Assembly (NCBI RefSeq): GCF_001548275.1
Contig: NZ_AP014945.1
Span: forward strand, 900,001-932,000
Length of the DNA: 32,000 nucleotides
Source of the DNA: Caldimicrobium thiodismutans
Lineage (GTDB): Bacteria; Desulfobacterota; Thermodesulfobacteria; Thermodesulfobacteriales; Thermodesulfobacteriaceae
Direction of reading: 5' to 3'
Shown here: positions 1 to 32,000 of the stretch, one piece after another
Position numbering within the stretch: position 1 is the stretch's first letter
How the letters are laid out: each line of letters opens with the position of its first letter
The notes under the pieces: model-generated
Database searches by the model: none
The model's input: the letters and a program-made list of their open reading frames with translations, nothing else
What the model was told of the DNA's origin: nothing
Program-made: the position numbers and the translations under genes

Positions 1-55
1 GCTCACTTCTAATCTTTTCAAAGCTTGAAATCCCGATGGGAAGGTTTTTCTCCAT
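1..55 (-). CDS. 5' end (partial, runs off the window) of an AAA-ATPase-like / PD-(D/E)XK-associated family protein
   Basis: The reverse complement of 1-55 reads ATG GAG AAA AAC CTT CCC ATC GGG ATT TCA AGC TTT GAA AAG ATT AGA AGT GAG = MEKNLPIGISSFEKIRSE. This resembles the characteristic N-terminus (LPIGIxxFEKIR) of the predicted AAA-ATPase family (PF09820-like). Only 18 codons are visible. Confidence 0.4.
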   Translation of the reverse strand, partial: MEKNLPIGISSFEKIRSE

Positions 56-148
56 AGCTTTATTTTAAGGCTTCTTTTTTCAAAAATCAATGTTAATCCT
101 TTTTTTATGCAATTCCTTTTTTTAAAAATAGTCAGTTTTCATCATTAA

Positions 149-300
149 TGTAGGGGCAGACCTAAGGTGTCTGCCCCATGTAGGGGTTTAAAATTTTAAA
201 CCTTGATTTCTGTAGGGGTTCAAAATCTTAAACCCCTACATTGATGCAAAAAACACATAGGTTTTCCAAAAGGGGGCAAACACACAGGTTTGCCCCTACA
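149..300. repeat. Cluster of four hairpin/palindrome units sharing a TGTAGGGG head (REP/BIME-like)
   Basis: Unit 1 (149-177): TGTAGGGGCAGAC-ctaaggt-GTCTGCCCC. Unit 2 (179-202): TGTAGGGGTTTAAAATTTTAAACC, with an 18-bp perfect palindrome at 185-202. Unit 3 (211-240): TGTAGGGGTT-caaaatctta-AACCCCTACA. Unit 4 (273-300): GGGGCAAAC-acacag-GTTTGCCCCTACA, which is unit 1 type in inverted orientation. A GTAG tetranucleotide followed by a GC-rich palindrome is the defining REP layout. Confidence 0.55.
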
Positions 301-436
301 AAATACAGGTTCATTTTCCTATAACAGAAGTAGTAGAAAAAATCCTATAGAATCTCAAAAGACCTGGACGCATACAGGGGCTTGGCAAATTCGGAATCTA
401 TATTAAATTTTTAAAAATCTATAAAACTTGCCCTAA

Positions 437-1474
437 TTGTTAACCTTGGGAAAGAGATTTAAATCAAATAAAGAGCGGATTCAGTGCTTTCTTAAGCTTT
501 TTGATAAAGGGGATCAGGTTCTGATTCTCTTTTGGGCAGATCCTGATGCCTTAGCCAGTGCCTTTGCCTTAAAGAAGATTCTTCAAGGGCGGGTCTCAAA
601 GGTCACCCTTTCAGCGGTAAATGAAATTAAACGCCTTAATAATTTGGTTATGGTGGAAATTTTAAAGATACCTTTAACTCCCTTTCAAAGAGAGTTTCTA
701 AAAATTTATCAAAAAATCATTTTAGTAGACTCCCAGCCTACGCACCATGAAGCCTTTAAAGAAATTCAATTTACAGCAGTAATTGACCATCATCCAGTCA
801 CAGAAGGCTGGTCAGCAGAGTATGTGGACTTGAGACCAAATTATGGGGCTACCTCAACTATCCTTTATGAATATTTGAAGACCCTACGCTTAAAGCCCAA
901 TGTCTTTCTTTCTACTGCCCTTATTTATGGTATAAAAACAGATACGGATAACTTTAAGAAAAGTGCTCAACTTCAGGATGTCCTTGCCTTTCAGAGGCTT
1001 TTTAAAAGAATGAACAAACACCTTCTCAATAAGATTGAGTCCTCCGATCTCAGAAGATCAGAACTCCGTTATTTCAAAACCGCCCTTCATAATCTAAAAT
1101 ATCAGGGTAATCGGGCTTTTACATATCTTGGAAAGGTTAGCAGTCCTGATGTTTTAGTATTAGTGGCTGATTTTTTGAATAAGGTATATGAGACTGCCTG
1201 GGTCTTTGTGGCTGGTGAATATAAAAAAAATCTTATAATTATTGTGAGGTGTGATGGTTATCGTAAAAATGCAGGAAAACTTGTAAGCAAACTCTTTAAA
1301 AATATAGGTCTGGCAGGGGGACATAGAGAGAAGGCTCGGGCAGAAATTCCCTTTGCCAATCTTTCTCTTGAGCCAGAAGAGTTTAGCACAGCTAGCCTTC
1401 TTAAGCTCTTTAAAAAATATTTTCCCTCTAAAGGAGCAAAAGAGAAACCATCTGTTGATGTTCCTCCAATTTAA
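437..1474 (+). CDS. DHH/DHHA1 family phosphoesterase (NrnA-like oligoribonuclease/pAp phosphatase class)
   Basis: 345-aa ORF with DPDALAS, a DHH motif (AVIDHHP), GIKTDT and a DHHA1 GGH motif (LAGGHREKA). The start is a TTG without an obvious SD, so the exact start is uncertain (alternative TTG at 446). Confidence 0.85.
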   Translation: MLTLGKRFKSNKERIQCFLKLFDKGDQVLILFWADPDALASAFALKKILQGRVSKVTLSAVNEIKRLNNLVMVEILKIPLTPFQREFLKIYQKIILVDSQPTHHEAFKEIQFTAVIDHHPVTEGWSAEYVDLRPNYGATSTILYEYLKTLRLKPNVFLSTALIYGIKTDTDNFKKSAQLQDVLAFQRLFKRMNKHLLNKIESSDLRRSELRYFKTALHNLKYQGNRAFTYLGKVSSPDVLVLVADFLNKVYETAWVFVAGEYKKNLIIIVRCDGYRKNAGKLVSKLFKNIGLAGGHREKARAEIPFANLSLEPEEFSTASLLKLFKKYFPSKGAKEKPSVDVPPI

Positions 1475-1510
1475 CATCTTCTTCTCTCCCTTTAAATTCA
1501 GCTCAATGGT

Positions 1511-1845
1511 TGTAATGCCTCATTTAATTTTCTGAAGGAAATTATTTTACCTCCCCCTCCTTTTTATGGTCAATTTTTTTCCCGATAATAATTCCCTTTT
1601 TTCTATAAATATGTTCTCTCAAGCATTTTCTGATTTCTCCTTATCTTTCTGCAAAGCTCCTTTACCTTTCCACCCGCTCTTTCTTTTGAAATAAGCTTTG
1701 CGAAAGAACTAAGCTCGTAAATTCAAGAAGGGTGAAATAGATAGTTTTATCGTGAAGGTTAAATGTAGGAGCTAATTTGGATTTAGAAGATTTTTTATAT
1801 GAGGCAACGATAAAATTTCGAATGGATTTTCAATGAGGCAATTCG
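1511..1845 (+). repeat. Copy A of a ~335-bp non-coding repeat bounded by imperfect terminal inverted repeats (MITE-like)
   Basis: Alignable by eye along its whole length with 28209-28545 in the same orientation. Roughly three quarters of positions are identical, with a few short indels. The left end is TGTAATGCCTCATTTA. The right end is TCAATGAGGCAATTCG, whose reverse complement is CGAATTGCCTCATTGA. The shared core is TGCCTCAT(T). No intact ORF. Confidence 0.6.
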
Positions 1846-1859
1846 GAGGTAATTCGTAG

Positions 1860-1888
1860 TTGCATATTTTGTGATAAATTAGTAAAAT
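1860..1888 (+). promoter_or_regulatory. Candidate sigma-70 promoter for obg
   Basis: TTGCAT (1860-1865), a 17-nt spacer, then TAAAAT (1883-1888). It lies about 24 nt upstream of the obg ATG (1912), with an AGGATAGG SD-like sequence between them. Confidence 0.4.
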
Positions 1889-1908
1889 CAAATTTAGTTA
1901 AAGGATAG

Positions 1909-4052
<2,144 letters not shown>

Positions 4053-4060
4053 AACTAAAT

Positions 4061-6601
4061 TTGCGTAAAAATATATATAGAGGAACCTTGAGAGACCTTA
4101 AAAATTTTTTCTTCATCCTTTGGATTTTATTTTTAATTTTATTTATTCAGAATGTTTATGCAGAACCAGAAGAGGCTTTAAAGACCTATACCTTTGGAAT
4201 TCTGGCTAAAAGAGGAGAAGAGGTTGAAAAGAATAGATTTTATAAATTGAAAGAATATTTAGAGAAGAATCTCCCTTATAAAATTCAGTTCCTTTTTCTC
4301 CCCTTTGAGGAGTTGAAAAAAAGAGCTTTAAAGGGAGAGATCAACTTCATCCTTACCAATCCCTATCAGGGAATAACCATAAAAGAGCTTGCGGATAAGG
4401 AGAATATTCACTTTAGGATTATCCTGAGTTTGGGACAATACGAAAAAGGAAAATATTATCCCTATTTTGGCGGAGTTATTTTTACTCGCAAGGGAAGTCC
4501 TATTAAAAGCCTTTCAGATATTAGAGGGAAGGTTTTTGGTGCAGTGAATCCCGAATCCTTTGGAGGTTATTTAATTGCCCTCTATGAACTCTATAAAGTT
4601 GGAATCTCAGAAAAGGAGATCAGGCCTAAATTTTATGGAACTCACGATGCAGTAGTGAAAGCAGTTTTAAAGGGTGAGGTTCCAGTTGGAACTGCACGCA
4701 CAGGCGTGATAGAGAGGATGATTTCCTCTGGGGAACTTTCTATTAAGGAAATTGAAATTCTTAATCAGAAGGTCTATCCTGAATTCCCACTTTTAATCAG
4801 TTCTCCCCTTTATCCCGAGTGGCCAATCCTTGCTCTGGAAGGAACTCCTCAAAAAGTAATTAAGGATCTGGCAAGGGTCTTACTCGAGATAGAAGAGAAA
4901 AGTTCTTTAGCAATGGCAACAGAGGCTATCTTTTATCTCCCCTTTGATTACACTCCTGTGAATAAACTTCTTTTAGATCTTATGAAGGGGCCTTATGTAG
5001 AGTTGAAAGAGTTTTATTTTCAACGCTTTAAAGAAAAATATACCCCTTATTTTATAACCCTATTGTTAATCTTTATAATCTTTTTAGGTTTGCTTGCTTA
5101 TGGTCTTTTTCAGAGAAACAGACTTCTTAAGACTGCCAAATCTGACCTGGAAAAGGAAAAGGCCTTTTTAGATACAGTGCTTAAGCATACAGATTTTATG
5201 GTCTTTTATCTATCACCAGAAGGACATGTTATTTGGGCAAATCAAAAGGGACAAAGAATCTGTTTAGATGAAGACAATTCTACGGAACCTCTTTGGGAGA
5301 TCTGCCCTTATATTAACCGGATGGACAGATTAAAGAATCTTTTTGAAAAAAAAGAACTAACAAAAGATTATTATAATTTTGTGGAAACTATAATTCTTGA
5401 GGATGTGGAAAAAACCTTTGAGGGAGAACTTATTCCCTTGAAAAAAGGGCAGGATCTGGAAGGTATTTTATTCTTCCTAAGGGATATCTCAGAAAAGGTA
5501 ATTATGGAAAAACAAAAAATATATCTTGAAAAGTTGAATGTCTTGAAAAATGTAGCAGGTGGGCTTGCCCATGACTTTAATAATAGTCTCCTTGGGGTGA
5601 TCAACCAGATTGAACTTTTGAAAACTAAATTGAATCAAAAAAGGCTCTCAAGAGAGATTAAAAATCTCTTTGAGGGAATTCAAGATAGTCTTATGAGTTT
5701 GAGAATTTTAGGGAGAGAGCTCCTCACTCTGGTTAGAGGTGAGGCTCCAGTCAAAGAAAAGGTTAACTTTGGAGACCTTATTAGGGATTATACAAAGCTT
5801 GCTTTAGCCGGAAAGCATGGCTATGAGGTCTTTTATGAAATCGAAAGTCCTCTTCCGGCTGTTGAAGTGGACAAAGAGCTTTTCTCCATCCTTTGGATGA
5901 ATCTTGTGTTAAATGCTATTGAAGCTATGCCCAGAGGTGGAAGAATCTTTATTAAGGTAAAGCCTAAAACCAAAAATGGAGACACCTTTCTTGAGGTCTC
6001 AATTCGTGATGAAGGCTCAGGCATTGAAGAAAAGTATTTACCTTATATCTTTGAGCCCTTCTTTACTACTAAAGCTGGAGGATCAGGTCTTGGCCTCTAT
6101 GTGGTAAAAGAGGTGGTGAAGGCTCATAACGGAGAAATAGAGGTTCACTCTAAGGTGGGTGAAGGAACAACCTTTAAAATAGAACTTCCTACCCTTAAAG
6201 GAGAGCTCATTCCCACTTTCAAACCTCAAAAATTAACCTCCAAGCGCATTCTTCTTATGGATGACGATGATCTAATTAGAGATACCCTTAAAGAACTTTT
6301 ACAATCCTTTGATTATGAGGTTGAAACAGCTCCAGATGGCGAAAGCGCCATAAAGTTTTTTACAGAGGCCCTTAGAGAGGGTAAACCCTTTGACTATGCT
6401 ATTTTTGATTTAATTGTGCCGGGAAAATTAAATGGTTTTGAGACCTATCAAAGGATTAAGGAATTGTATCCTGAGGTCCAGGCTATCTTAATAAGTGGCT
6501 ATTTTGATGAACCGGTTATACACAATTATAAAGCCTATGGCTTAAAAGGTGCATTAATAAAGCCCTTTACTATTCAACAACTTCTTGAACTCTTGGAATA
6601 A
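4061..6601 (+). CDS. Hybrid sensor histidine kinase: signal peptide, periplasmic PhnD-like (phosphonate/oxyanion SBP-fold) domain, TM, PAS-like region, HisKA, HATPase_c, C-terminal receiver
   Basis: Signal-like FFFILWILFLILFIQNVYA|EPEE. The periplasmic segment (YTFGIL...FGGYLIALYEL...GTHDAVVKAVLKGEVPVGTAR) looks like the PF12974 SBP fold. A second TM is FITLLLIFIIFLGLLAYGLF. H-box GGLAHDFNNSLLG, N-box LNAIEAM, G-boxes DEGSGI and GGSGLGL. The receiver has DDDD, FDLIVPG, ISGY and KPF. No ATG start is available: TTG at 4061 or TTG at 4088, the latter preceded by AGAGGA. Confidence 0.9.
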   Translation: MRKNIYRGTLRDLKNFFFILWILFLILFIQNVYAEPEEALKTYTFGILAKRGEEVEKNRFYKLKEYLEKNLPYKIQFLFLPFEELKKRALKGEINFILTNPYQGITIKELADKENIHFRIILSLGQYEKGKYYPYFGGVIFTRKGSPIKSLSDIRGKVFGAVNPESFGGYLIALYELYKVGISEKEIRPKFYGTHDAVVKAVLKGEVPVGTARTGVIERMISSGELSIKEIEILNQKVYPEFPLLISSPLYPEWPILALEGTPQKVIKDLARVLLEIEEKSSLAMATEAIFYLPFDYTPVNKLLLDLMKGPYVELKEFYFQRFKEKYTPYFITLLLIFIIFLGLLAYGLFQRNRLLKTAKSDLEKEKAFLDTVLKHTDFMVFYLSPEGHVIWANQKGQRICLDEDNSTEPLWEICPYINRMDRLKNLFEKKELTKDYYNFVETIILEDVEKTFEGELIPLKKGQDLEGILFFLRDISEKVIMEKQKIYLEKLNVLKNVAGGLAHDFNNSLLGVINQIELLKTKLNQKRLSREIKNLFEGIQDSLMSLRILGRELLTLVRGEAPVKEKVNFGDLIRDYTKLALAGKHGYEVFYEIESPLPAVEVDKELFSILWMNLVLNAIEAMPRGGRIFIKVKPKTKNGDTFLEVSIRDEGSGIEEKYLPYIFEPFFTTKAGGSGLGLYVVKEVVKAHNGEIEVHSKVGEGTTFKIELPTLKGELIPTFKPQKLTSKRILLMDDDDLIRDTLKELLQSFDYEVETAPDGESAIKFFTEALREGKPFDYAIFDLIVPGKLNGFETYQRIKELYPEVQAILISGYFDEPVIHNYKAYGLKGALIKPFTIQQLLELLE

Positions 6602-6621
6602 TTTCAAGGGAGGGGGTAAGA

Positions 6622-9600
6622 GTGGCAGATTTTGTTCATCTCCATCTCCATACGGAGTGGAGCCTTCTTGATGGAGCAATAAGGATTGAGGATCTGGTAA
6701 AAAGGCTTGCAGAATATAAGATGCCAGGGTGTGCTATTACTGACCATGGGACACTTTATGGATTGATTCATTTTTATAATAAACTAAGGGGAGCAGGTCT
6801 TAAACCTCTTTTGGGATGTGAATTTTATGTAGCAGAGGGATCCCGTTTTCAGAAAAAAACTAACCGCAAAGGTGAGGCTGGAAGACATCTTATCCTTATA
6901 GCTAAAAATGAAGAGGGCTACAAAAATCTAATCAAACTTGGAAGCCGGGCTTATCTGGAGGGATTTTATTATAGACCTCGCATAGATAAAGAATTATTGA
7001 TGGAATTTCATCAGGGACTAATCTGTCTTTCCGCTTGCCTTGAAGGGGAAATTCCTCACTTACTTTTACAGGGCCTTATGGATCAGGCTATTGAATCTGC
7101 CCAGTTTTATAAAAATCTCTTTGGAGAAGATTTTTATCTTGAGCTTCAAAAAAATGGCCTTTCCGAACAGGAAAAGGTTAATACCGGTCTTCTTGAAATT
7201 TCTGAAAAATTGGGAATCAAAGTGGTTGCTACCGCTGATTGTCATTACTTAGATAAGGAGGATGCCTTTGCTCATGAGGTCTTGCTCTGCATTCAGACAG
7301 GAAAGACTTTAAATGATACCGATCGTTTCAAGTTTAACACAGATCAACTTTATCTGGCAAGTGCTGAGGAGATGGAGGCTCGCTTCAATGAGTTTCCCCG
7401 TGAAATTTTGGAGAATACCATAGAGGTCTTTGAGAAGGTTAATTTAGAGCTTAAATTCGGGACTCCTCTTTTTCCAAAGGCAAGAATTCCAGAGGGAGTG
7501 ACTGAGGTAGATTATTTCATTCAAAAGGCAAGAGAGGGACTTTCTAAAAGACTTAAGGAACTCAAGGAAAAGAAACTTCTTTTTACTGAAGAAAGGGCAT
7601 ACTGGGATCGTTTAGAGATGGAGCTTGAGGTGATTGTGGAAAAGGGCTATGCAGGATATTTTCTGATAGTTGCGGATTTTTGTGAGTGGGCCAAATCTCA
7701 GGGAATACCTGTTGGGCCTGGAAGAGGTTCTGCAGCTGGAGCACTCACAAGTTATGCCCTTGGAATAACAAATCTTGATCCCTTGAGATATGGACTTCTT
7801 TTTGAGCGTTTCCTCAATAAAGAAAGACCCAGTCTTCCAGATATTGATGTAGATTTTTGCATGGAGGGTAGAGACAGGGTCATTGAATATGTAGCCAAGA
7901 CCTATGGGGAAAGCCACATTTCAAAGATTGCAACCTTTGGTCAGATGAAGGCCCGTCAGGTTATAAGAGATGTAGGTAGAGCCCTTGGATTTAAACCCAA
8001 GGAGATTGATCCTATTGCTAAAATGATTTCAGCTGGACCGGAGGTCAAACTCTTTAAAGAAGTGGAAAGACCGGAGCTTAAGGAATTGATGGAAAAAAAC
8101 GAAAAGATCAGGGAACTTTTTACCTTAGCTCTTAAGCTTGAGGGTCTCCCAAGACATGCCAGTCAACATGCAGCTGGAGTTTTGATAAGCTCTTTACCCC
8201 TTGAAGAAATTACGCCTTTAATGAAAATTGAAGAAGGAGATAGGGTAGCCCAGTTTGATATGAAGGCCTGTGAGGCCCTTGGGTTGATTAAATTTGATTT
8301 TTTGGGATTAAAGACCCTAACCATCATTGATAATACCTTAAAGGCCTTAAAGGAGTACGAAAGCATTGACCTTGATTTAAACTCCCTTCCCCTTGATGAT
8401 CCAAAAACCTTTAAGCTCCTTCAGGAGGGAGAAACAGATGGTGTCTTCCAATTAGAATCTGAGGGAATGAAAGATTTACTAAGAAGGCTTAGACCAACAG
8501 ATTTTAATGACCTTATTGCTGTTCTTGCTTTATACAGGCCTGGGCCTCTTGAAGGTGGTCTTGTTGAGCAATACATAGAAACAAAACACGGAAGACGCAA
8601 ACCAGAATATCTTCATCCTTTGCTGGAACCCATTTTGAAAGAAACTTATGGGGTTATTGTTTATCAGGAACAGGTGATGGAGATAGCCAGAGCCTTTGCT
8701 GGATACTCCCTTGGTGAGGCAGATCTTCTACGGCGCGCTATGGGTAAAAAGGACAAAGAGCTCATGCAGAGACTAAAAAATGACTTTGTGGAGCGCTCTA
8801 TAGAGAGAGGGATCCCAAGAGAAGTTGCTGAAAAGGTCTTTGAATTGATGGAAAAGTTTGCAGAATATGGTTTTAATAAAAGCCATTCCGCAGCCTATGC
8901 CCTTCTTTCTTATCAAACTGCCTATCTTAAGGCTCATTACCCAGTCTATTTTTTAGCCTCTATTCTTACTTACGAAATAAATAAGAGTGAAGAGGTAAGT
9001 AAATACCTTTCTTTGGCTGAAAAAATGGGTATCCCCATACTTCCTCCAGAAATTAATTTAAGTTCAGCAGGATTTTCAGTTGAAAAATCTGCTATAAGAA
9101 TTGGCCTACAAGCAGTTAAAAATGTTGGAGAAGAGGCTGTTCAAGAAATCATCCGTAAAAGACCGTATAAGGATTTTATTGATTTTTGTCAAAAGATAGA
9201 TACACAGAAGGTAAATCGTAAGACCATTGAGACCCTTATTAAGGCTGGAGCCTTTGACAGCATAGAGCCTGTAAGGGCAAAGTTGCTGGCTAATCTTCAT
9301 AGGATACTTGGGTTTACTCAAGAGAGTAAAGCTGGCTCTCTTTTTGGACAAAATAACCTTTTAAACCTAAACCTATCTGCAACTTTGAGGCTTGAAGAGG
9401 CTCCTGAATGGAGCCCTGAGGAAAAACTTAACTTTGAAAAAGAGGCCTTAGGTTTTTATCTTTCAGATCATCCTTTGAGAAGATTCCGTCCTATAGTAGA
9501 AATCTTTACACCCTTTCATCTGGATAATGTAAAAGAATTAAAAAACGGTGGAAAAATTATTCTTTGTGCCTTGATCTCAGAGATAAAACTTAAAAATACA

Positions 9601-10056
9601 AGAAGTGGAAACAAAATGGCTCTTTTAAACTTAGAAGACGAATTTTCCAAACTTAAAGCCTTACTTTTTCCTGAAGTTTACAGGGAATATATGAACCTTC
9701 TCAAAGAATCAGCTCTTTTGTGGTTTAAAGGTTATATAGATAATGAAGAGGATAACTTTACCTTTTTAGTTGAAGAGCTTAAACCCTTTGAAGATTTAAG
9801 TTTTTTCATAGAGGGTATAATGAAACTTCACATAGAACATACCCTAATTACAGAGGAAAACCTCCTGAGAATAAGAGATTCTATAAAAGAGATAGAAGAA
9901 CAAGAAAAAGGTCTTCCATTACGCCTTATTCTTGAATATCCTGATTGTTTAGTGTATTTTGAACCTAATGGGTATAAAATACCCCTAAACCTGGCCTTTC
10001 TTGAAATCTTTCTTGAGAATTTTGAAGGTCTAAAGCTTAAATTTGAGAATATATGA
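6622..10056 (+). CDS. dnaE: DNA polymerase III alpha subunit
   Basis: 1144 aa. The PHP domain begins FVHLHLHTEWSLLDGA, followed by the GPGRGSAAGALTSYALGITNLDP, DIDVDF, QFDM..LGLIKFDFLGL and YRPGP motifs and a C-terminal OB-fold region. GTG start preceded by GGGAGGGGG. Confidence 0.97.
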   Translation: MADFVHLHLHTEWSLLDGAIRIEDLVKRLAEYKMPGCAITDHGTLYGLIHFYNKLRGAGLKPLLGCEFYVAEGSRFQKKTNRKGEAGRHLILIAKNEEGYKNLIKLGSRAYLEGFYYRPRIDKELLMEFHQGLICLSACLEGEIPHLLLQGLMDQAIESAQFYKNLFGEDFYLELQKNGLSEQEKVNTGLLEISEKLGIKVVATADCHYLDKEDAFAHEVLLCIQTGKTLNDTDRFKFNTDQLYLASAEEMEARFNEFPREILENTIEVFEKVNLELKFGTPLFPKARIPEGVTEVDYFIQKAREGLSKRLKELKEKKLLFTEERAYWDRLEMELEVIVEKGYAGYFLIVADFCEWAKSQGIPVGPGRGSAAGALTSYALGITNLDPLRYGLLFERFLNKERPSLPDIDVDFCMEGRDRVIEYVAKTYGESHISKIATFGQMKARQVIRDVGRALGFKPKEIDPIAKMISAGPEVKLFKEVERPELKELMEKNEKIRELFTLALKLEGLPRHASQHAAGVLISSLPLEEITPLMKIEEGDRVAQFDMKACEALGLIKFDFLGLKTLTIIDNTLKALKEYESIDLDLNSLPLDDPKTFKLLQEGETDGVFQLESEGMKDLLRRLRPTDFNDLIAVLALYRPGPLEGGLVEQYIETKHGRRKPEYLHPLLEPILKETYGVIVYQEQVMEIARAFAGYSLGEADLLRRAMGKKDKELMQRLKNDFVERSIERGIPREVAEKVFELMEKFAEYGFNKSHSAAYALLSYQTAYLKAHYPVYFLASILTYEINKSEEVSKYLSLAEKMGIPILPPEINLSSAGFSVEKSAIRIGLQAVKNVGEEAVQEIIRKRPYKDFIDFCQKIDTQKVNRKTIETLIKAGAFDSIEPVRAKLLANLHRILGFTQESKAGSLFGQNNLLNLNLSATLRLEEAPEWSPEEKLNFEKEALGFYLSDHPLRRFRPIVEIFTPFHLDNVKELKNGGKIILCALISEIKLKNTRSGNKMALLNLEDEFSKLKALLFPEVYREYMNLLKESALLWFKGYIDNEEDNFTFLVEELKPFEDLSFFIEGIMKLHIEHTLITEENLLRIRDSIKEIEEQEKGLPLRLILEYPDCLVYFEPNGYKIPLNLAFLEIFLENFEGLKLKFENI

Positions 10057-11426
10057 AACTTTTAGTATTTACTAAAAGAGAAGATTGCCAGATTTATATG
10101 TGTTTGGAGGAACTCTTTCCAAAAAGAAAGATTGAGTTTTATATTTTTAAAGACCTTGCTCCCAGAGAGCTAAAGACAATCTTGAACAGTCATGAGACCA
10201 ACTTGGTGGTCATTGACTACGAAAGTTATCAGGAGAGTGTGGAAGGGCTGATAAAAGAAATCAAGGCCTTAAATTCCAATGCGCATGTTTTAATTGCCAA
10301 TGGTCCAGAAAATGTGGAGCTTGCTATAAAATTACTTAAAGATGGAGCCTATCATTATTTAACTAAGGACTTAGATAAAGAGTGTATTTGCAAATTGATA
10401 GCTGAAATTGGGGGGGCAGAAAGAGATAATAAAGAAATATACCAGGATACGATAAATCGTTTTGTAGGAAAAAATATAAGTATTCAGAAAATAAAAAGTT
10501 TTTTACCCACTATTGCGGAAACCCATTGTAATGTCCTAATTGTTGGAGAGACAGGGACAGGCAAGGAGCTCCTTGCCCGAATTATTCATCAGCTTTCTCC
10601 CAGAAGAAAAGGTCCTTTTATTATTCTTGATTGCACAACCCTTCAGGAAACTATCTTTGAAAGTGAAGTATTTGGATATGAAAAAGGAGCCTTTACCGGA
10701 GCAGTTGGATCCAAAAAGGGTCTTGTTGAACTTGCCGATGGAGGAACCCTTTTTATTGATGAGATTGGGGAACTACCCTTGCCGCTCCAGAAAAAGTTTT
10801 TAAGATTTATTCAAGAAAAGACCTTTATGCGAGTGGGAGGAACCAAAATTTTAAAAGCAGATGTGCGAATAATTGCAGCTACTAATAGAGATTTAGAAGA
10901 GGAAGTGAGATCTGGTAATTTCCGATCTGACCTTTATTTTCGTCTAAATACCTTAATCCTGGAAATTCCTCCCCTCAGAGAGAGACCCGATGATATACCT
11001 CTCTTGGTTGAGCATTTTGTTAAAGTAAAAGCACATGAGCTTAATAGAGACTTTAAAGGTTTCTCTAAAGGTTTTATGGAATCTCTCCTCAAATATCAAT
11101 GGCCAGGTAATGTAAGAGAACTAATAAATATCATTGAGAGAGCCTTAATCCTTTCACCATCAGGATATTTAACAGAGGAGGTTTTGCCTGAAGGTATATT
11201 AAAAAGTCATGAGAAATCCATGCATTCAAGAGAATTGATGGATATTAATGAAGTGGTAAACTTAAAGGAATTTGAAAGGGAACTCGTATTACAAGCTTTA
11301 AAAAAATACAACTGGAATCAAACCAGAACAGCTGAACATCTGGGCATCTCAAGGAAACAGCTCATTAATAAGATGAAAAAATATGGCCTAATTAAAGAAA
11401 AAGATAAGAGTTGGCTTAAAGGTTGA
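10053..11426 (+). CDS. Sigma-54-dependent transcriptional activator (NtrC-family EBP: receiver + AAA+ + Fis-type HTH)
   Basis: Receiver-like N-terminus (LVVIDYES with candidate phospho-Asp, YLTKD Lys). Walker A GETGTGKE, the GAFTGA sigma-54 contact loop exactly, Walker [10 protein letters not shown], and RVGG/RIIAATN. The C-terminal HTH is [25 protein letters not shown]. The start ATG overlaps the dnaE stop (ATGA). Confidence 0.92.
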
Positions 11427-12833
11427 GAAGAAGAGATAAAAACTGAGCAACACCAAAATCAATAGCATAAATATTTCATACAAGTTAATTTTCCTATTGT
11501 TCAGATTTAATGAATCTTCCTTTAAAACAGATAACACCGGAGCTATCAATCTAAAGTAATAATAAAGAGAGAGAATGGAAGCTAAAAGGAAAACTAATGC
11601 AAGAAAATAGGCTCCCTCTTTAACAAGCTGAAGGAGTAAGAAAAGTTTGGTTATAAAGCCAGCACTTGGTGGAAGGCCAGCAAGTGAAAATAGGAGAATC
11701 AGAAAACTCAAAAGAAGGGGAAAACTGACATCTTTTAATCTGTTCCCAAGGCTATCAATAGGGATTTTTATCTCTTTATGATCAACAATAAGAAAGAATC
11801 CAAGAATAATTCCTAAATTGGTTAAAGAATAAATAAAGAGATAGCCATAAAAGAGCTTAAAATTTGTATCAGCCAAGGGTATAGCAAAGAGAGTTAATAA
11901 ATAGCCCATGTGAGAAATGGATGAATAGGCCAGTAATCTTTTAACCTCCTTTTGTTTTAAGGCCAGAAGATTTCCAAGTATCATGGATAAAAGGGAAATT
12001 ATATAAAAAAGGCTTTTAAAAGTTGAAAAAGTTGGGAGGGAAAAAAACCCCGTCTTAAATAAGACCAAGAAAAGATTGCTCAAAAAAAGGGCAAAACCAA
12101 GTTTAGAAAAAACTGCAAGCAGGGGAAAAACTGGGAGGGGACTTCCCTGGTATATCTCTGGAAGCCAAAAATGAAAGGGAGATGCCCCAAGCTTAAAAGC
12201 AAGGGAAGAAAAAATTAGGATAAGGCCTAAAAGAAAATAAATCGTCCTGTTAAGCTGGGTTAATTTACTTAGGGTTTGAAAGAGATTTATCTCAAGAGTA
12301 GCATAGTAAATCAAAAAAAGCCCTGTAAAGAAAAAGATAGAAGAGAGCGTTCCAAGAAAGAAATATTTAAGGCCTGCTTCAATTGAAAGAAGCTCCCTCT
12401 TATAAAAGCTGATCAAAAGATAAAAACTAAAGGAAATAGCCTCCATCAATATAAAGGCCATCAAGAGATTTTGAGAAGAGGCTATGAGAGATAAAAAAGC
12501 AAAGGAGGTCCCAAGAAAAAAGGAATATTCGTTAAGATACCGCTCTTTAAGGAAAAAATTATAAAGAGAGAAATAAAGAACTACACCAAGGCCTAAAAAA
12601 ACTATCCGAAAGAGAAAATGGGCTTTTGTGCTCAACAGATGAGAGGAAAGATCAGTTTTCAAAACTTCTATAGAAAAGGAATTAAGAAGTAAAAAGAAAG
12701 CCAAAATGAAGACAAAGAGAAAGCCCAAATATCTATAAAGATTTTTTTTGATCAAAAGGGAATTTAGAATTAGTATACCAAGAGAAGCACAAGCTAAAAA
12801 AATTTCTGGCAAATAACTTCTCCAAACTTCCAT
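11388..12833 (-). CDS. nuoN: Complex I-like antiporter-like subunit N
   Basis: 481-aa polytopic membrane protein and the last gene of the block. It has the LAYSSISHMGYLL signature typical of NuoN/ND2 and the N-terminal pattern of NuoN. Assigning N versus M rests on position and motif only. Confidence 0.75.
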   Translation of the reverse strand: MEVWRSYLPEIFLACASLGILILNSLLIKKNLYRYLGFLFVFILAFFLLLNSFSIEVLKTDLSSHLLSTKAHFLFRIVFLGLGVVLYFSLYNFFLKERYLNEYSFFLGTSFAFLSLIASSQNLLMAFILMEAISFSFYLLISFYKRELLSIEAGLKYFFLGTLSSIFFFTGLFLIYYATLEINLFQTLSKLTQLNRTIYFLLGLILIFSSLAFKLGASPFHFWLPEIYQGSPLPVFPLLAVFSKLGFALFLSNLFLVLFKTGFFSLPTFSTFKSLFYIISLLSMILGNLLALKQKEVKRLLAYSSISHMGYLLTLFAIPLADTNFKLFYGYLFIYSLTNLGIILGFFLIVDHKEIKIPIDSLGNRLKDVSFPLLLSFLILLFSLAGLPPSAGFITKLFLLLQLVKEGAYFLALVFLLASILSLYYYFRLIAPVLSVLKEDSLNLNNRKINLYEIFMLLILVLLSFYLFFSTFKPTLIFFFN

Positions 12834-14216
12834 TTACACACCTCCCCCTTGGAGAAACTTTATGAGCCAGGAAAGATAGAAAGTTAAGAAAATCACAATA
12901 AGAAAAATTAGAACACTGAAAAAGGTGTAGGAAGGAGAAAGATCTTTTAATGTTTTACTTCCAGGACCTTCTTTTTTTATAAAAATTAACCTGTAAAAAA
13001 CAATAGCTTTATATATTAAATTTACCGCTATTCCAAGGCTTAATAGAAAACCAAAAAGCAGGGAAAATTTGAATACAAAGCTTAACATGGCAAATTCAAG
13101 ATAAAAATATCCAAAAAGGGGGAACCCAGAAAGAACGAGAAGAAAGGTAGTAAAAAAGAAGGTAAAAATTGGCTTAGTAAGAGTAAGAGCTCCATACTCA
13201 TCAATAAAGAGATTACCTGAGGTCCTCTCCATATGATAAACATAGATAAAGAGGGCAAAGGCAAGAAATCCATGAAAAAGACCAAAGGGAACAATAAGAA
13301 AAGGAGAAACATAAGGAAGCATAGCTAAAGATCCTGCAAGCATAACATTAAGATGGCTCATACTCATATAAGTGAAAATCTTTTTAATATCTCTATTTGA
13401 CCAAGCAATATAACCCGCATAAAGTGCTGAAAAGATAGTTAAAAAAAGAAAGATCTCTAAAGATAGAGAAGCCTTTTGGTAAAATCTGTAAAATCCATAA
13501 AGAGCATACTTACTCAAAATACCTGAAAAAATTGCCGTAACAGGGCTTGGAAGATTATAGTAAGTATTCAGAAGCCACCCATGAAGGGGAAAGACAGGAG
13601 TTTTTACCATGATGCCTATGTAGAGAAGACTCGCTATCCATTTGGCCTCATAAAGACCACCAAGCTTAAATTCAAAGGATTGGTTGTATTTGTAAAGAAA
13701 AAGTATTCCCAGTAATAAAAAGATACTAAAACCAAAATTATAAATCAAAAATTCCAGAGCTATTCTTTTTGGGCTTTCTTTGGAAAAATACCAGAGAAGT
13801 AAAGTTGCAGGAATTAACATGGCCTCCCAGAAGATAAAAAAGGTTAAAGTATCTCCAGAAAGAAAAAAAAGATTATTTACACAGAAAAGCATAAGCATAA
13901 GTCCATTAAAAAGATGGCCCTTAAACTCAGATTGCACAAAAAAATATAAAAAAAGATAAAGAAGTAAATTTAGCCAGAGAAAAACTAAGGAGGCCTGATC
14001 AAGTCGGAATTTAAGAAGAAAGCCAAAATCTTTAAAATAAATATATTCTAAAAAAGTGCCCCTCAGGGCAGAGAGGATGTCAGGGATTATCAAAAGAGTC
14101 ATAAAAACTATAAAAATCCTTGTAAACCAGAGGTAATCCCTTTCCTTATCTTTCAGGATGAAGAAAGAAAAAAGAAATCCCAAGAGAGATAAAAGAATAA
14201 ACTCTTTAAACATCAT
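12834..14216 (-). CDS. nuoM: Complex I-like antiporter-like subunit M
   Basis: 460-aa polytopic membrane protein of the NuoL/M/N-MrpA/D superfamily (FWEAMLIP, HGWL, YMSMSHLN). It directly abuts nuoN. Divergent, and very F/L-rich. Confidence 0.7.
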   Translation of the reverse strand: MMFKEFILLSLLGFLFSFFILKDKERDYLWFTRIFIVFMTLLIIPDILSALRGTFLEYIYFKDFGFLLKFRLDQASLVFLWLNLLLYLFLYFFVQSEFKGHLFNGLMLMLFCVNNLFFLSGDTLTFFIFWEAMLIPATLLLWYFSKESPKRIALEFLIYNFGFSIFLLLGILFLYKYNQSFEFKLGGLYEAKWIASLLYIGIMVKTPVFPLHGWLLNTYYNLPSPVTAIFSGILSKYALYGFYRFYQKASLSLEIFLFLTIFSALYAGYIAWSNRDIKKIFTYMSMSHLNVMLAGSLAMLPYVSPFLIVPFGLFHGFLAFALFIYVYHMERTSGNLFIDEYGALTLTKPIFTFFFTTFLLVLSGFPLFGYFYLEFAMLSFVFKFSLLFGFLLSLGIAVNLIYKAIVFYRLIFIKKEGPGSKTLKDLSPSYTFFSVLIFLIVIFLTFYLSWLIKFLQGGGV

Positions 14217-14228
14217 AGCCCATACCCC

Positions 14229-15989
14229 TCAAGAACTAATTAGGCCTAAAAGATAAAAGAAAATAATGGCTAAAACAAAGATCTGGATATACTTAATAAG
14301 GTTTCCATCAAAGATACGGGCCTTTTTTTGGGAAAAGATATAAATACTTTCTGGAAGAGAGCGATTTAGACTAAAAAGAAGCCCGTCATTAAAGGCACAT
14401 AAAAGATTCCTTATGGCAACCAAAAACCTATCCACAAGAGGCTTATAAAATTCTCCTACATATTTATATTCTATGGGTTCTAAAATTCTATGCAGGCCTC
14501 TGTAAATCTGCTTCCCAAGGGTTATGTAAAACCAATCCGTATCAAGATTAATCTTTGGTTTGGGAGCAATATATGAGCGAACAGCAAAAAATACCAGTGC
14601 CACACAGGAAAAGAGAGAAATTACTCCTATGGTATGTTGATAGGTATAGGGCTCATAATGAATTGGATAGGGTAAAAACTGATAGTAAATTCCAGGGAAA
14701 ATCCCAATAAGAATACATAAAAGAGAGGCAATAATCATGGCAAGATGCATATTCCAGGGAAGGGGCTTTATTTCATAAGATCCTTCTTTTCCGAAAAAGA
14801 TATAATAACCCATTTTAAGGACAATGCTGAAGAAGGTTCCTATGGAGGCAAGTTCCATAAGGATATATTCAAAGGGGCGATGAATAAGGGTGGAAGCGTA
14901 AATGGTAATACCCTTTGAGACAAAACCACTGGTTAGGGGAACTCCTGAGATAGAAAGGGCACCTACAAAGAAGTAGAGCGCTATCCAGGGATTCTTCTTA
15001 GCAAAGCCACCAAGGAGATGGATTCTCTCAAGGCCAGTTGCAAAAATGACTGCACCTGCAGACATAAAAAGAAGGCCTTTATATATAATGTGGGCAAAGG
15101 CATGGGCTGAGGCCCCATTTAATGCCAAAGTGCTTCCAAGCCCTGCTCCGCACACCATAAAACCAACCTGACTGATAATATGATAGGAAAGAAGCCTTCT
15201 TGGATTATTTTCAAGGGTTGCGTAAACAACTCCATAAAAAGCCATAATGGCTCCAGCAATAGCCAATATATATTCCCCTGGAAACACCCTTACCAGTGCA
15301 TAAACCGCACTCTTGGTGGTAAAGGCACTAAGAAAGACAGAACCATAAATAGTTGAATTGGGATAGGCATCAGGAAGCCAGGCATTTAAAGGTGGAACCG
15401 CAGCATTAATCACAAAGGCAAAAAGAATTAAAAAATAGGGTAAAGAATAACTTAGAGAACGGAGATTCTCTACAGTAGTTATTCCTTGGTAATACCAGAG
15501 AAATAATATTCCAAGAAGCAAAGACAAACCACTTACCGCATGAACAAGTATATATCTTATAGAGGAAAAATAGGCTTCACGGGTTCTTGCAGAAATAACA
15601 AGAAGAACAGCAAAAACTGCAAGCCCTTCCCAGAAAAGATAATAAGATAACCAATCATAGGCAAAGGCAACTCCTACAGCACAGGCCATGTAAAGAAGAC
15701 CTGCACTTATCTGCAGACGATCTTCCACATGTAAGGCATACAGCAGCCCTATAAAACCAATGAGACTGAATACATAAGCAAAAAAAAGTGAAAGTTTATC
15801 AACTTTTATAAGAAATTCATAATCAAGGATTTTGAAGCCACCATAAATTCCTGGATCAAGCTGGGTAATTATAAAGAAGGTTAAAAGGGCAGTGAAAAGG
15901 GCAAGATAATTCAGACTCTTCCGATAAAAAAAGTAAATAAAAGGGCCAATCAAAAGGGCCAAAAGATTAGGAGGTATAATATCTATCAT
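14229..15989 (-). CDS. Complex I-like subunit L-type antiporter-like protein with C-terminal lateral-helix-like extension
   Basis: Superfamily motifs are present (FWEGLAV, NAWLPDAYP, SYHIISQVGFM). After the antiporter core there is a roughly 110-aa tail: a long charged/amphipathic stretch (DWFYITLGKQIYRGLHRILEPIEYKYVGEFYKPLVDRFLVAIRNLL...) ending in a final TM (IQIFVLAIIFFYLLGLISS). This is the NuoL/MrpA layout. I place the start at the ATG at 15989 (MIDIIPP...), preceded by AAGAAGGAGGAAGACT. The track ORF extends to 16025. Confidence 0.7.
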   Translation of the reverse strand: MIDIIPPNLLALLIGPFIYFFYRKSLNYLALFTALLTFFIITQLDPGIYGGFKILDYEFLIKVDKLSLFFAYVFSLIGFIGLLYALHVEDRLQISAGLLYMACAVGVAFAYDWLSYYLFWEGLAVFAVLLVISARTREAYFSSIRYILVHAVSGLSLLLGILFLWYYQGITTVENLRSLSYSLPYFLILFAFVINAAVPPLNAWLPDAYPNSTIYGSVFLSAFTTKSAVYALVRVFPGEYILAIAGAIMAFYGVVYATLENNPRRLLSYHIISQVGFMVCGAGLGSTLALNGASAHAFAHIIYKGLLFMSAGAVIFATGLERIHLLGGFAKKNPWIALYFFVGALSISGVPLTSGFVSKGITIYASTLIHRPFEYILMELASIGTFFSIVLKMGYYIFFGKEGSYEIKPLPWNMHLAMIIASLLCILIGIFPGIYYQFLPYPIHYEPYTYQHTIGVISLFSCVALVFFAVRSYIAPKPKINLDTDWFYITLGKQIYRGLHRILEPIEYKYVGEFYKPLVDRFLVAIRNLLCAFNDGLLFSLNRSLPESIYIFSQKKARIFDGNLIKYIQIFVLAIIFFYLLGLISS

Positions 15990-16224
15990 AGTCTTCCTCC
16001 TTCTTTGAAACCAGAAGCCCAACAATCTTTACCACTATAAAGAGAAAAAGCGCCCCAAGGATTCCAAAAATTCCCTCAAAAAAGGGAATTTTTTCAAAGG
16101 CAAAATGCTTTTCTTCGTGAAAATAAAATTCTCCCACCATTGAAAGCAAAAAGGCTATAACTACCACTATTAGAGCCTTGAGAAAATTAGGTTTGTCAAT
16201 TTTACCCCACATAGAGCACCTCAA
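15967..16224 (-). CDS. Small two-TM membrane protein, unknown function, embedded between two antiporter-like subunits
   Basis: 85-aa ORF (alternative ATG at 16212) with two hydrophobic helices (ALIVVVIAFLLSMVG and IFGILGALFLFIVVKIVGLLV) and a charged tail. It overlaps both neighbours, consistent with translational coupling. No family recognised. Confidence 0.5.
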   Translation of the reverse strand: MRCSMWGKIDKPNFLKALIVVVIAFLLSMVGEFYFHEEKHFAFEKIPFFEGIFGILGALFLFIVVKIVGLLVSKKEEDYDRYYTS

Positions 16225-17704
16225 TGAGTTTTAGAAGTTGATAGAGCACATCAATTTTTAACGCAAGAATTAGGGTTAAAAGGGCTGTTATAAAAAGGGG
16301 AATGGCACAGAAGTAATTTTCAACCACTTTTTCATAGGGAGTGTAATGGTGGATATCCTTAGGTTGATAGGGTTCTTTAAGAAGAGCCCTGAAAACAATA
16401 GGAAGAAAATAGGCCGCATTTAAAAAGGAACTTAAAAGAAACACCAAAGCCCCAAGAAAAAGACCTGCTTCAAGAGATCCAGAAATAAGGTAAAATTTAC
16501 TCCAGAATCCTATAAATCCAGGAACCCCAACTATACTCAGACTGGCAAGGAAAAAGGCAGTAAAAGTAAGGGGCATCTTCCTTGCAAGACCATTCAATTG
16601 AGGAATCTCAGTGTAATGGGTTGAGACATAGACCGAGCCTGCTGAGAAAAAGAGAGTTATTTTTGAAAAGGCATGGGCAGTAATATGAAGGATACCTCCT
16701 ATTACAGATAAAGGATGAAAAAGGGCTGTTCCAAAAACAATATAGGAAAGCTGGCTTACTGTTGAAAAGGCAAGCCTTGCTTTAAAGTTCTGGCGAGTTA
16801 AGGCAATGGCTGAAGCAATAAGTATGGTAGCAGCGGTAATAAAAAGAATAAATTCCTGTAATCCAAGAGCAAGGATACCCTCCTTTCCAAAGATATTTAA
16901 GAGAACCCTCACATTGGAAAAGGCTCCTGTTTTTACTACGGCAACAGCATGAAGAAGGGCTGAAACAGGAGTTGGAGCAACCATGGCAGAAGGAAGCCAG
17001 CTGTGAAGGGGCATAATAGCACACTTGTTATAGCCATAAAGAAATAAAATAAGAGCTATCTGTAAAGCAAGTTTATGCCCTGTTAACATCTCCTGAGTAA
17101 AGATTCCCTTTTCTGCGTAATCAAGGGTTCCGGAGACATAATAAGTTATTGCCATAGCTGGAATTAAGAAAAGTTTTGCAGTTCCAAGAAGGTAAATTAC
17201 ATATTTTCTTGCTCCCTCAAGGGACTCTTCATCTTCCTTATGTGCCACAAGGGGATAGGTGATAATAGACATAAGCTCATAAAAGAGGAAAAGGGTGAGA
17301 AGATTTCCGGAAAAGGCAACTCCCATGGTGGCTGTAAGGGAAAGGGCAAAGGCTACAAAATAACGGGTCTGCCTTATAGCATGAGTTCCTCTCATATAAC
17401 CTATGGAATAAAAAGTAGTTAAAATCCAAAGAAAGGAGGCCCCAAGAGCAAAAAGGACTCCTAAGGGATCAATAAGAAGTTTTATGGAGATACCCTCATA
17501 GATTTTAAGAATTTCAATGGTATAACTTTTCTTTTCAAGAACAATGGGGACAAGGGCAAGCACAAATAAAAATTTCAAAATCCCTGCAATAACAGAGACT
17601 GCCTCTCTATGATTAGGTCTTTTTTCTCCAAAATAAATGATTAAGGGAACTGCAAGGGCTGAAACAAGAATGGCTCCAATAGGAAAAAAAACCTCACTCT
17701 TCAT
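16202..17704 (-). CDS. Additional antiporter-like subunit (MrpD/NuoM-like) without a lateral-helix tail
   Basis: 500 aa with LFLFYELMSI, HSWLPSAMVAPTPVSALLHA and LAFSTVSQLSYIVF, the core motifs of the NuoL/M/N-MrpA/D superfamily. It sits between nuoK and the L-type gene and overlaps the nuoK 3' end by 11 nt. Confidence 0.75.
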   Translation of the reverse strand: MKSEVFFPIGAILVSALAVPLIIYFGEKRPNHREAVSVIAGILKFLFVLALVPIVLEKKSYTIEILKIYEGISIKLLIDPLGVLFALGASFLWILTTFYSIGYMRGTHAIRQTRYFVAFALSLTATMGVAFSGNLLTLFLFYELMSIITYPLVAHKEDEESLEGARKYVIYLLGTAKLFLIPAMAITYYVSGTLDYAEKGIFTQEMLTGHKLALQIALILFLYGYNKCAIMPLHSWLPSAMVAPTPVSALLHAVAVVKTGAFSNVRVLLNIFGKEGILALGLQEFILFITAATILIASAIALTRQNFKARLAFSTVSQLSYIVFGTALFHPLSVIGGILHITAHAFSKITLFFSAGSVYVSTHYTEIPQLNGLARKMPLTFTAFFLASLSIVGVPGFIGFWSKFYLISGSLEAGLFLGALVFLLSSFLNAAYFLPIVFRALLKEPYQPKDIHHYTPYEKVVENYFCAIPLFITALLTLILALKIDVLYQLLKLIEVLYVG

Positions 17705-18026
17705 CCTTTTCCCCTAATAGCGTTAATTTTTCCATAGAGAGAGTCTTTGTAAGCCGATAATAATTGACCACAAGAATTAAACCTATGGCAAAAGAACCTG
17801 CTGCAATGGCAAGGGTTAAAAGAACAATCATTTTTCCCTTTGGATCTCCGAAATAATGACTTGCTGTAACAAAAAGAAGGTTTATTCCATTAAATACTAC
17901 TTCAAGGGCAAGAATGGCAACAAGTAAATTTCTTTTGAGAATAAATAACCCTATTCCAAGAAAAATAAGAAGTCCTGAAATTACATAAAAGGGATATTCT
18001 GAGGCAAAGACTCTAAGAATCTCCAC
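17694..18026 (-). CDS. nuoK: Complex I-like subunit K
   Basis: Three-TM small protein with LALEVVFNGINLLFV and the AIAAGSFAIGLILVV pattern typical of NuoK/ND4L. I favour the GTG at 18026, preceded by AAGGAGGAAGAAA. The track ORF starts at 18062. Confidence 0.85.
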   Translation of the reverse strand: MEILRVFASEYPFYVISGLLIFLGIGLFILKRNLLVAILALEVVFNGINLLFVTASHYFGDPKGKMIVLLTLAIAAGSFAIGLILVVNYYRLTKTLSMEKLTLLGEKDEE

Positions 18027-18525
18027 TTTCTTCCTCCTTTTTAAAAAAGACATAAAGGGCAACCATGGGAAAACTTAAAATAAAGGCAAGAAGAAAAATC
18101 GCCATCCAATACTCATTAAAGAGAAGAACACTCATTTCCTTCAAATCAAAATAAATTTTGAGAGGAGAATAACTTTCTGGAATTCCCTTTACCAGAACCA
18201 AAAAGAGCAAACAAATAAAAATAGCTATGGGCAAAAAGGAAGTGTATTTTATCCTTTTAAAATCCCCTTTAAGGTCTTTTAATTCCTCTTCAGGGAAAAG
18301 AAAGAGAGTAAAAAGAAACATAACAAGAATTGCCCCTGCATAAACTATCACCTGAATAGCTGCCAGAAATTCAGCATTGAGATAAAGATAAAGAACTCCA
18401 TGAAGAACCATAAGAACAAGGATACACAAAAACTGATACACAAGATGTCTGAAAAAAAAGGTAAAAAAAGTAAAAATAAAGAAAAGACCTGTTAAGATTA
18501 AAAGAGCAATTCCTCTTTCTATCAT
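18013..18525 (-). CDS. nuoJ: Complex I-like subunit J
   Basis: FLAAIQVIVYAGAILVMFLF is the NuoJ/ND6 signature. The ATG at 18525 overlaps the nuoH stop as ATGA. The track ORF uses an upstream GTG at 18540. Confidence 0.8.
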   Translation of the reverse strand: MIERGIALLILTGLFFIFTFFTFFFRHLVYQFLCILVLMVLHGVLYLYLNAEFLAAIQVIVYAGAILVMFLFTLFLFPEEELKDLKGDFKRIKYTSFLPIAIFICLLFLVLVKGIPESYSPLKIYFDLKEMSVLLFNEYWMAIFLLAFILSFPMVALYVFFKKEEESGDS

Positions 18526-19541
18526 CTTAGCATACCCCACTTAAGTATGGCTATCCAGATAAAATTTATCAGGGAAAGAGGTATTAAAACTTTCCAGCTC
18601 ATATTCATAAGCTGGTCAAATCGATATCTGGGAAAAGTAGCCCTAACCCATATATAAAGGAAAATAATGAAATAGACCTTTACAATCAGAATAAGTATTG
18701 GCGGGATACCCTTTAAAAAGGGAAGAAGCCCTGTTAACCAGAAAGGAAGGGTCCACCCACCCAAATAACAAAGACTTATTAAAAGGGCCATAACATACAT
18801 AGAGATGTATTCCCCAAGAAAAAAGATTCCCATTCTAAAACCCGAATATTCTGTGATATATCCAGCAACAAGCTCACTTTCTGCCTCAGGAAGATCAAAG
18901 GGGGCTCTATTGGTTTCAGCAAAAGCACAAATTAGAAACACTATAAAACCGAGAAGCTGGGGAATAGCATTCATTCCAAAAAGGGAACTGGCCTGAGATG
19001 CTACAATGTCCTGAAGTTTAAAAGATTCTGCATAGAGAATAACCCCTGCAAGACTTAAACCCAGAGGTATTTCATAACTTAAAATCTGGGCTGCAGATCG
19101 TAAGCCTCCAAGAAGGGAATATCTTGAACCTGAGGAGTATCCTGCAAGGATTATTCCATAAGTCCCAAGGCCAGCAAAGGCAAGAATTACAAGCACACCT
19201 AAATTTACATCCGCAATATAAAAGGAAGGATGAAAGGGAATAACACTTAAATTGGTAATGGCAAAAATAAGAACCAAAAGGGGAGCCACCTGAAAGATAA
19301 CTCTATGTGCTTCCCGAGGAATAATATCTTCTTTAAAGAGAAGTTTCACAAGATCCGCTATGGGCTGCAAAAGTCCATAGGGACCTACTTCCGTAGGTCC
19401 AAGACGAGCCTGCATCCTACCTATTATCTTTCTCTCAGCATAAACAGTGTAAGCTGCATGAAGCAAGACTATCCCTAAGACTACTGCGATCTTCACCAGA
19501 GTGATCAAAAGGGTCCAAAAAAGCCCCTCATTTAATCCCAT
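18522..19541 (-). CDS. nuoH: Complex I-like subunit H
   Basis: AERKIIGRMQARLGPTEVGPYGLLQPIADLVKLLFKEDIIP, AETNRAPFDLPEAESELVAGY and EYSG are the canonical NuoH/ND1 motifs. Confidence 0.95.
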   Translation of the reverse strand: MGLNEGLFWTLLITLVKIAVVLGIVLLHAAYTVYAERKIIGRMQARLGPTEVGPYGLLQPIADLVKLLFKEDIIPREAHRVIFQVAPLLVLIFAITNLSVIPFHPSFYIADVNLGVLVILAFAGLGTYGIILAGYSSGSRYSLLGGLRSAAQILSYEIPLGLSLAGVILYAESFKLQDIVASQASSLFGMNAIPQLLGFIVFLICAFAETNRAPFDLPEAESELVAGYITEYSGFRMGIFFLGEYISMYVMALLISLCYLGGWTLPFWLTGLLPFLKGIPPILILIVKVYFIIFLYIWVRATFPRYRFDQLMNMSWKVLIPLSLINFIWIAILKWGMLR

Positions 19542-20058
19542 ATTCCTCTAACCTCTTCTTCAATTCTTTAAGCTTTATAAAATCTTCAGGTTTTTCTTCT
19601 GGCTCAAGGGGATAGTCCTTTCTAAGGGGATGCCCTTTCCAGTTCTCTGGAAGAAGTATTCTTTTAAGATTGGGATGCCCCTTAAAGATAATTCCAAAAA
19701 GATCAAAAACTTCCCTTTCAAGAAAATTTGCCCCTGGAAATAAATCTGTAATACTTTCAAGGGAGAGATCCTCTTCAGGAACCTGAACCCTCAATCTTAA
19801 GGCTATACGCTCATTTAGATTGTAAAGCTCATAAACCACTTCAAAACGGGGATTTTTTCTAAGATTGATATAATCAACAGCAGTTAGGGTTTGCAAGTGA
19901 TTAAAACCTTTATCTTTCAGGAATCTTATAAGATCCTTGAGAATCTCCCTGGATCTAATAATTAAATAGGTTTGACCTCTAAATTCTCCCCTTTCCCAGA
20001 GGGCTTCTCTAAAGGTTTCTTCAATTTCTTTAAGAATTTCTGAAAGTTTATCTTTCAT
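19528..20058 (-). CDS. nuoC: Complex I-like subunit C (30-kDa subunit)
   Basis: 176 aa with FEVVYELYNL..RLRV, PGANFLEREVFDLFGI.F.GHP and LRKDYPL, the NuoC signature. Confidence 0.9.
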   Translation of the reverse strand: MKDKLSEILKEIEETFREALWERGEFRGQTYLIIRSREILKDLIRFLKDKGFNHLQTLTAVDYINLRKNPRFEVVYELYNLNERIALRLRVQVPEEDLSLESITDLFPGANFLEREVFDLFGIIFKGHPNLKRILLPENWKGHPLRKDYPLEPEEKPEDFIKLKELKKRLEEYGIK

Positions 20059-20441
20059 AAGCCTTTCTGCCAGTCAAGAAGCCCTTTCTTTAAATCATAA
20101 AAGAAGCCAGCAAAAATAATAATCAAAAAAAGAAGCATAATTGAGAAACCAGAAAAACTTAGCTCCGAAAAACCATAACACCAGGCATAAAGCAAACCCA
20201 CTTCTACATCAAAAACTGCAAAAAGAATGGCTATAGGAAAGTATCTAATGGTTATTCTCTGCCAGGGAAGACCAGTTGGCTCATTTCCACATTCATAGGG
20301 AATAAGCTTGAGAGAATAATAAAATTTAGGTCTTACAAGGGCTCCAAAAATAAGTCCACCCATACCAAAAATAAAAGCAACAATTAGCATAACCAAAATA
20401 GGGAGATAACCTGAGGGAATAAAGTAATCCGGCCTTTCCAT
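20055..20441 (-). CDS. nuoA: Complex I-like subunit A
   Basis: 128 aa, three TM, with YECGNEP and FDVEVGLLY motifs typical of NuoA/ND3. Confidence 0.9.
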   Translation of the reverse strand: MERPDYFIPSGYLPILVMLIVAFIFGMGGLIFGALVRPKFYYSLKLIPYECGNEPTGLPWQRITIRYFPIAILFAVFDVEVGLLYAWCYGFSELSFSGFSIMLLFLIIIFAGFFYDLKKGLLDWQKGL

Positions 20442-20444
20442 TTC

Positions 20445-20999
20445 TTAATCCCTCACCTTTATCAGAATTCCTTCTCTTTTTGGAGCAGGTTTTAAAATCT
20501 CAGGTATTCCTTTAAGGTTCCAGAATTTATTGGTATATACCTTTTCAGGATATTTCTCTATAAATTCATCCCAGTTTTTAAGAAGCCTTTCTTTATCAAA
20601 GATAAGCCCTGCTCTATCCCTTGAAGAATATTCAAACCATTCGGTTAAAACTATAGCTCCAACAGGACAAACCTCTTCACAATACCCACAATAAATGCAT
20701 CTTAAAGCATGGAGATTATATTCAAGCATTTTTCTTGCCCCAGTCTCAGGGTCTACTTCATACCTCACCTCAATACATCTTGAAGGGCATACCTGAACAC
20801 ACTTCAAACAGGCCACACATCTTGCAGTTCCTGTTTCAGGATCCCTCACCAAAGCATGTCTTCCTCTAAAGGAGGGATATACCGTTACTCTTTCTCTTGG
20901 ATACTGAACAGTTACAGGTTTTTTAAAAAAGGTCTTAAGGGTAATTAAAAGCCCACCAAGGAGATCTTTAAAGATAAGATATTTAGGATCCCTTCTCAT
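20445..20999 (-). CDS. nuoI: Complex I-like subunit I (2x[4Fe-4S])
   Basis: Two ferredoxin motifs, CVACLKCVQVCP and CIYCGYCEEVCP, in a NuoI-like context (YPRE...FRG.HAL). Confidence 0.92.
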   Translation of the reverse strand: MRRDPKYLIFKDLLGGLLITLKTFFKKPVTVQYPRERVTVYPSFRGRHALVRDPETGTARCVACLKCVQVCPSRCIEVRYEVDPETGARKMLEYNLHALRCIYCGYCEEVCPVGAIVLTEWFEYSSRDRAGLIFDKERLLKNWDEFIEKYPEKVYTNKFWNLKGIPEILKPAPKREGILIKVRD

Positions 21000-22225
21000 C
21001 TATCGCACTCTCCCATAACAATATCAAGAGTTCCTATTATAGTTACCAAATCAGCAAGAAAATGATCTTGAGTTAATTTTTTTAGAGCAGAAATGTGAAT
21101 AAAAGATGGGGCTCTTATGTGAAGTCTATATGGTCTTCCTGATCCATCACTCACAAGATAAAAGCCAAGCTCCCCCTTTGCCCCTTCAACAGCAGAGTAA
21201 AGTTCTCCTTTGGGAACAATTTCACCTCCCTCATTCAAAAAGGCAATAAGGGTGCTTTCTCCCAAGGCTTCTGCTTTAAAAGCCCTCTTGTAAAGGGGCA
21301 TATCAAGATCAGGGGAAAGTTCTGCACAAACAGGTCCTTCCGGCATCTTTTCAATACACTGTTTGATAATTTTTAAAGATTGCCTCATCTCTTGAAGCCT
21401 CACCCAGTATCTATCATAGGTATCTCCATTTTTACCCACAGGAATTTCAAATTCCACCTCGGGATAGGCATCATAGGGAAAATGCTTTCTTATATCATAG
21501 GGGATGCCAGAACCTCTAAGGGAGGGGCCGGTCAAACCATAAGCCAAAGCCTCATCCCCTGAAATAACACCCACTCCTTTGGTTCTATCAAGCCAGATTC
21601 TATTTTCCGAGAGAAGCCCTTCATATTCCTCAATCTTTGAATACATATAAGGAATAAAGTTATAAATTTCCTCAAGCACTGATTCCTCCACATCCAGTCT
21701 AACTCCACCAATTCTTGGATAGCTAACTGTAAGCCTTGCTCCGCAGATTTTTTCAAAGAAATTGAGAGTCATCTCCCTTTCACGGAAACAATAAAGAAAA
21801 ACAGTCATAGCTCCGATATCTAAAGCATGGGTTGCAAGCCAAAGAAGATGGCTGGCAATTCTTGCAAGTTCACAAACCATGGTGCGCAGATATTTTCCCC
21901 GTGGTGGAGGCTCAATTCCGAGAAGTCTTTCTACTGCAAGGGCATATCCCGTATTATTGTTCATGGCAGAGATATAATCTAATCTGTCTGTAAGAGGTAA
22001 AACCTGGGCATAATTCAGATTTTCAGCAAGTTTCTCAAGACCCCGATGAAGAAAACCTACAACTGGTTCAAGATCAACGATCTTTTCTCCTTCAAGAACA
22101 AGCCTTAATTTCAGCACCCCGTGTGTTGAAGGGTGCTGAGGCCCCATTTGAATTTCAAAGGGAGAGAAAAAGGGATCTTCAACAGAATAGGTAAGCTCTT
22201 TATAAGCTGAGTTCTTTTCTCGCAT
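20996..22225 (-). CDS. nuoD: Complex I-like subunit D (49-kDa, quinone-site type rather than [NiFe] type)
   Basis: [24 protein letters not shown] and C-terminal [10 protein letters not shown]. The CxxC pairs that ligate Ni-Fe in the homologous hydrogenase large subunits are absent. Confidence 0.95.
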
Positions 22226-22676
22226 AAGGGCCCCAGGTTCTTTTCTCCTCGCGAAGCATTTTTCTCAATTCAAGAAGGCCTTCAATCAGGGCTTCAGGCC
22301 TTGGTGGGCATCCAGGCACATAAATATCTACAGGAACTATCTCATCAACTCCCTGAACGGTAGAATAAGTTCTAAATACTCCTCCTGAACAGGCACAGCT
22401 TCCCATGGCAACCACCCATCTGGGATGACTCATCTGGTCATACACCCTTCTTAAAATGGGAGCCATCTTATAGGTGACAGTTCCAGCAACAATTAAGCAA
22501 TCGGACTGTCGGGGAGAGGCTCTAAAGATTATTCCAAACCTGTCAAGATCATTTCGTGCAGCACCAGAGGCCATCATCTCAATAGCACAACAGGCAAGCC
22601 CAAAGGTAACAGGCCAGAGAGACCCTGCCCTTGCCCAGTTTATTAAGTCATCAAGTTTACCAAGAAAAAGCTCCAT
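22200..22676 (-). CDS. nuoB: Complex I-like subunit B (N2 cluster)
   Basis: [24 protein letters not shown] and [12 protein letters not shown] place the start at the ATG at 22676 ([10 protein letters not shown]...), preceded by AAGGAGAAAATT. The track ORF's 43-aa N-terminal extension would overlap the upstream ferredoxin gene and shows no NuoB-like sequence. Confidence 0.93.
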
Positions 22677-22696
22677 AATTTTCTCCTTGATTTCTT

Positions 22697-23215
22697 CTAC
22701 CAGAGAAGGGCTTTTAGATTTTCTACAATTTTTTGAGCATATTGCTCCCTTGTCTTTCTTGTAGCTTCCTCGGGAAGAACAAAGGAAAGACAAGAAGTTG
22801 TGCATCCCTCAACACAGGCAGGCTTCTCGCCTCTATCAAGGCGATGCATACAGAGATGACACTTAAAAACCTTTCCTGTTTCAGGATTCCACTGGGGAAT
22901 CCCCCAGGGACAGGCCTTCATACAGGACTTACACCCAATACAAAGCTCATCCCTCACATAGACAATTCCATCTTTTTCCCTTCTTGTCATTGCTCCTGTT
23001 GGGCAAGCCCTCACACAAAAGGCATCCTCACAGTGAAAACAATTCATATAAACAAAATAAATTCTTGGAATCCCATTTACATCCTTTGGTCCAACAGGTA
23101 GAATATCACAAAACCTTGGACCAATTGGCAAATTATTCTCAACCTTACAATGAACCACACAGGCAAGGCAACCAATACATTTTCTTTGGTTCTGAGTTAT
23201 CACATATTCGCTCAT
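22697..23215 (-). CDS. 4x[4Fe-4S] ferredoxin-like electron-transfer subunit (PsrB/DmsB/HycB class, short form)
   Basis: 172 aa with four Cys groups: [37 protein letters not shown] and [18 protein letters not shown]. No signal peptide and no TM segment. Confidence 0.9.
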
Positions 23216-23229
23216 CTTTACCCTCCAGG

Positions 23230-25311
23230 CTAAATTTTATTAATTTTCACAAAGGTTTCAAAAAGAGGACAATTTCCACCTACAGTAACTTTAAGCTTCT
23301 CTTTCATCAGACGCACATCACTTGCACCCCTTCCAAAAGACCGGGTTCTAACTGGAACAGGATCTCCAAAGCCATGCAGCATAAAAGCCACCTCAGGATG
23401 AACATAAGGTGAAACCCTAACTCTTATCTTTTCAGAGACTCCATTTGAAGAGACCTCAACGAGATCCCCATCTTTCACTCCAAATTTTTTGGAAGCCTCA
23501 GGATGAATGTAAAGGTGATTTTCTGGATAAATTTCATTTAGATAAGGATTATTACTTGTGGTTCTTCCTTGGGTATGAAGGGCCACCTTTCCACTAACAA
23601 GCCTGAGCATACCCTCTGGAGGTGACTCTGGCCTTTCATAAGGAGCAAGAGAGGGAACTCCTGCCTTTTCCAAAAACTCCGAATAGGCCTCAATTTTACC
23701 TGAAGGGGTATTGAATTTAAGATTATTTCTGTCATACCAGATGGGATCCTTGGTTAAATCAATGATCCCTTTTTTACTAAAATCTTCAAAGGTAAAGCCT
23801 GTTCCTTCAAGCTGCCAGTTAACCATTTCAATTTCATCTTTCCAAGGAAAATATTCACCCTTACCAAGTCTTTCTGCCAGAGCTTTAAAAATTTGAAATC
23901 TACTTTTTGCGTCAAATCTGGGTTCAATTACCTTCTGTCTTAAAGCAAGCTGTGGTTTTAGCCCCTTTCTAACCAAAATATTATCTGTTCTCTCAAGATA
24001 GGTAGCCTCTGGTAAGATCACATCGGCATACCAGGCAGTCCAGCTCCAGTTCACATCAATGGCAACCACTAAATCAAGTTTATCAAAGGCCTTAATCCAG
24101 ACCTCAGGATCTGGCATAGAGGCAAGGGGATCGTGCCTCATAGCAATATAGGCCTTTACTGGATAGGGCTCACCAGTTTCAATTACTTCTGGTAAAACCT
24201 GAAGCATCCCCCACTGAGCCCTTATCCATGGATACTTGATTCCTGCTCCATCACAGCGCTCTTCAGTAACCTTAGGGGCAATAGAAGTTGGTTGTTTGAT
24301 TTTAACTCCTGCATCTCCTGCTCCCTTAGAAATTACAATTCCACCCTTGGCCTCATAACTTCCCATAAGGGCATTGAGAATATATATAGCCCTTCTAAAA
24401 TGGAAATCCTGAGAATTCCATGCGGTCATCCATCCTGGATGAAAAATCACTGAAGGCTTAGCATCAGCTGCCTCATAAGCAATCTTTCTTATCTCCTCAG
24501 CTGGAATTCCAGTCTCCTTTTCAGCCCATTCAGGAGTATAAGGCTGAATGAAGCTTCTCAAGTAGTCAAGACCAACTACATATTTATTTACAAAATCTGC
24601 ATCATAAAGATGCTGATTCAAAATAACATTTATTAAAGCTAAAGCCAAGGCATAATCCGTTCCAGGATTAATAATAAAAAACTTATAAGCCTTTGATGCA
24701 GTATAGTTCCAGCGCACATCAATATAAACCATCTTTCCGCCTGAATTTATCATCTCTATAACATTTCTTGCCTCTCCTGTAATCAGACTTTCAAGGAGAT
24801 TTCTTCCAAAGACAACCATATATTTACAGTTTTTATAATCATATCCCACGGTGTTTCTGGCATGCCCTGCCACACTCATATGGGCATTATGCACAGAGTT
24901 GGAACAGGTAGCATGATGGGTAAAATAGTTAGGAGATCCTATAGATCTAAGAAAGAGTTTTTGAAGCTCTGTATGAGGCCCTCCTCTATCACTTAAAGCA
25001 ATAGCCTTAGCTCCATAATTTTCTATAATAGTTTTTAATTTATCTGCAATAAAATCCAAGGCCTCATCCCAAGAGACCCTTCTCCATTTACCAGAACCTC
25101 TTTCTCCATCCCTTATCATAGGATACTGAGGTCTTTCATTGTCGTATTCAAAGGCAACTCCTGCTGCACCTCTGGGACAAAGACTTTTTGCCCCGAATAC
25201 ATGGGGATTTCCCCAGATGTGTTTTATAACTCCCCCCTCAACTTCAACCATTATGGGGCATCTCCCCGTGCACATGCAACAAAGACTATAAACCACTTTC
25301 TTTTCAGTCAT
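23230..25311 (-). CDS. Molybdopterin (bis-MGD) oxidoreductase catalytic subunit, MopB superfamily (Psr/Phs/Ttr-like), no Tat signal
   Basis: 693 aa. The N-terminal FS0 motif is C-x2-C-x3-C...C (SLCCMCTGRCP...GNPHVFGAKSLCPRG). A candidate Mo-ligand Cys lies in THHATCSNS. MGD-binding-like segments follow, and the C-terminus has a barrel region (LYIHPEASKKFGVKDGDLVEVSS). The N-terminus MTEKKVVYSL has no RR motif or hydrophobic leader. There is no in-frame TGA. Confidence 0.9.
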   Translation of the reverse strand: MTEKKVVYSLCCMCTGRCPIMVEVEGGVIKHIWGNPHVFGAKSLCPRGAAGVAFEYDNERPQYPMIRDGERGSGKWRRVSWDEALDFIADKLKTIIENYGAKAIALSDRGGPHTELQKLFLRSIGSPNYFTHHATCSNSVHNAHMSVAGHARNTVGYDYKNCKYMVVFGRNLLESLITGEARNVIEMINSGGKMVYIDVRWNYTASKAYKFFIINPGTDYALALALINVILNQHLYDADFVNKYVVGLDYLRSFIQPYTPEWAEKETGIPAEEIRKIAYEAADAKPSVIFHPGWMTAWNSQDFHFRRAIYILNALMGSYEAKGGIVISKGAGDAGVKIKQPTSIAPKVTEERCDGAGIKYPWIRAQWGMLQVLPEVIETGEPYPVKAYIAMRHDPLASMPDPEVWIKAFDKLDLVVAIDVNWSWTAWYADVILPEATYLERTDNILVRKGLKPQLALRQKVIEPRFDAKSRFQIFKALAERLGKGEYFPWKDEIEMVNWQLEGTGFTFEDFSKKGIIDLTKDPIWYDRNNLKFNTPSGKIEAYSEFLEKAGVPSLAPYERPESPPEGMLRLVSGKVALHTQGRTTSNNPYLNEIYPENHLYIHPEASKKFGVKDGDLVEVSSNGVSEKIRVRVSPYVHPEVAFMLHGFGDPVPVRTRSFGRGASDVRLMKEKLKVTVGGNCPLFETFVKINKI

Positions 25312-25330
25312 AAAAAAACCTCCTTCTTTT

Positions 25331-26152
25331 TTATTTCACAATTAAAACTGGCCTGTCAGTTTTGCTGACTACATCTTCAGCTACACTTCCAAAAATTATT
25401 TTTTGCATGCCCTTTAACCCTCTATTTCCCATAACAATAAAATCGAGATCCTTTTGTTTGGCTATTTCAAGAATTAACTGGGAAGGGCTTCCTCTATACA
25501 AAAGAGATTCTGAAGAAACCCCCTCTTTGAGGGTAAACTTTTTAGCTTCATCTAAGACCTTTTTAGCTTTATCTTCTCCAAATTTATCAGTGATAACAGA
25601 GAGAAGATAAAGAGTTAATTCCAGTTTCTTAGAAAACTTAGTGGCAAATTCTAAAGCTTTGAGAGAGACCTCTGAACCATCTACTGCACAGAGAATACCT
25701 TGTCCTCTAATTTCACTTGTCCGGGGACATATTAATACGGGACATTTCACCTTGGGTATAACTCCAAGAGTTGCACTTCCTATGAAATGTTTAGCAAGAC
25801 CTCGTATACCCCTTCGACCCATTACAATTAAATCTGCCTGAATCTTCTCAGCTGATTCTGCAATGCCAGCTTCAATGCTTTCACTCATAGGAAATAAACC
25901 CTCAACAGATATTCCTTCCTTAGAAGCCTGCTCTTTCAATCTATCTAAAATAGCTCTTGCCTTACTTAGCATAGTCTCAGTATCTCTTGGAACCATGGTG
26001 AAATGTTCAGGATTATAGTAAATTACATGACACACATAAAAAGTCTTGACTCCACATTTCTTACTTAAATACAAAGCTATCCTCTCTGCCCCACTTGAAT
26101 ATTCTGATCCATCTGTTGACACCAAAATTTTGCATAGAGTAAGTTCTCCCAT
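25331..26152 (-). CDS. Tandem universal stress protein (2x UspA domain)
   Basis: 273 aa. Two Usp domains, each with the ATP-binding-type motif G-x2-G-x9-G(S/T): MGRRGIRGLAKHFIGSAT and MGNRGLKGMQKIIFGSVA. It is the first gene of the minus-strand block, 19 nt upstream of the Mo-enzyme gene. Confidence 0.9.
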   Translation of the reverse strand: MGELTLCKILVSTDGSEYSSGAERIALYLSKKCGVKTFYVCHVIYYNPEHFTMVPRDTETMLSKARAILDRLKEQASKEGISVEGLFPMSESIEAGIAESAEKIQADLIVMGRRGIRGLAKHFIGSATLGVIPKVKCPVLICPRTSEIRGQGILCAVDGSEVSLKALEFATKFSKKLELTLYLLSVITDKFGEDKAKKVLDEAKKFTLKEGVSSESLLYRGSPSQLILEIAKQKDLDFIVMGNRGLKGMQKIIFGSVAEDVVSKTDRPVLIVK

Positions 26153-26186
26153 TCTTCTTCCTCCTCCTGCAATTTAAAAAATTTAT

Positions 26187-26202
26187 CTCAAAAGACATGC
26201 CA
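26187..26202 (-). promoter_or_regulatory. Weak candidate sigma-54 (-24/-12) promoter for the minus-strand operon
   Basis: The minus strand reads TGGCATG-TCTT-TTGAG against the consensus TGGCACG-N4-TTGCW. The -24 element and spacing are good, but the -12 element has GA instead of the near-invariant GC. It lies about 36 nt upstream of the usp ATG, with GGAGGAGG as SD. Confidence 0.3.
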
Positions 26203-26274
26203 AAAAAAGGAATAGACCTACATCTCAGATTTTCTTATATTTTGGAAACTTCTAAGATTTCTTTTAATCCCTAT

Positions 26275-26312
26275 TGTGCCTTTTGGCACACCTAAGTGTT
26301 CCATTTGGAACA
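26275..26312. promoter_or_regulatory. Two 16-bp perfect palindromes of TGT-N10-ACA type (candidate enhancer/UAS for a sigma-54 activator)
   Basis: TGTGCCTTTTGGCACA (26275-26290) and TGTTCCATTTGGAACA (26297-26312). Centres are 22 bp apart, about two helical turns. Both fit the TGT-N10-ACA layout known for NifA-type EBP sites. They lie between the two divergent candidate sigma-54 promoters. Confidence 0.5.
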
Positions 26313-26351
26313 GTTTTTTTCTCAGATTTTTAAAAATTCTTTGATTTATTC

Positions 26352-26367
26352 GGGCATAATTTTTGCT
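26352..26367 (+). promoter_or_regulatory. Sigma-54 (-24/-12) promoter for the 26410 gene
   Basis: GGGCAT-AATT-TTTGCT: GG at 26353-26354 and GC at 26365-26366, with the canonical 11-nt G-to-G spacing and an exact TTGCT -12 element. It lies about 43 nt upstream of the ATG at 26410 and is followed by the AGGAGGTG SD. Confidence 0.6.
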
Positions 26368-26409
26368 TACTTTATAGTGAGCCTTAAATTTTAAGCAGGA
26401 GGTGAAGAT

Positions 26410-27720
26410 ATGAGTAAGGGTTTTAAGTGGTTTCTTTGGGTTTTTGTTCCCCTTTTACTTGTAGTAGCCAGTTATTCCTGGCTTTTGAGTGAGGAGAAAA
26501 AGGCTTCTGAAGGTGCAAAGGCCTCTGCTGTGACAGAGGCCCCTCAAGCTCCTTCTCAAGAGCCGCAGAAGGTTGAAATTGCTCTTGACAAACAGACCTA
26601 CCGGGGAGGAGACACCATTAAGATTACTGGAAAGATTCCAGCTGGAATGAAGGTAAACTTCATTGAAATTTCCGCTGTTGAGAAAAAAGTTCAGGTATCT
26701 CGCTTAGACCGAAAGGACTATAAATTCTATCTTTCAAAAGAAATTCCAGCTTTTTATCATATTTTGATCAGAGAAGATTATGTTGCAAAGATTGACAAGA
26801 ACGGGACGGTGGAAGAAAAACCTGTAAAAGAGGTTTATACCAAATGGAAACAGGAAAAAAAATGGAGAATTGGTGAATTTATGAAGGAAAGCAATGCGGA
26901 TATGGCTTTTATTACACCTCCTAAAATAGTATCTGAAATCAAAGTTTGGAAGTCAACAGTTACCAAAGCCATTATTGGATCAAGAGGAGAGCCTCTTCCT
27001 CCTCTTACAGACAAAAAGGACATTAAAAAGGAATCTGCCCGTCTTCTTCAGACCAGAATGAAAGATTTAAGCAATCTCTTTAGTTTAGCTAAGATTGAGA
27101 CTAAAGAGGATGGCACCTTTGAGGCTACTTTTAAGCTTCCTGATAATGCCCCTCCAGGTGCTTATTCAGTAATTGCAGTAGTTAACAAAGAGGTAAAGAG
27201 TGATCCAGCAAAATTTACTTGTGAGGTTAGTTTCCCCAAGGTTTACTTTCCTGTAGCTGGGACTTCAACCAATGTTTTTGGTCCCCTTATTCTTTCCCTT
27301 GCTATCTGCACCTTTGGTGTAATTATGGGAGCAGGGGGTGGATTTATCTTGAATCCCCTTTTGATCCTTATCTATCATATACCCCATGGAGTGGTAGCAG
27401 GTTCTGTTATGCCTACAGTTCTTTTTAGCCAAGCTACAGGTATTTATAATTACAGCAAAATTGGGTTTATTAACTGGAAACTGGGAATTACAGTAGGTAT
27501 TTTTATGGCCCTCGGTGGATTCTTTGGACCACTTTTAAACCAGTTTGTTACTGTTGATGAATATAAATTTGTTTTTGGAATAGTTCTTCTCATCCTTGCA
27601 GCCCTTATGTTATGGCAGACAACTCCTGGTTACATTGAAAAGTCAAAGAAAGAAAAGGCCATTCTTGAAGAATTTAAGAAAAAGGCAGCTGCAGCCAAGG
27701 CTGGAAAAGAACAAAAATAA
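26410..27720 (+). CDS. Fusion protein: signal-anchor + ~270-aa extracytoplasmic domain of unknown family + 4-TM half of a TSUP/TauE-SafE-type permease
   Basis: N-terminal TM FLWVFVPLLLVVASYSWLL. The soluble region has beta-sandwich-like strings (YRGGDTIKITGKIP, EDGTFEATFKLPDNAPPGAYSVIAVV). About four TM helices then begin with the TSUP signature GAGGGFILNPLL. The tail is Lys/Ala-rich. Confidence 0.8.
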   Translation: MSKGFKWFLWVFVPLLLVVASYSWLLSEEKKASEGAKASAVTEAPQAPSQEPQKVEIALDKQTYRGGDTIKITGKIPAGMKVNFIEISAVEKKVQVSRLDRKDYKFYLSKEIPAFYHILIREDYVAKIDKNGTVEEKPVKEVYTKWKQEKKWRIGEFMKESNADMAFITPPKIVSEIKVWKSTVTKAIIGSRGEPLPPLTDKKDIKKESARLLQTRMKDLSNLFSLAKIETKEDGTFEATFKLPDNAPPGAYSVIAVVNKEVKSDPAKFTCEVSFPKVYFPVAGTSTNVFGPLILSLAICTFGVIMGAGGGFILNPLLILIYHIPHGVVAGSVMPTVLFSQATGIYNYSKIGFINWKLGITVGIFMALGGFFGPLLNQFVTVDEYKFVFGIVLLILAALMLWQTTPGYIEKSKKEKAILEEFKKKAAAAKAGKEQK

Positions 27721-27732
27721 GGAGGTGAGATC

Positions 27733-28125
27733 ATGAAAATAGATTTCTGGGGTCAAGAGTTTAAGGCAAATATGGTGGTGGGTGCCATTGGTGGCTTTAT
27801 TATAGCAGTGGCCTCAAGTTTAGGTGGTTTTGGTGGTGGTCCCTTTGTAGTTCCTCTTATGACTGTTATTATGGGTCTTCCTATTTATGTGGTTGTTGGA
27901 AGCTCCCTTCTTGCCATCTTTTTCAACACTCTTATGGCCTCATCAAGATACTACTTTTTTGGACAAACGGATGTGCTCCTTTTTATTATTATGGCCATTG
28001 GTGCAGTTTCTGCGGGTTTCATCGGTCCGAGAATTGCTAAAAGACTTAGTCCCATCTGGGTAAAAAGAGTAGCTGTGGTTGGTTGTGGTTATCTTGGTTT
28101 AAAACTTCTTGGCATACTTCCATAA
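27733..28125 (+). CDS. Second 4-TM half of a split TSUP/TauE-SafE-type permease
   Basis: 130 aa with four hydrophobic helices and the TSUP signature GGFGGGPFVVPLM. It starts 12 nt after the previous gene and has a GGAGGTGAG SD. Confidence 0.8.
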   Translation: MKIDFWGQEFKANMVVGAIGGFIIAVASSLGGFGGGPFVVPLMTVIMGLPIYVVVGSSLLAIFFNTLMASSRYYFFGQTDVLLFIIMAIGAVSAGFIGPRIAKRLSPIWVKRVAVVGCGYLGLKLLGILP

Positions 28126-28173
28126 AACTCTCAATCCCCTACTCCCCCTCCCTACATTAATACCCCTCCCCTA

Positions 28174-28203
28174 CCCCCTCCAGGGGAGGGGTTTCTTTAT
28201 TTT
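28174..28203 (+). terminator. Rho-independent terminator after the split permease genes
   Basis: Stem CCCCCTC (28174-28180), loop CAGG, stem GAGGGGG (28185-28191), followed by TTTCTTTATTTT. Confidence 0.6.
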
Positions 28204-28208
28204 AAGAC

Positions 28209-28545
28209 TGTAATGCCTCATTTATTTTTCTAAATAAAATCATTTTTACCCCCTCTTTTTACTGTCAATTTTTCCTGGGAATAATTAATTTTTTTAAATT
28301 TACGCTTTCAAGCATTTTCTGATATCTCCTTATATCTCTGTAAAGCTCCTTTACTTTTCCACCCCCTTTTTCCTTTAAAATAAGCTTTGCCAAGGGACTT
28401 AAGGTCTACCTTTCGTGAATTTAAGAAGAGTGAGATATACAGTTTTTTCATAAAGTTTTAAGAAAGAGGTCCTAAATTGAATTTGAAAAATTTTTTATCC
28501 GAGGTAACGATAAAATTTCGAATAGATTTTTAATGAGGCAATTCG
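28209..28545 (+). repeat. Copy B of the ~335-bp TIR-bounded repeat (MITE-like)
   Basis: Same orientation and end sequences as copy A: TGTAATGCCTCATTTA ... TTAATGAGGCAATTCG. Long shared blocks include TCAAGCATTTTCTGAT, AAAGCTCCTTTAC, AATAAGCTTTGC and CGATAAAATTTCGAAT. Confidence 0.6.
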
Positions 28546-28586
28546 TTACCTTGTTATTTATAGGACTTGTGTTATAAATAGAAACT

Positions 28587-29114
28587 ATGTTTGAGGGCAC
28601 AACTGTCATAGCCGTGAAAAGAAACGGAAGGGTTGCTCTGGCTGGTGATGGTCAGGTTACCTTTGGAAATACTATTTTAAAGCATAAGGCCCGTAAGATC
28701 AGGCGCCTTTATAAAGGTCTGGTTCTTGTTGGATTTGCAGGGGCAACAGCTGATGCCCTGACCCTCTTTGAAAAATTAGAAAAAAAATTAGAGACCTATT
28801 CAGGACAGCTTTTAAGATCTGCTGTTGAGTTGGCTAAAGACTGGAGAACTGATAAAATCTTGCGGCGCCTTGAGGCCTTTCTCATTGCTGCTGACAAGGA
28901 TAATATCCTCTTGATTTCCGGGGCAGGAGATGTGGTTGAGCCTGACGAAGAAGTTGTAGCCATTGGTTCCGGAGCTCCCATGGCTTTAGCAGCTGCCAAA
29001 GCCCTCCTCCGCTATACAGATCTCTCAGCCAGAGAGATTGCAGAAAAGGCTTTAAAAATTGCTGGAGAAATATGTATTTACACTAATTCTGAAATTACCG
29101 TGGAGGAGCTCTAA
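28587..29114 (+). CDS. hslV: ATP-dependent protease subunit HslV
   Basis: MFEG|[38 protein letters not shown], with the catalytic Thr after a short propeptide. The [11 protein letters not shown] motif is present. Confidence 0.96.
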
Positions 29115-30446
29115 GTGATTAAACAAGAATCAGAACTTACGCCTCGGGAGATAGTGGCTGAACTTGATCGTTATATTGTTGGCCAGAATAGGGCCAAAAG
29201 ATCTGTTGCTATTGCTTTACGAAATCGCTGGAGACGAAGACATCTTAAAGGGCCTCTTAAAGAGGAGGTCTATCCCAAAAATATTCTAATGATTGGGCCA
29301 ACAGGTGTAGGGAAAACTGAAATTGCCAGAAGGTTAGCTCGCCTTGCCAAAGCCCCCTTTATCAAGGTTGAGGCCACAAAATTTACTGAAGTGGGTTATG
29401 TAGGGCGAGATGTAGAGTCCATGATCCGAGATCTTACCTATGTAGCAGTTCAGATGGTAAAAGAGGAAGAGGAAAAAAAGGTGCTTGCCCGGGCAAGGGA
29501 ACTTGCTGAAGAAAGACTTGTGGAATATCTTCTTCCTCAGACCTCTCCCAAGGTTAGTTATGATAGTCAAACCAAGGAAAAGTTACTTAGGATGTTGAAA
29601 GATGGGGCCTTAAACGAAAGGGAAGTTGAAATTGATATTGAGCTCAGAGAAAAGCAACCCAGTATTGAGATCCTTGCAGCTTCAGGGCTTGAAGAGGTGG
29701 AGATGCAACTCAGAGAGATGCTTTCAACCTTTATGCCCTTACGGAGTAAAAAGAGACGGGTGAAAGTTAAAGAAGCCCTTGAAATACTTACTAAAGATGA
29801 GGCCTCCAAGCTGATAGATATGGATAAGGTAATAAAAGAGGCCATAGAGCGCACAGAGACAAGTGGTATTATTTTTATTGATGAAATAGACAAGGTTGCC
29901 AGCCGGGGAGAGGGAGCCGGGCCTGATGTATCCAGAGAAGGGGTTCAGAGAGACCTTCTCCCTATTGTTGAAGGGACAACTGTAAATACCCGCTATGGCA
30001 TGGTGCGCACAGATTATATTCTTTTTATCGCCAGTGGAGCCTTTCACATTGCCAAACCCTCAGACTTAATTCCTGAACTTCAGGGAAGGTTTCCTATTCG
30101 GGTTGAGCTTGATCCCCTAACCAAAGAGGATTTCATTCGTATTTTGACTATTCCTGAAAATGCCATACTTAAGCAATATCAAGCCTTGCTGGCAACAGAA
30201 GGGGTTGAGCTTGAATTTTCTCAAGAGGCTATAGAGGAGATGGCAGGTATTGCCTTTGAGATCAATCAGAAAATGGAAAATATAGGTGCCAGAAGGCTTT
30301 ACACAGTTATTGAAAAAGTTCTTGAGGATATCTCCTTTGAAGCCCCTGATATTGCTCCAGCTAAAATTGTTATCACTCCAGAGTTTGTGAGAGAAAAATT
30401 AGGGGAGATCATGGAAAAAGAGGAACTAATGAAGTTCGTCCTCTAA
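29115..30446 (+). CDS. hslU: ATP-dependent protease ATPase subunit HslU
   Basis: [33 protein letters not shown], Walker [16 protein letters not shown], Walker [10 protein letters not shown], and the I-domain insertion. The GTG start directly abuts the hslV stop. Confidence 0.97.
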
Positions 30447-30449
30447 AAA

Positions 30450-31730
30450 ATGTCTTCTACCCGAGTCCTTTTCTTTACAGGCATTATTGGAAATGTCCTT
30501 GAGTGGTATGATTTTATTATTTATGGTTATTTTGCCTCGCAATTTGCTAAGCTTTTTTTCCCGGTTTCAGATCCTGCAGTCTCCTTAATCTTAAGTTTTT
30601 CAGCCTTTGCCATAGGTTTTTTTGCCAGACCTCTTGGGGCGCTTTTTATTGGATATCTTGGGGATAGATGGGGTAGAAAGCCTGCCCTTTTAATGTCCAT
30701 AGTTCTTATGGCCATTCCATCCTTTCTTATGATCTTCCTCCCCACCTATGAGACTCTGGGGATACTGGCTCCCCTTTTTTTAACTCTTTTAAGGATACTG
30801 CAAGGATTTTCAGCTGGTGGGGAATATACTACCTCCATAACCTTTCTGCTTGAACACAGCTCACCCACTAAAAGGGCTCTTTGGAGCAGTGTGAATCTTT
30901 TTGGGGCTATCCTTGGGATTCTTCTTGGTTCTCTTGTGGCAACCTTACTACATCACTTTTTATCTCAAGAAATCCTTGAGGCTTATGGCTGGAGATTGGC
31001 CTATTTACCCACTCTTTTTCTGGCTTACATTGGCTATATTATCAGAAGACACACCTATGAAACCCCTGCCTTTGTAAAAGAGACCTTCTCTCCCTTAAAG
31101 GGATTTCCATTATTTTATGCTTTGAAGAGGTATCCCCGTTCCTTTTTTCTAACCCTGTTTCTCTCCATGGTGCAGGGAGTTGCCTTCTATATCCTCTTTG
31201 TTTATTTTCCCACCTACTTTGCCCGTTATTTTGGAATTGCTCAGGATAGGGCCCTTTTTTCAAACACCTTAGCTATGATCTTACTAAATATTCTAATTTT
31301 GCCCTGTGCTTATCTTTCAGACCTTTATGGCCGAAGGCCCTTTTTTCTCCTTTCCCTTTTTCTTTATGCTGCAATCAGTGCTTTGCTTAATTATTATTTA
31401 ATTCCCAAGGGATATACCTTTATGCTTCTTTCTCACCTTGCCCTTGCTTTTATCTCTGGATTTTTCATGAGTATTCTTCCCGTTACACTTGCTGAGCTCT
31501 TTCCTGTAAAAATTAGAAGCACTTCCTTTGCCTTCCTCTATAATTTTTCCTTAGCTCTTTTTGGAGGAACAGCCCCTATGGTTTGCACCTATTTTATTGA
31601 AAAGACGGGATTTTTGACCTTTCCGGGATTTTATCTTTCTGGAATTACTGCTCTTGTCTTTTTGATTACCTTCTTTTTTCTACCAGAGACTCATCCCCTT
31701 AAATCCAAGGGTTCAGCCCAGAGGTCATAG
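30450..31730 (+). CDS. MFS transporter, metabolite:H+ symporter (MHS; ProP/KgtP-like) family
   Basis: 426 aa with 12 predicted TM helices. The N-terminal GNVLEWYDFIIYGYFA and GDRWGRKP motifs are typical of the MHS subfamily. Confidence 0.88.
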   Translation: MSSTRVLFFTGIIGNVLEWYDFIIYGYFASQFAKLFFPVSDPAVSLILSFSAFAIGFFARPLGALFIGYLGDRWGRKPALLMSIVLMAIPSFLMIFLPTYETLGILAPLFLTLLRILQGFSAGGEYTTSITFLLEHSSPTKRALWSSVNLFGAILGILLGSLVATLLHHFLSQEILEAYGWRLAYLPTLFLAYIGYIIRRHTYETPAFVKETFSPLKGFPLFYALKRYPRSFFLTLFLSMVQGVAFYILFVYFPTYFARYFGIAQDRALFSNTLAMILLNILILPCAYLSDLYGRRPFFLLSLFLYAAISALLNYYLIPKGYTFMLLSHLALAFISGFFMSILPVTLAELFPVKIRSTSFAFLYNFSLALFGGTAPMVCTYFIEKTGFLTFPGFYLSGITALVFLITFFFLPETHPLKSKGSAQRS

Positions 31731-32000
31731 GCCCCACTTTTTAGAATTTTTACCTTTACCAAATTTCCAGGTAAAAGATTATTGATGCCCCTTTTAAGAA
31801 AGGTAAGGCCGTCAATTTCTGGGGCCTGTAGTGTAGAAAGGCCAAAAAGCCGACCTTTAATATCCTCTCCAAGAATTAAAACCTCATCTCTTTGACCAAC
31901 CCTTAAGTTTAAACGCTTTTTTGTTATTTCTTTCTGAACCTTTAAGACCTCTTTTACCCGTCTTTTTTTCTCTTTTGAAGGAACCTGTTCAGGAAGAGCC
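31691..32000 (-). CDS. 3' end (partial) of a radical-SAM methylthiotransferase, RimO/MiaB family (TRAM domain)
   Basis: Minus-strand translation: ...RLNLRVGQRDEVLILGEDIKGRLFGLSTLQAPEIDGLTFLKRGINNLLPGNLVKVKILKSGAYDLWAEPLDLRG*. The QAPEIDG ... V.V.I....YDLW.E pattern is the RimO-type TRAM C-terminus. It is missing from the ORF track because no Met is in view. Confidence 0.6.
   Translation of the reverse strand, partial: ALPEQVPSKEKKRRVKEVLKVQKEITKKRLNLRVGQRDEVLILGEDIKGRLFGLSTLQAPEIDGLTFLKRGINNLLPGNLVKVKILKSGAYDLWAEPLDLRG

What the first reader, a model, noticed from the sequence alone, without database searches (positions are those of the whole stretch)
11388..26152. 16-gene operon joining a cytoplasmic Mo-oxidoreductase and ferredoxin to an EFG-less, five-module complex I-like pump
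What the sequence shows:
- One uninterrupted minus-strand block runs usp - MopB catalytic subunit - 4x[4Fe-4S] subunit - nuoB-D-I-A-C-H-J-K - extra antiporter-like - small TM protein - nuoL-like - nuoM - nuoN.
- Gaps are 20 nt or less, and several start/stop codons overlap, four of them by 4 nt (ATGA-type).
- There is no nuoE/F/G (the NADH-oxidising module) anywhere in the window.
- The Mo-enzyme and its FeS partner have no Tat or Sec signal.
- No NrfD/PsrC-type membrane anchor gene is present.

Established knowledge:
- Psr/Phs/Ttr/Soe-type enzymes normally use an A-B-C (NrfD-like anchor) layout.
- Formate hydrogenlyase attaches FdhH to a complex I-like module via the HycB ferredoxin.

Inference:
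- Here the A-B pair may dock on the NuoB/D/I/C arm as an alternative electron input (or output) module.
- That would give a proton-pumping 'substrate:quinone oxidoreductase' whose substrate is not NADH.
- NuoD is the quinone type, not the NiFe type, so this is not a hydrogenase.
- The substrate cannot be read from the sequence. Candidates suggested by family and context are a sulfur oxyanion or polysulfide species. For example, Soe-like sulfite oxidation uses a couple much more negative than NAD+/NADH, so coupling it to a pump would be energetically sensible.

I do not know of a characterised complex with this composition.
Basis: partly seen in the sequence, partly recalled or inferred. Interest (0 to 1): 0.85.

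Follow-up and report, generated by a model that had tools for sequence, protein, structure and literature searches.

The report
Sulfur molybdoenzyme wired to complex I
A Caldimicrobium operon places a cytoplasmic thiosulfate/polysulfide-reductase-like molybdoenzyme directly in front of an NADH-module-less complex I, and the same pairing recurs in at least four phyla, so the molybdoenzyme is probably the long-missing redox partner of this proton pump in sulfur-metabolising anaerobes.

Summary
A 16-gene minus-strand block (11388-26152) encodes usp, a Tat-less Psr/Phs-type MopB, a four-cluster FeS subunit, nuoB-D-I-A-C-H-J-K, an extra NuoL/MrpA-type subunit, a small 2-TM protein, a NuoL-like subunit with a lateral helix, nuoM and nuoN. 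All gaps are 20 nt or less. There is no nuoEFG and no NrfD-type anchor.

The source is a Caldimicrobium (Thermodesulfobacteriota).

Comparative data support a functional link:
- The MopB-FeS pair almost always sits next to a redox partner.
- That partner is either an NAD(P)H module (40 loci) or nuo genes (11 loci), never both.
- MopB-FeS-nuo adjacency occurs in five arrangements across Thermodesulfobacteriota, Thermodesulfobiota, Bacillota and Nitrospirota.
- In Desulfolithobacter, the adjacent NuoA and NuoB were detected only during thiosulfate disproportionation.

Best reading: a menaquinone-linked, proton-motive-force-coupled thiosulfate/polysulfide oxidoreductase, most likely running quinol to substrate.

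Physical docking, substrate and direction remain inferred. The Soe-like sulfite idea is not supported. I found no paper that makes this link. I rate it a new variant of complex I-like enzymes.

The parts
25331..26152 (-). Tandem universal stress protein, first gene of the block
   Evidence: Pfam Usp, two stretches. Lies 19 nt upstream of mopB. Present in the Caldimicrobium loci only; Nitrospirota loci carry a single-domain Usp instead.
23230..25311 (-). Cytoplasmic Psr/Phs-type Mo/W-bisPGD catalytic subunit (693 aa)
   Evidence: Pfam PF04879, PF00384 and PF01568. NCBIfam PhsA 543 bits, far above Fdh at 243 bits. PDB best hit is PsrA 2vpw_A at 380 bits. Cys136 aligns with the Mo ligand Cys173 of PsrA and is invariant in 20 homologues. 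No Tat leader.
22697..23215 (-). Four-[4Fe-4S] electron-transfer subunit (172 aa, PsrB/DmsB/HycB-like)
   Evidence: Fer4_11. DmsB family 138 bits. PsrB 2vpw_B E=3e-28 and HycB 7z0s_B E=1.5e-11. Four cysteine motifs. tblastn hit directly downstream of the MopB match in 77 of 80 genome loci.
22200..22676 (-). nuoB (start at ATG 22676)
   Evidence: NuoB subfamily 247 bits, above cut-off. N2-cluster cysteines including the CC pair. Ribosome-binding site, and a 20-nt gap after the FeS gene.
20996..22225 (-). nuoD, quinone type
   Evidence: NuoD equivalog 517 bits against a cut-off of 360. No N- or C-terminal CxxC NiFe motifs. C-terminus reads ...DIVMGECDR.
20445..20999 (-). nuoI with a conserved C-terminal extension of about 40 aa
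   Evidence: NuoI families above cut-off. The extension LLxNWDxF..YxNxFWxxxG..P..KR is shared by every MopB-linked nuo cluster examined and is missing from three other NuoI proteins.
20055..20441 (-). nuoA
   Evidence: Pfam Oxidored_q4.
19528..20058 (-). nuoC
   Evidence: Pfam Complex1_30kDa.
18522..19541 (-). nuoH
   Evidence: Pfam NADHdh, 399 bits.
18013..18525 (-). nuoJ (ATG 18525 gives a 4-nt overlap with nuoH)
   Evidence: Pfam Oxidored_q3. Start analysis.
17694..18026 (-). nuoK (probable GTG start at 18026, behind AAAGGAGG)
   Evidence: Pfam Oxidored_q2. Start analysis.
16202..17704 (-). Extra antiporter-like subunit, NuoL/MrpA type, without a lateral helix (500 aa)
   Evidence: Proton_antipo_N plus Proton_antipo_M. 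Best PDB hits are NdhF, MbhH and NuoL. TM5 Glu, TM7 Lys, HxxxHxxxK motif and TM12 Lys are all present.
15967..16212 (-). Small 2-TM protein (about 81 aa) between the two L-type subunits
   Evidence: No family or PDB match. Two hydrophobic segments. A small ORF of 74-93 aa lies at this position in L003, L016, L042, L103, L164 and L167, and as an 83-aa hypothetical (RS03560) in D. dismutans. Sequence similarity to the window protein was seen for L002, L003, L005, L006, L007, L016, L042 and L164; for L103, L167 and D. dismutans the evidence is position and size only.
14229..15989 (-). NuoL-like subunit with C-terminal lateral helix and terminal TM (about 586 aa from ATG 15989)
   Evidence: NCBIfam NF009310 597 bits, above cut-off. 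Residues 71-587 align to T. thermophilus Nqo12 residues 65-597, so the helix is of normal length. The TM7 Lys is replaced by Asn.
12834..14216 (-). nuoM
   Evidence: NDH_I_M 166 bits. TM12 Glu as in NuoM.
11388..12833 (-). nuoN
   Evidence: Proton_antipo_M 183 bits. Conserved Glu, Lys, Lys and Lys.
26410..28125 (+). Divergent split TauE/SafE-family permease (436 aa with an N-terminal domain of about 290 aa, plus 130 aa)
   Evidence: Pfam TauE matches the first and second halves respectively. The homologous first-half gene flanks MopB-FeS in 54 of 80 loci.
4061..6601 (+). Hybrid sensor kinase with a TtrS-like (PhnD-type) periplasmic sensor domain; likely regulator
   Evidence: Pfam Phosphonate-bd, HATPase_c and Response_reg. 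NCBIfam TtrS 155 bits over the sensor region, below cut-off. Similar sensor/kinase genes lie next to MopB-FeS in other loci.
10053..11426 (+). Sigma-54-dependent activator; likely regulator
   Evidence: Pfam Sigma54_activat and HTH_8. The homologous cluster occurs in 19 related loci. No conserved -24/-12 promoter element could be shown.

Best explanation
**Proposal**
- The operon encodes one redox system. Its catalytic part is a cytoplasmic PsrA/PhsA-type molybdoenzyme with its four-cluster FeS subunit.
- That pair exchanges electrons with the menaquinone pool through an NuoEFG-less complex I-like module. The FeS subunit would feed or drain the NuoI-NuoB cluster chain, as HycB does in formate hydrogenlyase.
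- The substrate couple is a low-potential sulfur couple, most likely thiosulfate to sulfite plus sulfide (about -400 mV), or alternatively polysulfide/sulfide.
- Menaquinone sits near -74 mV, so electron flow from menaquinol to the substrate is uphill by 0.2-0.33 V. Inward proton flow through the four antiporter-like subunits would pay for it (reverse electron transport).
- The split TauE-family permease moves the sulfur anion. A TtrS-like kinase and a sigma-54 activator probably regulate the system.

**Shown**
- Gene content and tight linkage.
- An intact Mo ligand and intact cluster motifs.
- Cytoplasmic location.
- Recurrent nuo linkage across phyla.

**Inferred**
- Physical docking, substrate identity, direction of electron flow and proton stoichiometry.
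For: **Enzyme identity**
1. The MopB is a Psr/Phs-type enzyme with the Mo-ligand Cys and FS0 cysteines invariant, and with no Tat leader.

**Partner pattern**
2. MopB and FeS are adjacent in essentially every one of 80 genome loci. Of about 59 loci with at least 2.5 kb of downstream sequence:
   - 40 carry a GltD-like or NuoE/F-like NAD(P)H module (Pfam);
   - 11 carry nuo genes;
   - none carries both.
   This is the pattern expected if Nuo substitutes for the NAD(P)H module as redox partner.

**Recurrence of nuo linkage**
3. Five arrangements link the pair to nuo genes:
   - FeS-nuoBDIACHJK-X-s-L'-M-N in Caldimicrobium, L016, Thermodesulfobium acidiphilum and a Thermodesulfitimonas-type contig (three named phyla);
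   - FeS-nuoABCDHIJKLMN in Desulfobulbus and Thermodesulfobacteria MAGs, and FeS-nuoA-nuoB up to the contig end in L067;
   - FeS-nuoD-nuoI only, in two Nitrospirota;
   - nuoH..N upstream of the pair (L047);
   - a divergent TauE-nuoABCDHI arrangement.
4. In an NJ tree of the MopB, nuo-linked members fall in at least three places, interleaved with NAD(P)H-linked ones.

**Experimental and sequence support**
5. In Desulfolithobacter dissulfuricans, PhsA-1, PhsB-1 and NuoA, B, C and D carry consecutive locus tags (GF1_30490-30540).
   - NuoA and NuoB were detected only under thiosulfate disproportionation.
   - NuoC and NuoD had 2-3 times higher abundance there (PMC9751629).
6. NuoI proteins of MopB-linked clusters share a C-terminal extension. 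They are 46-55% identical to each other across phyla, against 31-44% for other NuoI proteins.

**Structural precedent and context**
7. The FeS subunit resembles HycB, which bridges FdhF to the NuoI homologue in formate hydrogenlyase (structural role from memory).
8. Both partner types fit one substrate couple.
   - A couple near -300 to -400 mV can use NAD(P)H (-320 mV) directly.
   - It needs energy coupling to use menaquinone.
   - The literature states that PhsABC thiosulfate reduction by menaquinol has this problem (PMC13490349).
9. The TtrS-like sensor and the TauE-family permease are conserved context.
Against: - No direct evidence of a physical complex exists.
- Neither FeS nor MopB has a single column that separates nuo-linked from NAD(P)H-linked members. 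No co-evolved docking surface is visible on the catalytic pair.
- No FeS-Nuo fusion protein was found among the 120 closest FeS homologues.
- The NuoI extension also occurs in one cluster with no MopB directly upstream (L155).
- MopB and Nuo identities are not congruent for L164: MopB 50% but NuoB 76%. The modules therefore have partly separate histories.
- In Dissulfuribacter thermophilus, the PhsAB-like genes (DITHS69_2027/2028) and the nuo genes (2265-2274) are far apart.
- A cost of 4-5 H+ per 2 e- looks expensive against the small free energy of thiosulfate disproportionation (my estimate).
- The rest of the genome could not be searched for NuoEFG.
- The substrate was never tested for any member of this family.
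Confidence: 0.5

Rival explanations
1. The complex is the same, but it runs forward. The molybdoenzyme oxidises a very low-potential sulfur donor (sulfite, or sulfide plus sulfite to thiosulfate, or sulfide to polysulfide). It feeds electrons through FeS, NuoI and NuoB to menaquinone, and the four antiporter-like subunits pump protons outward.
For: - It rests on the same linkage evidence as the best explanation.
- Complex I is reversible in principle.
- An additional antiporter-like subunit would raise the energy yield from a donor at or below -400 mV.
- Nuo proteins are up-regulated in energy-limited sulfur disproportionation (PMC12142623).
Against: - The enzyme belongs to the reductase-type Psr/Phs group, not to a known sulfite dehydrogenase group.
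- At physiological concentrations the thiosulfate and polysulfide couples are probably too positive to drive 4-5 H+ per 2 e- (my estimate).
- In most lineages the same catalytic pair is wired to NAD(P)H modules. That fits a reductase fed by NAD(P)H more simply.
Confidence: 0.17
2. The two enzymes are functionally related but physically separate. Nuo is a generic ferredoxin:menaquinone oxidoreductase, as usually assumed for 11-subunit complexes. MopB-FeS is a soluble thiosulfate/polysulfide reductase that uses a diffusible ferredoxin or another carrier. The genes are clustered only for co-regulation.
For: - MopB and FeS carry no nuo-specific residues.
- No fusion proteins were found.
- The literature holds that 11-subunit complexes have no designated partner and act as a docking platform for several donors (PMC3144371; PMC11238625).
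- In D. thermophilus and D. dismutans the Nuo and Phs/Psr genes are unlinked.
Against: - Gaps between the FeS gene and the first nuo gene are only 4-20 nt in the window and the Desulfobulbus loci, and the gene calls overlap by 17 nt in L164.
- The whole block is conserved with the same gene order in three phyla.
- The MopB-FeS-NuoD-NuoI four-gene unit in Nitrospirota is hard to explain without direct contact with the Q module.
- nuo and NAD(P)H modules are strictly exclusive as neighbours.
Confidence: 0.25
3. The adjacency has no functional meaning. The molybdoenzyme operon simply lies upstream of an unrelated nuo operon.
For: - Most family members (about 85% of the loci sampled) are not next to nuo genes.
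Against: - The adjacency recurs in at least four named phyla, five gene arrangements and two different Nuo architectures.
- Published proteomics show co-variation of the proteins.
- No terminator-like site lies at the FeS/nuoB junction.
Confidence: 0.03

Closest known systems
Formate hydrogenlyase (E. coli FHL-1: FdhF-HycB-HycF/G/E plus membrane subunits)
   Same: - A cytoplasmic MopB enzyme is coupled through a four-cluster ferredoxin-like subunit to the NuoI/NuoB/NuoD-homologous arm of a complex I-like membrane complex.
- The window FeS protein matches HycB (7z0s_B, E=1.5e-11).
   Different: - Here NuoD is the quinone type with no NiFe cysteines, so the other substrate is menaquinone, not protons.
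- The MopB is Psr/Phs-type with Cys-Ser at the Mo ligand, not an Fdh SeCys/Cys-His.
- The membrane arm is a full complex I arm with four antiporter-like subunits.
11-subunit NuoEFG-less complex I-like enzymes (e.g. Desulfitobacterium, many sulfate reducers, cyanobacterial NDH-1)
   Same: - It has the same 11 core subunits and no N module.
- The electron donor of these enzymes is an open question (PMC3144371, PMC11238625).
   Different: - Here a specific candidate partner is encoded in the same operon.
- The gene order is B-D-I-A-C-H-J-K.
- An extra L-type antiporter-like subunit and a small 2-TM protein are inserted.
Membrane-bound polysulfide/thiosulfate reductases PsrABC and PhsABC (T. thermophilus 2vpw; Salmonella PhsABC)
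   Same: - The catalytic and FeS subunits are the closest solved or curated relatives.
- It faces the same thermodynamic problem of reducing a low-potential sulfur couple with menaquinol. The literature describes PhsABC reducing thiosulfate (-402 mV) with menaquinol, citing Stoffels et al. 2012 (PMC13490349). That this is driven by proton-motive force I recall from that paper's title.
   Different: - There is no Tat signal, so the enzyme is cytoplasmic rather than periplasmic.
- There is no NrfD/PsrC anchor.
- Quinone coupling would run through Nuo instead.
Cytoplasmic 'PhsAB-like' enzymes of sulfur disproportionators (Dissulfuribacter thermophilus, Desulfolithobacter dissulfuricans)
   Same: - They are A+B pairs without a Tat leader or a C subunit.
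- Their abundance rises under thiosulfate disproportionation.
- A role in cytoplasmic thiosulfate cleavage has been proposed (PMC13490349, PMC9751629).
   Different: - Those papers treat the enzyme as soluble and disconnected from quinones, and do not mention the adjacent nuo genes.
- Sequence-level orthology to the window protein could not be checked.
2M-type complex I with a fourth antiporter-like subunit (Chadwick et al. 2018, as described in PMC6606698)
   Same: - It has four antiporter-like subunits.
- nuoEFG are often absent.
[quoted passage not shown]
   Different: - 2M is defined by a second NuoM and a lengthened NuoL helix.
- Here the extra subunit is L/MrpA-type, the lateral helix is of normal length, and a small 2-TM protein accompanies it.
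- The original paper could not be read.

Membership tests
Psr/Phs group of Mo/W-bisPGD (MopB, DMSO-reductase superfamily) enzymes | N-terminal FS0 [4Fe-4S] motif and two MGD-binding domains | tested here: met
   PF04879, PF00384 and PF01568. C11, C14, C18 and C45 are invariant in 20 homologues.
Psr/Phs group of Mo/W-bisPGD (MopB, DMSO-reductase superfamily) enzymes | Cysteine ligand to Mo at the PsrA Cys173 position | tested here: met
   Cys136 aligns with Cys173 of 2vpw_A and is invariant.
Psr/Phs group of Mo/W-bisPGD (MopB, DMSO-reductase superfamily) enzymes | Reaches the curated PhsA equivalog score | tested here: not met
   NF012032 scores 543 bits against a cut-off of 694. It is still the best family by 300 bits.
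PsrABC/PhsABC membrane-bound reductase systems | Tat signal on the A subunit (periplasmic enzyme) | tested here: not met
   Alignments start at PhsA model position 40 and PsrA residue 36. The N-terminus reads MTEKKVVYSLCCMC.
PsrABC/PhsABC membrane-bound reductase systems | NrfD/PsrC-type quinol-oxidising anchor encoded with A and B | tested here: not met
   No such family in the window. None among the conserved neighbour clusters that were annotated, and none in the Pfam-annotated loci L161-L167.
Respiratory complex I (14-subunit Nuo) | Eleven core subunits NuoA-D and NuoH-N | tested here: met
   All are identified by Pfam or NCBIfam.
Respiratory complex I (14-subunit Nuo) | NADH-oxidising module NuoE, F and G | tested here: not met
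   Absent from the operon and from the 26 annotated ORFs of the window. Absent from related clusters. The rest of the genome is not testable.
Respiratory complex I (14-subunit Nuo) | Quinone-type NuoD and N2-bearing NuoB | tested here: met
   NuoD equivalog above cut-off. No NiFe CxxC motifs. NuoB has the CC pair plus two further cysteines.
Respiratory complex I (14-subunit Nuo) | Exactly three antiporter-like subunits (L, M, N) | tested here: not met
   Four Proton_antipo_M proteins plus a small 2-TM protein.
Formate hydrogenlyase / group 4 membrane-bound [NiFe] hydrogenases | NiFe-binding cysteines in the NuoD homologue | tested here: not met
   The cysteines of NuoD lie at 118, 146, 161, 290, 300 and 407. 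There are no terminal CxxC pairs.
Formate hydrogenlyase / group 4 membrane-bound [NiFe] hydrogenases | MopB enzyme attached through a HycB-like multi-cluster ferredoxin | tested here: inconclusive
   The gene arrangement and HycB similarity fit.
2M-type complex I (Chadwick et al. 2018) | Second NuoM plus a lengthened NuoL lateral helix | tested here: not met
   The extra subunit carries PF00662 and the L/MrpA HxxxHxxxK motif. The L-like subunit aligns to Nqo12 without an insertion. The definition was taken from PMC6606698.
SoeABC cytoplasmic sulfite dehydrogenase | SoeC (NrfD-like) anchor and a SoeA-type catalytic subunit | tested here: not met
   There is no NrfD-like gene. The catalytic subunit scores best as PhsA/PsrA. 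No SoeA model appeared in the libraries, so direct similarity to SoeA was not measured.
Literature-defined cytoplasmic PhsAB-like enzyme of sulfur disproportionators | A+B pair with no Tat leader and no C subunit | tested here: met
   for the window. The definition comes from PMC13490349 and PMC9751629.
Literature-defined cytoplasmic PhsAB-like enzyme of sulfur disproportionators | Orthology to DITHS69_2028 or GF1_30490 | not testable with these tools
   Those sequences could not be fetched. Desulfobulbus MAG loci L161/L162 show the same upstream context and the phsAB-nuoABCD order as the GF1 locus tags.

The most novel reading that the evidence does not exclude
An active Psr/Phs-type molybdoenzyme with its FeS subunit is stably bound to NuoI/NuoD, at the position that the degenerate MopB-like NuoG occupies in canonical complex I.
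- The result would be a proton-motive-force-driven menaquinol:thiosulfate (or polysulfide) reductase.
- It would be the first designated partner for an 11-subunit complex I.
- It would supply the missing reverse-electron-transport machine of sulfur-compound disproportionation and chemolithotrophic thiosulfate reduction.
- It would be a living analogue of the ancestral state from which NuoG arose.
Probability: 0.3. Interest if true: 0.88.

Novelty: new variant of a known kind. Interest (0 to 1): 0.72.

Why it matters
**The two open problems**
- First, what donates electrons to, or accepts them from, the widespread 11-subunit complex I that lacks NuoEFG? A systematic search found no designated partner (PMC3144371). 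Recent work still calls the donor unknown (PMC11238625, PMC12142623).
- Second, how do sulfur-disproportionating and thiosulfate-reducing anaerobes lift electrons from the menaquinone/APS-reductase level (about -60 to -75 mV) to thiosulfate or sulfur (-270 to -400 mV)? And how does the 'anchorless' cytoplasmic PhsAB-like enzyme connect to the membrane (PMC9751629, PMC13490349)?

**How it can be tested**
- The hypothesis is specific and testable in cultured organisms: Thermodesulfobium acidiphilum, Caldimicrobium thiodismutans and Desulfolithobacter dissulfuricans.

**Evolutionary angle**
- If confirmed, an active molybdoenzyme on the Q module would also illustrate how NuoG, a degenerate MopB protein, may have entered complex I.

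Tried and rejected
1. **Soe-like sulfite dehydrogenase:** rejected. Best families are PhsA/PsrA, the protein is 693 aa long, and there is no SoeC-like anchor.
2. **Formate dehydrogenase or an inert NuoG/QrcB-like protein:** rejected. Fdh-alpha scores 243 bits against 543 for PhsA. The Mo ligand is followed by Ser, not His. The ligand and FS0 cysteines are invariant.
3. **Hydrogenase:** rejected. NuoD has no NiFe cysteines.
4. **Sigma-54 promoter upstream of the operon:** two weak -24/-12-like matches in the usp/TauE intergenic region. A scan of 78 related upstream regions found no match with 2 or fewer mismatches.
5. **Metagenome scan with NuoD:** it returned only nuo clusters beginning nuoA-B-C-D at 47-65% identity, so it gave no estimate of how often this Nuo subtype carries the molybdoenzyme.
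6. **FeS-Nuo fusion proteins:** none among the top 120 FeS homologues.
7. **Partner-specific residues in FeS or MopB:** none found.
9. **Papers that could not be read:** Chadwick et al. 2018 and Pereira et al. 2011 are not held. Prior mention of the link there cannot be excluded.
10. **Internal terminators:** terminator-like sites in the block are at chance level.

Full report
**1. Observation**

The window carries 16 consecutive minus-strand ORFs from 26152 down to 11388. Pfam and NCBIfam assign them as follows:
- a tandem universal stress protein;
- a 693-aa MopB protein;
- a 172-aa four-cluster FeS protein;
- NuoB, D, I, A, C, H, J and K;
- a 500-aa antiporter-like protein;
- a small protein with no family;
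- a 598-aa antiporter-like protein;
- NuoM and NuoN.

After start refinement every gap is 20 nt or less. Nine junctions overlap, three of them by 4 nt. Terminator-like sites are at chance level and none lies at a junction.

No NuoE/F/G and no NrfD/PsrC family occurs among the 26 ORFs annotated, namely the 16 block ORFs and 10 flanking ORFs.

The closest MopB homologues (84-99% identity) come from Caldimicrobium MAGs, including C. thiodismutans. The source is therefore a Caldimicrobium, a genus of thermophilic sulfur-compound disproportionators (physiology from the literature cited).

**2. The catalytic pair**

- The MopB scores 543 bits against NCBIfam PhsA. The next families, Fdh-alpha and DmsA, score about 240 bits.
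- It scores 380 bits against Thermus thermophilus PsrA (2vpw).
- Both alignments begin after the Tat leader of the reference.
- Cys136 aligns with the Mo ligand Cys173 of PsrA. It is invariant in 20 homologues, as are the four FS0 cysteines.
- The residue after the ligand is Ser, not the His of formate dehydrogenases.
- The FeS protein has four complete cysteine motifs. It is closest to PsrB and also matches HycB of formate hydrogenlyase.

This is therefore an apparently active, cytoplasmic, anchorless Psr/Phs-type A-B pair. It fits the 'PhsAB-like' enzymes reported from sulfur disproportionators (PMC13490349, PMC9751629).

**3. The Nuo part**

- NuoD passes the NuoD equivalog cut-offs. It lacks NiFe cysteines and ends in the canonical ...GECDR.
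- NuoB has the N2 ligands, and NuoI has two CxxCxxCxxxCP motifs.

The membrane arm has four antiporter-like subunits.
- The 500-aa protein is L/MrpA-type. It has PF00662, an HxxxHxxxK motif, and the TM5 Glu, TM7 Lys and TM12 Lys, but no lateral helix.
- The 598-aa protein has an L-type core, a lateral helix and a terminal TM of normal length. Its residues 71-587 align to Nqo12 residues 65-597. It carries Asn in place of the TM7 Lys.
- NuoM has the TM12 Glu, and NuoN is canonical.
- A 2-TM protein of about 81 aa lies between the two L-type genes. An ORF of similar size (74-93 aa) lies at this position in the related clusters examined. Sequence similarity to the window protein was detected in the Caldimicrobium loci, L016 and L164.

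This does not match the 2M type as described in PMC6606698.

The K-X-small-L' module also occurs without an adjacent MopB. Examples are L103 and Desulfurivibrio dismutans RS03555-03565, where the cluster is up-regulated in sulfur disproportionation.

**4. Comparative genomics of the pair**

A scan of one genome per GTDB species returned 80 loci.
- MopB and FeS are adjacent in essentially all of them.
- I clustered all neighbouring ORFs and annotated representatives.

Among roughly 59 loci with at least 2.5 kb downstream of MopB:

| Neighbouring module | Loci |
|---|---|
| GltD/DPD-like FAD/FeS protein (4 of these also carry NuoE/NuoF-like genes) | 37 |
| NuoE-like plus NuoF-like proteins only | 3 |
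| nuo genes | 11 |
| nuo genes together with an NAD(P)H module | 0 |

In Desulfoglaeba the partner is a single 1134-aa NuoF+GltD fusion.

The same catalytic pair is thus plugged either into an NAD(P)H module or into Nuo. In an NJ tree the nuo-linked members fall in at least three places, interleaved with NAD(P)H-linked ones.

**5. Diversity of the nuo linkage**

There are five arrangements.
1. FeS-nuoB-D-I-A-C-H-J-K-X-small-L'-M-N. This occurs in the window, six other Caldimicrobium or Thermodesulfobacteriota loci, L016, Thermodesulfobium acidiphilum (Thermodesulfobiota), and a contig carrying the Thermodesulfitimonas autotrophica (Bacillota) FeS protein.
2. FeS-nuoA-B-C-D-H-I-J-K-L-M-N with three antiporter-like subunits. 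This occurs in Desulfobulbus MAGs, where the FeS/nuoA gap is 4 nt, and in a Thermodesulfobacteria MAG. L067 shows FeS-nuoA-nuoB up to the end of its contig.
3. MopB-FeS-NuoD-NuoI followed by unrelated genes, in two Nitrospirota MAGs.
4. nuoH...N upstream of TauE-MopB-FeS, in L047.
5. TauE-x-nuoABCDHI divergent from MopB-FeS, in Desulfovulcanus.

None of these clusters contains nuoEFG.

NuoI proteins of the MopB-linked clusters share a C-terminal extension of about 40 aa. They are 46-55% identical to the window NuoI, against 31-44% for other NuoI proteins. The extension also occurs in L155, which has no MopB immediately upstream.

**6. Published experimental data that bear on it**

- In Desulfolithobacter dissulfuricans the locus tags run as follows: GF1_30490 PhsA-1, 30500 PhsB-1, 30510 NuoA, 30520 NuoB, 30530 NuoC, 30540 NuoD, 30560 NuoI, 30570 NuoJ.
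- NuoA and NuoB were detected only under thiosulfate disproportionation.
- NuoC, NuoD and NuoJ had 2-3 times higher NSAF there than under sulfate reduction (PMC9751629 and supplement).
- The authors discuss the missing PhsC as a puzzle and do not connect Phs to Nuo.
- Other papers note EFG-less Nuo complexes in disproportionators with an unknown partner (PMC4911364, PMC12142623).
- Nine literature searches found no paper that proposes a Phs/Psr-Nuo complex.
- Chadwick et al. 2018 and Pereira et al. 2011 could not be read.

**7. Context genes**

- A split TauE/SafE permease lies divergently at 26410-28125. Its first half has an N-terminal domain of about 290 aa. The homologous gene flanks the pair in 54 of 80 loci.
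- A hybrid kinase with a TtrS-like PhnD-type sensor lies at 4061-6601, and a sigma-54 activator at 10053-11426. Both resemble regulators found beside the pair elsewhere.
- I could not demonstrate a conserved sigma-54 promoter.
- These genes point to a sulfur oxyanion, such as thiosulfate, as substrate or signal.

**8. Mechanism**

Established knowledge:
- Menaquinone lies near -74 mV, NAD(P)H near -320 mV, thiosulfate/(sulfite+sulfide) near -402 mV and sulfur/sulfide near -270 mV.
- Salmonella PhsABC reduces thiosulfate with menaquinol, a thermodynamically uphill step (values and the Stoffels et al. 2012 citation as quoted in PMC13490349).
- That the reaction is driven by proton-motive force I recall from the title of that paper.

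Inference:
- A substrate couple at -270 to -400 mV can be served directly by NAD(P)H. It needs energy coupling to be served by menaquinol.
- This is exactly the dichotomy seen among the partners (section 4).
- I therefore favour a complex in which menaquinol is oxidised at NuoD/H. Electrons are driven uphill through N2 and NuoI into the FeS subunit and the Mo site, powered by inward proton flow.
- With 4-5 H+ per 2 e- at about 150 mV, up to 0.3-0.375 V can be bridged (my arithmetic).

Rivals:
- The reverse use, with substrate oxidation pumping protons, is a live alternative.
- So is a looser arrangement with a diffusible carrier.
- From memory, Kramer and Cypionka (1989) reported uncoupler-sensitive thiosulfate disproportionation. 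I could not verify this here.

**9. Evidence against stable docking**

- No column in FeS or MopB separates nuo-linked from NAD(P)H-linked members.
- No fusion proteins were found.
- MopB and Nuo identities are incongruent for L164.
- In D. thermophilus the genes are unlinked.
- The energy budget of disproportionation is tight.
- A multimer model could not be run.

**10. Verdict**

- Its suggested chemistry (Soe-like sulfite oxidation) is not supported.
- The arrangement is not unique to this genome. It is a recurrent module in at least four named phyla and, as far as I could find, unrecognised.
- I put about 0.5 confidence on the full mechanism and about 0.65-0.7 on a dedicated functional Phs/Psr-Nuo partnership.

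Noticed in passing
window 26410-27720 (+) and 27733-28125 (+): A TauE/SafE-family permease is split into two genes. The first carries an N-terminal, probably extracytoplasmic, domain of about 290 aa with no family match. The first-half gene flanks the MopB-FeS genes in 54 of 80 related loci, followed by a small second gene.
   Followed up: partly
window 4061-6601 (+), 6622-10056 (+), 10053-11426 (+): A hybrid histidine kinase with a TtrS-like PhnD-type sensor domain and a sigma-54 activator lie either side of dnaE. Equivalent regulators sit directly beside MopB-FeS in other lineages. No conserved sigma-54 promoter was found.
   Followed up: partly
L051 9992-14374 and L054 9626-14220: Two Nitrospirota MAGs encode MopB-FeS-NuoD-NuoI and then unrelated genes. 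No nuoB or membrane subunits are nearby. This suggests specialised Q-module paralogues that may swap into a Nuo complex encoded elsewhere.
   Followed up: partly
window 20445-20999 (NuoI residues about 145-184); alignments A3 and A4: The C-terminal NuoI extension (LLxNWDxF..YxNxFWxxxG..P..KR) is conserved across phyla in every MopB-linked nuo cluster examined and is absent from three other NuoI proteins. It is also present in L155, which has no MopB upstream.
   Followed up: partly
window 14229-16025 (598-aa L-like subunit): The TM7 lysine conserved in antiporter-like subunits is an asparagine in this subunit. The other three subunits keep the lysine. Conservation among orthologues was not checked.
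   Followed up: no
L103 11684-19822; Desulfurivibrio dismutans RS03515-03575: The nuoK-extra L-type subunit-small protein-L' module occurs in nuo clusters with the A-B-C(D)-H-I-J-K order and no adjacent MopB. The D. dismutans cluster is reported as strongly up-regulated in sulfur disproportionation, but its fourth antiporter-like subunit is not remarked on in the passages I read.
   Followed up: partly
L155 1939-3360: This NuoD gene appears interrupted by an insertion of about 110 aa with weak similarity to two-cluster ferredoxin domains, at 2746-2997.
   Followed up: no
P0041 (847 aa) and L076 10001-15400: P0041 is a natural single-polypeptide fusion of the MopB and its FeS subunit. L076, a 'Ca. 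Desulfacyla' MAG, carries a tandem duplication MopB-FeS-MopB-FeS.
   Followed up: no
L164 versus window: The Thermodesulfitimonas-type block has the most similar Nuo subunits (NuoB 76%, NuoD 65%, extra subunit 58%) but the least similar MopB (50%) among the same-order blocks. This suggests the catalytic pair was exchanged while the adjacency was kept.
   Followed up: no
window 28587-30446 (+): hslV and hslU (proteasome-like protease and its AAA+ ATPase) lie downstream of the permease genes. They are ordinary housekeeping genes.
   Followed up: no

Follow-up and report, generated by a model that had tools for sequence, protein, structure and literature searches.

A leaderless Psr/Phs-like molybdoenzyme pair at the head of a NuoEFG-less complex I operon in Caldimicrobium thiodismutans

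Gene content of the locus

The window, a 32-kb stretch of the Caldimicrobium thiodismutans genome, contains an operon on the reverse strand in which the genes for a molybdoenzyme (MopB) and an FeS protein are followed by NuoB-D-I-A-C-H-J-K, two MrpD-like genes, NuoM and NuoN. The catalytic subunit (23230..25311) is a Mo/W-bisPGD protein of 693 amino acids with an ATG start, an AAGGAGG motif 7 nt 5' of this codon and the N-terminus MTEKKVVYSLCCMCTGRCP. A TGA lies in frame 27 nt upstream of the ATG, so an N-terminal extension is impossible, and no upstream in-frame start encoding an RR leader was found. Ten residues precede the first FS0 cysteine (residue 11); the corresponding segment of E. coli plasmid PhsA has 47, including SRRNFLRG, and the NCBIfam PhsA profile matched the window protein from profile position 40 onwards, that is, past the leader. 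Homologues from several phyla have 691–705 amino acids and span query residues 1–693, and a real Tat motif was found in none of those examined. The enzyme therefore works in the cytoplasm: its N-terminus leaves no space for a leader, the frame is closed upstream by a stop codon and the relatives are all leaderless. An earlier note on this DNA had described the enzyme as Tat-less and its ORF as impossible to extend, and was right on both counts.

The electron-transfer subunit (22697..23215, reverse strand, ATG start) is a ferredoxin-like protein of 172 amino acids, recognized by Fer4_11 and by DmsB/NrfC/TtrB-type profiles. All 16 cysteines of four [4Fe-4S] clusters are present, in groups spanning residues 13–23, 59–71, 92–102 and 119–138. 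Its top solved relative is PsrB (2VPW_B, 195 aa; E 3e-28), with HycB (203 aa) at E 1.5e-11. The protein is shorter than PsrB, PhsB and HycB alike, although about 170 amino acids is normal within its own family; the earlier suggestion that it is closer in size to HycB does not stand. The same note had called the pair anchor-less, and indeed the 32-kb window holds no NrfD/PsrC-like (or SoeC-like) and no PhsC-like ORF; nor was a membrane anchor C subunit found behind the pair in the 83 related loci surveyed.

NuoB (22200..22676) probably starts at the ATG at 22676, which is preceded by GGAG and lies 20 nt past the FeS stop codon; the ORF as listed, with its start at 22805, extends farther upstream and overlaps the FeS gene. 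NuoB profiles match from ORF residues 42–46 onwards, and the translation contains the CC..C..C cysteine motifs of N2. NuoD (20996..22225) scores above the equivalog cut-off, retains the quinone-site His (PSTHG) and Tyr (RLDY), and is closest among solved proteins to the 49-kDa subunit of complex I (433 bits, versus 223 for MBS, 160 for MBH and 127 for HycE). By these sequence criteria, the Q-module is of the quinone type. NuoI (20445..20999), identified by NuoI profiles, carries 2×[4Fe-4S]. NuoA (20055..20441), NuoC (19528..20058), NuoH (18522..19541), NuoJ (18013..18540) and NuoK (17694..18062) were assigned from the ORF list and tblastn synteny, the same order occurring with Pfam names in Thermodesulfobium (L001). 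Two MrpD-like antiporter subunits of 500 (16202..17704) and 598 (14229..16025) amino acids stand in for NuoL; they were recognized by Proton_antipo_M and by PRK08375 and PRK12668 (above cut-off), and an 85-aa ORF with two predicted helices (15967..16224) lies between them. NuoM (12834..14216; NDH_I_M profile) and NuoN (11388..12833; NDH_I_N profile) complete the operon, all of these genes being on the reverse strand. The 11-subunit core (NuoABCDHIJKLMN) is thus complete, with two MrpD-like proteins as NuoL and with the N2 and N6a/b cysteine motifs, and MopB and the FeS protein are the only extra redox proteins of the operon. Operon gaps are 14–20 nt, and no internal terminator above chance was detected in the operon. 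NuoE, NuoF and NuoG are absent from the 32-kb window, which excludes the NADH-oxidizing 14-subunit form for this locus.

A gene for a Usp protein with tandem domains (25331..26152, reverse strand; Usp matched in two stretches) lies 19 nt upstream of the MopB gene and is probably the first gene of the transcript; Usp genes occupy the same position in the Caldimicrobium loci L008, L011, L013 and L056. Divergent from it, on the forward strand, is a TauE/SafE-family anion transporter split into two ORFs (26410..28125; PF01925 halves at 3–114 and 124–237). The ORF at 26410..27720 encodes an N-terminal domain of about 290 amino acids and the first half, and that at 27733..28125 the second half. This split form occurs in Caldimicrobium and Nitrospirota, and in 53 of 78 loci the MopB gene has a TauE gene as its neighbour. 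Pattern scanning of the sequence between usp and tauE suggested a putative shared control region (26187..26367), with the palindromes TGTTCCAAATGGAACA (26312..26297) and TGTGCCAAAAGGCACA (26290..26275) and putative sigma-54-like -24/-12 elements directed towards usp/MopB (TGGCATGTCTTTTGAG, 26202..26187) and towards tauE (GGGCATAATTTTTGCT, 26352..26367). The motif TGTYCC-N4-GGRACA also precedes the cluster in Caldimicrobium and in the Nitrospirota loci L017, L020, L063, L064 and L073.

Family and active site of the catalytic subunit

Three Pfam domains were identified above cut-off in the MopB protein: Molybdop_Fe4S4 (5–56), Molybdopterin (62–481) and Molydop_binding (569–659). The best NCBIfam profile was PhsA (542.9 bits), with the next family at 243, but the PhsA equivalog cut-off of 694 was not reached. 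PsrA (2VPW_A) was the top solved relative in the PDB sequence search (E 1.7e-112) and the best Foldseek match (TM 0.89) of an AF2 model with a pLDDT of 83.8. Identity was 34% to PsrA and 35% to PhsA. These matches place the protein in the Psr/Phs branch of the Mo/W-bisPGD (DMSO reductase, MopB) superfamily, as had been proposed in the earlier note, and not in a well-known cytoplasmic clade, the FdhH and NasC profiles scoring far below PhsA.

The FS0 cysteines are C11, C14, C18 and C45, and these, together with C136, are invariant in 18 relatives. Cys136, in the motif HHATCSNS, aligns with PsrA Cys173 and with the PhsA cysteine, which identifies it, by alignment with characterized members of the superfamily, as the Mo ligand; the note had called such a ligand probable. 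It is followed by Ser137 rather than His, and the U/C-His dyad of FdhH is therefore missing. Formate dehydrogenase H, already disfavoured in the note for want of this dyad, can be rejected as the identity of the enzyme on this feature, on the Fdh-alpha score (243 bits against a cut-off of 666) and on the complex-I-type NuoD.

The resemblance to PsrABC (Thermus thermophilus, PDB 2VPW-2VPZ) and enterobacterial PhsABC extends to the catalytic fold, FS0, the Cys Mo ligand and the four-cluster B subunit, but the window pair lacks the Tat leader and PsrC/PhsC, and its B subunit is about 20 amino acids shorter. The active sites also differ. Trp294-Met295, invariant in the family, occupies the position of PsrA Arg332/His333 and of the PhsA His-Arg pair, at which a basic residue is retained by 54 of 67 Tat-bearing relatives. 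The PsrA pair reportedly has a catalytic role (Jormakka et al. 2008), and its replacement by Trp-Met suggests that the chemistry may differ from polysulfide or thiosulfate reduction. Arg109 stands at the position of PsrA His145, and the overall signature (Arg109, CSNSVHNAH, RWNY, GWM) is unlike that of any characterized enzyme. With leader, anchor, equivalog score and basic pair all missing, the enzyme does not belong to the periplasmic quinol-oxidizing PhsABC/PsrABC class.

Superfamily substrates are hard to predict from sequence, and given a signature without characterized counterpart and second-best solved relatives that are acetylene hydratase and ArrA, we considered arsenate, selenate, nitrate, an organic molecule or a non-redox reaction resembling that of acetylene hydratase. 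In acetylene hydratase, Asp13, adjoining the second FS0 Cys, activates water; the aligned residue here is Thr15, and this, with an identity of only 25%, led us to reject acetylene hydratase as the identity of the protein. A four-cluster subunit and redox partners point to a redox reaction, the family is nearly confined to sulfur-cycling anaerobes and neighbours TauE, and similar pairs are induced by thiosulfate in proteomes (see below). A non-sulfur substrate is thus very improbable.

Distribution and exchange of partner genes

A MopB relative was present in 558 of 185,579 species genomes, almost exclusively those of sulfur-cycling anaerobes. This leaderless clade is widespread and has been discussed in print, so the arrangement had been overstated as atypical for the family. 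In 84 related loci, the FeS gene follows the MopB gene wherever the locus extends past the latter, and what comes after the pair is one of three partners, namely a Nuo chassis as in the window, a module resembling NuoE/NuoF, or a flavoprotein of the GltD-like NAD(P)H type. In the enzyme tree, the order pair-then-Nuo is spread over four or more separate clades; it occurs in three phyla and with two different nuo gene orders. Nuo-linked copies are interleaved in the tree with NuoEF-like- and GltD-like-linked copies, the partner changing repeatedly, and the pair therefore behaves as a cassette requiring an electron-transfer partner. AegA, a natural fusion of an FeS-like and a GltD-like domain, joins two of these elements. 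The full order MopB-FeS-NuoBDIACHJK-MrpD-MrpD is conserved in all Caldimicrobium loci, in the Nitrospirota loci L023 and L066 (53–60% identical) and, in another phylum, by Thermodesulfobium acidiphilum (61% identity). In L070 and L073, only NuoD-NuoI is kept behind the pair.

The locus is a new member of a kind already described. The same pair-nuo linkage was reported for Thermodesulfovibrio N1 (THER_0567/0568; Frank et al. 2016), and PhsAB-like proteins appear in proteomes of disproportionation. In Desulfolithobacter, PhsA-1 (701 aa), PhsB-1 (168 aa), NuoA, NuoB and NuoC have consecutive locus tags and their products were detected together, NuoA and NuoB only under thiosulfate disproportionation; in Dissulfuribacter, a Tat-less PhsAB-like pair was among the most induced proteins in thiosulfate disproportionation. 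As described, rather than by sequence comparison, these pairs (GF1_30490/30500, DITHS69_2028/2027 and THER_0567/0568) resemble that of the window in being leaderless, lacking a C subunit and having about 700 and 168 amino acids. In Desulfolithobacter (GF1) and Thermodesulfovibrio N1, nuo genes without NuoEFG come directly after the pair, as they do here, but the nuo order of GF1 is the canonical NuoA-B-C rather than B-D-I-A-C-H plus two MrpD-like genes.

The earlier note had left a choice between a soluble function and docking on Nuo, and the soluble option is real in other genomes, in which a GltD-like or NuoEF-like gene is next. In 41 of the 63 informative loci, the pair is tied to a soluble module or has no obvious partner; in most genomes the link is to soluble NAD(P)H modules, so a membrane complex is not needed by the pair. 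In the window, the pair might accordingly be merely co-transcribed, using a diffusible carrier, with the 11-subunit-type Nuo fed by ferredoxin or another carrier. The authors of the proteomic papers model PhsAB-like proteins as soluble, no partner-specific signature was found in the FeS subunit across relatives, and NuoEFG-less complexes are widespread, feeding by ferredoxin or another carrier having been proposed for others of this kind. However, soluble partners, where present, are encoded immediately downstream, and here there is only Nuo, after a 20-nt gap. The linkage was gained or kept in four or more clades and with both nuo orders, NuoD and NuoI alone remain in two loci, and a partnerless four-cluster ferredoxin subunit would have no evident electron route. 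We consider a purely soluble role fairly unlikely for this locus; the comparative data, including the Desulfolithobacter order, favour docking on Nuo.

A possible molybdoenzyme-headed complex I

If docked, the pair would most likely be seated on NuoI as the redox head of complex I. By analogy with HycB-HycF and Nqo3-Nqo9, NuoI is where the 172-aa subunit would be expected to dock and exchange electrons. Formate hydrogenlyase (FdhH-HycB, PDB 7Z0S/7Z0T) shares this design, a leaderless MopB protein and a four-cluster ferredoxin feeding the NuoI homologue of a complex-I-type machine, but the window enzyme has Cys-Ser rather than U/C-His, NuoD/NuoB are of the quinone type rather than [NiFe] hydrogenase, and HycB is a weaker match than PsrB. 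The remainder of the operon corresponds to 'green' complex I (Chadwick et al. 2018), described in PMC9040806 as having two MrpD-like subunits in place of NuoL; shared traits are the lack of NuoEFG, two MrpD-like genes between NuoK and NuoM, and four antiporter-like subunits. The window operon differs from the complex as described there in being headed by a molybdoenzyme pair.

The pair, made together with a four-pump complex I and lacking a PsrC/PhsC tether, may physically replace the NADH-dehydrogenase module, yielding a proton-motive-force-coupled sulfur-oxyanion:menaquinone oxidoreductase, a proposal that we regard as evenly balanced. The wire would run from Mo through FS0, the four clusters of the 172-aa protein, N6a/N6b (NuoI) and N2 (NuoB) to menaquinone. 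Substrate and direction are likewise inferred from the comparisons above. Our leading, still tentative reading, to which we give slightly less than an even chance, is that of a cytoplasmic sulfur-compound reductase of the Psr/Phs branch replacing the N-module, with thiosulfate the likeliest substrate. Electrons would most likely flow in reverse, from menaquinol (supplied, for example, by sulfite oxidation via APS reductase/Qmo), pushed uphill by protons flowing in through the membrane arm, and thiosulfate (or a related S-S compound) would be converted to sulfite and sulfide inside the cell, the TauE-type transporter moving an oxyanion in or out. Menaquinol-dependent thiosulfate reduction is described as endergonic (-402 vs -74 mV) and as driven by proton-motive force in Salmonella PhsABC, and PMC9040806 contains the proposal that extra antiporter subunits aid reverse electron transport. 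Against a reductase, we counted the missed PhsA equivalog cut-off (543 < 694), and against the reverse direction, the cost of 4–5 H+ per thiosulfate to a disproportionator; a five-proton pump would be no less suited to an exergonic forward reaction.

The same supercomplex might indeed run forwards, oxidizing a cytoplasmic low-potential sulfur donor, most plausibly sulfite to sulfate, with NuoI/NuoB relaying the electrons to menaquinone and the four antiporter-like subunits pumping protons. The sulfite dehydrogenase SoeABC, likened here by description alone, offers a parallel: a leaderless, cytoplasm-facing MopB protein with a four-cluster B subunit acts on a sulfur oxyanion, although SoeABC has an NrfD-type anchor (SoeC) and a much larger A subunit (SoeA). 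The Q-module is of a forward-competent complex-I type, and the extra pump subunit would fit the large driving force between sulfate/sulfite (about -516 mV) and menaquinone (-74 mV). NuoEF-like and GltD-like partners also serve NAD(P)+-reducing dehydrogenases, TauE is a 'sulfite exporter' family, the basic pair of the PsrA/PhsA active site is not kept, and Caldimicrobium, a genus of sulfur disproportionators, also disproportionates sulfite. The nearest characterized relatives are nevertheless S-S bond reductases, the Dissulfuribacter pair is raised with thiosulfate but not with sulfite/H2, and family members are frequent among organisms that simply reduce sulfate or thiosulfate, such as Thermodesulfobium, Desulfomonile and Syntrophobacter. 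Forward operation is accordingly unlikely in our estimation; if true, it would provide disproportionators with an energy-conserving, proton-pumping sulfite dehydrogenase.

Complex I without NuoEFG is frequently found in sulfate reducers and sulfur disproportionators, and which electron partner it uses is an acknowledged puzzle; published studies separately ask for characterization of 'PhsAB-like' proteins and raise their possible membrane association. In the window, as in relatives from three phyla, both puzzles sit side by side within a single operon. Docking on NuoI would make this a molybdoenzyme-headed complex I, a respiratory machine of a new class, and would name the electron partner of at least one class of NuoEFG-less complexes of anaerobes. 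Low-potential thiosulfate/sulfite chemistry would then be coupled to the proton gradient, which bears on life at the tiny energy yield of disproportionation. Operating in reverse, as we prefer, the machine could be the long-postulated energy-driven reverse electron transport step by which disproportionators and sulfate reducers use electrons at the menaquinol level for thiosulfate reduction. Evolution would have re-plugged one catalytic cassette between NuoEF, GltD-type and complex-I chassis, and the swapping of Nuo, NuoEF-like and GltD-like partners provides a clear comparative framework. Caldimicrobium thiodismutans, Thermodesulfovibrio and Thermodesulfobium are thermophilic, cultivable hosts.

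Gene order and start of the molybdoenzyme gene

The window encodes a Psr/Phs-like enzyme that faces the cytoplasm, has a Cys ligand to Mo and is accompanied by an iron-sulfur subunit with four clusters. On the minus strand, usp (26152..25331) opens an unbroken string of genes and is followed by those for the 693-aa MopB protein (25311..23230) and the 172-aa iron-sulfur protein (23215..22697). Next come nuoB, D, I, A, C, H, J and K, in that order, a 500-aa MrpD-like ORF, an 85-aa two-helix ORF, a 598-aa MrpD-like ORF and, finally, nuoM and nuoN, with the string ending at 11388 (families assigned with Pfam and NCBIfam). The start of nuoB is almost certainly the ATG at 22676, 20 nt past the stop codon of the iron-sulfur gene, the listed start at 22805 being an ORF-calling extension. 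Scans for terminators and promoters within the operon gave counts at chance level, and the Rfam and tRNA scans of the window yielded no matches. Three ORFs of 96-142 aa opposite the pair (22474..22764, 22733..23101 and 22984..23412, plus strand) appear to be chance ORFs in antisense sequence of low GC content.

The earlier note placed the pair in the cytoplasm, with no upstream twin-arginine leader and no membrane anchor. The ATG at 25311 lies 19 nt downstream from the usp stop codon, behind a strong Shine-Dalgarno sequence (AAGGAGG), and the reading frame is closed by an in-frame TGA 27 nt before the ATG. The relatives extracted were all leaderless, the long N-termini of some ORFs being naive upstream extensions with no RRxFL motif plus hydrophobic region. 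A hidden Tat leader or a sequencing error is thereby ruled out, and the cytoplasmic assignment stands. No NrfD/PsrC- or PhsC-type anchor was identified in the ORF list or by Pfam and NCBIfam in the window, consistent with the anchor-less description; NuoE, NuoF and NuoG were likewise absent by the same means.

Affiliation and active site of the two subunits

All three canonical domains of the MopB protein were found with Pfam. Thiosulfate reductase PhsA was by far the top NCBIfam profile, matched from position 40, past the leader; its score of 543 bits is below the equivalog cut-off of 694. The best solved relative was Thermus thermophilus PsrA (2VPW_A, E 1.7e-112, aligned from chain residue 36), which was also the structure closest to the AlphaFold2 model (pLDDT 83.8, pTM 0.87; TM 0.89, 34% identity), followed by acetylene hydratase and ArrA. 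The Psr/Phs-like affiliation was therefore upheld by profile, sequence and structure. Alignment with PsrA and a PhsA encoded on an E. coli plasmid identified Cys11, 14, 18 and 45 as the FS0 cysteines; the 47-residue N-terminal extension of PhsA, bearing SRRNFLRG, is absent from the window protein. Cys136 aligns with the Mo ligand of PsrA, Cys173. Because the next residue is Ser, there is no Sec/Cys-His dyad like that of formate dehydrogenases, in agreement with the Cys ligand and the exclusion of a formate dehydrogenase proposed earlier. This Cys-Ser motif, together with much lower scores than that of PhsA, rules out formate dehydrogenase (243 bits), assimilatory nitrate reductase (NasC, 155 bits) and a NuoG-like cofactor-less domain (46 bits). 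Acetylene hydratase is also ruled out, Thr15 occupying the position of its catalytic Asp.

The active site is not merely a copy of that of PsrA or PhsA. Where PsrA has Thr-Arg332-His333 and PhsA has Gly-His-Arg, the family of the window protein has an invariant Gly293-Trp294-Met295, and an invariant Arg109 replaces His145 of PsrA and a Lys of PhsA. The motifs HHATCSNSVHNAH and DVRWNYT are specific to this family. An exhaustive search retrieved 13,384 relatives (E<=1e-3), about 140 representatives of which were aligned. A basic residue was present at the Arg332/His333 position in 54 of the 67 Tat-bearing relatives, only one of which had GW[MFL], whereas GW[MFL] and Arg109 occurred together in 11 leaderless representatives. 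On the basis of this distribution, the window protein falls in a distinct leaderless clade within the Psr/Phs branch.

The iron-sulfur subunit has 16 Cys residues in four groups (residues 13-23, 59-71, 92-102 and 119-138), providing for four [4Fe-4S] clusters, as in the PsrB/DmsB class. Among proteins of solved structure, it is closest to PsrB (195 aa, E 3e-28); the match to HycB from formate hydrogenlyase (203 aa, E 1.5e-11) is far weaker. The earlier suggestion that this subunit resembles HycB in size fails, because it is shorter than both proteins, and a length of about 170 aa is usual in its own family; otherwise, the earlier reading of the pair as a whole was supported. The C-terminal helix is conserved in copies linked to Nuo, GltD-like and NuoEF-like partners, and a search for partner-specific residues, as a sign of co-evolution between these three groups, revealed nothing separable from phylogeny. 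In one related protein (P0041, 847 aa), the catalytic subunit is naturally fused to a Fer4_11-type domain, and another (P0126, 921 aa), with a C-terminal extension of about 236 aa, may be a similar fusion. Such fusions would fit the formation of a complex by the two subunits.

Linkage to complex I and exchange of partners

The pair heads the operon of a quinone-type, four-pump complex I devoid of the N-module, and this linkage recurs. NuoD is a homologue of the 49-kDa subunit of complex I (433 bits, versus 223 for MBS, 160 for MBH and 127 for HycE) retaining the His (PSTHG) and Tyr (RLDY) of the quinone site, and the cluster motifs of NuoB and NuoI are present. NuoL is replaced by two MrpD-like subunits, as in the “green complex I”, which has a fourth pumping subunit and has been proposed to translocate 5 H+ per 2 e-, instead of 4, and to function in reverse electron transport (PMC9040806). 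The 85-aa ORF between the MrpD-like genes (15967-16224, minus strand) has two predicted membrane helices and no Pfam match, and may encode an extra small subunit of this complex I type; ORFs of 50 and 81 aa lie at the equivalent place in the Thermodesulfobium locus (L001, 19397-19817).

The MopB protein is 99% identical to a related protein (P0001) and 82-94% identical to proteins from metagenome-assembled genomes (MAGs) of Caldimicrobium, the genus to which the window belongs. The thermophiles of this genus disproportionate sulfur, sulfite and thiosulfate according to a published table. Relatives with 52-67% identity were found in Nitrospirota (Thermodesulfovibrionales, Dissulfurispiraceae), Thermodesulfobium acidiphilum, Desulfomonilaceae, Syntrophaceae, Syntrophobacteraceae and Desulfobacterales; in total, relatives are encoded in 558 of 185,579 species genomes. 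In 83 related loci surveyed by tblastn with the window proteins, the iron-sulfur gene followed the MopB gene in every locus extending past the latter. Partner counts differed slightly between two classification passes, the second of which included a NuoF-like query. The same Nuo chassis was found in 14 of the 63 loci with enough downstream DNA in the first pass, and a GltD-like 650-aa Fe-S flavoprotein (PRK12771 type) in 35; the second pass identified a NuoE-like and NuoF-like pair in six loci. The remaining loci had no obvious partner behind the pair. In Thermodesulfobium, the order is identical (MopB-FeS-NuoB-D-I-A-C-H-J-K-MrpD-(small ORFs)-MrpD-NuoM).

In the neighbour-joining tree of the catalytic subunit, Nuo-linked copies were spread over four or more separate clades (Caldimicrobium; Thermodesulfobium; L023; L066/L070/L073) and NuoEF-linked copies over four, all interleaved with GltD-linked copies. 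Given this interleaving, the pair behaves as a catalytic cassette always given an electron-transfer partner, which has been exchanged repeatedly. E. coli AegA, a natural fusion of a domain like the iron-sulfur subunit with a GltD-like domain, supports physical association in the GltD-linked case. That the pair is instead a soluble enzyme merely co-transcribed with the Nuo genes seems rather unlikely to us.

Some loci depart from these arrangements. In two Nitrospirota MAGs (L070, 9992-14374; L073), only NuoD and NuoI lie behind the pair, before unrelated genes (TPM, LemA), with no NuoB or membrane subunits there; this is either a remnant or a minimal soluble module. In L017 (12676-15350), L029 and L069, a CBS protein and NuoE-like and NuoF-like proteins directly follow the pair, the NuoF-like proteins (592-658 aa) carrying two extra 4Fe-4S motifs. 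In L002 (12661-14616), a 651-aa GltD-like Fe-S flavoprotein occupies this position, with a 242-aa QueG/RDH-like Fe-S protein next.

Proposed electron route and substrate, and putative control region

By analogy with the docking of HycB on HycF in formate hydrogenlyase and the contact between Nqo3 and Nqo9 in complex I, we infer that the iron-sulfur subunit docks on NuoI. Such docking would create an electron wire Mo-FS0-FS1..4-N6a/b-N2-menaquinone. The potentials quoted for thiosulfate/(sulfite + sulfide) and menaquinone are -402 mV and -74 mV, respectively, and thiosulfate reduction by Salmonella PhsABC is cited as requiring the proton-motive force (PMC13490349). If complex I ran in reverse, at 4-5 H+ per 2 e-, it could provide each electron with about 0.33 V; this amounts to about 63 kJ for two electrons, the equivalent of about 4 H+ at 150-180 mV. 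These energetics match an old proposal, reportedly made by Krämer and Cypionka in 1989, that thiosulfate disproportionation needs reverse electron transport. The NAD(P)H-linked versions are compatible with a reductase that operates near -320 mV at low product concentrations. On both these grounds, we favour the reduction of thiosulfate or a related S-S compound, a reading that we hold tentatively, at somewhat short of even chances.

The arrangement is not new, as linkage of the pair to nuo was reported in Thermodesulfovibrio sp. by Frank et al. 2016 (PMC5165239), and the locus is a further case, in Caldimicrobium, of an organization already described from genomes. In the sections of Hashimoto et al. 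2022 dealing with these proteins (PMC9751629), PhsA-1 (GF1_30490, 701 aa) and PhsB-1 (GF1_30500, 168 aa) have locus tags consecutive with those of NuoA (30510), NuoB (30520) and NuoC (30530), and thiosulfate disproportionation was the only condition under which NuoA and NuoB were detected; the part of the Discussion concerning Phs notes only that it “lacked subunit C”, the neighbouring nuo genes going unmentioned there. In a thiosulfate-disproportionating Dissulfuribacter, a PhsAB-like pair with no Tat signal ranked among the most induced proteins (Fernandez et al. 2026, PMC13490349), and the authors called for study of its “potential membrane association”. No report of the biochemistry or structure of the pair, or of its Nuo linkage, was found in the literature surveyed. 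The mirror-image process, in which sulfite or another low-potential donor is oxidised with proton pumping, would be in keeping with the additional pump, with an active site that differs from those of PsrA/PhsA and with an orientation towards the cytoplasm, as in SoeAB, but fits the proteomic pattern and the presence of the pair in plain sulfate reducers less well, and we judge it unlikely. A non-sulfur substrate is more improbable still. Novelty is limited by the prior reports, to which sequence comparison adds the repeated swapping of Nuo, NuoEF-like and GltD-like partners, the associations with TauE and with regulatory elements, and a distinct signature at the active site. These features sharpen the arrangement into a testable hypothesis, a molybdoenzyme-headed complex I, of relevance to the bioenergetics of sulfur disproportionation.

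In 53 of 78 loci, the pair lies next to the gene for a TauE/SafE-family transporter. In the window, this transporter is encoded by two plus-strand ORFs (26410-27720 and 27733-28125) matching the two halves of the profile, with the break at mid-profile; the first has an extra N-terminal domain of about 290 aa with a weak MG2-like match. The split form is kept in Caldimicrobium and Nitrospirota loci, and is therefore not a frameshift. The usp/tauE intergenic region (26187-26367) contains the palindromes TGTTCCAAATGGAACA (26312..26297) and TGTGCCAAAAGGCACA (26290..26275), flanked by sigma-54-like -24/-12 elements directed towards usp/MopB (26202..26187) and tauE (26352..26367). A strict sigma-54 consensus search gave 16 matches versus 11 expected, which is not significant alone; further weight comes only from the conserved palindromes. 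Palindromes of this TGTYCC-N4-GGRACA type precede the cluster in every Caldimicrobium locus and in five Nitrospirota loci (L017, L020, L063, L064 and L073), and are probably sites for an enhancer-binding protein.

The plus strand also encodes a hybrid histidine kinase (4061-6601) with a periplasmic PhnD-like (PF12974) oxyanion-binding domain and, separated from it by dnaE (6622-10056), a sigma-54 activator (10053-11426), the start of which overlaps the dnaE stop. These two proteins are possible sensors for the operon inducer, and their presence suggests induction by an external oxyanion. The matches of the periplasmic domain, of the PhnD/PtxB/ArrX/AioX type, are too weak for its ligand to be named. 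In L002, a kinase and a sigma-54 activator lie directly upstream of tauE-MopB, and in L070, a stand-alone PF12974 protein is encoded between tauE and MopB.
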